This document shows, piece by piece, positions 1 to 64,000 of a DNA stretch of 64,000 bases; the first letter of the stretch is position 1, and every line of letters begins with the position of its first letter. The stretch comes from a virus. Location of the stretch: positions 3,628 to 67,627 of the IMG/VR virus record IMGVR_UViG_3300008050_000039; one strand, written 5' to 3'. A program made the position numbers and the translations under genes. The notes beneath the pieces are model-generated. The model had not been told where the DNA came from. It ran no database searches and worked only from the letters and a program-made list of their open reading frames with translations.

Positions 1-732
1 GGATTTAAGCGAAGTGATGATAGTATTATAACCTTTTGCGAATGCTGATAATGACCGACCATTTATTTTTTCAATCATACTCACGCCCTGTTCTTCACCG
101 ACATAAACTTCCTTTTTAGGACTGTTCATCATATCAGTTAAAAACTTTTCATTCATACAGTCGGGAGTTAAATACATAAAGTGCGTGATGTTTTCGTGGC
201 CGAGAGCAGTAAGCATATTATAATAAAAACATAATTCTTTTCGGGTTCGTGTTAATTTCCCTGCGGCCATGTTTCCGGTTTTCAATTCCACGATAACGAT
301 GCCGCCGTCGGGATGCCGAATCACACCATCAATCATACCGACTATAACCACTTCATGTTCTTCGTCAAATAAATAATGCTTGACTTCTGCTTCTATAACT
401 TCTAAGTCGCCCCAAAAAGCAATACGCTGTTCTTCCATTTGCGCCAAAGCGTTTAGTGTTGTGTCGCCCGATTCGCCCCCTAATAGATTACGGAAATCGG
501 AACCATCATACTTGGTATAAGCATTTTCAAGACACGAATGGATTTCGCTACCACGAATCATGGCATCGGTTGGTGGTGGTTGGGGTATGTCTGCTATGTA
601 TCTCCACCAATACTGACGCGGACACATCAAGTAGCCCATGTAGGATGATTTACTAACACGAAGGTATTGACCCTCGGATGGGTTATATGAAGAGTTATCT
701 ATTTCTTCACTTGTTGCTTTTCGTAGCACCAT
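1..732 (-). CDS. Cas4-like / PD-(D/E)xK exonuclease (3' end runs off the window)
   Basis: Not in ORF track; hand-translated from ATG 732 (RBS GAAGGGG): SKSSYMGYLMCPRQYWW...RGSEIH...GMIDG...IVELKTG, the RecB/Cas4-like signature; frame open to position 1. Confidence 0.8.
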   Translation of the reverse strand, partial: MVLRKATSEEIDNSSYNPSEGQYLRVSKSSYMGYLMCPRQYWWRYIADIPQPPPTDAMIRGSEIHSCLENAYTKYDGSDFRNLLGGESGDTTLNALAQMEEQRIAFWGDLEVIEAEVKHYLFDEEHEVVIVGMIDGVIRHPDGGIVIVELKTGNMAAGKLTRTRKELCFYYNMLTALGHENITHFMYLTPDCMNEKFLTDMMNSPKKEVYVGEEQGVSMIEKINGRSLSAFAKGYNTIITSLKS

Positions 733-1009
733 CTGTTGATTCCCCCTTCGCTTTCTTGGTCTTAGTAGTTTTCACTACCTTAACCTCACTTTCCCCGTCG
801 CTCCCTAATACTTTGTCAAAATCCATTGCCTTTTCTGCTTGGGCTACCGAAGCAAGATGGGTTGGTATAATGTGGTCGGCGGCTAATCCCAAAGAAGCAC
901 CTTCGCGCCTTCGTTCAAAACCAGCGTGCCACCAAACACATTCCGCACCGTATTTCTTAATAGCGGCCTTCAATGCCGTTGCGTCACCTAAAACAAGAAC
1001 ATTACTCAT
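707..1009 (-). CDS. hypothetical protein, Lys-rich C-terminus
   Basis: Co-oriented ORF packed in the operon. Confidence 0.55.
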   Translation of the reverse strand: MSNVLVLGDATALKAAIKKYGAECVWWHAGFERRREGASLGLAADHIIPTHLASVAQAEKAMDFDKVLGSDGESEVKVVKTTKTKKAKGESTDGATKSNK

Positions 1010-1044
1010 ATATACACCATCCTACGAGCGTTATGTAAAGGTAA

Positions 1045-1413
1045 TTATTCTTCCTCGGTGCTGATTTCCGCTACCACAGCATCAACATCGGTATCGCCTT
1101 CGCTAACATCTAACCCGCCACCACAGGAAGGGCAAACGCGTTCTAATTCTAATTCTTTTAACATTGGGCGGAAAATAACCTGCTTACATGAGCCGCATTC
1201 TGTCTGTTCCGCAAGACCCATTTCTTGTAGTGTGGCGAACATAATAACATTTAGTCGCTCAATGTCTTGGCTAACAGCACGAATCAAACCCTGTTGTGTC
1301 GCGCTGAGGCGACTGATTTCAGCGACCATTTCTTTGTTAGTCATTTTCTTTGGCATTCGCATACCCCCCTTTCCAGGCTCTAAGCCCCCGTTCCCTCTAT
1401 CTGCTATTGGCAT
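1045..1413 (-). CDS. coiled-coil + zinc-ribbon protein
   Basis: CGSC...CPSC pairs; RBS GGAAGTGAT and promoter at 1442-1464 upstream. Confidence 0.65.
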   Translation of the reverse strand: MPIADRGNGGLEPGKGGMRMPKKMTNKEMVAEISRLSATQQGLIRAVSQDIERLNVIMFATLQEMGLAEQTECGSCKQVIFRPMLKELELERVCPSCGGGLDVSEGDTDVDAVVAEISTEEE

Positions 1414-1441
1414 ATCATCACTTCCTCTATTAACACCTAAT

Positions 1442-1464
1442 AACTAATAGGTTATAAGGGTTAT
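1442..1464 (-). promoter_or_regulatory. BRE/TATA promoter, identical 23-mer also at 8820-8842
   Basis: aactaataggttataagggttat (minus: ATAACCCTTATAACC...) about 30 bp before ATG 1413. Confidence 0.65.
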
Positions 1465-1474
1465 CATCGGGCAT

Positions 1475-3721
1475 TTAAACCCACAAAACCCCCGTTAATC
1501 CATTTAAGGCGTTAAGTATAGGTTGTATAGACCAACCCGCTACCAAATAATAAGGCGTTATTTTATTCACAACAAACCGTTCCGCCAAATCCCTATAACC
1601 AATTTCGGTGATACTTTCTATTTCTGATGGGTCGTCAAAGGCAATATACTTACCCTCATTGTTTAGGGTGACAAGGAAAAATGAGCCTTTTCTATACCCC
1701 TTCCCTAAGTGGCGATTAGCCCATTCCGCCGCCGCACTATTACCGGACAACACCTTATAGTCGGACAAATCCCTTTCCAATTTACCCCTCATACATAGTG
1801 GAGCGGTTTCATAATCACCACTAACTATGCCGGCAACTAACGACTCAAGACTTTGCGTTAATTCACCCTCTCCTTTCCCTTCCAACAAAGCGGTTATTGT
1901 TTGTTGCATGGCCGACTTCATTATATCGGGCATTCTGGATTGTTTCAATTCTATTCCTTTGACATAGATTTTCGGTTCGTGCGCTTCGCCTTCTGTCCAT
2001 GCCACACGCCCCGCATAACGGTTCTTCGCCATGAGAACCATACGCTCGGCCCATCGTTCAAACTCAACCACGATAGGGGCCATCTGTTCATTTAAGCGAG
2101 CGTTTAATTTTTCGCCCTCTTCTGGCGACGGTATTTCAACGAAAACAGAATCGGTATGTCCATAAATCACATTATAACCTTCATCTATACACAATTGTTT
2201 TAGGTTGGATAGGGTGCGCCGACTCGTATAGGTAATGGCGGCGGCTACTTTAGGATGATACAAACCATGCTTACTATCCCCCGCGACCCCATACATTGAT
2301 GCCACAAGTGATTTACAAGCATACTGCATCGTGTCCCACCGCACACGCTCTTGCACATCATCGGTGGCTTTCATGCGGGCCTTGAAGTCATTGCGGAGGT
2401 CGGTGATATAATCCATCTGTCGTATGAGCAACCCCTGCTCATCCTTTCTGAAACAAACACCATTGCCGCAATCATCCCCCTCTTCATCTAATGTTTCCCA
2501 CGATATATTATTCTGTGCCGCGTTACTATGATACATGGCTTTTATATCAAAGGAACCAACGGATTCATAGATACCTGCTTCTGCTTTCATTACATCGGCC
2601 CCTTGATACGCCACCTTTTCAAATTGGGGAGTAGTCGGGATGCGGGCTGTAAAATCTGGGTCGCGTAAAGTAAGACAGGTGAACATTTTTGTTATAAAAG
2701 GCGTGGATTTAATATCACATTGGACGATGTGTTGAAGCGCAATATGATAATCCAAAGCGTTAACTGCGGCATCTAACTTTGGTAAGAGGCGAACATCTTG
2801 GCGGCAATAGTCAAGGTATGTTCCTATGTCCGAATAATAAGTATCGTGTCCATCGGCTAATTCAACCTTCTGTTCACCCAAACATTCTAACGCCACATCA
2901 CCCAAACCATATCCAGGCAATTTCCCGTTTTTCAATTCCCACAATTTACTAAACGCAAGCATGAGGTCAATACAATTCCGCCCAACAATCGGTTGCGACC
3001 AATCACGAAACTCATGACGAAATCGCCGCATAGGACTTAAACTTTCGGGACTCATTTTGTTGGCCCGTAATCGTTCTGCGATTACTTTAATATCAGCACC
3101 CACAACAAACCAACCCGTAATAATATCGGGGTCATGTGATTTCATGTGCTTAACAAAGTGTTTGAGCATTGAAGCCTCATTATCAAAAGCAATTGCCGGT
3201 ATGTCAAACTCAACCTCATTCTTATCTTCTGGATGATTAAGACAAGGCATAGTAAAGTATTTACCTGCCGGATAATCTGAATGAACGAACCACAAAAACT
3301 CTCGGTCTGTATATGAGTCATGCACACAAATAACCCTAAGAGCATTTGTTTCGGGGTTCCATTCACAATCCAACGACCAAACTCTATGCTCATAAGTGGG
3401 GATTGGTTCTTCTCCGTCCAACAAGCGGTCAGTTAATACACGATTTACAAACGGGATATTACATTCCCAAGTTTGGTTGATACCTTGATGATGTTTTATT
3501 TTGGTGACTTCGGCGGGGTCAGGCATTATTATTTTTGTCAACGGTTCGCCATAGACCCCTTCATAACCGGATTCTTTGCTCGCCGCATCAAGTAGGTGAG
3601 CGTCGTCGTCATGGACAAAACCATAAGGATAATAATTATTAATCGTAAGTGTCTTTCGCTCAGTATCGGCATCACGATAACGCACGATTACATTACGCCC
3701 TCTTCCCCTTTCCACTATCAT
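1475..3721 (-). CDS. polB: family B DNA polymerase with 3'-5' exonuclease
   Basis: ExoI DCEW, ExoII GWFVVGAD, ExoIII YCRQD, motif A DIKAMYHS, motif B KSLVASMYG, motif C YGHTDS, KNRY, KGIE. Confidence 0.95.
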   Translation of the reverse strand: MIVERGRGRNVIVRYRDADTERKTLTINNYYPYGFVHDDDAHLLDAASKESGYEGVYGEPLTKIIMPDPAEVTKIKHHQGINQTWECNIPFVNRVLTDRLLDGEEPIPTYEHRVWSLDCEWNPETNALRVICVHDSYTDREFLWFVHSDYPAGKYFTMPCLNHPEDKNEVEFDIPAIAFDNEASMLKHFVKHMKSHDPDIITGWFVVGADIKVIAERLRANKMSPESLSPMRRFRHEFRDWSQPIVGRNCIDLMLAFSKLWELKNGKLPGYGLGDVALECLGEQKVELADGHDTYYSDIGTYLDYCRQDVRLLPKLDAAVNALDYHIALQHIVQCDIKSTPFITKMFTCLTLRDPDFTARIPTTPQFEKVAYQGADVMKAEAGIYESVGSFDIKAMYHSNAAQNNISWETLDEEGDDCGNGVCFRKDEQGLLIRQMDYITDLRNDFKARMKATDDVQERVRWDTMQYACKSLVASMYGVAGDSKHGLYHPKVAAAITYTSRRTLSNLKQLCIDEGYNVIYGHTDSVFVEIPSPEEGEKLNARLNEQMAPIVVEFERWAERMVLMAKNRYAGRVAWTEGEAHEPKIYVKGIELKQSRMPDIMKSAMQQTITALLEGKGEGELTQSLESLVAGIVSGDYETAPLCMRGKLERDLSDYKVLSGNSAAAEWANRHLGKGYRKGSFFLVTLNNEGKYIAFDDPSEIESITEIGYRDLAERFVVNKITPYYLVAGWSIQPILNALNGLTGVLWV

Positions 3722-3775
3722 AACAATTCCCCATTATGAAGTCATTACTGTTAGAATATAAGGGTTCGCTTCGGC

Positions 3776-5029
3776 CTAAATCCAATCGCGCTCATCATCC
3801 ACTCGTTGTCCTAATTCAGCAAGTGTTTTCCCAATTCGTTCTTCGGCCAACACCACATAATCTGGGTTCAGTTCAATACCAACCGCTTTGCGACCGTTGG
3901 CAAGAGCGACCGCTATGGTTGTGCCGCTACCTAAGAACGGGTCTAAGACCACGCAGGGGACAGGGGTCGGATAAGAACAATCACAGGTTGGCCCCCATCG
4001 GTGCAAAGCAGTAATGTTTTCAATTTTGTTTTTCCGCGGCACGCGGTTTCCGCTACCGGCGAAATCATCTGAACGGTGGGCTTCTGAAATCTCCCTCTCC
4101 TTTTTCCATTCGGTGTTTTGGTAGTCACAATCGGGGCATCTATTATGTTGTGTGGGGATAAAACCGTTGCATTCGGAACAGGCTTTACCTACGGTTCGCT
4201 TGTAAGGGGCGTTACAGTCACCACAACAGCCCTGTTCGCTCGTTCCGGCTCGTATGCAGGGTTCAATCAATTCGGGTGGATATACGGCGAAGTGTGCGCC
4301 TTTGTATGGTTTGGGCGATACCCACCATACCGAGCGTTTATTTCGTTTTGTGGTATTAGTAGCATCGGGTATTTTAATTGCATCCGAATCAAAATAGTAA
4401 TGTTTGCTCTTAGTTAGAAGGAATATGTATTCGTGATTCTTCGTGCATCGGTCACGCACCGATTCGGGCATACAGTTTGGTTTGGCCCATATAATATCCT
4501 GTCGCAACCACCAACCATCCTGTTGTAGTGCGAACGCGACTCGCCACGGAATACCCACAAGGTCTTTTGGTTTGAGGTCGCCACCACTTGCGGCATACGA
4601 ATCACCAAGATTCAGCCATAATGTGCCTTCGGGTTTCAAGACCCTGCGAACCTCTCGGAATATCTCGGTGATGTTGGCCGTATATTGTTCCGGTGTAGGT
4701 TCAAGTCCTAACTGTCCGAACCACGCCTTACAATGCCCGCAATACGCCTGTTCTTGGGGTTCCCAATAGGCCGACTTCAATTGAAGGCTGTTGTCGTTGT
4801 TGCGGGTGTTTTCGCTTGGGCGTGTGTAACCTTCCCAATCGTGGTCGCAATCGGGATTACCGCCCCATACGATACCATCTCCGCCGTAATCACGCAACCC
4901 CCAATAAGGAGGGGAGGTTATACAAGTATGCACCGATTCATCGGGCATGGTTCTCAATACCGTTAGACTATCGCCTGTTAGTATTTTGAACGGTTCATCA
5001 TTGTTTAGAACCGACACAATCTCACCCAA
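3776..5029 (-). CDS. N4-cytosine/N6-adenine DNA methyltransferase (beta order) with Cys-rich insertions
   Basis: TSPPYWGLRDY (motif IV) N-terminal, DPFLGSGTT (motif I) C-terminal; HFAVYPPEL. Confidence 0.9.
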   Translation of the reverse strand: MGEIVSVLNNDEPFKILTGDSLTVLRTMPDESVHTCITSPPYWGLRDYGGDGIVWGGNPDCDHDWEGYTRPSENTRNNDNSLQLKSAYWEPQEQAYCGHCKAWFGQLGLEPTPEQYTANITEIFREVRRVLKPEGTLWLNLGDSYAASGGDLKPKDLVGIPWRVAFALQQDGWWLRQDIIWAKPNCMPESVRDRCTKNHEYIFLLTKSKHYYFDSDAIKIPDATNTTKRNKRSVWWVSPKPYKGAHFAVYPPELIEPCIRAGTSEQGCCGDCNAPYKRTVGKACSECNGFIPTQHNRCPDCDYQNTEWKKEREISEAHRSDDFAGSGNRVPRKNKIENITALHRWGPTCDCSYPTPVPCVVLDPFLGSGTTIAVALANGRKAVGIELNPDYVVLAEERIGKTLAELGQRVDDERDWI

Positions 5030-5398
5030 ACCATTGAATCAAGTCACCGATGAGTATTATAGGTATAACAACAATTAGTGATGTGATGCCCAACACACAA
5101 CCGAAGAAATCAGTTAGACGCATTATCATCCCTCACAATTTGTTTTATTTCTTCGCCACATTCTTTACATACACCGGAAAGTTTCAGCCACTTCACCGCG
5201 TCACACATAGGACAAATACCAACCTTAGTCATTAAACCCACCCCGCTTGATAGACCCAATCCATTGTTGAAAGTATAGCGAGAATAACAGCGAACAAACG
5301 CCAACGGTCGCCTCTTGATTTAGCCGTTCTTTCATTCTCGGCCATGTGTTGAATCAACCTATCGGTTGCTTCGCTATCCTCCTTTTTGACATACGGCA

Positions 5399-6277
5399 TT
5401 ATATCAACCCCGCCTGTAAAACGAAATCCTGTTCTTTATACGATGATGAAGAGGCAGTCGGTAATCGCGCAATCATACGAATACCTTGACCTTCGGGCCT
5501 AAAGTCTAAGAAATCAAGAATGACCTTTCCAGTATAGTGAACGAATACATTGTCAAGACCACCTTCAAATGTGGCCTCCCAATCTCCCTCGTTCTCGCTA
5601 ACATTACCCAATTGTATTTCGGTGCGACCCTTTATTTCCGCACCAACAGCAACGGACAATACCTTATCCTTAGCGGTGAAAGTATATCGGTTAAGTCGCT
5701 GTCCGTTGATACTATCACAACGCAACGCTTCATACAGGTCATTGGATTCAATTATCCATGTAGCAAAGGGCTTACGCACCTCATCGTGTGGAGGGTTCAT
5801 ATAATATCCGGTTTGGCGGATTTGTGTAGCCCTCTTGCGGCTGTTTTCTTCCCAATCATTAAGTGTAGTGGGCGAGTTAGTAAAGGCGCGGCCCTCGCCG
5901 CCCGTCACTATTGTTGTTTGTTTTTTGCCCGACTTGATTTGTAATTTTCCCTTTCCCCCATCATATCTAAGAGTTACAGAAGTGCTGTGCATAGACAGGA
6001 TTCCCAATAACTTATCAATGTCAAGTATAGGGATTGTAGCGATTTGCTCGCCCTGCGGATTGGTTGCTGTGCGCTCATCGTCACACACCGCGCTAAAACG
6101 ACTCAAGGATGAAACACCATCTCGGACAAGCGAAGTGGTTGATACAATACCTTTCGTGGCTTGAAGAATACAACCATGCACCTGTGACATAGGTTTTCCG
6201 TTCACATATTGCTTTCGCTGTGTCAGTTTTAATAATCTGCTTAATCCACTATTTTCCATTTCCATTACATATACCAT
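5399..6277 (-). CDS. putative PCNA-like sliding clamp (divergent)
   Basis: About 290 aa, alternating beta/alpha pattern in two halves; lies between PolB and the RFC clamp loader; start placed after AGGGGG RBS; fold is inferred. Confidence 0.5.
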   Translation of the reverse strand: MVYVMEMENSGLSRLLKLTQRKQYVNGKPMSQVHGCILQATKGIVSTTSLVRDGVSSLSRFSAVCDDERTATNPQGEQIATIPILDIDKLLGILSMHSTSVTLRYDGGKGKLQIKSGKKQTTIVTGGEGRAFTNSPTTLNDWEENSRKRATQIRQTGYYMNPPHDEVRKPFATWIIESNDLYEALRCDSINGQRLNRYTFTAKDKVLSVAVGAEIKGRTEIQLGNVSENEGDWEATFEGGLDNVFVHYTGKVILDFLDFRPEGQGIRMIARLPTASSSSYKEQDFVLQAGLI

Positions 6278-6560
6278 TTTCATTCCCCCTTTTGTTTTCG
6301 TCTTTGATAATCCAGGACTTAACTCTCGCTGAATCAAGTGTGTATTCTAATTGCTTATATCTCTTTAGATGATGGCCTGTGCCTTTGGTTGATAATTGAC
6401 CCCAATGATTAGGAATATATTTATTGATTTCAACTGCGGTTTCCGACGATTTGCGCCATGTGCTAAAATAACCACCTTCTATCAATTCTAATATAGCCTG
6501 TTTGATAATCCTTTTGCGTGTCAACCCCTTCGGGCGACCACGCCGTTCATCTGCCATCAC
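6249..6560 (-). CDS. small basic winged-helix protein (DUF3860-like paralog)
   Basis: Pattern GHHLKRY...VKSWII shared with four other small ORFs. Confidence 0.5.
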   Translation of the reverse strand: MMADERRGRPKGLTRKRIIKQAILELIEGGYFSTWRKSSETAVEINKYIPNHWGQLSTKGTGHHLKRYKQLEYTLDSARVKSWIIKDENKRGNENGICNGNGK

Positions 6561-7525
6561 TCATCCCCTGTTTCCTTCTTTGTTTCCCATGTTAGGAAAG
6601 GCAAACCTCTCCAATCCACTTTACCACCACCAACTGAAAGAATGGTGTGTGTTTCCCCTAAGTGTTCCATGTGCCGACCTTTCATCTCTTCAATGTCTGC
6701 CTTGACAACCCATTCACCGTCTTTCAAGGATTTGTCGCCCTTGACACCGGATGCAATGTCTGCCGTTTTCATGTATCGTGTTAGGAATATCTGCTGTGAA
6801 AAACAACGCATCGTTCCCTTTTCCCATTCGGGTCTTTCACCAACGGTCATTAGAACCTTTTTGCCCCCACCATCACCGACATATTCTTTAATCTGCTTTA
6901 GGTGGAAGGTGAAGAATACCTTTGGCACACTAAGACTGTGAATACGGCCTATGGCATCACGGAATAACTGATTACGGGTTCTCCACTCTTTCTGATTGAA
7001 TGAATCGCCTTCGTCTTTAATGACTCCACGCCTCAATAGAACCCCTGTCATGGCGTGTTCACACCACTTGAGGAATGTTGAGCCACCGTCAAAAATTACT
7101 GCCGCATGAGAATCTGGGTTCTCGGCCAAATCCTCGGCCAATATATTGACGAACCAATTTACCTTATCCACCAACGCAACATAATTAATTGAGTTATCCT
7201 CGTTGAAAATACTATCATCGGTTTCATCGTGGAGAGGGAGAACGGCTATGTTCTCGGCATCGGGATATAGGTAATCAACCGTTGCTTTTGCGCTGTTGTC
7301 AAAATCAAGAATGGTTATTTGTTTGCCGCTTTCAATTTCTGCCCTAAGTAAATCAAGTGCAAGTCCTGTCTTAGCGGTATTCTCACGCCCGACTAAAGCA
7401 CATCTAACGGGAACGGATTGCGCCCGCTTGTTAACGAATCGGTTGCGGTAGTATGCCGCATCATAGACTGGCTTAGGAGCCGCGGTTGACGGAGCCGTGG
7501 TTGCGGTAGCACCCCAACCCGACAT
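6557..7525 (-). CDS. RecA/Sak4-like P-loop ATPase (AAA_24-like)
   Basis: Walker A variant GRENTAKT, ILDFD, Walker B VIFDG; adjacent to SSB-like gene. Confidence 0.7.
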   Translation of the reverse strand: MSGWGATATTAPSTAAPKPVYDAAYYRNRFVNKRAQSVPVRCALVGRENTAKTGLALDLLRAEIESGKQITILDFDNSAKATVDYLYPDAENIAVLPLHDETDDSIFNEDNSINYVALVDKVNWFVNILAEDLAENPDSHAAVIFDGGSTFLKWCEHAMTGVLLRRGVIKDEGDSFNQKEWRTRNQLFRDAIGRIHSLSVPKVFFTFHLKQIKEYVGDGGGKKVLMTVGERPEWEKGTMRCFSQQIFLTRYMKTADIASGVKGDKSLKDGEWVVKADIEEMKGRHMEHLGETHTILSVGGGKVDWRGLPFLTWETKKETGDE

Positions 7526-8772
7526 TAAGCATCCCACCCGTCGCCACCATCAGTAGTTGTTTCATCGGCCTCAAGTGCAATAGGGCTGATTTCATCAAAG
7601 GCCCACCACCCATTTACACTAAATCGGTATTCATCATCCTGTGTTTTCCACGGTTGACCCACAAGGAGAACCTTAGTGCCGACTGCGAAATCCACAAGGT
7701 TTTCTTGGCCCGCCGGAACATAAACTTCGGTCATTTCCGCCGTTGAAGTAATATCAAAATCAGCACATACCAAACTATACCCACCATTATCGCGGGGGTC
7801 AATATGGATAACCTCGGCACACACACCGATTATTCTATCCCACCAACCGTCTGTGCCGTTGTTAGCATCATAGAATGCGGGGATTTTATCAAGACCCGCT
7901 AAGAAATCGTCTTGTAAGTAGTCGGGCATTATGCCGCCGAAAATATCACCATCGGCCATAACAGGTGGCCCATTAAAGACCGATGCGGCGGTAGGGTCAG
8001 CAGTAAATATACTTACACCCGCTTTGGCGTAGCCGGTCAAACCGTTCTTAGCAAGTCTGAATGCGTAGGTTCCTGGAACAAAGGTTGGCACCATATCTTC
8101 TGCCGCTTTACCGCTCGCTTTGACTGTAATGGGTGTCCATTCTCCGTTGTCGCCCTGTGGCCGACCTAAGAATAACGAAGTGCGTTCACGCTCTTGGGTA
8201 GGTCGCGGTGCGCCATACTTGAAGTTGGGGTCGCCACTCGGAAAGTTAGGGTTGTTCTTATCCCAAACAATGTAGTAGTGAGTATTCGCATCCAATTCAA
8301 TTGTTCCCTTTGGCAATGAATCAACCTCGGTTGTATCAGCACCCTCAACAAACATTTGCTTTAGTAGTAGCGAGGGATTAGCGGTTCTTGAGTAAGTGCC
8401 GTCATGGTTGTTCTCATAAAGCACGACTTTGCCCTGTGCCACCAATGCCTCTCGGCCATCGTGAGGTAGGTTAAGTAGTGTGGTTGTCATTTTCTTGTAT
8501 AGAATTGCGCCCCAATCCTTGTATCGTGGGGCGTTGACGAACATACCTTCATAGAGGGTTGCTCCGCTACGCTTCAATGAGCGGGTATCATTTGCAATCT
8601 GTCGTGCCGCTACTCTTAGTGCCAACACTTCACAATCACCTTCACTCTTGCCGGCGTTTTCCCATTCTTTACCATGCTCGGTGAGAACGAGTGTAAGGCG
8701 ACTACGCACCACTTCAACACTCGCTCCAACCGACTTGGCTACATTCTCAATCATTTTTTCATCCAATGTCAT
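7525..8772 (-). CDS. putative RPA/SSB-like OB-fold ssDNA-binding protein
   Basis: N-terminal helical segment, C-terminal OB-like strand pattern (VGTKVLLVGQ...FSVNGWW) and acidic tail; replication context. Confidence 0.55.
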   Translation of the reverse strand: MTLDEKMIENVAKSVGASVEVVRSRLTLVLTEHGKEWENAGKSEGDCEVLALRVAARQIANDTRSLKRSGATLYEGMFVNAPRYKDWGAILYKKMTTTLLNLPHDGREALVAQGKVVLYENNHDGTYSRTANPSLLLKQMFVEGADTTEVDSLPKGTIELDANTHYYIVWDKNNPNFPSGDPNFKYGAPRPTQERERTSLFLGRPQGDNGEWTPITVKASGKAAEDMVPTFVPGTYAFRLAKNGLTGYAKAGVSIFTADPTAASVFNGPPVMADGDIFGGIMPDYLQDDFLAGLDKIPAFYDANNGTDGWWDRIIGVCAEVIHIDPRDNGGYSLVCADFDITSTAEMTEVYVPAGQENLVDFAVGTKVLLVGQPWKTQDDEYRFSVNGWWAFDEISPIALEADETTTDGGDGWDA

Positions 8773-8819
8773 ATCATCACTTCCATTTGTTCCCGTCTTT
8801 TGGGGTAATTTGTCCTACA

Positions 8820-8842
8820 AACTAATAGGTTATAAGGGTTAT
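8820..8842 (-). promoter_or_regulatory. BRE/TATA promoter (second copy of 23-mer)
   Basis: Identical to 1442-1464; upstream of SSB ATG 8772 with the same GGAAGTGATGATATG RBS. Confidence 0.65.
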
Positions 8843-9762
8843 GTTTCCCCCTTTTTGGCACACAACCTAACAAAATTATACCTTACTATTTCGCCATCAA
8901 CACCTGCTATCAAATCCCGTTCCGAAGTCACCGCCGCATCAATCACTTTCATTTTTGATTCGGACTTGGCCGAAGAACCGACAGCAAACTTAAACACTTG
9001 TCGGATAGCGGCTCGGACAGGGATGCCCTTTAACTCTTTCAAAGCGGATTCAAAATCGTTGTCCTTGAAAGCACGCATTAAAAATACATCACAACGAAGT
9101 GGGTCGTCAATTAATGAACGGAGAAAACGACTACGCGATTCCCCGTCCGGTTGAGCGGCATACGCCTGTAAAGCATTAATGGCGTTGCGTAAATCCCCTG
9201 TATGCGCCTTCGCTATTTGCGTCAATACGGTATCGTAACTCTCCATAACATTCTCAATTTCGGATATTTCTTTTAGCCGATGGCAAATATCATCCTGTTC
9301 TATTGCTTTGAATTGACGCAGGGTGCATCGTGATTGAAGCCACGGAGAAACCTTACTCAAATCATTACAAGTCAGTATGAAGAACCCTTGTGAGTTTTCA
9401 ATCACACCCTTCAAAGCGGATTGGGCGGCGGGAGTTAATTGGTCTGCCTCGTCAAGTAAAAATATCTGCTGATAATTACCCACCCTTGACATTGGCAGTA
9501 ATTCATCCTCCACAAACTCTATGCCTCGTTGCTTTTTACTTGAAGCGTTGAATACATGGATTTGCCAACCTAACTCATTAGCCAAAGCGAGAGCGACAGA
9601 AGTTTTCCCTGTTCCTGGTTCGGGGGAATAAAACAAATAATGTTGCATGACAGCACTAAAGTTTTCATTGGCAACCTGTTCCATCTCTCGGATAATGTCG
9701 GGTTGCCCCACCACCGATTGAAGGTCGGGTCTATGCTTAACAGCCCATACTGCGTTATTCAT
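8839..9762 (-). CDS. rfcS: replication factor C small subunit (clamp loader)
   Basis: WAVKHRP, PGTGKT, FNASS, LLDEAD, AQSALK, LQSRC, GDLRNAIN. Confidence 0.92.
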   Translation of the reverse strand: MNNAVWAVKHRPDLQSVVGQPDIIREMEQVANENFSAVMQHYLFYSPEPGTGKTSVALALANELGWQIHVFNASSKKQRGIEFVEDELLPMSRVGNYQQIFLLDEADQLTPAAQSALKGVIENSQGFFILTCNDLSKVSPWLQSRCTLRQFKAIEQDDICHRLKEISEIENVMESYDTVLTQIAKAHTGDLRNAINALQAYAAQPDGESRSRFLRSLIDDPLRCDVFLMRAFKDNDFESALKELKGIPVRAAIRQVFKFAVGSSAKSESKMKVIDAAVTSERDLIAGVDGEIVRYNFVRLCAKKGET

Positions 9763-10060
9763 CCGATAACCCCCATACTGCGCCATATTTTGTCATACCC
9801 GTTGCGTGGGTATGTGATTGCTTAACGAAACGATTATCCCTATTGAGAAGGTTGTTTATAGAATTGGGTGAAGCAGGTAGTTTAGTAAAGCGTCTGCCGT
9901 TAACTTGTCTAACTTCATTCATTAAATCATGGTCGCAGGTTGGCCCTTTCTCCTTGATATATCTAATAGCCCCTTCACGCCATCTCGCAAAACGAAGTCG
10001 TGTTCCCTTTGCCAATTCTGGATTGTATGTTCCCTTTCTTCCACCAATGTTTTCTCTCAT
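9755..10060 (-). CDS. winged-helix protein (DUF3860-like paralog)
   Basis: INNLLNRDNRF...AVWGL. Confidence 0.55.
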   Translation of the reverse strand: MRENIGGRKGTYNPELAKGTRLRFARWREGAIRYIKEKGPTCDHDLMNEVRQVNGRRFTKLPASPNSINNLLNRDNRFVKQSHTHATGMTKYGAVWGLSDE

Positions 10061-10081
10061 AATAAACCCCCCATATTTGTA

Positions 10082-10546
10082 TTAAATAAGCCCCTCTCTA
10101 TCGTTCAGTATATGCTTCACCAAATAATAAATGTCAGTCGCCACAAGCACTATGTTCTTTCCCTCGCCTTCGTTTTGTAATAACAAACTCATACCAATTA
10201 ATATGCCCCGCAACTTGTCGTCGCTTATCCCTTCAACAATCTCTTTTGCCTTTACGCATACCTCTTCACGGTAAATAAAATCCCTTTCCTGTTCACTTAA
10301 CCCGTCACGACTACTAATTAATGATGGGAAATCGTCAGTATATATGAGCATAGCACCCACCAACTCATCTAATAATTCTATGTTGACAGGAGATAACAAA
10401 TCGTTTAATGCCTCCATTGTTTGTAGTTTATCTCCAACTAACTCGTTCTGTCTTTTGACTAAATCAAGCATCCAATCAAAGGGGTTATCTCCTAAAGTCA
10501 ACTCATCCACCTGTTCATTATCATTCTCGTCAATCGGTTCCGTCAT
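10082..10546 (-). CDS. acidic helical hypothetical protein
   Basis: Overlaps stop of upstream ORF. Confidence 0.55.
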   Translation of the reverse strand: MTEPIDENDNEQVDELTLGDNPFDWMLDLVKRQNELVGDKLQTMEALNDLLSPVNIELLDELVGAMLIYTDDFPSLISSRDGLSEQERDFIYREEVCVKAKEIVEGISDDKLRGILIGMSLLLQNEGEGKNIVLVATDIYYLVKHILNDREGLI

Positions 10547-11034
10547 AAGTCTTCGCCATCAAATTGTGAGAGAGTCAAATAACACTTTGTATTGTTTGTG
10601 GATGAGGTCTTGTCAGTCATGCGTCGTTCCTCGGCGTTCATTTCACCCACCGACACATAGCCCGCTTTCCTTACTGCTTTTGTCCGCTTGTTCTTTTTTG
10701 TTTTCTTATCGTTGTGTTTTTTACACATGGTCGCCCAAGCCCCCATCTGTTCGGGGTCTATCACCTTGAGCGACGAATGGTATGGGCGGACACCGGAACC
10801 ACGACAACCCTTTTTGCCGAAGCGGGAAAACATAGTGAACCAAGAAATCGTGACGCCCCTTTTGGCGGCATCAGCGAACATAATATATCCGCCGTTTTTG
10901 TGGTTCGTCTGTGTGATGTCAGTTACGGTGAACGGCCCGCGTGGTAAAAACTCTCTATATATGGGGGGTAGCATTTCCCTCATTTCATTAGTAGCAATCA
11001 CCTGTCCGATTTTAAATATACAACGCTTTGTCAT
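10543..11034 (-). CDS. basic hypothetical protein, first gene after promoter-motif copy 1
   Basis: Leader CAGGGGGAATAAACATG. Confidence 0.55.
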   Translation of the reverse strand: MTKRCIFKIGQVIATNEMREMLPPIYREFLPRGPFTVTDITQTNHKNGGYIMFADAAKRGVTISWFTMFSRFGKKGCRGSGVRPYHSSLKVIDPEQMGAWATMCKKHNDKKTKKNKRTKAVRKAGYVSVGEMNAEERRMTDKTSSTNNTKCYLTLSQFDGEDL

Positions 11035-11092
11035 GTTTATTCCCCCTGTCTTGTAATTAACCCTGTAATTATTTGGTTATAAGTCTTTCTAA

Positions 11093-11111
11093 ACGCAGTT
11101 AACGGAAGCAA
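11093..11111 (-). promoter_or_regulatory. conserved upstream promoter motif copy 1
   Basis: acgcagttaacggaagcaa, followed on minus strand by AGAAAG-ACTTATAA. Confidence 0.8.
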
Positions 11112-11284
11112 CAACCTATGTATATCGGGTTATTTTCATGGGTTGTTTGCGACCACATTTCGGGCATAAAATATCACTTGTGCTAAACGGGCTTTGGTAT
11201 AATATAACCCATTTCGTTCCACACCTAATATCACCTTTATTCGTTGCCAAACATTCAATGCTTACTTCGGTTATTTTACTCATT

Positions 11285-11539
11285 TCATTCACCCGCCTTT
11301 TCGTTATAGTCGGGATGCTCTTTCGGCAATCGGTGTTGTCGTCGCTTACCCAAATTAACAAGTAATTTTTTGACATTAGCACCGGCTGTATTGAACCGCT
11401 TTAGTGCCACCGCGTCCCCCGCGGGAACCATGTCACCCTTAACGGCTTCAACATCTATATTGTTAAGTATATGTTTTATCAATTCGTATTCTGCATGAGT
11501 CACAGTTTTCGCCCGTCTTTTGTGTATGGTATCACCCAA
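11285..11539 (-). CDS. hypothetical protein
   Basis: Minus-strand TATA-like AACCTTTATA at about 11560-11570 upstream. Confidence 0.5.
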   Translation of the reverse strand: MGDTIHKRRAKTVTHAEYELIKHILNNIDVEAVKGDMVPAGDAVALKRFNTAGANVKKLLVNLGKRRQHRLPKEHPDYNEKAGE

Positions 11540-11571
11540 ACAACCCTCAAACTAAAAGGGTATAAAGGTTG

Positions 11572-12048
11572 TCATTCAATAGATTCGGCTTCCCTAATAC
11601 AATGTAGGCAAACATCACTATCAGTAGGCAACACGCGCACACGACCACAGGGGGAGCATTTAATCGCCTTCGCCTTTTCGTTTGGTGTCATTACCGTAGT
11701 AGTGCGTGTAAGTATAATATCCTCCTTGTTGCGGATTAACTCTCGGTCAATATCATAGACGGCGTGGAAAGTTTCACCACCGATTACATTTTCCACTTTC
11801 TCCCGCCCGATTTGAACCACTTGAACATTCTTACACATGAGGGATGATAGACTATGGGGGGAGGGGACGGTTCGTATTGATTTGTGTTCTGCAAGCAACG
11901 AAGCCATCCCCTCTTTTGTCATTGCCCCGTTCTCCCACAGCAGGTCAATGATGATGCGGCGAATGCGACGATTGTTAGCACTCATTTGTATTTCCCACGA
12001 CATGATATTTATTAAGGCTATTGAATACTTACATATATCAATCATCAC
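11572..12048 (-). CDS. winged-helix (DUF3860-like) + C-terminal Zn finger
   Basis: PHSLSSLMCKN...VYDI; CSPC...CLHC; true start probably MSANN at 11985. Confidence 0.6.
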   Translation of the reverse strand: MMIDICKYSIALINIMSWEIQMSANNRRIRRIIIDLLWENGAMTKEGMASLLAEHKSIRTVPSPHSLSSLMCKNVQVVQIGREKVENVIGGETFHAVYDIDRELIRNKEDIILTRTTTVMTPNEKAKAIKCSPCGRVRVLPTDSDVCLHCIREAESIE

Positions 12049-12231
12049 TAATACTTAAATACATTGATGAGTTAATGAAACCATCATCGTCGGTGGCATC
12101 AGCCGGAGGGTATCGTTTAGTATTCAAACCACTTTTTGAATACTCTTCACCATAATACCATTGACTTATTTTATCAATTATAAAAACAAGAACCATACAA
12201 AAGAACGGAGCGGCCAAACAAACAAATGGAC

Positions 12232-12903
12232 TTATAACCAATCCTTCACCCCCTCCTTTCTCTTTTTCACTCCTTTCGGTAAAGATTTAATATCCTTACT
12301 TCGTATTTGGTTCGCCACTCTCGCATCATCGTTAACGATGATTTGCCAATAACAATCACTTGAACGAAATGGGGGGGGAACCTCATTTGTTGTTTTCTTT
12401 TTAGGCCAATCCACTTTACCCTCACTAACTTTCAAACCATAGGTCAGAACAGCATAAGCGTATTCATCCGGTAAAGTCATAGCAACCTTAGCCAAACGAC
12501 GGTGTAATTCTATATCGTCGGTTTGGTTTCTCTTAATAAAAGCATAAGCGAGAGGGAGGGGGATTGTTTCTATTTGCGTCTTTGCTCTCACTCGGTCTTT
12601 CCACCGAAGCAGGGCTACTGCATTACGATAGAAAGAACGATTGGGGCGATTGAGGGATTGATGGATAATGGTTATCGCCTCGCTCTTTGAAGTTAAGCGG
12701 GGCAACTTATCCACCACGACAACCAAACGGAAAGCGACTAATGGCGACCACTCTAAAATATCTGTTTCGGTAAAGCGGCGTGGGTTGCGAAGTATGTATG
12801 TTCGCTCCGGTGCTGTTGGGGGGTATTGCATAACCCTATCCATAACAATTGGGTTCTCGCCCAGGAAATCGGTATCGTCGGCAGTTAAAATAATTATTCC
12901 CAA
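12232..12903 (-). CDS. hypothetical protein (possible degenerate clamp-loader partner subunit)
   Basis: 223 aa, alpha/beta N-terminus then helical; function only inferred from context. Confidence 0.4.
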   Translation of the reverse strand: MGIIILTADDTDFLGENPIVMDRVMQYPPTAPERTYILRNPRRFTETDILEWSPLVAFRLVVVVDKLPRLTSKSEAITIIHQSLNRPNRSFYRNAVALLRWKDRVRAKTQIETIPLPLAYAFIKRNQTDDIELHRRLAKVAMTLPDEYAYAVLTYGLKVSEGKVDWPKKKTTNEVPPPFRSSDCYWQIIVNDDARVANQIRSKDIKSLPKGVKKRKEGVKDWL

Positions 12904-13169
12904 TCACACACCCCTTCTTCAAGAATATAATTTACTAATCGTTTGTATTGTGCGATACTAAAATACCATACCTCTCTAACGACTTTGGGTGTGATTTCAT
13001 AACGACCATGATACCATTTTAACCCATCATCTGTTAATAGAGGCAACAACTCATCCTTCTGCATCAATTCTAATATCTTAGGAAACTCATTCCGATAAAT
13101 CGGTTTGGTAGTTAGTAGGCGGTTGCTACGCCGCCACTTCACCGTCTTACCTCTCTTATCGTCACTCAT
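12894..13169 (-). CDS. hypothetical protein
   Basis: Overlapping operon packing. Confidence 0.5.
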   Translation of the reverse strand: MSDDKRGKTVKWRRSNRLLTTKPIYRNEFPKILELMQKDELLPLLTDDGLKWYHGRYEITPKVVREVWYFSIAQYKRLVNYILEEGVCDWE

Positions 13170-13801
13170 TCGCTTACCTCAAAGTCGGCTTCAATAATAT
13201 GGGTTGGTGCTTTCAATGCCGCAAAGTGTAATTCCACTTGGTCTAACAATTCTGGATGCGGCGCAAGCACATGAACAAGTGCGCCCATCACACTACCTAA
13301 TTGTGCTTCGGCTAAAAGCAATTGTGATTCAACGCCGATTTCCTTTTTCAATTGCCCCACTAACTTTAGTGATTGGTTGGCTTGACCTGCTAACTTCGTT
13401 GCATCGTGAATCCACTCGGAAGTGATTTCCCCTTCACCTCGTTGTTGTTCTAACTCATCAAGCCACGATACTAAACGAACCACAATCCCTTCGGCCATAT
13501 CAAGCGTGCTGATGCTCTCCTGTCGCAATTTCTCAATATGTGCCGCCTCTTCGGGGTCATATTGGATATGGTTATCCATGTGTTCGTCGCAGGTTCCCTG
13601 CGGCCAATTGTGTTTTTTCTCCAAATAAGCGGGTGCTATCTCATCGTTCTTAATTCCCAATTCATATTCTTTCATGTTTGAGTTATCACAAAAAGGACAG
13701 TCGTTTGATTCTAAGACCCAACGCAATGTTTCAATGGCGAAGGCGTCCTGTTCGCGGGCCAACCGGCGTTCTATTTCAATCCGTGTTTTCATCAGCGTCA
13801 C
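13166..13801 (-). CDS. Zn-finger/HTH coiled-coil protein (possible terminase small subunit-like)
   Basis: CPFC...HMDNH followed by long amphipathic helices ending LKLVGQLKKEI. Confidence 0.45.
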   Translation of the reverse strand: MTLMKTRIEIERRLAREQDAFAIETLRWVLESNDCPFCDNSNMKEYELGIKNDEIAPAYLEKKHNWPQGTCDEHMDNHIQYDPEEAAHIEKLRQESISTLDMAEGIVVRLVSWLDELEQQRGEGEITSEWIHDATKLAGQANQSLKLVGQLKKEIGVESQLLLAEAQLGSVMGALVHVLAPHPELLDQVELHFAALKAPTHIIEADFEVSE

Positions 13802-14108
13802 CTCTCTCTTCGTCGTTGAATGATGCTAAGTGCTTTTTTTCCCTGCGTCTGTGGCATTCTTCCACATCATCATACAATTTTGGATATTTCATTATTGATA
13901 TATCCAATATCCTTATTGTTTCTAATTGACATACTACCTTATCCAATCGCTCTATTTCGGCAATCAATTCTTTTTTCGTTTTATTTAGCATTTTAATTTT
14001 CACCTGCCTTTTTATTATAACATTCTAAACAATATATTCGGCTATGCAAAACTTCGGTTTCTTCCAACAGACAAATTAGGTGACATTCTGGACATTGATA
14101 ATCAGCCA

Positions 14109-14408
14109 TTAACGCACCCCCCCATACCATTCTTCGTCTTTCACTAACGCCCATAAAGATACCCGTTTGCTGGATGCTAATGTTCTTACATATACTTGGC
14201 CCACGATTTCAAATCGCGGGTCACGGTGCAATACCTGTCCGAATGCTCTTGGGGTTTTGGGCGCACAAGACCTTGATTCGCGGAGCGGTGTTCCGTTTAG
14301 TAATACTGCCCCATCTATTAATTCTGATAATGTCATTGGTTTGTTTTTTGTGCGCGCATAACGCCACATTGCATCTCTCGTTCTTTTGTGTTTCAATTTA
14401 AGTCCCAT
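14109..14408 (-). CDS. winged-helix protein (DUF3860-like paralog)
   Basis: FGQVLHRDPRFEIVG...SLWAL. Confidence 0.6.
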   Translation of the reverse strand: MGLKLKHKRTRDAMWRYARTKNKPMTLSELIDGAVLLNGTPLRESRSCAPKTPRAFGQVLHRDPRFEIVGQVYVRTLASSKRVSLWALVKDEEWYGGVR

Positions 14409-14644
14409 CGTAAAACCGCCTCCTTATCATCAAGTTTTTTGTTCTCTAATATCCGCAACCAAGTTTCAATACCCAAACGAAGAAACTCACTACGGGTCAT
14501 ACCGGCCTCTTCTGCCATTTTATCAATTGTGTTTTTCATTTCTTTTGTTAGGCGGAATGATACTAACCTTCCAACATCGCGTCTAACTCTATATGTCAGT
14601 ATTGTTTTACTATTTGGCTCCATCAAACACCACCCTTGCCCCAA
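14393..14644 (-). CDS. ribbon-helix-helix (CopG-like) regulator
   Basis: VSFRLTKEMKNTIDKMAEEAGMTRSEFLRLGI. Confidence 0.8.
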   Translation of the reverse strand: MGQGWCLMEPNSKTILTYRVRRDVGRLVSFRLTKEMKNTIDKMAEEAGMTRSEFLRLGIETWLRILENKKLDDKEAVLRWDLN

Positions 14645-16017
14645 GAAATTACTTGTTCTTTCGCACTCAAACTACCCTTAATAGGCTTGGGTTTAGGTGT
14701 ATTCGCATTAATATAACCAATACGGCATAGCATCCCTTTGCGACCCCTGCCGGTTGATTCCGGTTGAACCTCCTTATACCATTCCTGGCCTTCAAGGTTT
14801 TCAATAATCCAACGCTTCGCTGATTGGTAATCCCCACCCGTCACCATTTTACTAACCTCTTTAACAAGGGTGGATTTCGGTAAGTCTTTCATCCAAAAGG
14901 TTTCACGAATTAATAGTAAGTCGGCATCCATTACCCGTCGCCTCATTTTCAAAGACTGGTTAAGGATAATACGCAAGGTATCATCAAGCGTGACGATAAG
15001 CGGTTGCCCACCTTTCCATTCGTCTTTCATCATGTGGTAGCCAATAGCAAGTCGGCGGAACAAGTCAGCCTCAAAAGAGCGCACATCGTCACGCTGAATC
15101 CACTCTCCTATTTCTTCGTCAAATATAACACCCGTCGGTGGTTGGGCTATTATATCATCCATTCGTTGTTTGAACCACCGTTTAATTTCAATGGCGTGGT
15201 TAGCCAATACAACCCGTTCTTCGGTTGTCATGTTTGATTGCCGGTGTTGTGCCTGTTTGAACAACCGTTCTTTTTCCGGCGTCATTTCAATATCAATGAT
15301 AAAGAATCGGCGGTCAAGCCCGCTATCCAATTCAAATCGGGCCGGTTGTGTTCCCGCCCAAACAGTATAGCGAGTAGTATAACGAACCCAACCCGCTTTC
15401 ATTGATTTTTGAACCCTACCATTATCAAGTGAAGTCAACAATTGGTTTTTCATATCCATAGAATGGTCTTTCTTTGAAGCGTCGCTCATACTACTAAACT
15501 CTTCAAAGCCGAGAAACCCGCCGCACATTTCACGCGCAAGTGGTCGCCCTGCTATTTGTGAATCTTCGTTCAAGGAGCCAAACATACCTGCTTCTGTCAC
15601 GCTGTTCGGCCCCATCATTGTTCTAAGACCCTGCCCCAAATCTGCGTCGGGAGAATATAACAATCCGGTTCCCTCCGCTAAGAACATCAGAATTAGAATG
15701 GATTTACCACTACCCTTTGTTCCGCGAAGCATTAAATGAATCCGTGTGTCCGGCAATTGCGACATAGGCGTATAGATTGGTGGGCCGGTATGACGCAACG
15801 GACAAACACTAATTGTAAAATCGGTTTCATCAACATAGGGTGATTCTGGGTCAAAATCACACCGACTACATTTGTTGACCGCATTAAATAAATGCGCCCC
15901 AATTGAACAAATGAAAATCGGTAATTTGTCTGCTACATCTATGTAATGGTTGCCTTCGGCAAAATCCGTCACGGCCGAAAATATATCAACAACTTTTGAT
16001 TTCTGACTCATTGCCAC
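14623..16017 (-). CDS. MCM-like AAA+ helicase (short, divergent)
   Basis: GTKGSGKS, SVTEAGMFG, GGFLGFEEF, LLTSLDNGRV, AGTQP, LDRRF. Confidence 0.8.
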   Translation of the reverse strand: MAMSQKSKVVDIFSAVTDFAEGNHYIDVADKLPIFICSIGAHLFNAVNKCSRCDFDPESPYVDETDFTISVCPLRHTGPPIYTPMSQLPDTRIHLMLRGTKGSGKSILILMFLAEGTGLLYSPDADLGQGLRTMMGPNSVTEAGMFGSLNEDSQIAGRPLAREMCGGFLGFEEFSSMSDASKKDHSMDMKNQLLTSLDNGRVQKSMKAGWVRYTTRYTVWAGTQPARFELDSGLDRRFFIIDIEMTPEKERLFKQAQHRQSNMTTEERVVLANHAIEIKRWFKQRMDDIIAQPPTGVIFDEEIGEWIQRDDVRSFEADLFRRLAIGYHMMKDEWKGGQPLIVTLDDTLRIILNQSLKMRRRVMDADLLLIRETFWMKDLPKSTLVKEVSKMVTGGDYQSAKRWIIENLEGQEWYKEVQPESTGRGRKGMLCRIGYINANTPKPKPIKGSLSAKEQVISWGKGGV

Positions 16018-16832
16018 ATCACCCCCGTATCATTATTTATTTTGACGCCGGTTTCGCGCGCCATATTATATCGCACCTCGTCCGAACCCGCCTCCATTTC
16101 ATCGTGTAACTCAAGCAAAACATTTTCTATTTTTTGTGCTTCTTCATCATCCATTTCCAAATCAAGATAATACCCACAATACTTGCTTAAGGCATATTGC
16201 GCGTCTTTATCTATGTTTGGATTTGATTTGTCATGGGCGGCACAAACAACGACAGAAGGTTCGTTTGTCATTAAACTAAATAGATAAGGGAAAACCCAAC
16301 ATGGTTGGTTCATCATCAAATCCTTTTGCAACTCACTATCTTCGGTGAAGTCATAGGTCACATATTCTTTTTGGTTTATGTCAAGGAACGCCGCATCATT
16401 TGTATATTGTTGAATCGTGGTCGTAGTAAGCAAAGTAAAGTTGTTGACACCAAGACCGATTAGGCCGTCTAATGTATCACGCACCACACTATACGAATAC
16501 AACCACGCGTGGGGGTTAGCATCCGGTCTTGCTTGCAACGGAAACCAATTGGTGACACGCAAAACATACACGACCTTATCCACTTTGTTTTTTATTCGGT
16601 ATAAAATCCAACCTGGGTGCATAGGTTCGGGAATAGTATTGAATGCTTCAACAGAATGAAGTCTTGAACAAAGGTATGCTATCGGCTCGGCCTCGCCCAC
16701 ACAACTCATTATGGTAAGAAAACCGGCGTGGCCCTGTTCACCCTGTAATCCCACCAACAAAGTTGCGTCCTCACTCGGTTCGGGCTTGCCATCAAGCCAA
16801 TAGAAATCAATATCATTATGTCGCTCAAGCAT
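16008..16832 (-). CDS. PAC2 / proteasome-assembly-chaperone-like protein
   Basis: LLVGLQGEQGHAG...PIAYLCS...LYR...YSVVRDTLDGLIGLGVNNFTLL and acidic helical tail, resembling archaeal PbaA/PbaB. Confidence 0.55.
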   Translation of the reverse strand: MLERHNDIDFYWLDGKPEPSEDATLLVGLQGEQGHAGFLTIMSCVGEAEPIAYLCSRLHSVEAFNTIPEPMHPGWILYRIKNKVDKVVYVLRVTNWFPLQARPDANPHAWLYSYSVVRDTLDGLIGLGVNNFTLLTTTTIQQYTNDAAFLDINQKEYVTYDFTEDSELQKDLMMNQPCWVFPYLFSLMTNEPSVVVCAAHDKSNPNIDKDAQYALSKYCGYYLDLEMDDEEAQKIENVLLELHDEMEAGSDEVRYNMARETGVKINNDTGVMWQ

Positions 16833-17082
16833 TATTATTCACCTGCCATGTTTTCGGGTCACTTGACTTAACAACCAAAGCACGAATACAATTCGTTTCG
16901 TCACGCATTTCCATCCATTGGCCCTCTTTCGCATTACGCGCCCATTGACAGAATCTCTTAAAATCCCATAACTGCGCCGCGTCAACAACCGGCTTCATAG
17001 CCGACACTAATGGATTAACGCCATCAAAGACAATTCTCTTCAAGACACCGTTTTCTGTCAATACTACAATCCACTTACTCAT
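16825..17082 (-). CDS. hypothetical protein
   Basis: Overlapping operon packing. Confidence 0.5.
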   Translation of the reverse strand: MSKWIVVLTENGVLKRIVFDGVNPLVSAMKPVVDAAQLWDFKRFCQWARNAKEGQWMEMRDETNCIRALVVKSSDPKTWQVNNNA

Positions 17083-17271
17083 GAATCCAACCCCTGCACT
17101 TTACCTTTTTACCGCACCAAATACAATGAACCTTTACTGTCAACATTAGATTCTTTGTCTGCTGGATGGTTGCTGATTCCGCGTAGTTATTCAAATCCTT
17201 TGTTAACCCATCAACTACAAAAAGGTGTGAATCTTGGCCGGCAGGTGATTGGTCGCAAACCCCTTTGTCGC

Positions 17272-17502
17272 TCATTCATCCACCGCCCAATGTCCTATCA
17301 GCGTGTCGCATTGAAAACAACGCAATTCATTGTTCTCTCCAAAATCCATCATCCATTGGATGCTTAGACTTGTTTCCCCACACACTCTCCGATTCTTACA
17401 GGCGATAGCACCATCACGACTACGCGTGACTATATTACCATCCGGCAACAAACTAATTCGTATTTCCATTTCTCCTTTATTATTTAATTTTTCACTCTTC
17501 AT
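17272..17502 (-). CDS. small Zn-ribbon protein
   Basis: CKNRRVC...CFQC; first gene downstream of element A. Confidence 0.5.
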   Translation of the reverse strand: MKSEKLNNKGEMEIRISLLPDGNIVTRSRDGAIACKNRRVCGETSLSIQWMMDFGENNELRCFQCDTLIGHWAVDE

Positions 17503-17548
17503 ATCTATTCCCCCTTTGTCACTAAATATACCTTATGACTATTTGCTT

Positions 17549-17756
17549 TTAATTCTTTTTGTTGTTCAGAAAGAATTGAGAAAGAATTAATCGCTTGACT
17601 GCGAGCCTGTTTGGTTAATTCTTTTATTTCTTCATTAGGTTGTTGGTTAGACCTACTAACTAAACTACCTTTGAAAGAATAAAAGAAATAACCTAAACGC
17701 TTGACTGCGCCCTTGTTATTATTTCTGGACAATACTGAAAGAGGAAAAAGAATTAA
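17549..17756 (-). repeat. 208-bp symmetric element, copy A (inverted relative to B and C)
   Basis: Perfect 12-bp terminal IR TTAATTCTTTTT/AAAAAGAATTAA; internal AGAAAGAATTAA at +30; two CGCTTGACTGCG boxes. Confidence 0.85.
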
Positions 17757-17797
17757 TTTACCCCCCAATAATGGAGAAATCGTGCAACTACTGCACA

Positions 17798-18067
17798 TTA
17801 AAAATCCCTCCCCGCCCACTTCTGAAATGTTAACTCATTTTCTAAAACCCATAACTTAGCGGTATCTTCCTTGATGAAATTATGAACCTTACAAACAGAT
17901 GAGATAATTCCTGGTGTTGACTTCAAAATCTGACCTACCTCTTTTGTTGAGCCGGTTAGATTTAATTTGTCTTTGATGCTGTCGCTCGTCAACCCCAATG
18001 GATGCTCACGCAACAGGGCGACCATTCGCAATCGTATTCGTATATGCCTTCGTGCCTTCATATCCAT
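17798..18067 (-). CDS. winged-helix protein (DUF3860-like paralog)
   Basis: STKEVGQILKSTPGI...KLWVL. Confidence 0.6.
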   Translation of the reverse strand: MDMKARRHIRIRLRMVALLREHPLGLTSDSIKDKLNLTGSTKEVGQILKSTPGIISSVCKVHNFIKEDTAKLWVLENELTFQKWAGRDF

Positions 18068-18640
18068 TCCTCACTTCTATTTTCCAATTGACAGACAGGG
18101 CAAACATAACATGATTCATTACTTAAATCCGGTTTCATGCTGACGCCATGACGGGCGCAAACAGGCTCGCTCTCGCCCTCACCGGACATACTCTCGCACC
18201 CCATACCATGTTATAAACATTGTGTTTTGCTCTAAAATCATTGTTTTTCATCCCCCATATACGGCCCTAATCTCTTGACCTGTTTCTTGAATAACGCCCG
18301 AACCACAAAGCCCCAAAAAGCACATTCAAGGATTGTCAATAAGAGAGTAACACCCACTAACATTTCAAGGTTCACGCCTTCACCTCCACGCTTCGGGTGT
18401 ATGGTTTGCATGACGAATACCGTTTTTCTCCACAATGTTCGCAATCCCACAAATCAAGTCTGCGCCGAGCAATTGGTGTCCAACCATAGGAAATGTGCCA
18501 TCCCGTATTGAGCCATTCATGCTCGCACCCCTCTTCGCGTTTTTGTTCCAATTCTTTTTTGCGTTCCTCAAGCAAATGCTCATGGTGTGCTTCAAGACTA
18601 CCGTTAAGGTATGCTCTTTCATCCGAAGTATAACCGCCTC

Positions 18641-18967
18641 TCATTCCATCACCTTCCAATTTTTAGACATTTCTTTAATAAGGCGCATCATCTCATTAAC
18701 GAAATCAACAGCCATTTCTTCATCCATGTTAATTACAATATATTTTGTGAAATCAACGGTTGAACCACTTGGACAACCTGCCCCGAATTGAATAGAAACC
18801 TCAGTCACCATCTCGGTCAAGTAGTCACCGCATATAGGACAATGCAACACATCACTTGAGGGGTCATTATAAAACATACCCCAATTCTTCACCAAGCCAT
18901 CAAACAGCCCTTGTATGGTAGCGTCTTCTTCCACACAATCTTCACAAGTTAATTTTTTATCCTTCAT
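18641..18967 (-). CDS. Zn-ribbon hypothetical protein
   Basis: CEDC...CPIC. Confidence 0.5.
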   Translation of the reverse strand: MKDKKLTCEDCVEEDATIQGLFDGLVKNWGMFYNDPSSDVLHCPICGDYLTEMVTEVSIQFGAGCPSGSTVDFTKYIVINMDEEMAVDFVNEMMRLIKEMSKNWKVME

Positions 18968-19212
18968 TCAAGCATCACCCCTTTCATCTAAGTCTTTACG
19001 GTAATTTCGTATTACTACCGCATATTGCTTCATCATATCGCGATATTTGCGAGTTAGACCGGACACACCACCCGAAGGTTTGTTCCCCACCCACGGCCAC
19101 GCTTCAAGCATCAATGCCTTTAGGTTCTCATTTTGCTCTCTCAGCCGAGCATTCTCCATCGTGATTTCGTCTATCCGGTCAAGGTAAGGGGTCGGGTCAA
19201 CTCTAATGTCGC

Positions 19213-19524
19213 TCATTGTTCATCACCGCCTTCATCCATAATATCATTAAACAATACCATGAACCGTTCCAATAGGTTTTTTCCGGTTCCCTTGATACCA
19301 AAATACTTTTTCACATTGGTTACTTTCCAACCGCGAGTCGGTATCACACCATGATTACAATACATTGTCAAATCGCGCTTACTGACAATAAGGTTCCAAA
19401 TTGCTTGGCCCATCGGAGAGCCATTAACCGTCATAATTTGTTCACCTCTTTCAAGTGCTTCTGCTTCGGCTTGTAATTCTTGGATGAAAGGCGAATCTAA
19501 ATCGTAAGGCTTTTTCGCACTCAT
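19213..19524 (-). CDS. hypothetical protein
   Basis: ATGA overlaps with neighbours, GGTG RBS. Confidence 0.55.
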   Translation of the reverse strand: MSAKKPYDLDSPFIQELQAEAEALERGEQIMTVNGSPMGQAIWNLIVSKRDLTMYCNHGVIPTRGWKVTNVKKYFGIKGTGKNLLERFMVLFNDIMDEGGDEQ

Positions 19525-19670
19525 TCAAACACCCCCTTCATTACCTCTTCCCATTCTAATTTTTGTATTTCTGTCCAATTGCTGTAATTCTGCAATCGTG
19601 CGCTATCCTTTATTTTCTGTGACGACCCCTGTTGGTCTTGGCTATTGTTTCTGTTCTTTTTCCTTGTCAT
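19521..19670 (-). CDS. 49-aa protein with SQDQQGS N-terminal motif
   Basis: Hand-translated MTRKKNRNNSQDQQGSSQK...; stop overlaps next ATG; follows motif copy 2. Confidence 0.6.
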   Translation of the reverse strand: MTRKKNRNNSQDQQGSSQKIKDSARLQNYSNWTEIQKLEWEEVMKGVFE

Positions 19671-19727
19671 GTTTATTCCCCCTGCTCTAATTTATCCTAA
19701 ACCCTATCTCCTTTTAAGTCTTTCGCT

Positions 19728-19748
19728 ACGCAGTTAACGAAAGCAAGA
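19728..19748 (-). promoter_or_regulatory. conserved upstream promoter motif copy 2
   Basis: acgcagttaacgaaagcaaga then GCGAAAG-ACTTAAAA on minus strand. Confidence 0.8.
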
Positions 19749-20180
19749 ATCAAGCGGTGTTTGGTAGTCATACTTGAGTAAGTAATCTAAAATTGATGCT
19801 ATCATTCCCGAAAAATCATGTTCGGTTCCGTCACCATCACCCATCCTGTTGTATAGGGCAGGTCGTTCCTGTATGCGTAGTGGCAAATTACCAAAATACC
19901 ATATTGGCGCATGGCCGGTATGTCCTTTCGGTGCTTTGTTTTTGAATACTGAATAATAATCATTACCCGCTTGCGGACATATAACAAATACCACCCTATT
20001 GTCGTTGTGATTGACGAAGGCGTAACCACCGTTTTGCCTTCCCGACCCTGTTTCAACAGGGTATGTTTGAATGGTGATGCTATCAAGCAAAAGCATTGTA
20101 TCAGCCGCTTTTATGAAAAGTGATTCAAAGACGATTTCCGCGTCATTGTGAATACGCTTTATTCTGAAAGACTTACTCAT
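19734..20180 (-). CDS. hypothetical protein
   Basis: ORF ends inside motif copy 2. Confidence 0.5.
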   Translation of the reverse strand: MSKSFRIKRIHNDAEIVFESLFIKAADTMLLLDSITIQTYPVETGSGRQNGGYAFVNHNDNRVVFVICPQAGNDYYSVFKNKAPKGHTGHAPIWYFGNLPLRIQERPALYNRMGDGDGTEHDFSGMIASILDYLLKYDYQTPLDSCFR

Positions 20181-21007
20181 TCCTCTTCACCTCCGGTGAT
20201 AATAGCCTCTCCTTCATCGGGCATCATCAACCACGATACATCACAAACGGCTTTCTTTTCAGCCTTGAGCGTGGATTGACATTGAACATCAAACTCACCC
20301 CAATCATCCGGCCAACCATGAACGGCGGCATTATCCACACACACTTTACGGAATAAATCTGTCACCGCTCGTATTATTCTATTAGCGGGCGGGCTATCAA
20401 GAAGTGATGCCTCTTCGTTAGTAGTAAGGTGAAACTTAAATTGGATTTTGTTTCCTTTAATTACAGACTCCCCCACTCTAAATGAGAACAGCCTTTTTCC
20501 TTCGCTATTATTATAATAGCATATCCATCCTGTTGTATGAACAAAATTACCGTCTTTGGTGGGTAAGTTTAACCTGTCCCAATCCACCCATGTTCTCGCT
20601 GATTTACCGCGCAATCTCGGTGCTTTCTTTTTTATTATTTCGTTTTCATCAACGGTGTATAAGACGCCTTCGTAATTCGTGTCTTTCAACCTCTCGTTCA
20701 TATCATCCACTAATTCACGAAGTAGTGCCTTTTCTTTAGCCAATAATGAAGTGCCGAATATGAATCGTGTCGCACACCCAACCGGCCATTGATTAACTGA
20801 TAACACCGTCTTTGATTCTTCATAACCAAAATATAAATCATCTTCGGGCATTTTATTACCCCAATAATCAGTCGGCCTAAAGCCCGCATTGACTAATTGT
20901 TGTTGCAACAACAATGCTCTTTCTTTACTAAAGTTTTGTAATTTATACCCGATTGTTACTGCTCGCCATGCTTTTCGTTCCATTGTGCTTTCACTATCTC
21001 CATCCAT
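20177..21007 (-). CDS. hypothetical protein
   Basis: 276-aa ORF with overlapping start/stop. Confidence 0.6.
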   Translation of the reverse strand: MDGDSESTMERKAWRAVTIGYKLQNFSKERALLLQQQLVNAGFRPTDYWGNKMPEDDLYFGYEESKTVLSVNQWPVGCATRFIFGTSLLAKEKALLRELVDDMNERLKDTNYEGVLYTVDENEIIKKKAPRLRGKSARTWVDWDRLNLPTKDGNFVHTTGWICYYNNSEGKRLFSFRVGESVIKGNKIQFKFHLTTNEEASLLDSPPANRIIRAVTDLFRKVCVDNAAVHGWPDDWGEFDVQCQSTLKAEKKAVCDVSWLMMPDEGEAIITGGEEE

Positions 21008-21353
21008 CAGACAACACCCCCCGCATCGTATTCAATTTCATTTAACCAATCGGCAAAATCATCCATAAATACTATGAAGCGTTTATCCATTTTCATTTCT
21101 CCTGGTTTTTTATTTAGCGTCTTGGCAAACCATGACATAGTGCTATTTGTGACTGAAAGTTTGATACCATCCAATCCGTGTTCTGAACCTGCTTGTCTAA
21201 GGTGATAGCCCGACGGCATACTCTTTGTCTTACTGTAAATAGGCTTTGCCGACCACTTAAAGGGGCCACCTAACCACGATGGGGCATTTACGACATGGCG
21301 TAATGATACTTGCACCCCAAATCCGTTACCCAACATGAAAGTCATTTCTTCGT

Positions 21354-22346
21354 TCATTCAACCACCCCCTCAAAATTATTGACGATATTTTCCGCATTTT
21401 CAATTAATATCCGAGCCTCTTTCTCTTTCTCTTTTTCCCTATTGACCCTATCCGCCCATTCTCGTTGTCGTTCATCAATATAATTTTCAATCCATTGCAC
21501 ATTAAGCCATTCGTCAAGGTGTTTTTTGTCAGTTAGTAATTGATTTGTTATTTTGGTATGTTTTTTACGAAGGTTAAGGTAGTTATCCACATTAAGATTG
21601 ATATATGCTTGTATGTAATGGTAATTCGGTATGAGGATAGAACGGTCTATTTTGAATTGGTTTTTGAAAAGGTGCATCTTCGGTGTGCTATCCCTCATAT
21701 ATAACAAACGGTTATATGTATGATTTCGGTATATAGTATATCCATTCTCTTCAACATCTTCAATACTTCGGGGATAAACACGCTCATTATTATTATCCTT
21801 TTCAACCCACCACGAAGTAATAATCCTAGTGTTTATCACAACATCTCGCCCTTCTGTTGAACCAAGATTATTATTATTATCAAATACCCAATCTTCTAAT
21901 GATTCAATCTCTTCGGGTTCTGGGAAGGGAGTATTACGGAAATTGACTCCGCCTTTCTTTCCACTTGTAATATAATTCACGCGTGGGTGTTTCTTACGCA
22001 TTTCAATAGTGTGTTTAAGATAGGCCGGCCTTCTATCATTCCCTCGCGCCGCAGTTATTGCGAAGTATTTAGCCCAAGCCTTATTCCAAGCGATTATTGA
22101 TGTGGTGTTGGTGAAGTCATAATCCGATGGATTGATGGTGATATTGTTATGAGTATCTTTGACGCCATTTACCATAAGGTTCTCAATGATATGCCACTTA
22201 TCCTTTTCGTTCATGTCCCAAGAATAACCACCCAAACTCATTCGCTCACCTCCAAAAACGGGCCATCGTCTGTCGCACCTTTCGTAGCCACGCTTATATC
22301 GCTTGGTTCCCCTTCGTAAAGACCCATCTCTTCGCAAGCACCACAT
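21354..22346 (-). CDS. hypothetical protein (true start probably MSLGG near 22241)
   Basis: Long ORF, GGAGGTGA RBS before internal ATG. Confidence 0.55.
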   Translation of the reverse strand: MWCLRRDGSLRRGTKRYKRGYERCDRRWPVFGGERMSLGGYSWDMNEKDKWHIIENLMVNGVKDTHNNITINPSDYDFTNTTSIIAWNKAWAKYFAITAARGNDRRPAYLKHTIEMRKKHPRVNYITSGKKGGVNFRNTPFPEPEEIESLEDWVFDNNNNLGSTEGRDVVINTRIITSWWVEKDNNNERVYPRSIEDVEENGYTIYRNHTYNRLLYMRDSTPKMHLFKNQFKIDRSILIPNYHYIQAYINLNVDNYLNLRKKHTKITNQLLTDKKHLDEWLNVQWIENYIDERQREWADRVNREKEKEKEARILIENAENIVNNFEGVVE

Positions 22347-22474
22347 TGGGTTGCGCTGTCGTTGAACCTTATATCCAATTTCAATCCATTATATTCTATT
22401 TTCATATCATCACTTCCTTTTTTTGTCCTCTCGTATTTTGTCCTAACACTACTGGGCTTATAATCCTTCCTATA

Positions 22475-22495
22475 ACGCAGTTAACGAAAGCAAGA
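22475..22495 (-). promoter_or_regulatory. conserved upstream promoter motif copy 3
   Basis: acgcagttaacgaaagcaaga then GGAAGG-ATTATAAG. Confidence 0.8.
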
Positions 22496-22956
22496 ATTAA
22501 CATTTCCGATTCGCCGCTCATATTTGCCCAAGCCCCCTCAAAAACTCTCCGATGTCGTCATGAGCAAAGTATTCTTCGGCCAAATCTAACGCCTGTGTAA
22601 TGTTATCACAATCAACGAATGTTGGGCCACCACATGAAGGATATTTGAACCAATTATGCTTACAGCCTAATTTACCATCGTGATATTGAACCCCCCAATG
22701 GTGATGATTTTTTGTCTTTCGTATTGGCGTGATTATTACAACCCCAACCATACCGTCGTGCTTTTCAATTTTCATTGCTCTCATTCCTTCACCTCCAATA
22801 CTATACCGTATTCCTGTTCTAAACAATCCAAACAAATTACCTCATCTTTTTCGTTTTCTCTTATACTTTTAGTGGGAGAATTAACGACTTTGAATATACC
22901 AAACTTATAATCACAAGCATTGCCGCATTCACAACGAGGCGTCCCTGTTTCAGTCA

Positions 22957-24051
22957 TTATTCATCACCCTCCTTTTTGTCCTCAACGCCGAAGAAATCCG
23001 GCATAAGTAATTCCGCCGCCTTCTGTGATTTGGCCGCCGCTTTGAATATGAAATCAACCCCACCATCCTTCGCATCACGAATCTTTTTCATCCATGATTG
23101 GAGGTATGCCGCATGATTTTCCAAGCCCTCTTCTGCCATTTTATTTGGTATGGATATGGCCGCACAAAGCAATGCCGCACCCATCTCCGCCACTAATTCT
23201 TCGTGAGCATAATTTTCACTACCGAACATACCGGACATATCGCGATTGAGTCGGCCTGGATTTCCTGTCCAATGAGTCAATTCGTGAAGAATGGTTGAGA
23301 GTCGTCCCTCAATCGTCTTGAAATCATCACGCTTCGGCACTTGAACGAAGTCGCCACTAACCCTGTAAAAAGCCTTGCCGCCTTTCTCTCGGAAATCAAC
23401 ACCATTCATTTTGATAATCTCATCCACTTCGTTTTCAGCCTTGATTCTTCGCTTACCCTTGAGAGTCTTTGTCGCCTTTGGTTTTGGCAACGGTGGCAAC
23501 CCTGTTTGGTCGCGATTGAATACATTGAACCAATCCATCATAGGTATTTTCTTGAAAGAATCGGGGTCGTCTTTGTCGGGGAATACAAGCATATTCCAAT
23601 AGATAACTACCGTTGATTGTTGAGCCTTTTTGATACCATACCACTTGGTCGGTTTTTTCCAACGCTTACCGTCTTTGGTTTCAGCCCATTCCCATTCACC
23701 GTTCTTAATCGCGTGTGAAGTAGCAATCTTTTTCCATTGATTGAAGGTTCCCCATTCATTTGATTTGAAACCTTTGTCCATTGCTTCGCTTATTAACCAC
23801 CAAACATTGATGCCGCGATATGGCTTTTTAGCGGCTACACGCATAGGCAGACCACCAACGCCGCCTTCCCACGGCTTTTCCCACGGCCTAACGCCCTTTT
23901 TCATTTGCTTGATTATAGAGTTAGCAACCTGTTCTTTGATTTGCGCTCGTCGCTCTCGCTTGCTGTATTTCGCCTTTCCTTTACTCTTTGTCTTTGTGCC
24001 GGCCTTTGCCGCGCCCTGTCGGGTCTTTGTCTGTGTTTTATTCTTTGTCAT
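22957..24051 (-). CDS. ardC: ArdC-like antirestriction protein (ssDNA-binding N-domain + zincin-like metalloprotease)
   Basis: PWEKPW, YRGIN, WGTFNQW, FNVFNRDQ, HELTHWTG, YAHEELVAEMGA, HAAYLQSW. Confidence 0.9.
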   Translation of the reverse strand: MTKNKTQTKTRQGAAKAGTKTKSKGKAKYSKRERRAQIKEQVANSIIKQMKKGVRPWEKPWEGGVGGLPMRVAAKKPYRGINVWWLISEAMDKGFKSNEWGTFNQWKKIATSHAIKNGEWEWAETKDGKRWKKPTKWYGIKKAQQSTVVIYWNMLVFPDKDDPDSFKKIPMMDWFNVFNRDQTGLPPLPKPKATKTLKGKRRIKAENEVDEIIKMNGVDFREKGGKAFYRVSGDFVQVPKRDDFKTIEGRLSTILHELTHWTGNPGRLNRDMSGMFGSENYAHEELVAEMGAALLCAAISIPNKMAEEGLENHAAYLQSWMKKIRDAKDGGVDFIFKAAAKSQKAAELLMPDFFGVEDKKEGDE

Positions 24052-24138
24052 TTTATCACTTCCTTTTTATTTTTTGTTCTGCTCCAATATCTCTTCGCAT
24101 ATATATCCATTATACCACTACTATTTAACCTTTTCTGA

Positions 24139-24159
24139 ACGCAGTTAACGGAAGCAAGA
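24139..24159 (-). promoter_or_regulatory. conserved upstream promoter motif copy 4
   Basis: acgcagttaacggaagcaaga then AGAAAAG-GTTAAATA. Confidence 0.8.
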
Positions 24160-24602
24160 AATGGATTTACCATTAAAAAAATCCTGGTCATTCCCCCACC
24201 CCACAACATTTTCCACATCGGGCTTCACCTGCCTCTTCGTCATACCACCCATCCACGCCATCTAATTCGGGCATAAACTTGAGTCGCAAACTGCGCCCCG
24301 TTCCATCGTTCATTTGTAGTAATTCGTAACGGATAGAGTTTTCAAGTCGCTTCGGTAATTTGCGATTGTGAAATCGTGCCATATTTATCGCCTCTATATC
24401 CTCTTCGGGTGTCCACGCAGTAAAAATAACATGAAATATACATGACGGCACTTGAATATCACAAACAGGACATTTGAAGTTTAATTCCGCAATCTCTAAT
24501 CGGCCCCGTCTGCGCTCAAAGAAATATCCCAATTCTTCGGGTGCTATTTTTTTATCACCCTGCGGGCCTCGCGGGGGTATATTTTCAAAAGTTATTCCCA
24601 TA

Positions 24603-25214
24603 TTAATTTCCTCCCCATTGTTCAGCCATTGCTTCGGCAAACCCTTCAAATGTGATGCTTCGCTGTTTCCATCTGTCGGCTGACGGGCCAATATAATATA
24701 TCCGGCATCGTTCTTTCATTGGTAATTTTTTCGTTTCCGCTTTCAAATCCGATGTGGGTTTGAGTGGGTCTAAACCCTTGAGCCAAAGACAGGTCGCCTT
24801 CGTTTCTAAATGCCCAAACATATACGGTTGAATTAATTGAGTATATTTAAGACCACCGATACGCTCTATTGCGTATTTATGGGGTATTGGATTCTCAATA
24901 CATATTTTAGGAATATCAACATTGAGTAAGTAATTGAAGAAGTCGGCCGCTTCATCAAGGTCGTTCCATCTATCGGGGTCTTTATGCAACCACGATACAC
25001 CACTATTAGCAAAATATGTGCATGGGGGGTGGGCTATCAATAAATCCCATTTTAGATTCATGGCGATAACTTCGCGAATATCATTTTGAAAATGATACGG
25101 CGAACCATCATCAGCAGGGAGCAAATCACAAGACCAAGCATTGTGGCCCCTTTTTCTAAACGCTTCGCGAACAACACCACTAAACTCACACGCAACCAAA
25201 ACTCTTAACCTCAT
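24603..25214 (-). CDS. short C5-cytosine DNA methyltransferase-like protein
   Basis: VLVACEFSG (motif I variant), WSCD, AHPPCT (catalytic PC), IENP, AEAMAEQWG. Confidence 0.8.
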   Translation of the reverse strand: MRLRVLVACEFSGVVREAFRKRGHNAWSCDLLPADDGSPYHFQNDIREVIAMNLKWDLLIAHPPCTYFANSGVSWLHKDPDRWNDLDEAADFFNYLLNVDIPKICIENPIPHKYAIERIGGLKYTQLIQPYMFGHLETKATCLWLKGLDPLKPTSDLKAETKKLPMKERCRIYYIGPSADRWKQRSITFEGFAEAMAEQWGGN

Positions 25215-25987
25215 AGTTCACCACACATCCCCAATTTTATTTGTTCCTCAACAGTCCAATAGACCCACTCGGCCCATGTATCATTGAGGAAATAATCTTT
25301 TTGCTCGCCCTCTTTGAATGGTCGGATTTTATACCATACTTCACCTTTAACCCATCTCCAATCAATTTTCTGACCTTCACCATTAGGGGAATATCGCCCG
25401 TTTGAGAAGTTCCATAATGTTTGATGAATAACCGACCCATCGGCCCAATCACTAAAAGCGATTTCAACCATGCGTTCTGGGGTATAGGCTTTGGCATTAA
25501 TAACCAATTTTTTCCAATTATTAGGGTTCATATCAACCTTCATTGTTCATCACCTTCAACCTGCTCCCATTGTTCAAAAATGTATGTCGGCGTTTTTATT
25601 CTGTATAATAATATCATATTTATTCCCCCTCAAATCTCGTATAGTGAAAAGTTCCAAGCATTACCCAATTCAAAGTAATAACCGCATTCCCGCAACACAA
25701 TGTTCAATTCCTCTCTCAATTTCCATCTATTGCGGTCGCCATAATTCAAAGCCTCATAGACTGCCCCTTCAAAGGTGCAGGTAATCGTATCATCATTGGC
25801 GTATTCGGTATAGTCGCTGGCCTTAATGTCTTTGATAATATATTTTTTGCCATTCTGCCAAGCCCACGCTTGATTATTAAAGTAAATGCGGGTATCAGCA
25901 ATGTGGGGTGAATTATCCCAAGAGTATTCTTTGCTCATCTTTTTGAATACGGCTTCAATTTTTTGTGCGATTTTGTATTTTCTCATT

Positions 25988-26554
25988 CTATCGCCCCCCG
26001 AACCCGAACATTTCATTGAAAAGTGCATTTTTGAAATCCTGTGCGGCATCACTACGGTTTAGATGGCTACCATCAGAATATCGCCTAATATCATCATAAT
26101 ACTCAAGGCAAAGAAAGTTCTCGGCATAATTTTCCATGAAGGTTTTATGCGCCCCGCATAGATTAATTCCCGCGCCATCCCACCAATCGTGATAACGGTA
26201 TTCAATTCGCCCGCCGTCGTGAAATCTGATTTCATCGGATGGCCCGCCGTATGACAATTGGTATCGCCAATAACCATAAATCTCGTCGCAATCCTCTTCG
26301 GGATATTCTTCGTCGCAATCGCACCAAGTATGAGGCTTGACATAATCAAGGCATAAACCGTATTCATTCGGTTCCCCATCCTCTTCGGGCTTATACCCCT
26401 CTTCGTTGTATTCCTCTTCGTATTCACCTTCGTTAAACTTTACGAAGTCTGTCATTCTGCTATCCCATCGGTCATTGATTAGGTCAGCGCATTTCGGTTG
26501 TTCTGATGCCCCCTGTTGGACTTGGCTATTCTCTTTGTTTATTTCATCTGTCAT
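25988..26554 (-). CDS. acidic hypothetical protein
   Basis: YWRYQLSYGGPSDEIRF...YHDWWDGA; N-terminal SQVQQGAS; first gene after motif copy 5. Confidence 0.65.
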   Translation of the reverse strand: MTDEINKENSQVQQGASEQPKCADLINDRWDSRMTDFVKFNEGEYEEEYNEEGYKPEEDGEPNEYGLCLDYVKPHTWCDCDEEYPEEDCDEIYGYWRYQLSYGGPSDEIRFHDGGRIEYRYHDWWDGAGINLCGAHKTFMENYAENFLCLEYYDDIRRYSDGSHLNRSDAAQDFKNALFNEMFGFGGR

Positions 26555-26608
26555 TTTTATTCCCCCTGTTGATTCTCCCTCACCTTACTACTATTTAACC
26601 CCTTCGCA

Positions 26609-26629
26609 ACGCAGTTAACGGAAGCAAGA
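26609..26629 (-). promoter_or_regulatory. conserved upstream promoter motif copy 5
   Basis: acgcagttaacggaagcaaga then GCGAAGGG-GTTAAATA. Confidence 0.8.
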
Positions 26630-28051
26630 TTCCTGGTGATTTTGTAAAAAATTAATATCTGTGGCGTGTCATACATTCGGTATCGGATTTGCCATGTATG
26701 AGGCTGTCGCGCAAAAGACCATTTGATATATCGCGTGTGCGGGTTTTCCCATTTCCCACAAGTAAGAATTGTGTCCGGCTTCATATTAATTCTCCCCCTT
26801 TTTTCTGATTTTGTCGTCCGGTTTCATGCTGATAGGAATTGTTCCTATATCTAACTCTAACTCTCCCCAAACATTTATCCGCTTTGGGATAGCGGGGTCG
26901 GACATTAATTCGTCTTTGAATAATACCTTTTCACATTTGACGCAAATTAATTTCAAATCGTTGCCTTTGGTGGTTCGCGTGAGTCTTTGTGAGGGTTTTA
27001 ATTTCCTTACCCCTGCCATCGGGAAACGACTACGGTTTCCGCACCGCTCGCACTTTTGGGGTAGTAATGGTCTTTCATTCTCCATATACACACCACCTGC
27101 TACAATCTCGGCAAATAACAACGGTTGTGATACGACCCGCGACCAATCTCTCAACATGAGCGCAAGACAATTCCGGCGGGAAAACTGGATTCGCACAATT
27201 ACAACCATAGACGAAATGCCCGCCATGCGAGCCGACTTTTCGTGGCCCTATATTTATGAAGTAATCTTTTTTTGATACACTTTTCATTTTGTCAATCATC
27301 AAGCATCACCCCATCTTTGAATACGAAGCCGCTCGCCCGACAATTCGGTGACATTAAACTTCGTGGGCGCGAACCCAAGTGCTTCAACCTTGACATACAT
27401 TTGTTTTTGGCGCAACCCCGTTGGATATGTGATAATTCTCCAATTTGAGAGTTTAGTGACTTTGATATTGAAAATCTCACCCTGTTTAGCGTTATGTTCT
27501 TCGCCTATGACTTCGGCAACCTCTTTCAAAACCTGCTGTGTGGTTTTGTATTGATTACGGCCAAATACCTTATCCCTGTGTTTTTTATATTTTTTATATT
27601 CATTACGATTCATAATTTCAAGCCTCCCTTATTGTGTGGCAATAGGTTGTAGTTTCTTCCATTTCATATTTTGGCTCAAGCAATTTACGAAGGGGCGTGA
27701 CATAATCCGACCCCATATAACTCGCCTCACCATTACTACTGAACAAATCATAGAGAACCCCACCATCATATACTAAGTGGAGCAAACCTTCAACCGGAAC
27801 ATCGTGATAAGTGATATTACCCCCGCGACCTCTTGAAATCGGGTAAGAAAAAGTGTTTTCAAATAATCGGCAACCACTTGACATACCGTTAAGCCCTTCG
27901 TCAACCCTTTTCACCCCATCATCGTCAACCCACTTAAAAGTAAATCGCTTGTGTAAGTATTTCCTAATTTTCTTGGCTAACCTTTGTGCCTTAGCGGGTA
28001 GGTGTCCAATGTGGAAATCCTTATGCCATCCGTCGTCAATTTTATTATCGC

Positions 28052-28270
28052 TCATGGTTTCACCCACAAACTCAAACAACGGCCGCATCGGTAATATGGT
28101 AATTTATTCTTTGTGCGCTTGAGTAAATCCTTGTTGAGAACCGGCTGTTCACATTCACACCTTAGCGGTGCGATACCGTGTTCATTGACACAATCGGTTT
28201 CCCAAAGTGTCGGCTTTTCTTTTGTTGACCCCTGTTGGTCTTGGCTATCTGTGTTTTTTACATCTTTCAT
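28052..28270 (-). CDS. small Zn-finger protein with MKDVKN/SQDQQGS N-terminus
   Basis: CECE...CGRC; start placed at MKDVKN. Confidence 0.55.
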   Translation of the reverse strand: MKDVKNTDSQDQQGSTKEKPTLWETDCVNEHGIAPLRCECEQPVLNKDLLKRTKNKLPYYRCGRCLSLWVKP

Positions 28271-28356
28271 TTTTTCACATCCTGTTTTGGGGGTGGTTGT
28301 TTGTGTTCCCCCTCTCACAATTAGTCCTTGTTTTCCAAGTTAATAAACCTTTCGCA

Positions 28357-28375
28357 ACGCAGTTAACGGAAGCAA
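28357..28375 (-). promoter_or_regulatory. conserved upstream promoter motif copy 6
   Basis: acgcagttaacggaagcaa then GCGAAAG-GTTTATTA. Confidence 0.8.
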
Positions 28376-28381
28376 CGGGCA

Positions 28382-30259
28382 TTAATCCTTATATTTTCGC
28401 ATTATCTCACCCCACTTTACGCGATTCACGATAAGCGATTCGTCGCCCTTGAATGAATCCTTCTTCTTGGCGGTTGCCCGCTCAATGTTGATAGTCATAC
28501 CGAGTCGTGGTATATTTGCTGATGATGAGAACCATTTTAAGTCGCCCTTCGCGCTACGCATGAGAACGATTGTTCCGTCGCCATACATAGAATTATAACC
28601 ACGCGTCATTATAACTTCGGCTTCAATGCCGCCGATTTTATCTCCGATTTCGGCCGGATATGCTACCGTATTTTCAGTTTTCGTCTTTGCTTTCAATTTT
28701 TCATCAGCCTGTCGCTTGAACCAATTCGCCCAACAAACATACATTGAGGCGGCGAATGAGGCAGACTTAGAATCCACAATTCCCGCTTCATAAATTGTAA
28801 TTAAATTACGCTCAAAGGTTGAACGCCAATCCTTAAAATTATTTTTAGAGCCACCCGCGAAGTGCTTATCCATGAAATCAAGAACCGAATTAGTAATGAA
28901 CCGAGTCGTTTCACTTGGTTGAGCATTTTCACCCACCAAATCAAGCCACCCACCAAATATCATTTTCCCTTTGCGGTCAATATGATAGATGAACCATTCA
29001 TAGAGTATTTTACGCCCCTCCACTTGATTTTTTATGGCCTTCGTATTATTGCTAATTTCAACATTGAGTAAATGTTTGCCCGAACCTTTTTCATACGCAC
29101 CACGCGCCGAATAATATGAACAGGCGATTTCCAAAAATCGGTTCAATGAATAAACGGGGCGTTCTTTCGCACCCGCACCACCGCCCGCACCTTGATATTC
29201 ATGCGAACCCTTCAAAGTGTGCTGGATATTATACAATTTTTCAAGCATATTCGGGTCAATGTTCGTGTATTCAAAGAGGCAGGTCGTGCCGACAAACCGA
29301 ACCCGTTTTCGCTTTTTGTGCATGACGGCGATTAATTTATTTCGCTTTCGTTTTACTGAACAATGGTCGCAATGATGAGGATATTTTTTAGGTGCTTTTT
29401 TAGACAGCATTTCGTCACCGATTTTAGATATTGAGGGAACGGTTCGCATGATAACAGGATTACCTTTTTCACCGCCGCCAATCGGTTCAATCGTTGCCAA
29501 TACCTCCCAATCGGATTTACCGAATAAATCGTGCTTGACTATGACTTTTGACTGCCGTTGAACCTTTCTAATTTTCAGCATGGTTTCGTCGGTATTTTCA
29601 CCATAGGCTTGATATTCATAGGGTTCGCCACCGGAAGCGGTCAACCGCATTTCTGTCTTTTTCACCCAATTAAAATCGGGGGGATATTGAAGGTGAAAAT
29701 CAGTAATCCAAATATAACGCGGCGGCTCTTCATCCTGTTCGCCGCCTTCGTGCCAATTTTGCCAAGCATACGACTCAATATAAGAGTCTAATGATTGAAA
29801 TAGACTACCGTTGGTATTTTGTGAGAACATACTCGGCCGATATTTCATTGCTGGATTGCTTTTTGAGGGTTTCCACAAACCTATTCGCTTCAATTTGTTA
29901 AACTGCCGTTTATGCACTTGAGGCGTGACATACCACGCCCCCAAATCCACAATTCCTGGCTCACCGATTTCCCATTCAAAACGGATTTTCCGCGAGTCTG
30001 CCGCTCTTTGAATGCGTTTTAACAATTTTTTGATTGATGGAACGCGCTGTGGCGGGACTGAAAATCTCATCGTTTTAATCATGCGACCACCCCCGCGATA
30101 ACCAATACCCCATGAATACTCATGCCGGCCATTGTTGTTAATGTTGTGATTGTGAAAAGCGTTAGCCACGATACCGAAAACGGTATTTTCATTTTCAAAC
30201 ATTTGATGCCTTGCCATGTAGCCCACACAATAAATGCCGGCAACATAAACGACAAACAA
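28382..30259 (-). CDS. large hypothetical protein with Zn site and C-terminal OB-like domain (start probably near 30082)
   Basis: CDHCSVKRKR...VGTTCL; C-terminal YGDGTIV...LKWFSS...VNRVK. Confidence 0.65.
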   Translation of the reverse strand: MFVVYVAGIYCVGYMARHQMFENENTVFGIVANAFHNHNINNNGRHEYSWGIGYRGGGRMIKTMRFSVPPQRVPSIKKLLKRIQRAADSRKIRFEWEIGEPGIVDLGAWYVTPQVHKRQFNKLKRIGLWKPSKSNPAMKYRPSMFSQNTNGSLFQSLDSYIESYAWQNWHEGGEQDEEPPRYIWITDFHLQYPPDFNWVKKTEMRLTASGGEPYEYQAYGENTDETMLKIRKVQRQSKVIVKHDLFGKSDWEVLATIEPIGGGEKGNPVIMRTVPSISKIGDEMLSKKAPKKYPHHCDHCSVKRKRNKLIAVMHKKRKRVRFVGTTCLFEYTNIDPNMLEKLYNIQHTLKGSHEYQGAGGGAGAKERPVYSLNRFLEIACSYYSARGAYEKGSGKHLLNVEISNNTKAIKNQVEGRKILYEWFIYHIDRKGKMIFGGWLDLVGENAQPSETTRFITNSVLDFMDKHFAGGSKNNFKDWRSTFERNLITIYEAGIVDSKSASFAASMYVCWANWFKRQADEKLKAKTKTENTVAYPAEIGDKIGGIEAEVIMTRGYNSMYGDGTIVLMRSAKGDLKWFSSSANIPRLGMTINIERATAKKKDSFKGDESLIVNRVKWGEIMRKYKD

Positions 30260-30405
30260 ATACCACCCATGATAGGATAATTATAAACCACCCTGTCATA
30301 GATTCGTCCAGTTTTTTCACTCAATTTTTTCAATTTTTCATTTAACATTTCAATCCCCCCTTTCTTAATTCTAAAGAATAAGTGTGGGTTAATAAGGTTT
30401 GTGCT

Positions 30406-30425
30406 ACGCAGTTAACGGAAGCAAG
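30406..30425 (-). promoter_or_regulatory. conserved upstream promoter motif copy 7
   Basis: acgcagttaacggaagcaag then ACAAAC-CTTATTAA. Confidence 0.8.
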
Positions 30426-30447
30426 CCCAGGTTTTTTATCAGTCATT

Positions 30448-31182
30448 TTATTCATCCCCCTGTGTAACGCGTTTGACCCTGTGAATAGACTGGATTCGTT
30501 GTTGACGGGTTGAGCGCGTCCAATCGTGCATTTCGCCGGCTCGCGCTGTGAAAACATGGCTCGCGGTTTTTATTAAGAATATACCGCGCTTTGGCAACGC
30601 GTCTTTGATTTTGCCGACGGTTTTCACCATTGAAAGTGGGTGCTTGAGCAATTTTTTGAACGGTTCATAATTGGTATCGTAGTCGGAAATATGAGGCATC
30701 CTTTCAATGGCGAAGCCGAATGATTTGATGGCCGCGTGATATTTACCGGCATTGCTACCTTTTCTGAATATCCGCCCCCGTAGCGCGAGCGCGCCATGCG
30801 CCTCTTCATAAGTGACGCCGCACGCAATCGCGGTGGCTTTTACGGTGCAATCGTTAGTTTCGCCCCAATGTTTTGAACGCTTATCCATTTTTTGATAGAG
30901 TTTTGTTTCCTTTGGCGCGGGTGGTTTTGGTGCTGAGCCGCGTCGCTTGATTTTTCGTGGATTCTTTGGCCCTTCATCATAATAACCGACTATATGGTGA
31001 TAAGAATATGGCTCGCGTTTGTTAATTTGCGTATCGCCACATTTACAATGAAGCCCTTTGGTTTTTGACTCGTAAAGTGGATGGCCGCAAAATTGATTTG
31101 AGCCGTTTTCGCGCTTTCTCCAACCATGATACATGGGATAGTCGCCGCCATACCAATCTTGATAGTATGCTCGCTTAGACAT
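30448..31182 (-). CDS. basic protein with putative papain-like Cys-His-Asp core
   Basis: NDCTVKATAIA...SHVFTA...HDW. Confidence 0.45.
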   Translation of the reverse strand: MSKRAYYQDWYGGDYPMYHGWRKRENGSNQFCGHPLYESKTKGLHCKCGDTQINKREPYSYHHIVGYYDEGPKNPRKIKRRGSAPKPPAPKETKLYQKMDKRSKHWGETNDCTVKATAIACGVTYEEAHGALALRGRIFRKGSNAGKYHAAIKSFGFAIERMPHISDYDTNYEPFKKLLKHPLSMVKTVGKIKDALPKRGIFLIKTASHVFTARAGEMHDWTRSTRQQRIQSIHRVKRVTQGDE

Positions 31183-31663
31183 TTTTACTCACCTCATAAC
31201 TTTCGCTGATGGATAATTTACCCATATCATTTTCGTCAATTTCAAGCACTAAATGATTTTCATCACAAAGCGGGCAACGCATCATAACATAGTATTTCCA
31301 TAACATATTTTCACTAAAATTGTGACCTTTTTCAATGGTGATTAGGCTTGGGATTATGAATCGTGGAGATTTTAACTTTGAACAACAATCCCATTCAAAG
31401 TTTTTGCGGAAATCCCACACCATATTTCGTAAGTTTTTGTCCGTTGTCATTTCAGACGCACCCCCGAATCATGCGTGAGGCGCGTGAGATGATTTTTGAA
31501 CCAAGCCAAACGGCCCGACCTTCTGAATCACGATTTTCGGGAACGACCCATTCAAGGGCAACGGCTTGACCTATACGGTTCATAGTGACCCATGCGCGGC
31601 GACCGTCGGGATTTGTGATGGCGACGGCGGTTTGCGCGTCATTGATTTGCATTTTGAAATCAC

Positions 31664-32038
31664 TCAAGATTTTCGCCCCCTGCGTGCTTCGCGCTGTGCG
31701 CGTGTGCGGACTTTGAATCGTGGTTGGTGTTTTTTGGGTTCGGCCTTTGGTTTTGGCTTTGGCTTTGGCTTCGGTGGCGCGTTTTCGCGTGCCTTCTTGC
31801 GTCGGCGGAGGCGTGCTTTCATGTTTCGTATGAGTCGCTTTTCGTTAGCGATTGCGTCGGCTTTGGCTTGCTTGGCTTTGACTTCGTGGGGCATAAGTGG
31901 CATTGTGCCATTCTTGAAGAATGACTTTGTGAAGGCTTTGACTTCATCAAAATTGGTTTGGTCGGTTAGGTCGTCACCCTCGCGAGCCGGCATTGAGCCG
32001 ACCGATTGAGTGGCGATTTTTTGCTTTCGTCGGGCCAT
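31664..32038 (-). CDS. highly basic K/R/P-rich protein
   Basis: MARRKQK...PKPKPKPK...RRGRKS; start placed at internal ATG. Confidence 0.5.
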   Translation of the reverse strand: MARRKQKIATQSVGSMPAREGDDLTDQTNFDEVKAFTKSFFKNGTMPLMPHEVKAKQAKADAIANEKRLIRNMKARLRRRKKARENAPPKPKPKPKPKAEPKKHQPRFKVRTRAQREARRGRKS

Positions 32039-32039
32039 T

Positions 32040-32249
32040 TCAAATTGCCCCCATTGCTGATTCAAGGTCTGTCCAATAGCCACACGCATCACATTCCGCA
32101 CCTATATTATCAAGCCAAAAGAAGGCGTGCCGGCATTTCCGGCATCGTATCTTTTTGTTGCCGCAACCAATTTGTTTCGGTTGCAACTTGATAACATTGC
32201 TTGCGCCCTGTGAAGGGGTTGCAAAGTTTTCGTTTTTTACATCTTTCAT
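32040..32249 (-). CDS. small Zn-ribbon protein with MKDVKN N-terminus
   Basis: CRKC...CDAC; first gene after motif copy 8. Confidence 0.55.
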   Translation of the reverse strand: MKDVKNENFATPSQGASNVIKLQPKQIGCGNKKIRCRKCRHAFFWLDNIGAECDACGYWTDLESAMGAI

Positions 32250-32373
32250 TTTTTCACTTCCATTTTTTTCATTTTTTCATTTTTTCATTTTTTCATTTGG
32301 GGATTCGGCGCTGTTCTTTACTGCCCCTTTCCCACAATTATACATATCTTTACTCCTTTATATACTTACCGGA

Positions 32374-32394
32374 ACGCAGTTAACGGAAGCAAGA
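32374..32394 (-). promoter_or_regulatory. conserved upstream promoter motif copy 8
   Basis: acgcagttaacggaagcaaga then GGTAAG-TATATAAA. Confidence 0.8.
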
Positions 32395-32649
32395 AACGGT
32401 GCCTTTGTGACACCACCACAAACGGATAGGTTCCCTCGCGCGAGGGAAATGTCGCTTTCGCTGAAAACCTATACTGGATTATACCCGCACGCGTGACGCG
32501 CGAGCGCACACATGAGGCGAAAAAACAGGGTTTTGCTTTTTCGTTTTTACACGGATGCAAACAATTTTTATAAAAAACCAAGCATCACACAAGGGGGGGT
32601 CGCATTTTTTCTCCGCGTGGATTTTTGGTTTTTGTTGTTTTTTTTGGTT

Positions 32650-33970
32650 TAAATGGTGGATATAGGAGCGGCCAAAATTAATGGCTTGCAGTCCAACCTT
32701 TCGGCCGTAATTTTCATTTGGTTTCATTTACTCATATCATGAGAGGTATAGTGTGTTAAAACGGCCAAAACGATGGACTGCGTTTGATATTTTTTGGCCG
32801 TTATGTATTGTTATTTTTTCCCTGGTTTTTCTAACAATTGCTGTATCCAGCGTATGTTATTTTTTTGATTATTATTCTAACAGTTATTTTTTAATCGGAT
32901 TTTGTAACTGTTATTTTTTCGTGGATTTTCCTAACATTGTTTTGGCCGTTATGTAGTCTTGGTATCAATTCGCCTATGGTTGTTGTGGTGGTGTTTTGAA
33001 AGCGGCCAAAAGAGGCAACGGGTTTTCATTTTTTTTGGCCGTTTCTCTATGGGCCAATCCCCAAGCCCAAAATCCCTGTTATTTTTTTTCTCTTTTTTCT
33101 AACAGGGCCAAACCCCAAGCCCCACGAAAATTAATTCTTTTTATTGTTTTCGCGATTCACAGAAAGAATTAATCGTATTCAGTCAAGCGGTTTTTTTTAT
33201 TCTTTTATTGTTTCAATAGTATGTAGGTTAGTAACCTATTAACTAAACCATTAATGAAAGAATAAAAGAATAAACCTAATCGTTGTGCTGGTCTGGATTT
33301 ATTCTTTCTGAATTAATTTTGTTGACAAAAAGAATAAACAAAACCAGGAAAATCTCCGCGTGAAAATCTTTTTGTGGTGGTTTTTTTGTTTTTTTCTGTG
33401 CGGTTTTTTGGGGGGTTTTACCCAAATAAAAAAGGGCCAAAAAAACAGGGGCGCAGTCATGCCTTTTGGCCGTAATTTCAAAATGAAGGTGACGACTGAG
33501 GCCACAAACCCCCTGATGGACAAAAACGGCCAAAAGAGGTTTAGTTAATAAGTAAAATAAGCGTTAATTAATAATTAAAACTGCATCTGGGGGCTTAATA
33601 TGCAGATTTTTGGACTTTTGGGGTTTTTTTCAAAAAATGATATTTTTTGGCCGTTATTTTTTGGGGTCAAAATATAACAGAAAATGTTATTATTTGGGGT
33701 CAGATTAATAACAATCGCCGCGATTGGCGGCGGCCGCGCTCCTTAGTTAGCGAGTGAACCGTGGGCTTATAGTCTTTTCGTTGCCTACGCGAATGTTATA
33801 AAAAACGGCCAAAAAATAACAAAAAAACTCACGACTGGCCAGTAAATAGGATTGACAGACAAAAACGGCCAAAACGCTTGACTGGATTCCATAATTTCGG
33901 GCCGTTTCTAAAGGGGCCAAACCCCCAAGCCCTAAACCCCCCAAAAAAAGAGGCGGCGGCCATGACAAAA
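32650..33970. repeat. non-coding array of A-tract-flanked GGCC motifs (AAAACGGCCAAAA), left block
   Basis: More than 15 visible GGCC cores flanked by A/T runs in both orientations, e.g. 32758, 32790, 33522, 33801, 33862. Confidence 0.8.
33131..33338 (+). repeat. 208-bp symmetric element, copy B
   Basis: TTAATTCTTTTT start, AGAAAGAATTAA at +30, CAGTCAAGCG, AAAGAATAAAAGAAT, AAAAAGAATAAA end. Confidence 0.85.
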
Positions 33971-34059
33971 AGGGGCAAAAATCGCCAAAATCCGCACAAC
34001 GACACGATGGGTTCATATCCGATGGCCCCACTTGCTGAAGCAATCATGTAAGCGAAAGC

Positions 34060-34446
34060 ATGAGGGGAGTCAAACGAATAGCGAAAAATATGAAAAATAT
34101 GAATGAAATAAATGGAGCGAAAAATATGAAAAATATGAATGAAATAAATGGAAACATGACAACGAATGACGGCATAAAGGGAGGTGAAAAAATGGATGAT
34201 GAATGGATGATGAAACACGAATACAAGCACATAAGCCTTGAAGGGTTGATTATTGGTAGCATACGACAAGGGGGCTTAGAAGCGGCCTTAGAAGTGATGA
34301 ATAGCCCTAACTATTGGTTAGGTTGCGAACGCGAAATGTGGGCATTGAATATGGGTTCAATATACGATGATGCGCGCGGCGGTTCAATCAATGAAAAGGT
34401 TGGCTTGATGCTACAAACACGACAAACACCACACAATACATGGTGA
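34060..34446 (+). CDS. hypothetical protein (start uncertain; GGAGGTGA RBS favours ATG 34192)
   Basis: ORF track plus RBS. Confidence 0.5.
   Translation: MRGVKRIAKNMKNMNEINGAKNMKNMNEINGNMTTNDGIKGGEKMDDEWMMKHEYKHISLEGLIIGSIRQGGLEAALEVMNSPNYWLGCEREMWALNMGSIYDDARGGSINEKVGLMLQTRQTPHNTW
34081..34152 (+). repeat. 2 x 36-bp perfect tandem repeat (third near-copy at 34576-34616)
   Basis: gcgaaaaatatgaaaaatatgaatgaaataaatgga twice. Confidence 0.9.
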
Positions 34447-34582
34447 AGTGATAATGGCGGGGGTGTCAAAACCCCTGCCTAAATCCCTTAAATGGGCATT
34501 GCGTAACGATGCGTTGATATACTCAACCACCCTCACAGGGTTCAGACCGCAACGAATGGCGGCAAAAAGGAGTTAGAAAAAT

Positions 34583-34861
34583 ATGAAAAATATGAATGAA
34601 ATAAATGGAAACATGAACGGAGAGGTTGAGGGAGGCAACGCGATTGAAGCATACCGACGCAAACATAGAATTGGTAATAACTTGAATAATGTTATCAGCG
34701 TATTGATTGACTTCCATAGTGAATTAGTGGAACAATCATACTTAGGGTATGAAGTGCTTGAGGAAGTAGTTGATGATTTGAAGCGCATCAACCAAGAGCA
34801 AAAAGCATTGAGAGAACAAATCGCGGCGTTACTTCTAAGGCCGCTTGAAACAAGAGGCTGA
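34583..34861 (+). CDS. coiled-coil hypothetical protein
   Basis: Begins in the third repeat copy (MKNMNEINGNM). Confidence 0.55.
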   Translation: MKNMNEINGNMNGEVEGGNAIEAYRRKHRIGNNLNNVISVLIDFHSELVEQSYLGYEVLEEVVDDLKRINQEQKALREQIAALLLRPLETRG

Positions 34862-34866
34862 ATAGA

Positions 34867-35169
34867 ATGCCACGACACGATAATTACAACGGTCGCTTCA
34901 TCATTCAAGACACCGAAGGGGCGACCTTCAAGTGGTCTTGCAGGGGTTGCGACCGATACAGCGAGCAATTAGGTTACAGCGATAAGCGCAACGGCCCTAT
35001 ACAGGCATTCAATGACGCGCATGAACACGCAACAAAGTGCTTGAACCGACTTCGTATTGAACAGGGAACGAATGAATGGCCTACTCATTATTTGGTTAGG
35101 GATTTCATTTCAGACTACATAGACGCAACAGCCCAAACCGTTTGGGTTGATGTTAAACTTTCAAACTGA
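34867..35169 (+). CDS. hypothetical protein with CxxC...H...C Zn site
   Basis: WSCRGC...AHEHATKC; GAGG RBS. Confidence 0.55.
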   Translation: MPRHDNYNGRFIIQDTEGATFKWSCRGCDRYSEQLGYSDKRNGPIQAFNDAHEHATKCLNRLRIEQGTNEWPTHYLVRDFISDYIDATAQTVWVDVKLSN

Positions 35170-35199
35170 ATGAGGTTGTCAATATGTCAAAGAGCATCA

Positions 35200-35323
35200 C
35201 AGGGCGTCACCCCGCTAAAGGTGGCAAAGGGGTTAGTCCAAGTGGCAACCCCGCCCCCTTCGGGGGGCATCCTTCTAAGGGTGCGTTGCGGCCCCTCTAT
35301 GGTCGCTTCGCGTCCTCACCCTG
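35200..35323 (+). ncRNA. candidate multi-hairpin structured RNA
   Basis: Five near-contiguous hairpins including a C(UUCG)G tetraloop, with G-U pairs, enclosed by CAGGG/CCCTG. Confidence 0.45.
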
Positions 35324-35339
35324 CCCTACCTACCGCCGG

Positions 35340-35790
35340 CATTTTTTCGGGCGTCTTGGGGGCTTTTTTCGTCCGGTTTTTTCGTCCGGTTTTTTCTCTT
35401 TTTTCTTCTTTTTTCTTTGGGCCGTTTTTGGGGGTTGGTTTTGTTTTTGAAATCTTTTGGCCGTTTTTTCTTTTGGCCGTTTTCTTTTGGCCGTTGCCGG
35501 CATGAACCCATTGAAGCGAGCATATCACGAAAACGGCCAAAACGCACGACTGAAAGGCTGATTTTCGGGCCGTTTCTAAAACCTGCTAATTTGGCGAAAA
35601 TTGGCACATTTGAAAAGTTGAAAATTAAGGCGAAAACGCACAAAGTCGCGGTCGCGATGTCACGCGAAAACGAAAATAAGCGCGTCAAACGCGACCGATT
35701 TAATAAAAATCCCACCCCGAATAATAATCAAAAAAAGACCCAAAAAAGCGAAACGGAATCGGTCAAATACCTCACAAAAATCGTCAAAAT
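35340..35790. repeat. A-tract/GGCC array, right block
   Basis: ttttggccgtt x3 at 35455-35495, aaaacggccaaaa at 35530, ttcgggccgtttctaaa at 35564. Confidence 0.75.
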
Positions 35791-35884
35791 CGCACATCCC
35801 TCGCGTAGGGGTTGATATACGACCACACAATCGGACAACTACGGAACGAAACACCGACAACCCAAAAATGAGAGGCGAAAAAAA

Positions 35885-36949
35885 ATGAGAGAACATGAAA
35901 ACAGAAGAAAAAGAACGGCCGCCGGTATGGTGGCAAGCATTGTCTTGACAATGTTTGAATTAATCAAGTGTGTCAACTTCGGAAACACCAACCGAAGTTA
36001 TGAGGCATTAGAGGCACGCTTGAATGGGTGCAAAGTCAAAGAAGTGCGAAAAGTTGCAAAGTCCTTGCAAGTATCAACAAAAGGCATACGGTCATTGACT
36101 AAGGCCCAACTAATTGAACGCATCATGAAAGAAAAATACGGATATGACGCAAAGGCTCCCTACTTTCAGACCGGCGACGAGTTGAAAGTTGACTTTCAAA
36201 AATTAGACCCTTCGCTACAACTTGACAACGAGGGGCAATTCATCAAAGCAGACGGAATACTCAACCCGCATGAGCCGACAAATAAAATCAAGTCGCCATA
36301 TCAGCGCGCACCTTCGTATGATTACATGGATGCAAAAACCAAAGCGAAGCACCGAGTAGCGACAAACGAAGCAGGTCAAGCAGTTAGTCGCCGTTATTCG
36401 GCCTCAATCAAAGTCCCACTATTGAACCCTTCAAATGGCACTTTCAAGACATACGCCGACGGCCGAATTAAGTTAGTGCGTCATGAAATGCGCGTGGGCT
36501 ACCTTGACACAAACGACGAAGAGCGATATAGTGGTCGTGTCAAAACCGGCACAAGCAACCGCCGCACCGCTACAATCCTAAGACAGGTTATGATTGAAAA
36601 TAACGAGGGCGCTTATTTGGTGTGGGTTGCAATACTCAAGACCTCAAGTCACTTGATTGATTCAATCACCCTACCAAACTTCGCAAGCGATGAAGAAGTG
36701 ACTCAAGCACTTGATTCAATCAACAAGGCGTGGCAATTCGCCGCACAGGTTGAAGAGGCGTCACGGTATGGCCGATGTGGTGATGAATTAGTATCGTGCG
36801 ACCTTGACCCAACAAAGGCACACAACTGCTTAACTCAAGCCTACGCTAAGCAATCAAACAAGGACTACATCAAGAGTGTTAGGGGCCGTCATTCAATGCT
36901 ACCATACGACCACGCCGTTATGATGCTATATGAGGGGGTGAGTGAATGA
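35885..36949 (+). CDS. hypothetical protein with Rho-N/HeH nucleic-acid-binding motif
   Basis: LNGCKVKEVRKVAKSLQV...LTKAQLIERI. Confidence 0.65.
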   Translation: MREHENRRKRTAAGMVASIVLTMFELIKCVNFGNTNRSYEALEARLNGCKVKEVRKVAKSLQVSTKGIRSLTKAQLIERIMKEKYGYDAKAPYFQTGDELKVDFQKLDPSLQLDNEGQFIKADGILNPHEPTNKIKSPYQRAPSYDYMDAKTKAKHRVATNEAGQAVSRRYSASIKVPLLNPSNGTFKTYADGRIKLVRHEMRVGYLDTNDEERYSGRVKTGTSNRRTATILRQVMIENNEGAYLVWVAILKTSSHLIDSITLPNFASDEEVTQALDSINKAWQFAAQVEEASRYGRCGDELVSCDLDPTKAHNCLTQAYAKQSNKDYIKSVRGRHSMLPYDHAVMMLYEGVSE

Positions 36950-37539
36950 AGAAGCCATGCCGCTTCAAGAAGTGCAAGGGAGTTATTCACCGCGGCTCAT
37001 GCCCCGTTAGGGTGGCATTGGGTCGCAAGGGTGGCAATGTGAAAACCGCCACTCTATCACCGGCCCAACTCAAGCAACGCAAGCAAGCAAGCAAGCAAGC
37101 ACGCACACCATCAGCAAGCCGAAATAAACTCAACAGCGAGCGCATGAAAGCAAAGCAGGCAGCAAGCAAGAAGGCCGGCCTTTGTCTATACTGTCACACA
37201 GCCCATGAAGGAATATGCCCCCTTGCATCAAGGGGCGGTCATAATTCAATCACCGTCCGCACTATCAAAGAAGCGCGAAAAACAATCAAGCGCCGGACTG
37301 CTCTCAAGAATCGCAAAGAAATGGAGCGCCGCGCCGCGATTCAATTTAGGCCACTTCTAACACTTGACGCAATTCCATCAAGTTGGGTGTTTGTTTGCAT
37401 CCGTTGCAACGCATCACAGAAAACCGGCACTATGTCGGTTGCATTTGCTGATGATGTGGGATTCGGACTTTGCAAGACTTGCGATAATCAAATCGTTGAG
37501 AATATCTCGTTTGGCATTGACTCCAGGATTGACGGCTAA
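36946..37539 (+). CDS. basic protein with repeated C-x-C-x-H-x-G-x-CP-x-(K/R)GG units and C-terminal Zn finger
   Basis: CRFKKCKGVIHRGSCP..GRKGG and CLYCHTAHEGICP..SRGG; CIRC...CKTC. Confidence 0.6.
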   Translation: MKKPCRFKKCKGVIHRGSCPVRVALGRKGGNVKTATLSPAQLKQRKQASKQARTPSASRNKLNSERMKAKQAASKKAGLCLYCHTAHEGICPLASRGGHNSITVRTIKEARKTIKRRTALKNRKEMERRAAIQFRPLLTLDAIPSSWVFVCIRCNASQKTGTMSVAFADDVGFGLCKTCDNQIVENISFGIDSRIDG

Positions 37540-37547
37540 AATTGCCC

Positions 37548-37574
37548 CCTATGGCCCCGTAAAGGGGCCATAGG
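37548..37574. terminator. 11-bp GC-rich hairpin between convergent transcription units
   Basis: cctatggcccc-gtaaa-ggggccatagg, 9 bp after stop 37539. Confidence 0.55.
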
Positions 37575-37890
37575 TGGCTCTTAATCTGAATTAGGTTCAT
37601 ACCTACTACTACGGGGGTGAAATGGCTTAGAATGGCTTAGAATGGCCTTGCGTGGTCTTTGTGGTTTTTTGGTGGTTTTTCGCGCATGGTTTGAGGTTTG
37701 ACCTTGAAGGACGCCAAAACCCAAAAAAACCGAGGACTCATATAGAGCCAACCACCACGCGCAATTTTTTACAATTTTTTTTTACAATTTTTTTTTTGCG
37801 ATTTTTTTATAAGGGTTCATGGGTTCGGGTTAATTGGTTGCGGGGATAGTCGGTATCTTTCCCCCCTTTCGCCGGTTCCCCCGCGACCAC

Positions 37891-39435
37891 CTATTCCCAA
37901 AGGTTTTTACTTTTCCTGGTGTTTATGACTTTGCCGCCGACGCCGCTTGCGTTATTTCGGTTTGGTGTTTGTCTTTTTTTGTTTTTTCCGTTTGTCCATT
38001 CTCCGGTTTTCATTGATTTCATTACAACGGGAACGCCGATTTCTGGTATTTGAAATTGGTCTATTGCGTGTGCGAATGCCATGACACAATCATTGTGTTT
38101 TCCCAAATCCACGATAAGGCCGTCACGCCACGCATGGCTCTCAAACTCTTCAAGTAGTATGCCGGTTATTTTACGGGTATCATCCGAGCCGAAGGGGAAT
38201 ATGACCCGTTCCTGTTCAAACCAAACTCGCAACCGATTCAGTAGTCCCTGTTTCAAGGTGCGGTTGCTGACCTTACTCTTTCGGTAATCTGGAACTGCCC
38301 CCTTCTGTCGTAATAGGTTCTCATACATCTGTTGGAACCCAACATCTTCTGCCGCAAAGGGTGGATTACCATATCGTTTCAACCAATCCACGACAACATC
38401 AGCCTGTTTGTCCGGTGGGAAATCGTTGCGCCTCCACATATTCACAAAATGAATATCCCCATCATCATCCTGTCTAAGCACGACCATAACGCTGTAATCC
38501 TGTCCTAATCCGTGTGCGGGGTCAAACCCGATTGAATAGCGGCCTTGTGGATAGTCTTTGCCCCATTCAAGCACCGAATCCATATCAAGGTGTTTTCGTG
38601 TCAAGGCTCGCGGGAATACAGCCGCCTCATCATCCACGACACGACATAGAAACTCTTGAATGAAGGATAAGTCGCCCATAGCGGATTTCTGTTCCAATAG
38701 ATAATCTATGTTTCGGTATTCCGGCCATAACTCTATCGGATTTACGCCGTCGGGGTCTGACCGCCATTCATCCCAATTTCCAATAGCCGACCAAGTGCCG
38801 GTTTTCCACGCATCGTTGTTCAGCATTTCGGTATGGTAAAGGTCTGTCATGGACATAGGGGTTCCAATGACATAAAACCATGTTCCAGGGTCAAGCATTG
38901 GTGTAACTTTTTTCTGAAACCAATGGCGGAGGTTTTTCATAGATATATCGCCCATATCATCTAACACATCGTCAAAGGCCACGCAAGCGGGATGCTCGCC
39001 ACGAATTGCACTACCAACCGATGTAGCACGAATCCAAGACCCATTAGTAAAATACAATTCTAATTTATTTCCCCGCGTGCGGTCAAGGTATCTGGATAGT
39101 TGTGGGTGCTGTTTAATATCCTCCCTAATTTCCTCAAGCCTCCTTGAAGCCGTGTCCTTGCTTGCGGAGAACAACCAAACGGAAAAGGGTTTTTTATTAT
39201 GTCGGTCAAACAGGCAATGGTGGAGTAACTTCACACGAAGAGTAGTGGATTTTGAGTGGCCTCTTGGGGCAATCAGACAAACACGGTGAACTTGCGCTCC
39301 CTGTCTATCGCTATACATTTCCATCCATTCGCCAATATGGGTTCCCCAAGTATAACCAAGCCACCGATAGAAAAACTTAACATCGTTTTTAGCCCGTTCC
39401 ATGCTAAATTGTGTTTTTATTTCCACTATTGCCAC
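37891..39435 (-). CDS. terL: terminase large subunit
   Basis: APRGHSKST Walker A, IRGEH..FDD Walker B, GTP coupling motif, GFDPA...DYS and HNDCVMA RNase H nuclease. Confidence 0.95.
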   Translation of the reverse strand: MAIVEIKTQFSMERAKNDVKFFYRWLGYTWGTHIGEWMEMYSDRQGAQVHRVCLIAPRGHSKSTTLRVKLLHHCLFDRHNKKPFSVWLFSASKDTASRRLEEIREDIKQHPQLSRYLDRTRGNKLELYFTNGSWIRATSVGSAIRGEHPACVAFDDVLDDMGDISMKNLRHWFQKKVTPMLDPGTWFYVIGTPMSMTDLYHTEMLNNDAWKTGTWSAIGNWDEWRSDPDGVNPIELWPEYRNIDYLLEQKSAMGDLSFIQEFLCRVVDDEAAVFPRALTRKHLDMDSVLEWGKDYPQGRYSIGFDPAHGLGQDYSVMVVLRQDDDGDIHFVNMWRRNDFPPDKQADVVVDWLKRYGNPPFAAEDVGFQQMYENLLRQKGAVPDYRKSKVSNRTLKQGLLNRLRVWFEQERVIFPFGSDDTRKITGILLEEFESHAWRDGLIVDLGKHNDCVMAFAHAIDQFQIPEIGVPVVMKSMKTGEWTNGKNKKRQTPNRNNASGVGGKVINTRKSKNLWE

Positions 39436-39443
39436 CCTATATA

Positions 39444-40934
39444 TCAGTTATGGTCGCAAGGAGCATATAATGAGCCTACTAAGCCCTGTTTTTTATCTAT
39501 CAAATGAGCGCATAGACCTGCTCTTGATACATAGCCGTTTTTAGCATGGTATCTATCGTGTGACGCTAATGAAGGTAGTTGGACAACGAATGCGCCTTCG
39601 CTTTCAATTAATTGTCGGTGGTGTTTATGTCCATGAAACCAAATGTGGTTTTCACATAAGCCCCAATTTCGCCTTTCTTCGGTAGCCATGATAGCAGGTA
39701 GTTTATTTGGTCGCACCGAATCGCCATGTGTAAATCCGATAAGAGTATTACCATAAGTTACATATTGTCTATAAGCAGGGGAAACCACTACCTCAACATC
39801 TTCAACGCCTTCGTAGGCGGCTGATAAATACATCATCAAAGCAACAGAAGAATGTCTGTCGTGATTTCCAGGCATGAATACGACCTTAACAGGGGCTACT
39901 GACCTAAGCAAGTCAATATGTTCTCTTGCTAAAGTGCATCCGGTCATTAGTATTTCGGCGGGGCTACCGCACATATCTTGTGTTGTTCCCTTTGTTGTTG
40001 TTCCGGCGGAAGTATCAACATGAAACCAGTCACTACCCGTAGCCAATATAATTTCTTCGGGTCGGTCTGGTAATTTTTGGATTAGGTTTCCGGTTTTCTC
40101 CATCAAGCGCGAGCGTGCTTCGTCAAAACCATATTGTTCGCCTACTTCATCAACCCACCCATATTTACCCCAATGTAAATCAGTTGGACTAATGACGATG
40201 GCATATTTATTATCCTTGCCCCAATGCTTCGGGCTAATAGTGGCGACCTTTTTAGGTGCTTTAGTTTGGTTGTTAAGTATATCACGGAATTGGTTGAGTA
40301 GTATGTCGTCTAATTCACGGAGGATATTAGCATCCTTTTCAATTTCAGCCCATTTCCGCTTTTCTAATTTTCTATGGAATGACCTGCGTTGTTGAACCAA
40401 CATATCATCAATCAATTCATCAACAGGCTTTGCGAGCATTTCTTCATCGGTAAATGGTTCCATATCACGAACCCACCCATGCTTGCGGATATATTCTTTA
40501 ACCCATTGGCGCGGAAAATCCTGTTCCCTTGCAACTATTGTGGAGGTATTAGTCACACCATCCATATTAGAGTATGATTGTTTCATGGCTCGGTGTTGTT
40601 CGCCAGGAACCACTATAATACCGGCCGCGCACTCAAGGTAAGTTAAATATGTATCACTATCATTATCATAATAATAATTAGTATCAAGACGCCATCCTTC
40701 TTCTTTATCAGTTTCTTCCTTAGTCGCTGGGTTCAAAGAATTATTACTGTCTTTAGCCAACCACCGTTGAATTGCAAGACGCCAAGCATTCATCCCTCTT
40801 GTTGAATCAATCTTATGTAGGAACCTTGCAAAAGCAATTTGTGATTTATGCCCCATTACAACATATTGCTCTATCAATTCGTCGCCGCCCACAGAATACC
40901 CTCTATCTTTCTCGCCCATGTTCATATCGTGCAA
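39444..40934 (-). CDS. calcineurin-like metallophosphoesterase with long N-terminal extension
   Basis: DLHWG, GSDWFH, GNHD, FTHGD, HGHKHH. Confidence 0.88.
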   Translation of the reverse strand: MHDMNMGEKDRGYSVGGDELIEQYVVMGHKSQIAFARFLHKIDSTRGMNAWRLAIQRWLAKDSNNSLNPATKEETDKEEGWRLDTNYYYDNDSDTYLTYLECAAGIIVVPGEQHRAMKQSYSNMDGVTNTSTIVAREQDFPRQWVKEYIRKHGWVRDMEPFTDEEMLAKPVDELIDDMLVQQRRSFHRKLEKRKWAEIEKDANILRELDDILLNQFRDILNNQTKAPKKVATISPKHWGKDNKYAIVISPTDLHWGKYGWVDEVGEQYGFDEARSRLMEKTGNLIQKLPDRPEEIILATGSDWFHVDTSAGTTTKGTTQDMCGSPAEILMTGCTLAREHIDLLRSVAPVKVVFMPGNHDRHSSVALMMYLSAAYEGVEDVEVVVSPAYRQYVTYGNTLIGFTHGDSVRPNKLPAIMATEERRNWGLCENHIWFHGHKHHRQLIESEGAFVVQLPSLASHDRYHAKNGYVSRAGLCAHLIDKKQGLVGSLYAPCDHN

Positions 40935-40961
40935 CTAATTGCTTATCAATGTTCCGATTTT

Positions 40962-41169
40962 TTAATTATTTTTGTTATTTCACTTAGTTGCAGAAAGATT
41001 TAAGGTCACACAGTCAAGCGTTTGCACTAATTCTTTTATTTCCTCTTTAATGTTTAGTCTTACCCCCCCTTAATAAACCCTTTAAGAAAGAATAAAATAA
41101 TAAGTGAAGTAGGGGCGCAGTCATACGGTTATTTGTTTCTGTAATAATTTTTTCTATAAAAATAATTAA
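40962..41169 (+). repeat. 208-bp symmetric element, copy C
   Basis: Perfect terminal IR TTAATTATTTTT/AAAAATAATTAA, AGAAAGATTTAA at +30, CAGTCAAGCG, GCGCAGTCATACGG. Confidence 0.85.
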
Positions 41170-41445
41170 CAAACTATGCCAACATTAATTACACAAACGA
41201 TTAATAGTATGTTATTGTGCGAAAAGAAAAGGTTAGTGCTTGGGATTTTAATGAGTTATGGGGTGGGTTATCGGGTGGTGATGATTTCATGATGTGTTAT
41301 ACTGAAAACATTTGTGTTGATGTTCCTGGAGGTCTTGGGCCTAATATGGCTCTTGTTCTTGGTGTGGCGGAATTATTATTTTGGATTCTTACTATGACCG
41401 CCGGAAGCAAAATGTTAAAGAAACACAGGGGCATGAGAAAGAAAC

Positions 41446-41730
41446 ATGGCAATAGAAGGCGACGCCGCAATAGCGATTCTGACACGAATTGAAAGTGTTA
41501 ATGACCGCGTTACTGATATAAGCACACGATTAAACGATTCAGACGAAACGATAGAGCGTCTTACCGCCGTTGAAGGGAAAACCGATATGATTTTAAGTGA
41601 CCTAAAAGACATAAAAGCGGGGCCGGTTTATTCATTAGACCAATTCATAACTAAAAGAGTAGCACAAGCAACCGGAGGTGTGGGTGCATTATTTCTTTTG
41701 GTTATGTGGTTAATACAGAATTGGTATTAG
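41446..41730 (+). CDS. coiled-coil protein with C-terminal TM helix (holin/lysis-like)
   Basis: Heptad N-terminus, hydrophobic VGALFLLVMWLI C-terminus. Confidence 0.5.
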   Translation: MAIEGDAAIAILTRIESVNDRVTDISTRLNDSDETIERLTAVEGKTDMILSDLKDIKAGPVYSLDQFITKRVAQATGGVGALFLLVMWLIQNWY

Positions 41731-41769
41731 ACAAGAGGTTTTTATAACAGACCACATAACAACCTTTTT

Positions 41770-43170
41770 GTGGCGGAGTTTAACTTTTGGGGTTTGCGTC
41801 GTAAGAAAGGGGTTGATGGGATAAAAGAAGTAAAAGCAGAACGGGTTTCAACAGCGAAACCATTTCGTTTGGCGGCAGGTATTCCCGATATTCTCCGTGA
41901 TGCCGAGAGTTTAGGAACAGATGCAAACTTTGACAATGAGTTTGACCTATACGACCAAATGCTCAAACTTGACCCTGAATTGAACGGCGCAGTTAGAGCA
42001 GTTTCGCTAACTGCCAACAATTACGAAATAAATTATAGTCGTGGTAAAAATAATAAGATTCGCAATGCTATTCAAGAATTAGTTGATACATTAGATTTTG
42101 ACGACTTCTTAATTAACGCTATGCGTGCGCTCATGGTCTATGGGAACGACATAAACAAATTGGTAGGTAAGGCTGGCGAAGGAATTACCAATATACAATC
42201 CCTGCCCGTTAAACAAATTACAATCGTGGATGAGAGGGGGGGGCTTGATACCTATTTTTCGGCCGGTGATGAAAACCCTATCATCACCGCTAACAGTTAC
42301 ATATTAAGAGAGGGGTCAATGTATCAACAACAATTTTCCGCTAAAGAAATGTTGCATATTAAAATTGACTACCGCTCAACATGGTTCACAGATATTAAGG
42401 GACGAAAAACTTATGGTATATGGGGCGCATCCCGATTCAGCAGTCTAAAAAATCCAATCCGAGCCAAATACAACACCATTAATAATCGTGTGGCTTTAGA
42501 AGATGCCATGACTAAACAATACATTACGATTGACAAATCGGCTATTGAACATATTACCGACCCCAACGAACAGAAAGAAAGACTGACACATATTATGGAT
42601 GAGGTCGCAAAATTATTTGAGGGATTGAGAGGCGACCAAATACCTATCCTACCTCATTATGTTGAATTACACCATGTCAATTTAGAAAACAGCATTCCCG
42701 ACAGCACAGCGTTTCTTGACAGCGTAAATGGTGATATTGCCGCCGTTCTCCAAGTGCCGCGTGTAGCCGCCGGCCAAGAACGGGGTTCAACCTTCGCCGC
42801 TACATACAGCGCAAGCCTATGGGCGGTTCAAGCAATATCCCGTCTGCAAAAAGTCTTAGGGCAATCAGTTATGCAACTTTTCTCAATCCACCTTGACCTA
42901 TTGGGTATCGCACATAAGAAACAGGATATACCTACCATATCATTTGAAGCCATGAATCAAGAAACCCCACTATCCCTCATGCAACGGGCTAATATGGGTT
43001 ATGATGGTGGTTTGTTAACTCTTAACCAATGTTTAGATTTATTGAACCTACCGGAAATTGGTAAAGAGGGTAATGAAAGAAAAACTGATGTGGTGGAACC
43101 CACAGAAGAACCCGAATTACCACGCGAGAATGAACAGAAACCCGAAAACAAAAAACAGGGAGATGAATAA
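41770..43170 (+). CDS. portal protein
   Basis: 466 aa at head of morphogenesis operon; YDQMLKLDPELNGAVR, ALMVYGN, EMLHIK, YGIWGASRF, LTLNQ. Confidence 0.85.
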   Translation: MAEFNFWGLRRKKGVDGIKEVKAERVSTAKPFRLAAGIPDILRDAESLGTDANFDNEFDLYDQMLKLDPELNGAVRAVSLTANNYEINYSRGKNNKIRNAIQELVDTLDFDDFLINAMRALMVYGNDINKLVGKAGEGITNIQSLPVKQITIVDERGGLDTYFSAGDENPIITANSYILREGSMYQQQFSAKEMLHIKIDYRSTWFTDIKGRKTYGIWGASRFSSLKNPIRAKYNTINNRVALEDAMTKQYITIDKSAIEHITDPNEQKERLTHIMDEVAKLFEGLRGDQIPILPHYVELHHVNLENSIPDSTAFLDSVNGDIAAVLQVPRVAAGQERGSTFAATYSASLWAVQAISRLQKVLGQSVMQLFSIHLDLLGIAHKKQDIPTISFEAMNQETPLSLMQRANMGYDGGLLTLNQCLDLLNLPEIGKEGNERKTDVVEPTEEPELPRENEQKPENKKQGDE

Positions 43171-43522
43171 ATTGGTAAGTGCAAAAACATTTAACGACCG
43201 ATTAGTAAATAAAACAATAGTGCCTATTATTTATTTGTGGATATTGGCCGCAGGTGGCGTGGTAGGTATGGGTATTTACAGACCCGATGTTGTTATCCCG
43301 AATCTTGATGGTTTTATCGCACTTATCGCCATTATTGGTGGCGTTGCCTCCCCCGCACTAAGTATCATTGTTAGAATGTGGGAGAACGAACAACAGGCCG
43401 ATATTGACGGAATACCCGAAGATTTACTACATGGTCGCGAGCGCGATACAGAAGAACACCGCCATAGGATGGCTGTTGAAAAACATAGTGAAGGTATGGT
43501 GGGAGAAAAAGGTGATGAATAA
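43163..43522 (+). CDS. two-TM membrane protein (holin-like candidate)
   Basis: Two hydrophobic stretches then charged tail. Confidence 0.5.
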   Translation: MNKLVSAKTFNDRLVNKTIVPIIYLWILAAGGVVGMGIYRPDVVIPNLDGFIALIAIIGGVASPALSIIVRMWENEQQADIDGIPEDLLHGRERDTEEHRHRMAVEKHSEGMVGEKGDE

Positions 43523-44721
43523 TGAGTGAAGATTTTAACAAAGGTGAACAAAACGAAATAAATGTAGTTTTTGACAAAACGAAAACAAGTGTGACACTTG
43601 ACCTTGAAATAAATAAAGCCGTCACTATCGTTGAGGCGAGTAGTGGTAAAACTATTATTGAGATAACAGGTATAGCCTTTCATGAAGGCCGTAATAAGAA
43701 TAGGTGGGAAATAACCCGTAAAGCGGCAGACTTTGTGGCTGAACAAATGATTAATGTTGATGTGACCCTCAACCACCCCGACCCCGATGATATAGGTTTC
43801 GGCCGAAATATGGAAGGGGGCGTGGACAAAGCAGTAGTTGGTATTGTCACGCACGCGAGCGTTGAAGATAAAGACGATGGAAAGTGGGTTGTTAATTATG
43901 TAGCGCAGGTTCATAGAGCAGAATTGTTTGAGGCTCTTGAATCCGGTCTTTGGCTCCGCTCCGACTATGGGGTAAGTATTGGTGGCTTCGGTATTCCTAC
44001 TACCGCCAATGAAGATGGAATGGTTTTTGATGATGATTTTACTTTAGACCATTTGGCGATTGTTCACCGGCCGGCATACAACCGAGCAAGTATTGATACG
44101 GTGGAGAGGGTTGAAATTACGAATATAGAGGTCATTGAGCCGGAAGTTTCCGCATCATTTAAGTATCACTCGGCATCTGACACAATTCAGCAAGAGGTTG
44201 TAGCAATGACTGATGAGCAAATAGAACAGAACGAGGCAAAAGAAGAGAGGGATGCTTTGGCATCTGAAATTGAGAGCCTAAAGGCAGACATAATTTTGAG
44301 AAACGCTGAAATTGAATCCTTTAAGGCGGCAGAAGAGGCGAAAGTTGAAGAGGCTCGCCAAGAACTTGTTGAGAAAGCAAGTGACATGGGATTGAAGGGT
44401 CACGAAGAACTTTCAACTGATGTTATATCCTCCCTTATCGCTTCATGGCAAGAAGCAAACCCAGAACCCGCACCCGTAGTAATGGAAGCGGCAGTTTCAA
44501 CCCCTACCACAGATTCAACCCCTGTTGAAGCAACCACCAATCAGCCGGTAGTCGCAAACTTCCTAAATGGCGTCTTAGTTGAGTCAAAAGAAGAGATTTA
44601 CGGCCGATGTTGGAACGCATGGGCAAGAGCATGGAACGAACAACTCACTACTGATGAGCGCAAAGACGACGCAATGCGTGCTAAGTATTACGACGAAATA
44701 AAGACCGAAGGAGGTCAATAA
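43522..44721 (+). CDS. prohead protease fused to scaffold domain
   Basis: LNH, VSIGG, LDHLAIVHRPAY protease motifs; acidic coiled-coil C-terminal half. Confidence 0.85.
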   Translation: MSEDFNKGEQNEINVVFDKTKTSVTLDLEINKAVTIVEASSGKTIIEITGIAFHEGRNKNRWEITRKAADFVAEQMINVDVTLNHPDPDDIGFGRNMEGGVDKAVVGIVTHASVEDKDDGKWVVNYVAQVHRAELFEALESGLWLRSDYGVSIGGFGIPTTANEDGMVFDDDFTLDHLAIVHRPAYNRASIDTVERVEITNIEVIEPEVSASFKYHSASDTIQQEVVAMTDEQIEQNEAKEERDALASEIESLKADIILRNAEIESFKAAEEAKVEEARQELVEKASDMGLKGHEELSTDVISSLIASWQEANPEPAPVVMEAAVSTPTTDSTPVEATTNQPVVANFLNGVLVESKEEIYGRCWNAWARAWNEQLTTDERKDDAMRAKYYDEIKTEGGQ

Positions 44722-44722
44722 T

Positions 44723-45190
44723 ATGGCATACGGACAAGGAGCAGACCCACGAAACGCAACACTAAAGACAGGCGCATATTCAAAGGGGCCAGGAAAATTA
44801 CTAACAATGGACAGCACAAACAATACTGTTGATTTGACAGCAGTTAGCGAAATCGCAATCGGTGTTTCAGCCGGCGATTCAAGCCGAACTGCGGCATTAG
44901 CACTTGATACATCGGCAGGGGCAACAGTCGCTTACTACCCAATGGGTGGTGTTTTGATGATTCAATCAGCCGCTTCACAAACTTACACAACAGGCTGTTT
45001 AGTTTATGCAACTGGTGATGGTTTGGCAACTGCTTCATCCGCCTCATCTGCAAAGGTTATTGGAACCTATGTTGGTGAAGGCGAAGCAACCACAGCACTT
45101 GTCGCAAACGGAAACGGCGACACAGATGGCGCACTACTTTCAGAAGGCAATATGATTGCTGTTAATACTAACGGAGCAGTTACCGCTTGA
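44723..45190 (+). CDS. head decoration/cement protein
   Basis: 155 aa A/G/T-rich ORF just before the MCP. Confidence 0.65.
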   Translation: MAYGQGADPRNATLKTGAYSKGPGKLLTMDSTNNTVDLTAVSEIAIGVSAGDSSRTAALALDTSAGATVAYYPMGGVLMIQSAASQTYTTGCLVYATGDGLATASSASSAKVIGTYVGEGEATTALVANGNGDTDGALLSEGNMIAVNTNGAVTA

Positions 45191-45225
45191 GGATAATGAA
45201 AAATAAAAAATGGAGATGATGAAAA

Positions 45226-46137
45226 ATGGCAAATAATACTTTAGAAGAGATTTTGAATGTCGGGGCGGCCACAGGGCCATTCTCAACAGGTGACGCAGTA
45301 TTGGAGCAGACTCTAAGAGATTTTATCCAACTACAATCAACCACAATCGCAATAGGAACAAAAGTCGTTGGCGTGCGAAATGTTGCATGGCTTGAGTTTA
45401 AGTTTTACACAGGCGTAAATGGAACTTTCAGTTATCCACTTGATGATAACGCAGTCACAGACCCAACAAAGGTCGGAACTGCTAACTACACAGCACAACT
45501 AAGCAAAGGACAGGGCCGTTGTGTATTCCTTGACACAGTAAGACTTCGTGGCGAATCATGGGAAAACATTGACCGCCAACAACTCGGTATCATCCGAGCG
45601 CGTGCTGACAAGATAGACAACCACATTCTAACCACACTTGTTGCAGGTGCAGGTCAAACACAGGCCGCAACTTCAACTTTCGGTAGCGCAACTGCTGACG
45701 AAGAATCGGATTTACTTACAGCAATGGATTTAATCTATGCAAACGCAAGAGTAAGTGGTGATGAATCACTCGCACTTATCCTACCTGCTGACAAGAGAAG
45801 TGCAATGCTTAACACACAACTCTTCGGCAATGTCGTTGAGTCACTACAAGACCACTTGGGCCGAGTAGCAAACCTCCGTGTTTATTACAGCCGTGATTAC
45901 GGTAGCGGTAATGCACTCGGAAACGATGCACTATTATTGATTCCAGGTTCCGAAACAGCCGAGTTTTTCCAATATAACGGAGCCGGTGTTATGGAAACAG
46001 AATTGACCCGCCTCCCGGGTGTTGGTTATGATTGGCTTTTGACTTCCTACTTCGGTAGTGTTGTTCACGAACACCAAGACGGTGCTTCAAGCGGCACTAC
46101 AAACCGCATTGTTAAGATTACCGGCGTGCGTGCTTAG
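45226..46137 (+). CDS. major capsid protein (HK97 fold)
   Basis: 303 aa, canonical position after protease and decoration genes; ADKIDNHILTTL spine-helix-like segment. Confidence 0.8.
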   Translation: MANNTLEEILNVGAATGPFSTGDAVLEQTLRDFIQLQSTTIAIGTKVVGVRNVAWLEFKFYTGVNGTFSYPLDDNAVTDPTKVGTANYTAQLSKGQGRCVFLDTVRLRGESWENIDRQQLGIIRARADKIDNHILTTLVAGAGQTQAATSTFGSATADEESDLLTAMDLIYANARVSGDESLALILPADKRSAMLNTQLFGNVVESLQDHLGRVANLRVYYSRDYGSGNALGNDALLLIPGSETAEFFQYNGAGVMETELTRLPGVGYDWLLTSYFGSVVHEHQDGASSGTTNRIVKITGVRA

Positions 46138-46174
46138 AACTAACACTTTAACTGAAAAATAGGGAGATGAAAAA

Positions 46175-46690
46175 ATGGCTGGACAAAACAACCAAAATAG
46201 AAAATTACAAAATCTTATCAACATTGGTAAGATGGCAGATGATTCAGTCGGCGCATCCGAATTAGTGGATGATTCAGTCGGTAATGCGGCATTAGGTAGC
46301 CTTCAAGAAAAGACACTACTTTATGAGTATGACTTCGCAGTAAGCGGTGGTTCAGCAGGTGCAATCGCACTTACAGGCAGGGGTGGGGTCGCACCAACAC
46401 AACTACCGGACAATGCAGTAATCACAAATGTAACCATTGAAGGTGTAACCGACAATACAAGCGGTGGTTCAGCAACAATCGCTCTTGGATATACAGGACA
46501 AACAGGTGCATTCTTAGCCGCAACAGCATATAATAATGCTATGTGGGATGTGAATGCAGTAACTTCGGGCGCACCTGTTGTCGCTACCGGAAAAACAACT
46601 GCCGCAGTAGCAGTTCTCGCAACAATCGCAACAGCAGACCTAACAGCCGGTAAGTGGTATGTTTGGGTAACTTACTTTGAAGGTGCGTGA
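46175..46690 (+). CDS. minor virion protein (beta-rich)
   Basis: Follows MCP; LPDNAVIT...AGKWYVWVTY. Confidence 0.6.
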   Translation: MAGQNNQNRKLQNLINIGKMADDSVGASELVDDSVGNAALGSLQEKTLLYEYDFAVSGGSAGAIALTGRGGVAPTQLPDNAVITNVTIEGVTDNTSGGSATIALGYTGQTGAFLAATAYNNAMWDVNAVTSGAPVVATGKTTAAVAVLATIATADLTAGKWYVWVTYFEGA

Positions 46691-46696
46691 GGCTAA

Positions 46697-46792
46697 ATGC
46701 CTACTCTTAATGAGGTCGTTCATGGCCCATCTAAGGCCAAGCCTAAGAAAAAGGCTAAGAAAAAAACAAAGCCTAAGTCTAAGAAAGAATAG
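46697..46792 (+). CDS. 31-aa Lys-rich peptide
   Basis: Hand-translated MPTLNEVVHGPSKAKPKKKAKKKTKPKSKKE, GTGAGG RBS. Confidence 0.5.
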   Translation: MPTLNEVVHGPSKAKPKKKAKKKTKPKSKKE

Positions 46793-46823
46793 TGAAGCAT
46801 AGTGAAGTGTAAAGTGAAGGGAT

Positions 46824-47198
46824 ATGGAAAAGAAACCGACAAAGGCTTATCTTGTAAAGCAACTTAGGAAACGGGAAATACCGATTCCTAAAGACGCAAC
46901 AATAGAAATCTTAAAGCACCGCCTCAAATACTGGTTAGGTGGCGAGGGGTTTCATGTTAGACCGCTTAAATATACCGGAGCGATTAATTTTAGTAATTCC
47001 CCCGTTAAATTACTTACTGATAAAAACGCGCTATATTGGATTCCGAACAGCAAAATGGCTCATGTTATTGTCGGTTCACGCGTCGTTTTGATTTTAGATA
47101 GAACAAACAAACCTTCAAATGACGCTATCATACTTGATGTGCCAATAGACTACGATGAGGTGTTTAACGATGGCGGTAACGACAGCACAAATCCGTGA
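46824..47198 (+). CDS. HeH/LEM-domain protein
   Basis: TKAYLVKQLRKREIPIPKDATIEILKHRL. Confidence 0.55.
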   Translation: MEKKPTKAYLVKQLRKREIPIPKDATIEILKHRLKYWLGGEGFHVRPLKYTGAINFSNSPVKLLTDKNALYWIPNSKMAHVIVGSRVVLILDRTNKPSNDAIILDVPIDYDEVFNDGGNDSTNP

Positions 47199-47589
47199 CC
47201 TTCTAAATAGGCCACGCGGTCTTAACGAGGGAACAATTAACGAATACCTTACTATCCGTAATAACCAAGTGGATAAAGTAGTGCGCGCCTCCGGTTTATT
47301 CGGGGTCACAGCGTCTAATGCGCCTACTACCGCACTTAAAGAAGACGCAGTAAAGTTTTTAGTTTGTATGGATTGTTTGCGGGTAGTAATAGATACTATC
47401 CCTTCATGGGTTCCCGAAAAGAAACAGGGCGCACACGATATTAGATACCAACGACAACTTAAATCCTTTGAAGAACAGGCACAAAATGCTTTGGATGCAA
47501 TATCAGAAAAAGGTGGGACTGTTTTTGTCATTGATTCAACAAACAGCAGAATAACAACAACCGGAAATGGTTTGTCGGGTCTTTTTTAA
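47170..47589 (+). CDS. head-tail adaptor-like protein
   Basis: MAVTTAQIRDLL start, helical, located after head genes. Confidence 0.55.
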   Translation: MAVTTAQIRDLLNRPRGLNEGTINEYLTIRNNQVDKVVRASGLFGVTASNAPTTALKEDAVKFLVCMDCLRVVIDTIPSWVPEKKQGAHDIRYQRQLKSFEEQAQNALDAISEKGGTVFVIDSTNSRITTTGNGLSGLF

Positions 47590-47626
47590 GCGAAGTGAAT
47601 ATAGTGAAGTGTGAGATGATAAAAGA

Positions 47627-49375
47627 ATGGCAACAGTCACATGGGTAGGTTCAGTTGATACTAATGCGGCAACGGGAGCCAACTGGTCGTCCGGCTCTAT
47701 TCCAGGCTCCGGTGACGATGTAGTTTTCGGCCCCTCATCAAATAATGTTTGTGCTTGGTCGCATACTTCTATCGGCCAAGTCAATAAAATAATTATTCAA
47801 GCCACATTTCCCCACACACTTTTATTTCAAGGAGGGACGGTAATTTGCGCTTCACTTGATGTTTCAAGAGCCGGAACGGTTGACGCAAATAGCGCAACAG
47901 TTTTAATGTTTAATGATGGTGCTTATGATTTCACTAACAGTTATATTAAAATTGATAGTGTAAGTGACACAAGCCTTAATACATCAACTACGGGTATGTT
48001 TGCAAGCACTACGGCAAGAAGTAATCTGACCTTTACGATGATGATTATTGGAACGAGTAGTAGTCAAGGTTTAATGTTTGACGATGGGGTTTATCCAAAC
48101 ATTTTTCTTAATGCTGGTTCGGGGGCTTACTTTTTCCCTGCTTATTTAACCCCTAATAATACCTATGGTATGGTGGATATGTTAGATTTGACATTGGCGG
48201 CAAATGTTTCCGCATCTATGACAAACCTTACTATTGCCGAAAATGATTATTCTAAAGTATTTAGATTAGGCGGCGACTTAACAATTTCTTCAACAACTAA
48301 TTCTTTTGATATGGGCGTTTCAACTGTTCATTTCAAAGGTAAAGCATCTGGCTCCGCTTTTTATCTTCCTGTTGACGGCGATACTAATTATGGTTCATCT
48401 AATTCTTTTTCGTCGCGATTGTATAGTGTTGTTATTGATGCTGGCGATACGGCCGGCGATTTTGTCCTTATAGCGGCGGGGTTAACTCTTTCATGTAATA
48501 GCCTCACAATTAATGATGATGCTAACCTTTTTGGGCCGGCTACTGACCCAGGTTCGGAAATAATTTTGGTTGAACGACCAAAGATTCGTGGTTCTTGGAA
48601 CTTTCAACAAATAGCAGATGGACACTTTCGTTCTGTAAATACGCATCATGTTCTCGGTGTTTCGCAGGGCGGCACAGGTCTTTCAAGTATTAGTGCTACC
48701 AAAATACTATTTGGTAATAATAAAGCGGCTGTTGGTATTTCAAGTGATTTCACATGGAACGATTCAACTAAGGTTCTTTATGTTAATGGTAAATTAACAG
48801 TCACAGGTCTTATTGACCCGACGGGCCTTGAACTGACCCCTACCGCCTCAAATCCAGGGGGGGAGGTCGCTAATACTCTTTGGCTTGATAGCGGCGATAG
48901 TAATAAATTAAAATTAGGGTCAAGCGAAGTTAGTGGTGGTAGCACCCCCGCAACAGCACACATTTCATTATCAACAAGCATGGTTGGTTTTCCGTCGGGC
49001 GCATATACACCATGCGGATTAGATACAGCAGACTTTGATACAGCAGGTGCTTGGGATAATACAAATAAGTATTATGTTGTGCCAACAACAGGTAAATACT
49101 TCGTATCATTTTCTGTTTCTATTCGCTATACTTCATCCTCAGAAGTCACCATAGCATCATTATATGTTGATACGGGGGCTGGTATGAATAACAGGATAAA
49201 GACGACTTATGGTAGGGGTTCGGGCGAACCTTCGGGTGGTTCAATTTTATTAAACTTAGATGCGGGGGATAAGATAGCCCTTTATTGTTATCATAATGGG
49301 GGGGCAGGTAAAAACCTCATTGGTGATTCGGTCACAGAAGGTATAACCTTTTTGAGTATAGCGGAGATTGTTTAA
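47627..49375 (+). CDS. fibre/adhesin with beta-helix-like N-part and C-terminal C1q-like domain
   Basis: WVG...NWS...P...DDVVF; GVSQGGTG fibre motif; YVVPTTGKYFVS...LNLDAGDKI. Confidence 0.7.
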   Translation: MATVTWVGSVDTNAATGANWSSGSIPGSGDDVVFGPSSNNVCAWSHTSIGQVNKIIIQATFPHTLLFQGGTVICASLDVSRAGTVDANSATVLMFNDGAYDFTNSYIKIDSVSDTSLNTSTTGMFASTTARSNLTFTMMIIGTSSSQGLMFDDGVYPNIFLNAGSGAYFFPAYLTPNNTYGMVDMLDLTLAANVSASMTNLTIAENDYSKVFRLGGDLTISSTTNSFDMGVSTVHFKGKASGSAFYLPVDGDTNYGSSNSFSSRLYSVVIDAGDTAGDFVLIAAGLTLSCNSLTINDDANLFGPATDPGSEIILVERPKIRGSWNFQQIADGHFRSVNTHHVLGVSQGGTGLSSISATKILFGNNKAAVGISSDFTWNDSTKVLYVNGKLTVTGLIDPTGLELTPTASNPGGEVANTLWLDSGDSNKLKLGSSEVSGGSTPATAHISLSTSMVGFPSGAYTPCGLDTADFDTAGAWDNTNKYYVVPTTGKYFVSFSVSIRYTSSSEVTIASLYVDTGAGMNNRIKTTYGRGSGEPSGGSILLNLDAGDKIALYCYHNGGAGKNLIGDSVTEGITFLSIAEIV

Positions 49376-49376
49376 T

Positions 49377-49547
49377 ATGAAATCATTAGAACAGGTATTG
49401 ATGGAGAACTATGCGGGTTTTGACCCAACGATATTCCCCCTTGTCCAAAATGACGGGGATGGTGAATACTTTAGGCGTGACCTATGGCCCGCCGAACTTG
49501 GTGATGCACCAACGGATGAACAATTAGGAGAGTGGATAAATGAGTGA
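49377..49547 (+). CDS. XkdW-like fibre assembly protein
   Basis: Hand-translated ...VQNDGDGEYF...W...PTDEQL, directly after fibre gene. Confidence 0.55.
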   Translation: MKSLEQVLMENYAGFDPTIFPLVQNDGDGEYFRRDLWPAELGDAPTDEQLGEWINE

Positions 49548-49983
49548 AAGTAATGAAAAACGGAAAGGAAAAATAGTGTATAGACCGCCGGAAAAGTGCT
49601 ATACTAATGTATATATTGAAATAACAGCGCATGGTTATAAGATTTATAGACACGGTATGGAGCGACCATTTACTGTAATACCACATAGCGCAGTAAAAGA
49701 AGTCTTATACGATAGAGAAAGTGATAGGTGATATTAGAATGATGTTAGAATGGAATGATATATTAGTGATTGGTTCTTTGATTGGTATAGTAGGCGGCGC
49801 GATTTGGTGGGGCTACAAAAAATACCAAATAGTAATGGCCGATGGTAAAGTAACGATTGATGAAATCGTTAGCGGCGGTCACGACTTAATGGATAAAATA
49901 GCAACAACAAGAGAAGAGATTGATGAAGTCTTATCCACCGATAAAGGCGAAGTATTAAAAGACAAGTTGGGTGGGGAATAATC

Positions 49984-50520
49984 ATGGCTTATTACTGTTC
50001 AAATGCTGATGTTGGTATGCGTTTAGGTCTTGATTCCGGCCAACGCAACAGGGCTAATACACGACTTACTGCGGCAGTTAGAAGGGCCACAATAGATATA
50101 GACCAAGAGTTTCGCGGGTATGGGCGTGATGTGCCAAACCGTGAAATTGGAGAAACAACATCAAATGGTGCAGTAGCGGCAGGTGCTACAACCATAACTC
50201 TTACTTCGGGAACTGATTTCGCATCGGCAGGTAATGGAAACATTGATGGTGACTCTTTCGCTTGGACAGGCAAAAGCACAAACGACCTTACAGGTGTTAC
50301 GGGTGTTTCGGCAGACCACGCAACAGGCGTTACCGTTCAAGAGGGAGAGTTTGCTCATGTTCTCCGAGAGATATGTGGCGACCTTGCGGCGGCTTATTAT
50401 TTAGAAGACGAGGGAGCATTTCAAACAAGTGGGCCGGAGGGTGGCTTAAGGGGTTCAATTCTAAGAGAGCGTGGAACCCTTAATCTCCGCCGATTGGCTC
50501 ATCTCGGCTCGGTTGATTGA
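49984..50520 (+). CDS. head-tail connector-like protein with inserted beta domain
   Basis: MAYYCSNADV start; REICGDLAAAYY; central T/G-rich insertion. Confidence 0.6.
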   Translation: MAYYCSNADVGMRLGLDSGQRNRANTRLTAAVRRATIDIDQEFRGYGRDVPNREIGETTSNGAVAAGATTITLTSGTDFASAGNGNIDGDSFAWTGKSTNDLTGVTGVSADHATGVTVQEGEFAHVLREICGDLAAAYYLEDEGAFQTSGPEGGLRGSILRERGTLNLRRLAHLGSVD

Positions 50521-50532
50521 GGGTGATTAAGA

Positions 50533-51156
50533 ATGGTTGTTGATTTAGGCGTTGGTTCCGATTCCCCTATAACCTTTTTGATTGCTTTTGATAAAGGTAA
50601 ATTGACCCGTATTCTCAAAAAGTTCCGAGCAGAAGCAGTTAAAGTTATTGGTCGGGAAATCAAGAAAATTATGCAAGAAGAAAAGAACAATACAAAAAAC
50701 AGACTCAAGAGCAGGGGGGTTTCGGGTTCCGCACCGGATAAAATCGCCCAATCACTTATGGTATTAGGCCCAGAAGAATACGGTGAAGAGATAGTGGTTC
50801 ATTTTGGTTCTTCGGATGGTTTTTCATTAGATGGGGTGAAAGGTAGCAGGGGTGGAAAAATAGCGGAATTATATGAAGAGGGGCGACCTAAATACAGTTA
50901 TAATTTCAAAGGTGGTGGAAAGGGGACAGCGCACAAAGAGGGGCGACCAATCGTGCCTTCAAAGATGCGTGGGGGTGCTGGTTCATCCTTGTCAAACTAT
51001 CTCCCTCCAGGGACACAGACCCACGCGGGTTATCCTAAATTAGCGTGGAACGCAACAACGAAAGAAAACACACAAAGGAAATTAGTATCAAATAGAATAC
51101 CGGATGCGCTCGCCCGCGCTTTCGGAGAGCATTTTTACGACAAGAGGTTTAGGTGA
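50533..51156 (+). CDS. HK97 gp10-like neck/tail completion protein
   Basis: Basic; IAELYEEG...PG.Q...YP; position before terminator-like gene. Confidence 0.5.
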   Translation: MVVDLGVGSDSPITFLIAFDKGKLTRILKKFRAEAVKVIGREIKKIMQEEKNNTKNRLKSRGVSGSAPDKIAQSLMVLGPEEYGEEIVVHFGSSDGFSLDGVKGSRGGKIAELYEEGRPKYSYNFKGGGKGTAHKEGRPIVPSKMRGGAGSSLSNYLPPGTQTHAGYPKLAWNATTKENTQRKLVSNRIPDALARAFGEHFYDKRFR

Positions 51157-52253
51157 TTTTTATGGCAATAGCAACAAAGACACAATTTTGGACAAGTCGT
51201 TTGAACGGCGAGAACCCTGCCTCTCCTTCGGTGGCGGCAATAGCAGACAATGATGCGTGGACAGAAGTAGGTTCCGCAGGTGGTGGTTCAGCGACCACCG
51301 ATGATTATTGGACAATTACTTCAGACCAAGAATGGAAAGTGGTTCCAACATCAAGTGAATACACTATCGTTGGTGTCTTTTATTTTAGTGACGCATCTAA
51401 TATCCCCACCAATGGAACGGTGTTAATGTCGCTGGATAATGGAACGCATAAGGTTGAAGTCAAATCCAAAGGCACAAACGCTAAATTAGATTTGGTGGGA
51501 GCCACTACGGTAACTACACATGACCTTGATTTGGATATGGGCGACAGCGACGCCGTTCCTGTTTTTCTTCGTTTGACGCTCGCTTCTGATGGCACAGCAA
51601 ATCTATATATGCGGGAAATCATAGAGGATGATGATGGGGCTACCCACTATCTGTCCGTCACAGGTGCTTCGGGTTCAAGTAAAAAAATAGGGTGGGGTAA
51701 CGATGATGGAACGGTGAAGTGGGCGGCTATTTACGCTACCCATTATGGGGCGTTTAGTCCCGATGAATTAATGACTTCTGATTTCGCACAGGACGCGCTC
51801 GGTCGCATGGGGCTTGCTACCGTTCAACAATTGAAGGATAGTAAGCGTATGTTTTTGAAAACACATTTAGACGATTCCGCTATTGTTTATGGTTACGATA
51901 TTTCAAGCCAAATGCTGAACCGAATGACCCCACCGACAATCCATGTTTTACTTCGTTCTCTTACCTCTCCGCAGTTTGACGCGATAGGCGGAGGACGCAT
52001 AATCCAAGAATATGATGTGATTATTTATGTCACCACAAGAGGCACTAACTATAAAGACGCATACCGAACCTGCCTCAATATAGCGGGTGAAGTCTTTGAC
52101 GAATTATACACGAATACAGGGGTTAGAGGGAACACCGATAGTATTATTTCCTATACAGCCGATTTGGACACAAAATTAGACGATGATGAGGTGGTATGCG
52201 TGCATACCCTCACTTTTAGATATATGCGGCGTGTTAATATGCGACACCGTTAG
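51153..52253 (+). CDS. tail terminator-like protein with N-terminal beta-sandwich domain
   Basis: C-terminal PTIHV...YDVIIYV...; immediately before the tail tube gene. Confidence 0.5.
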   Translation: MIFMAIATKTQFWTSRLNGENPASPSVAAIADNDAWTEVGSAGGGSATTDDYWTITSDQEWKVVPTSSEYTIVGVFYFSDASNIPTNGTVLMSLDNGTHKVEVKSKGTNAKLDLVGATTVTTHDLDLDMGDSDAVPVFLRLTLASDGTANLYMREIIEDDDGATHYLSVTGASGSSKKIGWGNDDGTVKWAAIYATHYGAFSPDELMTSDFAQDALGRMGLATVQQLKDSKRMFLKTHLDDSAIVYGYDISSQMLNRMTPPTIHVLLRSLTSPQFDAIGGGRIIQEYDVIIYVTTRGTNYKDAYRTCLNIAGEVFDELYTNTGVRGNTDSIISYTADLDTKLDDDEVVCVHTLTFRYMRRVNMRHR

Positions 52254-52317
52254 ACGCTTGAAAGGTAATACTTAAGTATCAACCCCATAATCAAGTAATG
52301 TATAGAGGTAGTTATAC

Positions 52318-53370
52318 ATGGCACAAAGTAGCGAGTTTGACCTTAGATATGTGGCACTTGCCAAAGAAAGCACTTATGGAACAGACCCAGAAACCACACC
52401 ATCAGCCGCTTATTTTTATGGTGAATGTGATGATGAATCTTTTGCCCACAAGTTTGATTTGTTGACACGCGGGGATATGTCCACAGCAATTGCTTCAAAA
52501 TCAGTCACCGGAAAAGAATACTCGGAAGGTGGTGTAAATCTTGCACTACAACCGGATGATTTCGGCGGTATGTGTTTTTTGGGGTTCTTTCCTAACAATT
52601 CGTATGGTTCTGCCGCACACACTTTCAACGAAGGCGACAGTTTAACCGCACACGCATACCCATCATTTACAATGCGTGTTGGTCGTGAAGATAAAGAACA
52701 CAAATATACCGGAATGGTAGCAAGCCGAATGAGCGTTAGCGCATCAGCCGGCGAATATACAATGATGAGCGTTGATTGGGTCGGTAAGGCTGAATCAGCA
52801 ACACTTGCTATTGATAATGCAAATGCTTGTCTTGGCGCATCCAATGTGTCTTTCAGCACCAACGATGCACTACACTTTGCAGACGGAACAATCTTTTTCG
52901 GTCAAGCATCAGATGGAACAGCGACAGCAAAGGTGAAGGCGGTTGATTTTGAGATTAGCCTAAACCGTGACACCGACAATGCTTGTTCTATTGGTAGCAA
53001 TACATATAGTCGTGCGCCTCCTGTCCAAATGCGTGAAATTAGCGGTAGTATTGAGTTTAACCAAGTGGTGCATTCGGCGGCTTCATCCACCAATGAACCT
53101 ACATACGATACTTTGATTGCGGCTGACGGACATTTAATAAACCAAACAACTTCAACACCGGCAATGGTTCTTAAGTTTTCTGATGAAGCCGGAACCAATT
53201 ATATTGAGTTTAAGTTCTTCCATCTAAGATTTGAAGCACCCGAAGCAACCGTTAGTGGTCGTGACACACAAACAATGAAAGTTAATTTCATTGCCCTTGC
53301 AGACCCCAATAACAACAATGATGCCATGAGCGTTAAGATGAAGGGTTCACAGCGAACAACTGCTTACTGA
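52318..53370 (+). CDS. major tail tube protein
   Basis: YVALAKESTYGT, PSFTMRVG, YTGMVAS, REISGSIEF; precedes chaperones and TMP. Confidence 0.8.
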   Translation: MAQSSEFDLRYVALAKESTYGTDPETTPSAAYFYGECDDESFAHKFDLLTRGDMSTAIASKSVTGKEYSEGGVNLALQPDDFGGMCFLGFFPNNSYGSAAHTFNEGDSLTAHAYPSFTMRVGREDKEHKYTGMVASRMSVSASAGEYTMMSVDWVGKAESATLAIDNANACLGASNVSFSTNDALHFADGTIFFGQASDGTATAKVKAVDFEISLNRDTDNACSIGSNTYSRAPPVQMREISGSIEFNQVVHSAASSTNEPTYDTLIAADGHLINQTTSTPAMVLKFSDEAGTNYIEFKFFHLRFEAPEATVSGRDTQTMKVNFIALADPNNNNDAMSVKMKGSQRTTAY

Positions 53371-53662
53371 TGGGGTGTTTAAGTGGCTCTTTCAGATAAT
53401 GTCGGCGGCATAGAGATAACTGATAAGTCAAAACTGACTGTCACTACCGTTGAATCAACTCTTGAAGGTATTGACGCCGCGCTTCAAACAGCCCTTCGTA
53501 GCGCAACATTCGCCAATTCTGATGTAATTTATTCAATACAAATTATGAGGAATAAAAATAGCAATGATTGTATAGCATATATCGTTTGGGAAAACCAATG
53601 ATTTTAGAGAAATAGAGTAGTGTAGTATTCACAAGTTAGTGAAAAAGAGAAGTGGAGAGAAA

Positions 53663-54022
53663 ATGCCTGTATTGAAAAAACAGATTGAATTAGACGACGG
53701 AACGATGATTTGGGTTCGCCAAGCATCCGGTATGGACAAACTCAAAATTGAGAATATCCAAGCCCGAACCTTTAGAAAGTTTAGGGAATATGGTCTTGAC
53801 CCTACCGAATGGACAGAAGAACAACACACCGAGTTTGCAGACGCATTGGATGAAGCGGGCGGCGGTATGGAAAACCAAATACAACAATGGGTTCCTAATT
53901 GTGTCCTTGAAGAAGATTTCAATATGGATAGTCTTACCTCCGAAGAATTACGAAGAATACTACTATTCGTGCGCGGTGACGACAAGGAGGGGGCAATCCC
54001 TTTAGTCAATTCTTCCGAGTAG
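53663..54022 (+). CDS. tail assembly chaperone (lambda gpG-like)
   Basis: Between tail tube and TMP; ends with slippery C CCT TTA. Confidence 0.75.
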   Translation: MPVLKKQIELDDGTMIWVRQASGMDKLKIENIQARTFRKFREYGLDPTEWTEEQHTEFADALDEAGGGMENQIQQWVPNCVLEEDFNMDSLTSEELRRILLFVRGDDKEGAIPLVNSSE

Positions 54023-54336
54023 CACCTAACTTATGTATGGCCTACAAGGGAACGACCCCTTCTGAATTATGGTCGCGCTATGATTGCGAAGGTGGACAAC
54101 ACTTACTTGAAATGGATTTGTTAGTCGCAACGGAAATAAACGAAAGAATATCCGAAGCAACAAGAGATGCGAGTAAGAAGGATGGCAAGGGTGCGGCGGC
54201 CCGCTTGAAGCAGAAGCGAGAGCGGCGCAAAAGCCAACAAATAAATAACGCTGATGATATGTTGAGTATAATTAGAGAAGCGGGTATGCCTATTGAAGAG
54301 GCGACCAACAGTAGTAGCGAAGGTGAAAACGAATGA
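53998..54336 (+). CDS. tail assembly chaperone frameshift extension (gpT-like)
   Basis: -1 frame open from heptamer CCCTTTA (53998-54004) into ORF 54037-54336. Confidence 0.7.
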   Translation, partial: PFSQFFRVAPNLCMAYKGTTPSELWSRYDCEGGQHLLEMDLLVATEINERISEATRDASKKDGKGAAARLKQKRERRKSQQINNADDMLSIIREAGMPIEEATNSSSEGENE

Positions 54337-57300
54337 TATATGGTATTGACCCACAAATCGTTGTCACTATTATTGCTACTCTTTTTCTTTTTATCCCGCT
54401 ACTTTTAAGGTCGGGCGCATCCAGCGTATTCTTTGATGTGGTGGGAACATTTCAAGCCGATAGGCTGTTGGGTGATTCCGATGCAAAAATGGCAACATTC
54501 AATGCTATTATGCTTGATGGTATCGGTAGGATTCAAGAAGGCGCACAAGCACTTAACGACCAATTCAATATGCTGATTGATAGCGTAATGCCAATGACAG
54601 AAGCAATCGCTGACGCACGAATTGAGTTTGAAAAGTTCGTTCAAGAGGGGCAAAACGCAAAAGAATTAGCGGCCGACATTACCGAAATCGGCGCCCAGTT
54701 TGGGTATGCGGCCGACCAATCCCTCGCCGCAGGTGCGCGTATGGCGCAATTATCGTCAATCATTGGCGAAGGAGCAGTAGTTTCCGCAACAGAAGTCGGT
54801 ATAAAGTTCGCCCTCATTGGTGGTATGGAAACCGAAGCCGCTATGACTCGGCTTATCAACCTACAACAACAGACTAAGTTTATGTATGGTGATGTGGAAA
54901 AGGCTACCTTTGATGCAATGTCGGCGGAACAACAGGCTAACCTTGTCCGAGAAAACAGCATGGAGATTCTTAACCAATTAAACACCGTTGAGAATAGAAG
55001 CGCGGCCACAATGGAGAACATTACATTCGTGATGAATCAGTTTGCGGCACAGGCTGATATGACCGGAGAAAGCATTGCTAATATGGCCGCTATGTCGGCT
55101 ACCTTGATTGAAGCCGGAGAAAATCAAGGTAAAGCAGGGCGAGCCTTGCGTATTATCTATGCTCGGTTGGGTGCTAACACAAGTGGGGCCGCAGATGCCT
55201 TAGAAGGCTACGGTGTGGCCGTAAAAGACGCTCAAGGTAATATGAGGCCACTTAGCGAAGTCTTGCATGATTTAGACGCTATATGGCCTTCTTTAACAAA
55301 GGGAGAGCGACAGGCTTTGGCACAGTCGGTAGCCGGTAAAAATCATTATGTCCGATTCCTTAAAGTGGCTGAAAATTATAATCGTATGCAAGAATTGGCT
55401 GTTGACGCCCTTCACGACCAAGATGCCGCACAGGATGAAGTGAATAAGCGATTAGAAGAAAACATAACTAAATTGCGTGAAGCCGAAGCCAACCTCGCTA
55501 ACTACAAAGCGGAATTGGGCGAAGCATTCCTCCCCGCAATCGCGGCCGCAACACAGAAACAAGCAGACTTTACCGAAGCATTGGCTGATATGGCTAATAT
55601 GGATTTTATAGGAATGGATAAAGCACTTCAATTTATGGTGACGGCCCAACAGTATATGCAAATGTTCGGCCCTGCTCTTGACCTTTTTATTAACCTTAAG
55701 CAAATGACTGTTGCTATACAGACACAACACGCCATCACAAAATCAATGATGGGTGTTGATTTGGTGCGAGCCAACGCATACGGTGGTATGCAAAACATGA
55801 GTCGCGCTATGACAGGAAATCTTACTCAACAACAATTTTTAGAAAACGCAATAGCCGTTACAGGCGCAGTAAGAGAAGCACGATACAAAAATATGCAGGT
55901 GGCTACTGGTGCAAGGGTAATAGAATTGAAAAAGGTTATAGAGGCGCAACACCAAATTGCCACCTCTCTTGAAGCACAACTTATTTTTAGTGACTTATTA
56001 GTAATAGGGGCAAGAAATGCACAAATTAACGCCAAAAAGGTTGCTGATACATTAAAGGCGCAACACCAAACAATGGTTGCGCTTGGGGCGCGAACCCGAT
56101 TATCATTAGAAGAGGAAATGGGATTGAGAATAAAGAGTCAAGCCGGTATTCATACAGAAATTAGATTATTAAATGAAAAATACGCACTTCTCACTCTTGA
56201 AGGACAACAAGCATACCAAACCGAATTAGCATTAGAAGGCACTTCGCACGCAACAAAAATGGCTAACATTCGCGAAGAAATCATGGCAGAAGAAACGCGA
56301 TACCGCAGAACACAAGTGGATAAAGCACAACAACTACTTTACATTACTAACGAAAGAAACCACGAAAACACATTAATAGGATTGAAAGCAGAAGGGATGG
56401 CACAAGAACAAGCACACGCAGAAGCAAGGGCGGCGATTTCAGAAACCCATAAGATTTCCGGTTATCACGAAATGGCAATGCTTGAGCAAAAATTAAATGC
56501 TGAATTAGAATGGATGAACACTTCGGGTATGTTATTATTTAATGAACAAGAAAGATTAATTGCTGTTATTAAACATACCGAAGGAGAACAGGCTCATACA
56601 CAAGCATTAAAAGCGAAAGGAGAAGCAACGAAAGAGTTGAGTATGATTATGTCCGGCAACCTTACCGAAGAACAGATGATGATTCAACTTGATGCCACCT
56701 TAATTACTCTAAAAACTAAACTTAACGATTTAATTTCCAAAGAAGGATGGGCGGCAATAGAAGCGGCCGGTGGGCTACACAATATGGCTTTGGGAGAAGA
56801 TAGGCTCGCCGTAACCTCCGAAAAACTAACACCGAGATTGGCTATGGGTTCGCGGGCAATGAATACCTTTTCTATGCGGGCAGGTGTGGCTTCTATGGCA
56901 TTAGGTATGTTCTCCCATAACTCTAAAGCGGCTAAGGCTTCTATGGCTCTTATGATGCTTAGTATGGCCCCTATGATATACCAAGCCGGTAAAGCAACAA
57001 CAGAATTGGCTGGAACAACGGCGGCATTGTCGGGAAAAGCGGCGGCGGAGGCACAGGCTACCGCCTCCACAGTAGCACACGCAGGGGCAATGGTCGCAGA
57101 AGGGGAAGCGGCAAAAGTCGCTACATTTTGGACAAGTTCTTTTGGTATTGCCCTCAAATCAGTAGGGATTGGTATTGCTATTGCCGCAGTCGCCTATCTC
57201 GCGGTAACCGTTGCTGAAATGGCGGGTTGGTTTGAGTCGGCCACAGACGCCGCTAATGATTTTGACGCCTCCATACGACAAACTACTGTTACGGCCGAAT

Positions 57301-58193
57301 CGTATGCTTCTTATACCACAACATCATACAAAGATTTAACAGAAAACATTGACGATTTGACCCACCAAATTGATTTAATGACTTCTGCACAGGAAAGTGC
57401 TACCGATTCAGCGAAGGCACTATACCAAAGCCAAATAAACGACCTAACAACAATCCGTGATTTGGAACAAGATATACTTAATATCAGAAACGCCTCAGCA
57501 ATGGAGGCGTTAGCACAAAAAGACCCTGCCGCACTTAGAACCCTTTTAGAATTGGGTAGTGCTATGAGGGAGGTTGAGAATCCAGAAGAATGGGCCGACC
57601 CTATCGGCTTTGGGAAAGGACACGATGAAGGGTTGGATAGGATAGCGGCGAGAAGTGCCGCCTTCATAGCAGAAAATGAAGGGTTGCTTGAAGAATTGGA
57701 TAGGGCTTATGCCCCGCACTTGCGCGGTTTATTAGTGACGCCGTATGATGAAGGCACTATCCATCTTGGTTCGGTTAAAGTAAAAGAAGAATACGCTGAC
57801 CTTTACCAATTTATTATGGATATGGGTATATCAACAGAAGAAGAGTTCACCCAAGCCATAATCGCAATGTTAAAACAAACAGAAGAAAACGCAGATGATA
57901 CAGCCGGTGCAATTGATACAGGGGTTATTAACCCAATTGATGATGCAACCAACGCACTATATGAGTTTAACAATGCGAGAGAGGAAATGTTCTATGGTAT
58001 GTCGTCAAGTAACCTTACGGGTGACTTGGTTCGTCAAGTCGTTAGAGAGGGCGTGGAAAATCTAATCAACACAACAGAAGTCATAATGACGAATCAATTT
58101 ATGGGTATGACAACCGAAGAGGCCGCCGATGCAATCATCCAACAGATTGAAGAGAAATCTGGATTGTCGGGTATCAACCTATCCATGCAATAG
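54333..58193 (+). CDS. tail tape measure protein
   Basis: 1286 aa Ala-rich helical; TP901-type core AGRALRIIYARL...GVAVKDAQGNMRPLSEVL. Confidence 0.92.
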   Translation: MIYGIDPQIVVTIIATLFLFIPLLLRSGASSVFFDVVGTFQADRLLGDSDAKMATFNAIMLDGIGRIQEGAQALNDQFNMLIDSVMPMTEAIADARIEFEKFVQEGQNAKELAADITEIGAQFGYAADQSLAAGARMAQLSSIIGEGAVVSATEVGIKFALIGGMETEAAMTRLINLQQQTKFMYGDVEKATFDAMSAEQQANLVRENSMEILNQLNTVENRSAATMENITFVMNQFAAQADMTGESIANMAAMSATLIEAGENQGKAGRALRIIYARLGANTSGAADALEGYGVAVKDAQGNMRPLSEVLHDLDAIWPSLTKGERQALAQSVAGKNHYVRFLKVAENYNRMQELAVDALHDQDAAQDEVNKRLEENITKLREAEANLANYKAELGEAFLPAIAAATQKQADFTEALADMANMDFIGMDKALQFMVTAQQYMQMFGPALDLFINLKQMTVAIQTQHAITKSMMGVDLVRANAYGGMQNMSRAMTGNLTQQQFLENAIAVTGAVREARYKNMQVATGARVIELKKVIEAQHQIATSLEAQLIFSDLLVIGARNAQINAKKVADTLKAQHQTMVALGARTRLSLEEEMGLRIKSQAGIHTEIRLLNEKYALLTLEGQQAYQTELALEGTSHATKMANIREEIMAEETRYRRTQVDKAQQLLYITNERNHENTLIGLKAEGMAQEQAHAEARAAISETHKISGYHEMAMLEQKLNAELEWMNTSGMLLFNEQERLIAVIKHTEGEQAHTQALKAKGEATKELSMIMSGNLTEEQMMIQLDATLITLKTKLNDLISKEGWAAIEAAGGLHNMALGEDRLAVTSEKLTPRLAMGSRAMNTFSMRAGVASMALGMFSHNSKAAKASMALMMLSMAPMIYQAGKATTELAGTTAALSGKAAAEAQATASTVAHAGAMVAEGEAAKVATFWTSSFGIALKSVGIGIAIAAVAYLAVTVAEMAGWFESATDAANDFDASIRQTTVTAESYASYTTTSYKDLTENIDDLTHQIDLMTSAQESATDSAKALYQSQINDLTTIRDLEQDILNIRNASAMEALAQKDPAALRTLLELGSAMREVENPEEWADPIGFGKGHDEGLDRIAARSAAFIAENEGLLEELDRAYAPHLRGLLVTPYDEGTIHLGSVKVKEEYADLYQFIMDMGISTEEEFTQAIIAMLKQTEENADDTAGAIDTGVINPIDDATNALYEFNNAREEMFYGMSSSNLTGDLVRQVVREGVENLINTTEVIMTNQFMGMTTEEAADAIIQQIEEKSGLSGINLSMQ

Positions 58194-58229
58194 TGAAGTG
58201 AAGAAAGTAAAGTGAAGTAAGGTGAAAAA

Positions 58230-61200
58230 ATGGCACGCTCGGTTACATCAAAGTATGGTTTTTGGCTCGCAGGTTATTATGACGATTTTAGCGGGGCGCG
58301 AGCAATCCCCGATGATAAAAACCAACCATCCTTGACTACAAGTTATGACCGAAAGAAAACACATCACGGCAACGCCATGAACGGCGAAGCGACCCTTAAT
58401 CCCCGCTACCGTTGGGCGTATAATGAGAGGGAAGGGGATGCGGGTTATGGCTCCCTTATTACCGACGCAACAAATCTTTTTTTATTAAATAATGGTTCTT
58501 ATGAATGGTTGACCTTAGATACGACACGACAGAAACCAGAAAAGTGGGAAGGGCGAGCGCAACTACAATACCCCGATGGCATCGCGAACGCGAACCGTGT
58601 CAAGTTTGACAGAACATCGTGGTCGGGGTCGCAGGGCGGCTACCAAAGATTTTGTAATGGTTTTTATACCGCCGGTTCTTATGTTGTTCCTACGGGGGAT
58701 GATGATTCAACATTTGGTCGGAGAGATGTTTATAATTTCAACGCTAATAATTATGATGCTAAAAAAGGTGGGTTACTATCTAATAGTGCCACTAATTCTG
58801 TTGCTTATGTCCAATGGGCTAATTTAGTTGGGGCTTGGGCCGGTGAACAAGTAGCGTATAGCCACAATGATAATAATAGTGGGGTGACAGAATGCCCCTA
58901 TGCTGTTTTTACACCGATAAAATCACCGGCTGGAAAACCATTTCTTTGTATAAAATCATTTCATGCCGTGACCGATTCACACGAAGTTAGTTCAACTAAG
59001 CGACCCGCTATTGCATACAATGGCACACTTAACAGTAAAGACACAGGAGATGTTTTTACAATACGATTTGCTATCCGTTCATTTGAAGGTAATACTGCCG
59101 CCGGCATCAAAGGTATGGTTCCTCCAACAGTCACTATTTTTGCAGGTTTTGATGATAGCCTTAGTGCCACAGATGAAACCGGATTTGATGATAATACTAA
59201 TACTGCGGCTATTGAATGGGAAATTGATTTTCATACTGCTACGGGTTTAGCCGCCGCTTATGACTACTATGATATGCTTTATGATAATACCAATACTAAA
59301 TTAACTTTTAATAATGACGACCTTTGGATAGACCTTGATTTCGTTATTGATTATGATACAAACAAATATAAAGTATATCATGATGGAACAGAAGTCACCG
59401 CGGCAAATATAACAGCCGGCTCTTATGGTGACGGTTATACTCTCAAGACAAATAATGTGACTTCTTCGGCATTTACCCCAAGTGATATGTTCGGTTGGCA
59501 AATCACGGTTGAACCACAAACAACAACAGGAGGAATAACCCATGCTGGAACAAATATAAGTTTGTTGCTGGATAGAGTCGGTTTGGTAAGACCCCTCTCC
59601 GACCATCCCGACGGTAGGGTATTACCCCCACTTACTGATATGAAAATGATTTCTCCCGTAAATGGTATTTCCCAATTACAACTTGATATAGCAGACGACC
59701 CCTCCATGAATACTTCAACGGGGGCTGTTGGAACACTTGATAGTTATTATAGCCACCAACTCACTAAGATATTTAATACTAACAAGGTTGATGATTGGTA
59801 TTTATTAATGTTCGCATCCGACGAAGGCTACCATACGAAAGAAGCAGGGGCAGGGAGAATTGACCGCCCCGTTTGGCGTGGCGTCGTTGAGAAGATAGAT
59901 ATTAAACAAAACAAAACAAAAAGACGCACCATAAAATTGAACGCACGCGACCAACTCTCCACTCTTGATAGACAGGTTCCTCTTTGGGAATTGGGTCAAG
60001 GTAGCATGAACACAGAAGAAAGCGCAACACCTTATTGGGTGCATGATTCTCAAGGATATAATAGTATGATGTATCTTGGGGTAGTGGCCCTTAAAACTTT
60101 TAAATCAACCGTAGGTTTTGACAAGGATGATGCTTATGTTGAGCGAACAGACCAAAGAACGCAATTGTATTCAGCACACCCTATACAAATGTATAATAAC
60201 GAAGATTCAATTTATGGCCCAAACAACATAGAAGAACAATATGAGGGTTATGCTGTCGTGGGTGTGGGTAAAGAAAGGGCGGGCGGCAACACACAATTAT
60301 ACCTCCGTGGTAATCCAGGCTACACGACAGGTAGTAGCATCACAACCACCAATACAATTTCACACAATGTATCGGGTGTCACACCTTCTGCTGTATCAAC
60401 ATATATTTATCCAAATAGCATAGTGAACGAAGCACAAAATTACCAAATTGTTGAAGTTGCTTCGGGAACACTTGCATTCACCCGCGAAACGCCTCTTATT
60501 GTTCATGCGAGTAATCAAGTAGGTGGTTTCGCTACAAGTGGCGGCGTATCAAATACTATCGTATGTCATTTTGATTCAAACCCTACCCTTGCTATCGGTG
60601 ATTACTTTTTAATACCCGATTATACTACATTGGGTGGTGCAAACCACGCGGATTATGTGGGGCTACACCAAGTCAAATCAATAGGAAGTTATATACTTAC
60701 TTCGGGAGGAACAACTTATCATAGGGTGATTACACATACCCCCTATCCTGGAACCGCCATAGGAACCTACGGCACACCACTTACGGGAAATGACAGGGTT
60801 CAATGGACAAAAGAAACAGGAACAATAACTCCAATCACTACCGATATAAGTAGTAGGGCGGTTCATGCGGCGTGGATGCGTGATTTCCCGCTTTCGTTAT
60901 GGTTCCGTTATCACTTTGGTATTATAGACAGGGCGGTTGATGCTACCGGCGCGATACAAGGGGCGACAACTATTGCCAGCACCAAAGTTCAAATAACTTC
61001 TGCCACTTATGCGGCAATCGGTGGTTCTTCGGGTCTTGCTGAAATAATTGATGCTGACGGAACGATTGATACTTTTATTTGGAAACAAAAGGCTACCGAC
61101 GGTGGTAATTATTATTTGGTGGGTTGTGAATACCTAAGCAGGGCGCATAATTCGGGCGTGATAATTAACATTCTTGATACAAGTTCGGACTACAAACATT

Positions 61201-64000
61201 GTTGGGTGTTGTGGGGTGATATGAGAAACAATGGCAAAGCAGACGCCGATGGTTCAACTCGTAAAAATCAATTTGGTTTAATTTATCCCACGCCGGAAAA
61301 TTATGATGTTAGCCTTTACTACAACGACCAACTTTCCGATGATGGAACACCAGATAAGTTCACGGATTTGAAATTAGGTCAAGATGTTGATTTGTGGGAG
61401 GTAAGTGCGAGTTCAGACCCGACAACAAATATCCCTTTCTCAAAACCGGCAGACTATGGGAACAGACAAACGCTTACAAGTATCACCGATAATGGTTCCG
61501 GTAAGGCGCGATTGACGGTTAGTGCTTCTCATGGTATCGTTGCCGATGATTATGTCCATGTTGTTAATTCCGCTCTCCATGAAGGCGGTCATTTAGTAGG
61601 TAGTGTTGGTGCAACCACCATTGACCTTACTACTGCTTTTGCCGGAACAGACAGCGCACCAACCGAAGGCTACTCTTGGCACAAATCTATTGGTTCAGAA
61701 AGTGACTTGGCCGTATATCAAGATTGGGAAGATAAAGGTGGGGCATTTACCATCATTGATGGTTCTAAGTTTTTCAATCTCAATACCGTAGTGAACGGAG
61801 GGAAAAGTGGGCAGAACGCAGGGGGTAATACCGACTTAGGAGATTATGTAGCAACCGTTCATGGTTTCCCCTCCCTTATTGATAATTATTGGGGCGAAGC
61901 CATGTCGTCATTCAAAACTACCGCCGCACCATTCTTACAGCACCCAAACCAATTTAGGTGTCTGTCCGATGGAACGGGTGTTAACACTTCAATAACAATA
62001 GGTGATACTACTATCCAAATTGATTCCGGTATTAATTTCCCTATGAGCGGTATAGGTAAATTGACGGGGGTTACTTCGGCATCCGGCTCATCCACACAAC
62101 AACAAACTGATACTTTTTATATTGTTTGGGATTCGCGATTTCAAACGACATTAACTGATGCGGCCACAGGTGGTAGCACAACAACTTTAGTGGATTCGGG
62201 GGCTACCTTTACAACAACCGGCAGTTATGGGGTTTCGGCAGGTATGCTCTTGAAAAATGATACTACCGGAGAACAGGGCCTTATTCAATCGGTGACAAAC
62301 GCTACTACTTTAGCGGTTTTGGCGGCTGATTTCCCGACAGGTTTTTCGGCAAGTGATGTTTATGTAATTCCAGCCCAATTAGCAAATTGTTATGGTATTG
62401 CTTTAAGCGCATACCAATATCTAAGTAGTATCACCCCCGCCCAACTTGAATCTTACTTAACAAATAACATAGCAAGTTCGCTTTCTTGGAATGGGGGGAG
62501 CCTTGATATTAGATTTAACGCACCAATAGCCACCACAAGCGGAACGACAGGCCAATACGACGAAATAAATATATTTAATAGTATTTCATCACAATTCATG
62601 CTTCGTTTGATGATGGAAATAAAAGGTTATGTTCGCACTACTAATATAGGTAGTTATTGGGATAGCGATAAAATGCGTTTGCTTTGGTCGGGAGGATTGT
62701 TGGATTCTTGGTTCCCCCGCCCAACTTTACCATGCGTCTTTGATATTAATAATGTGCCTATTACTTCTATGATGACAACAGATGGTGGAGTATCAAATAA
62801 TGATGGTTATGGTTCTATCGTGGATGGGCGCAGTAAAACCATGCTTGCTATTGTGAAAAATATGAAGGAGAAAAATGCGGCCGGTTATTATTCCGGTTTG
62901 ATTACAACCTTTAGTTGGTTGATGGGGCGTGATGGGAAAATAGAATACAGACCCAAATATAATAGTGGTTGGTCTTTTGATAGAACAAATCTTTTAGTAA
63001 GCGATTTATCAACAGATGTTGCCGGTCAAGTGAGCCATATAAGAGTCTATTACAAAAATGGAAAAGGATTCGTTGATTATCCAACACCAAGTCTTTCAGA
63101 TACAACAAAATGGAAAGTATTAGAATATCCAGATTTACAAAGCCAATGGGAAGCGGAAGCATTAGCAAAACAAGAATATAACCGACTAAAAGAGGGTAGG
63201 TTATCAATTAAAGCGGAACCCATGCGTGATGTTAATACCAATGATAAAATGTTATACAATGGTAGGTTTGGTTATGTGGCCGACCCACAACGAGCATTAC
63301 AAGGCTACCAAAACAGTTCCTCCGAACAGGGTAGGTATTGGGCGAGAGCAGGTGAAGGGGGAATACCATTTCCAGGAATGGTAAATGCAATGGATGGAAA
63401 CCTAAAGACATCAACAGACATATATAATCGTTATGGTTATTCCGGCAGAATAGATGCCACCGATACTCTTAACGATACGATAGCATGGGATGATAATTAC
63501 TATTTTTACGGGGCTAACAGCGTATCGTATGCGGTTCAAATTGTCAATGTGTCACATGGGGTTCCGAAAACAAGTGCTACAACAAGTGAAGATTTGCGTA
63601 TCTGGGTCGCGCTTAAAGACGGACAAACGGGAACGGATATAGATAATGCCGAGTTCACCATTGGTATATCGGACTGTTCTTATTCAACTTCAAGTGCGGC
63701 CAACGGTGGTAATTGTCCGACACTTGCGCCCGCTCTTGCCACGAATGGATATGAAAGTGTAAATGTGAAGGATAGTGGTTTTTATGAAATTGCTGTTCCG
63801 GTGTCCTATCATAATTCCTCTCCACAGAAAAAAATTATTGTATCATACAATGCTGAATACTGTCGTGCTTTATTACGACACAGATGCGGCGACCCCGCAA
63901 GTTCAAGCATTCGCCATAACTCACACAACATTACCGAAGCAACAGGCTGCTCTGGGGCGGCAACAAATACAAATAGTATATTCCCTCTTGGCGCCAGACA
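58230..64000 (+). CDS. very large tail tip/baseplate/adhesin protein (>1900 aa, runs off the window)
   Basis: ATG 58230 after GGTGA RBS (MARSVTSKYGFWLAGYYDDF...); T/G/S-rich; absent from ORF track, consistent with no stop before the end. Confidence 0.75.
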   Translation, partial: MARSVTSKYGFWLAGYYDDFSGARAIPDDKNQPSLTTSYDRKKTHHGNAMNGEATLNPRYRWAYNEREGDAGYGSLITDATNLFLLNNGSYEWLTLDTTRQKPEKWEGRAQLQYPDGIANANRVKFDRTSWSGSQGGYQRFCNGFYTAGSYVVPTGDDDSTFGRRDVYNFNANNYDAKKGGLLSNSATNSVAYVQWANLVGAWAGEQVAYSHNDNNSGVTECPYAVFTPIKSPAGKPFLCIKSFHAVTDSHEVSSTKRPAIAYNGTLNSKDTGDVFTIRFAIRSFEGNTAAGIKGMVPPTVTIFAGFDDSLSATDETGFDDNTNTAAIEWEIDFHTATGLAAAYDYYDMLYDNTNTKLTFNNDDLWIDLDFVIDYDTNKYKVYHDGTEVTAANITAGSYGDGYTLKTNNVTSSAFTPSDMFGWQITVEPQTTTGGITHAGTNISLLLDRVGLVRPLSDHPDGRVLPPLTDMKMISPVNGISQLQLDIADDPSMNTSTGAVGTLDSYYSHQLTKIFNTNKVDDWYLLMFASDEGYHTKEAGAGRIDRPVWRGVVEKIDIKQNKTKRRTIKLNARDQLSTLDRQVPLWELGQGSMNTEESATPYWVHDSQGYNSMMYLGVVALKTFKSTVGFDKDDAYVERTDQRTQLYSAHPIQMYNNEDSIYGPNNIEEQYEGYAVVGVGKERAGGNTQLYLRGNPGYTTGSSITTTNTISHNVSGVTPSAVSTYIYPNSIVNEAQNYQIVEVASGTLAFTRETPLIVHASNQVGGFATSGGVSNTIVCHFDSNPTLAIGDYFLIPDYTTLGGANHADYVGLHQVKSIGSYILTSGGTTYHRVITHTPYPGTAIGTYGTPLTGNDRVQWTKETGTITPITTDISSRAVHAAWMRDFPLSLWFRYHFGIIDRAVDATGAIQGATTIASTKVQITSATYAAIGGSSGLAEIIDADGTIDTFIWKQKATDGGNYYLVGCEYLSRAHNSGVIINILDTSSDYKHCWVLWGDMRNNGKADADGSTRKNQFGLIYPTPENYDVSLYYNDQLSDDGTPDKFTDLKLGQDVDLWEVSASSDPTTNIPFSKPADYGNRQTLTSITDNGSGKARLTVSASHGIVADDYVHVVNSALHEGGHLVGSVGATTIDLTTAFAGTDSAPTEGYSWHKSIGSESDLAVYQDWEDKGGAFTIIDGSKFFNLNTVVNGGKSGQNAGGNTDLGDYVATVHGFPSLIDNYWGEAMSSFKTTAAPFLQHPNQFRCLSDGTGVNTSITIGDTTIQIDSGINFPMSGIGKLTGVTSASGSSTQQQTDTFYIVWDSRFQTTLTDAATGGSTTTLVDSGATFTTTGSYGVSAGMLLKNDTTGEQGLIQSVTNATTLAVLAADFPTGFSASDVYVIPAQLANCYGIALSAYQYLSSITPAQLESYLTNNIASSLSWNGGSLDIRFNAPIATTSGTTGQYDEINIFNSISSQFMLRLMMEIKGYVRTTNIGSYWDSDKMRLLWSGGLLDSWFPRPTLPCVFDINNVPITSMMTTDGGVSNNDGYGSIVDGRSKTMLAIVKNMKEKNAAGYYSGLITTFSWLMGRDGKIEYRPKYNSGWSFDRTNLLVSDLSTDVAGQVSHIRVYYKNGKGFVDYPTPSLSDTTKWKVLEYPDLQSQWEAEALAKQEYNRLKEGRLSIKAEPMRDVNTNDKMLYNGRFGYVADPQRALQGYQNSSSEQGRYWARAGEGGIPFPGMVNAMDGNLKTSTDIYNRYGYSGRIDATDTLNDTIAWDDNYYFYGANSVSYAVQIVNVSHGVPKTSATTSEDLRIWVALKDGQTGTDIDNAEFTIGISDCSYSTSSAANGGNCPTLAPALATNGYESVNVKDSGFYEIAVPVSYHNSSPQKKIIVSYNAEYCRALLRHRCGDPASSSIRHNSHNITEATGCSGAATNTNSIFPLGAR

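Follow-up and report, generated by a model that had tools for sequence, protein, structure and literature searches.

What role is played by a short element that recurs between the main gene blocks of a tailed virus? To our knowledge, the group to which this virus belongs is known only from metagenomes and has no culture system, so that nothing is known of when its genes are expressed or how its replication starts. The window analysed here, a stretch of 64,000 nucleotides (positions 3,628 to 67,627 of IMG/VR record IMGVR_UViG_3300008050_000039), contains three AT-rich, mirror-symmetric elements, and these belong to a conserved family that recurs at matching intergenic sites in dozens of viruses related to this marine archaeal-type tailed virus.

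Three copies of one element

Reading the sequence bore out the original prediction of three 208-bp copies, referred to as A, B and C (Table 1). Each is bounded, as claimed, by 12-bp terminal inverted repeats, namely TTAATTCTTTTT/AAAAAGAATTAA in copy A (12/12 matched), TTAATTCTTTTT/AAAAAGAATAAA in copy B (11/12) and TTAATTATTTTT/AAAAATAATTAA in copy C (12/12). A second half-site, AGAAAGA[A/T]TTAA, begins at offset 30 in all three and, together with the central inverted pair (TTCTTTTATT ... AAGAATAAAA) and boxes of the CAGTCAAGCG type, was found where it had been placed. The view that copy A is inverted relative to B and C holds by box orientation, as the + strand reads CGCTTGACTG in copy A (twice) and CAGTCAAGCG or GCGCAGTCA in B and C; as a whole, copy A aligns equally well in forward or reverse-complement orientation. 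The notion that lengths are conserved stood for the overall 208 bp, while internal segments differ by 1–2 bp between copies.

The alignment of the three copies has a mean column identity of 76%. The motif AAAGAATWAA occurs 15 times in the window against an expected 0.85, with 13 of the 15 inside the elements. In 100 shuffles of the window the count never reached 15, placing the enrichment far above chance. Using BLAST with copy B against its own genome, we recovered copy A (E = 3.4e-19) and copy C (E = 4.4e-8), with no fourth copy across the whole 67,627-bp record. Copy B is nearest to copy C (66% identity), and copies within one genome are 53–66% identical. The elements rank 1, 2 and 4 in AT content among 200-bp windows, and no 10–11-bp AA/TT period was found inside them.

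Placement at module boundaries, also foreseen, proved broadly right. Copy A heads the operon of a 464-aa P-loop (helicase-like) protein, with PolB further along the same operon. A 104-aa open reading frame across copy A (17505–17819, minus strand) was treated as spurious; no protein family matches it, and nothing equivalent spans B, C or the A-type copies of relatives.

Table 1 Coordinates in the window of the elements, their sites and boxes, and the surrounding signals
Feature	Position	Strand	Remarks
Copy A (A-type)	17549..17756		208 bp; between co-directional minus-strand genes
Copy B (B-type)	33131..33338		208 bp; inside 1.3-kb non-coding iteron-rich region, transcription diverging
Copy C (C-type)	40962..41169		208 bp; between divergent Mre11-like nuclease/TerL operon and portal/head operon
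Site 2 of copy A	17579..17590	+	AGAAAGAATTAA; one instance of the repeated site
Exact 10-mer cores, copy A	17549-58, 17581-90, 17615-24, 17674-83, 17747-56	-, +, -, +, +	
Site cores, copy B	33131-40, 33163-72, 33196-205, 33257-66	-, +, -, +	
Site cores, copy B (continued)	33265-74, 33298-307, 33329-38	+, -, +	
GC-rich box, left half of copy A	17592..17607	+	CGCTTGACTGCGAGCC
Second box of copy A	17698..17712	+	CGCTTGACTGCGCCC; direct repeat of first box
Box of copy B	33173..33190	+	Contains CAGTCAAGCG
Second box position of copy B	33281-33296		Degenerate
Box of copy C, left half	41012..41021	+	CAGTCAAGCG
Box of copy C, right half	41112..41128	+	GGGGCGCAGTCATACGG; GCAGT toward portal/head operon
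TATA-like core promoter of Mre11-like/TerL operon	40941..40952	-	ACATTGATAAGC; abuts left end of C
TATA-like core promoter of rightward operon	41182..41192	+	ACATTAATTAC; 13 bp from right end of C
TATA-like motif near copy A	17531..17539	-	GTCATAAGG; 10 bp beyond left end of A, upstream of gene 17272-17502(-)
Non-coding context of copy B	32728..34059		About 12 AACGGCCAAAA/TTTTGGCCGTT iterons and other repeat families

Architecture of sites and boxes

Each half of an element consists of three AAAGAATTAA-like sites of alternating polarity, ~32–34 bp apart, and a 17-nt GC-rich box, and the second half is a mirror image of the first across a centre whose length varies. In copy B, the cores lie 31–33 bp apart, centre to centre, inside each half; in copies A and C, the two boxes of an element are 102–107 bp apart. 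The left box of copy A, when followed along the minus strand toward the operon downstream, is of the GCAGT type (‘form I’). Conservation across 134 non-identical copies is highest in the columns of the six sites, the commonest anchor spacings are 34 bp (s1–s2) and 35–37 bp (s2–s3 and s4–s5), and the inner arms of ~35 bp are the best-conserved part of the element.

The centre behaves differently from the arms. It has 67% AT against 74% in the arms, often contains runs of G or C, and in relatives spans 32–82 bp without 10.5-bp (helical) periodicity in its length, giving whole elements of ~189–240 bp. Within the genome of a relative, A-type and C-type copies differ in length (4/4 genomes checked, one C-type copy being only partly aligned). 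As the centre varies in length among relatives, an element of exactly 208 bp is peculiar to this genome; the length is real here but, against the expectation that it would recur in related genomes, is no conserved property of the element family. The original idea of a multi-subsite nucleoprotein platform of fixed geometry is supported in part, the geometry being fixed for the six sites and their spacing within each half, which are kept across the 134 copies, and not for the centre.

Conservation and placement in related viruses

Searching with a profile of the three copies, we found an element upstream of the Mre11-like nuclease/TerL operon in 68 of 80 related loci. Among TerL loci, 55 of 74 carry the C-type element, and 16 of the 19 without it have too little upstream DNA. 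A wider profile placed an A-type element upstream of the putative replication-helicase (464-aa protein) operon in 32/35 loci, the other three lacking upstream DNA. Many of these counts derive from related sequences rather than from independent events. The flanking proteins are only 51–77% identical across viruses that carry elements at orthologous intergenic positions. In each of the 11 relatives examined, a co-directional gene of ~270 aa extends with its 3′ end into the A-type copy.

Complete relatives have two or three copies each. A covariance-model scan of whole records for B-type copies found one in 2 of 5 complete relatives, which with the present genome makes 3 of 6. No other genome shares the DNA between TerL and copy B, and IMG/VR contains no relatives of two proteins encoded near copy B (625 aa and 354 aa). 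The elements are confined to the heads of major gene blocks; in their own genome only the six halves match, and isolated half-elements were not found. At related loci, 130 halves were paired, and the 20 single halves were all at A or C places.

Outside the virus group, the exact pattern CAGTCAAGCG-N8-12-TTCTTTTATT returned two matches in IMG/VR, both rejected as chance occurrences inside unrelated coding DNA, and BLAST of copy B against GenBank phages gave only short AT-rich chance matches. In prokaryote genomes, AAAGAATWA-N20-34-TWATTCTTT matched at least 120 loci from unrelated bacteria and archaea; none of those listed was a clear element by nhmmer, the best E value among them being about 0.009, and the scan is uninformative on hosts. 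The labels ‘magrovirus’ and ‘MCM’ in the original prediction are tentative. The nearest named relatives are haloarchaeal viruses (24% identity for PolB). The element is not described in the main texts on this virus group (PMC5434244, PMC11706807, PMC10160649), and nothing relevant to such an element appeared among the matches listed by a broader full-text literature search.

Promoters at the element ends

Promoter abutment had not been foreseen in the original prediction. In the window, TATA-like signals adjoin both ends of copy C and the downstream end of copy A. The promoter left of copy C is followed ~30 nt downstream by a conserved ATG, and the one to its right is supported by alignment with relatives, whose distinct C-type flanks, among those listed, also carry outward TATA-like boxes 4–19 nt beyond the element end, with an ATG ~27 nt further. 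This TATA-to-ATG layout fits that of putative leaderless archaeal-type promoters, as judged from the sequence. The gap between element and TATA falls into two classes in C-type copies, 4–5 or 16–19 nt, filled by unrelated sequences; the two classes could reflect lineage history rather than helical constraint. The adjacency fails for copy B, whose ends lack a TATA-like motif and whose nearest gene starts are ~400 and 720 bp away; the iteron-rich region around it may itself have early-control or origin functions, as a candidate in its own right. Elsewhere in this genome, a box-like motif, CCGTTAACTGCG, lies directly upstream of the TATA boxes of eight internal promoters, which ties the GC-rich box to transcription signals.

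A proposed platform for promoter control

The best explanation, which we put forward tentatively and at somewhat less than an even chance, is that the elements are multi-protein platforms that control the flanking promoters at the heads of the main gene blocks. Each platform would comprise two mirror-image units of ~100 bp on double-stranded DNA, joined by a flexible centre; each unit would offer three AAAGAATTAA-like sites about three helical turns apart, with the 17-nt box between the inner two. From this layout we infer that a multimeric DNA-binding protein, viral or host, may occupy the phased sites, that a second, box-specific factor may bind the boxes, and, from position alone, that both together would set the activity of the core promoters at the element ends. 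The two or three copies per genome would then be hubs of common control from which the main transcription units start: copy A would serve the replication operon, copy B the early divergent region, and copy C both the nuclease/TerL operon and the head operon. In favour of such control are the conserved positions and half spacing, the abutment to promoters, the confinement to block heads and the box-plus-TATA promoters elsewhere in the genome. The B-type copies of two relatives contain a 14-bp palindromic operator-like motif in both halves and flanks, as expected of a regulated control region.

Two known systems resemble such a platform. In the control region of phage phi29, p4 and p6 sites lie between divergent early and late promoters, and a multimerising regulator bends the DNA and switches the flanking promoters. 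That region likewise spans ~200 bp between divergent promoters and has several inverted A/T-rich sites; however, it is single and bacterial sigma-70-dependent, whereas here there are two or three copies, archaeal-type TATA signals and different motifs. The second is the Lrp-type wrapped control region of the E. coli pap operon, where divergent promoters flank six sites spaced by three helical turns. The elements share with it two sets of three sites ~32–33 bp apart, a divergent promoter context and two special sequences ~100 bp apart, a distance similar to that between the boxes. Their sites, in contrast, are non-palindromic 10-mers of alternating polarity, and no Lrp/AsnC-family gene was recognised among the 70 ORFs scanned in this virus.

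Several observations count against a platform of this kind. A-type copies keep both halves although the upstream half faces no divergent gene, a situation that simple back-to-back promoter-upstream modules fail to explain. Copy B lies far from gene starts, with no TATA at its ends. Finally, mirror symmetry, high AT content and two or three dispersed copies fit replication origins equally well.

Replication origins as the main rival

The elements might instead be lytic replication origins, two or three per genome, lying between or beside promoters. We consider this main rival somewhat less probable than the platform, though far from negligible; it would have inverted arrays of initiator sites flanking a central zone where the duplex opens and the viral helicase is loaded. 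In its fullest form, factors on the six phased sites would load that helicase, and the origins would be interleaved with the promoters of the replication and late operons. The rival accommodates the mirrored halves, whose intervening centre is variable in both length and sequence, the high rank of the elements in AT content among 200-bp windows, the conservation of the ~35-bp inner arms and the retention of both A-type halves without a divergent promoter. In addition, the A-type copy lies 1.3–1.5 kb upstream of the gene for the 464-aa P-loop protein (Walker A, GAKGSGKS), genes for a PolB and a clamp loader are present in the viral genome, and B-type copies lie among iterons or contain them.

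On the other hand, the centre is less AT-rich than the arms and often has G or C runs, and neither an Orc1/Cdc6-type nor another initiator was recognised in the 70 ORFs. The 464-aa protein is only a putative helicase: as a single sequence or as a profile it has no Pfam, PHROG or PDB match, the Atlas points only weakly to an SF3-helicase family, seen in 10% of a cluster next to its own, and its AlphaFold model is poor (mean pLDDT 53.5). More conventional origin candidates exist in the iteron-rich region here and in a TTTGTAGATAA region in a relative, while the tight TATA abutment and the box-plus-TATA promoters elsewhere point to transcription. In the GC-skew check that the original prediction had called for, the skew shifts only where the gene strand changes, and not at all at copy A.

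Herpes simplex virus oriL and oriS have an AT-rich palindromic layout with inverted binding sites around a centre and lie between or beside promoters; the elements share their dispersed copies, AT-rich palindromic layout and location between divergent promoters or beside replication genes. There is, however, no sequence relation, the elements have six phased sites and two boxes over ~200 bp, and they are only candidate origins with no recognised origin-binding protein among the 70 ORFs. Archaeal chromosomal origins with inverted ORB elements are alike in their ~35-bp inverted conserved arms and variable central zone, but here the centre is not the most AT-rich part and no orc1/cdc6 gene lies alongside.

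Other explanations

A role as conserved linkers for homologous exchange of modules, or as architectural sites with no regulatory role, is improbable in our view. The copies do sit at module boundaries, the DNA between TerL and copy B is specific to this genome, and B-type copies occur in only half of the complete genomes. However, six phased sites, boxes and a kept half spacing are more ordered than recombination linkers need, and copies only 53–66% identical would be poor substrates for homologous recombination.

Little more can be said for a role at the RNA level, in which TATA-like inner sites would drive transcription of a structured leader, attenuator or small RNA whose start site lies at the GCAGT box; we rate this as slightly less probable still. 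It draws on the A-type half facing the downstream operon, whose box is GCAGT-outward in 22/22 distinct halves, and on the box core, which follows a AATAAAAG-like stretch by 17–19 nt, a layout found once outside the elements, near 33423–33460. Taken as single-stranded molecules, copies A and B also fold well (z = −7.0 and −6.1). Copy C, however, folds no better than its shuffles (z = −0.69), and 31% of 130 elements have z above −1.5 (10 simple shuffles per element, not dinucleotide-preserving). RNAalifold on the outward-reading strand of 110 half-elements gave 0 pairs and 0 kcal/mol, and an Rfam scan of the whole window at gathering thresholds gave 0 matches. Moreover, box orientation is mixed in C-type copies, and the spacing to the TATA-like stretch is 2–4 nt shorter than at gene promoters. 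No RNA fold is conserved and hairpin potential varies, in keeping with a control platform that needs no strand structure.

A MITE or other selfish repeat that has spread to three sites is very improbable. The size of ~200 bp, the 12-bp terminal inverted repeats, the three dispersed intergenic copies and the presence or absence of the B-type copy among relatives would suit it, and T4-type promoter/stem-loop cassettes and MITEs likewise recur as short intergenic units where modules meet, in some cases bounded by terminal inverted repeats. Against this stand the orthologous fixed positions in dozens of diverged genomes, the limit of two or three copies per genome and the failure to find copies outside the virus group in the IMG/VR pattern search and among the prokaryote loci listed. 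No target-site duplication is visible at the ends of the three copies, no conserved stem-loop was found, and no transposase family was found among the 70 ORFs.

Equally remote, in our estimate, are the recombination (res-like or inversion) and packaging (pac/cos) sites that the original prediction had raised. The multi-subsite layout does resemble that of accessory-site recombination sites, copy C lies beside the TerL operon and box orientation flips between lineages. Yet no serine or tyrosine recombinase family was found by Pfam in the 70 ORFs, extending the lack of a visible recombinase from the window to the whole 67.6-kb genome, and the 6/6 contigs that contain both TerL and the 464-aa gene agree in how these two are oriented to each other. 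The A-type copy is far from packaging genes, and for two relatives classed as carrying direct terminal repeats the nearest element is about 3–5 kb away from the record ends. The MITE, res-like, packaging-site and non-coding RNA readings are thus poorly supported.

Implications for the virus group

For viruses that lack a culture system, an element kept at two or three fixed positions with a clear grammar of sites is a concrete experimental handle. A synthesised element could pull out its binding proteins, whether viral or from the uncultured host, and the element could be used to map promoters or origins in metatranscriptomes and deep metagenomes; it is also a possible marker for recognising and orienting related viral contigs. 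Should the partner be a host protein, it would give insight into host chromatin or into basal transcription or replication factors. If the elements were origins, magrovirus-like viruses, an abundant uncultured group of marine archaeal tailed viruses, would gain their first defined cis-acting origins, and these would provide a parallel to herpesvirus oriL and oriS within the same virus realm.

Three copies of a mirror-symmetric element in the window

The original prediction reported three dispersed 208-bp copies (A, B and C) of an AT-rich, mirror-symmetric intergenic element, and the sequence bears this out. The 12-bp terminal inverted repeats match at 12/12, 11/12 and 12/12 positions in A, B and C, respectively, the AGAAAGA[A/T]TTAA half-site starts at offset 30 in all three, and the central inverted pair is found as well. 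On the plus strand, the GC-rich motif termed the box reads CGCTTGACTG in A and CAGTCAAGCG or GCGCAGTCA in B and C. When aligned, the copies show a mean column identity of 76%, with A aligning equally well to the others in either orientation. Using BLAST, we found that B matched A (E 3.4e-19) and C (E 4.4e-8) and nothing else in the whole genome; among the window copies, B is nearest to C (66% identity). The window has 15 occurrences of the 10-mer AAAGAATWAA versus 0.85 expected, a count reached in 0 of 100 shuffles, and 13 of the 15 lie inside elements. Among 200-bp stretches, B, C and A rank first, second and fourth for AT-richness.

The source IMG/VR record (67,627 bp), of which the window covers bases 3628–67627, is rated complete, and gene identities in the window were assigned using Pfam and PHROGs (Table). 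The nearest named relatives of PolB are haloarchaeal tailed viruses and those of TerL assorted phages, both remote at 24% identity; the label 'magrovirus' is plausible. TATA-like boxes lie ~27 nt upstream of the ATG at gene starts, a placement that we read as archaeal-type, largely leaderless gene expression. The ERCC4/XPF and PD-(D/E)XK nucleases, together with the TerL-adjacent Mre11-like exonuclease, suggest recombination-dependent replication or concatemer processing. A 464-aa P-loop protein, which retains 63–76% identity across 11 relatives, had no match in Pfam, PHROG or PDB and gave a poor AlphaFold model; it may be a replicative helicase, the 'MCM' of the original prediction.

Features of the virus genome (window positions unless G000, the virus's own genome, is named) and of relatives G002 and G003
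Feature	Position	Strand	Remarks
Element copy A	17549-17756
Element copy B	33131-33338
Element copy C	40962-41169
TATA-like box at A	17531-17539	minus	precedes gene 17272-17502
TATA-like box at C, left	40941-40952	minus
TATA-like box at C, right	41182-41192	plus
Eight near-identical 20-nt blocks CTTGCTTCCGTTAACTGCGT	ACTGCG cores at 11094, 19729, 22476, 24140, 26610, 28358, 30407, 32375	minus
Family-B DNA polymerase (PolB)	1475-3721	minus	Pfam/PHROGs
Clamp-loader ATPase	8839-9786	minus	Pfam/PHROGs
464-aa protein	14623-16017	minus	Walker A (GAKGSGKS), acidic EEF stretch, DRRFF motif, N-terminal cysteine pairs
TerL	37891-39435	minus	Pfam/PHROGs
Mre11/SbcD-like exonuclease	39444-40934	minus	Pfam/PHROGs
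Two DNA methyltransferases	window		Pfam/PHROGs
ArdC-like protein	window		Pfam/PHROGs
Portal, tail tube and tape-measure genes	window	plus	Pfam/PHROGs
ERCC4/XPF nuclease with helix-hairpin-helix motifs	G000:C1:1481-2212	minus	in the 3.6 kb outside the window
PD-(D/E)XK nuclease	G000:C1:3487-4359	minus	outside the window
B-type copy with CTACAAATTTGTAG (L200)	G002:C1:50281-50488
B-type copy with CTACAAATTTGTAG (L201)	G003:C1:68878-69077

The element occupies fixed positions in related genomes

We applied a first profile, derived solely from A, B and C, to 80 IMG/VR loci retrieved via the Mre11-like protein (51–69% identity). It matched 68 of them at E <1e-3, in every case no more than ~300 bp upstream of the Mre11-like gene and syntenic with C (C-type copies); in 5 of the 12 loci without a match, upstream DNA is scant or missing. 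With a wider profile, 32 of 35 loci retrieved via the 464-aa protein (59–77% identity) contained exactly one element, ~1.1–1.5 kb upstream of its gene and syntenic with A (A-type copies), and the remaining 3 lack the upstream DNA. Among 74 further loci retrieved via TerL, 55 carry one element upstream of the nuclease–TerL pair and 19 carry none, 16 of these having too little upstream DNA. No second element was found within 10 kb downstream of TerL in the 74 loci.

Scanning five complete relatives with a sequence-only covariance model of the half-element identified 2, 3, 3, 2 and 2 elements. In the two three-copy relatives, the extra copy lies 7.3–7.8 kb from the C-type and 12.7–14.1 kb from the A-type copy, compared with 7.8 kb (B–C) and 15.6 kb (A–B) in the virus's own genome; the three-copy layout therefore recurs, but the B-type copy is optional. 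Lone half-elements were not found, the halves never being used singly, and the matches listed included no clear copy outside this virus group.

Two mirror-image units with tight internal spacing

A consensus of 134 non-identical copies and a separate alignment of 110 halves revealed two mirror-image units per element. From the centre outwards, each unit comprises an inner arm of ~35 bp (…CTAAA..ACCT[A/T]TGAAA.AATAAAAGAATTA), a 17-nt GC-rich box (CCG-N4-ACTGCG[A/C][G/C]CC or the reverse complement), a site with the opposite polarity (TTTAATTCTTTTTG) and an outermost site (AACAAnAAAAAGAAT). The element has six AAAGAATTAA-like cores (s1–s6) of alternating polarity, with consensus intervals within halves of 32, 33, 34 and ~31 bp. 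The anchor distance s1–s2 is 34 bp in 84/112 copies, while s2–s3 and s4–s5 measure 35–37 bp. The predicted fixed geometry holds within the halves but not across the centre, which varies widely (61–112 bp between anchors, or a 32–82-bp core) with no 10.5-bp periodicity (Rayleigh R 0.05). Total length ranges from ~189 to 240 bp in the family. Where the A-type and C-type copies of a relative were compared, their lengths differed in 4/4 genomes, one C-type copy being only partly aligned; the shared 208 bp is therefore a local feature rather than a family rule, and could reflect recent duplication or chance compensation.

The box lies halfway between two inverted sites and can face either way, which suggests repeated evolutionary inversion of the spacer. 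In the A-type half toward the downstream operon, it is GCAGT-outward in 22 of 22 distinct halves, orientation being mixed in the upstream-facing half (10, 15 and 2 ambiguous) and in both C-type halves, although these counts are not phylogenetically independent. A local inverted repeat is centred on the box, whose orientation varies by lineage and half (loci L011–L199, half-element alignment A3).

The window gave no Rfam match at gathering thresholds, and RNAalifold returned 0 pairs, hence no conserved RNA fold, for the outward-reading strand of the 110 halves. Single-stranded DNA folding relative to shuffles gave z scores of −7.0 (A), −6.1 (B) and −0.7 (C), and 130 family members had a median of −2.4, with 41% below −3 and 31% above −1.5. 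Conservation extends to how the sites are arranged on duplex DNA and not to base pairing or hairpin/cruciform potential.

Elements abut core promoters

At C-type loci, the element occupies the whole interval separating divergent core promoters: just past the outer site comes a TATA-like box ([C/T]TT.AT[A/T]A[A/G]G), followed ~27 nt further on by a conserved ATG. The element-to-TATA gap falls into two classes, 4–5 nt or 16–19 nt, and the filler in the longer class is unrelated between lineages. The setting of A-type copies is always co-directional; a ~270-aa gene extends into the upstream half, reaching its outer sites, in all 11 relatives examined, and genes of 125–165, 261–300 and ~440 aa follow downstream.

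A box-like motif (CCGTTAACTGCG) also lies directly upstream of TATA at eight internal promoters, inside a conserved 20-nt block. These blocks precede minus-strand genes, with a TATA-like box 6–9 nt downstream, and their motif is similar to the box of the 208-bp elements; they look like a promoter class with a common upstream factor site. Separately, the 12-mer ATCGTGCAACTA is common to the right flank of A (17779–17790) and the left flank of C (40926–40937). In the C flank, the 12-mer separates the nuclease gene's TATA box from its ATG; in the A flank, it is preceded by a TATA-like TTTTTAATG on the minus strand that would send transcription into A.

B lies in an iteron-rich region

B is embedded in a 1.3-kb non-coding region (32728–34059), a candidate separate early-control or origin region. 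It contains ~12 AACGGCCAAAA/TTTTGGCCGTT iterons, some pairs of which flank an AAACG-N4-ACTG box, and other repeat families, with five TGTTATTTTTT...TCTAACA units and three GGGCCAAACCCCAAGCCC units. The equivalent region of a two-copy relative has no element and approximately nine TTTGTAGATAA-type iterons. In the two three-copy relatives, both halves of the B-type element carry a 14-bp palindrome, CTACAAATTTGTAG, between box and inner site, repeated in the flanks of both elements. A relative lacking a B-type copy has free iterons of this motif family at the corresponding place (merged locus, 18050–18853).

Nearby, a ~41-nt unit (GAAAAATATGAAAAATATGAATGAAATAAATGG...) is repeated within 34078–34616 at the starts of plus-strand ORFs 34060–34446 and 34583–34861, which thus have N-terminal coding sequence in common. 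A run of TTTTTTCA octamers (AATGAAAA repeats, minus strand) at 32263–32306 lies just upstream of the minus-strand gene 32040–32249.

A proposed control platform or possible replication origin

We tentatively favour, at somewhat less than even odds, a protein-bound platform controlling the flanking promoters. In each unit, a multimeric protein would occupy the three phased sites, and the box would be recognized by another factor. The arrangement of sites, its conservation, the abutment to promoters and the connection with box-plus-TATA promoters are observed; protein binding, which proteins bind and a transcriptional output are inferred. The main weakness of the proposal concerns A-type copies, in which a complete upstream half is retained although it has no promoter to act on; moreover, B adjoins no gene start in the window.

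That the elements are multiple replication origins, an option in the original prediction, is the main alternative and somewhat less likely. Mirror symmetry about a variable centre, AT-richness, the two halves kept at A, the location upstream of the P-loop (possibly helicase) gene and the association of B-type copies with iterons fit origins equally well. However, AT content is lower in the centre than in the arms, none of the 70 ORFs scanned encodes a recognizable initiator, and the separate iteron regions are more conventional-looking origin candidates.

The other roles proposed originally found no support: no recombinase for site-specific recombination was found in 70 ORFs scanned, the marker genes share one relative orientation in 6/6 contigs holding both, and the ends of two relatives that have direct terminal repeats are 3–5 kb away from their closest element, which does not favour packaging. 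A typical MITE was rejected given the orthologous positions, 2–3 copies per genome, no visible target duplication and no transposase found.

Palindromic control or origin regions with multiple sites are already known, and herpes simplex virus oriL and oriS have a similar layout. The main texts searched on Poseidoniales viruses make no mention of origins, repeats, promoters or palindromes, and a wider full-text literature search listed nothing of relevance. New to the searches made are the six alternating sites at three-turn spacing, the two invertible boxes and the 2–3 fixed copies per genome.

Under the favoured control platform, the bound assembly would govern the adjoining core promoters, which head the blocks of replication, early and late genes. 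Possibly the elements serve both functions, as promoter-coupled origins, in which case the control and origin readings need not conflict.
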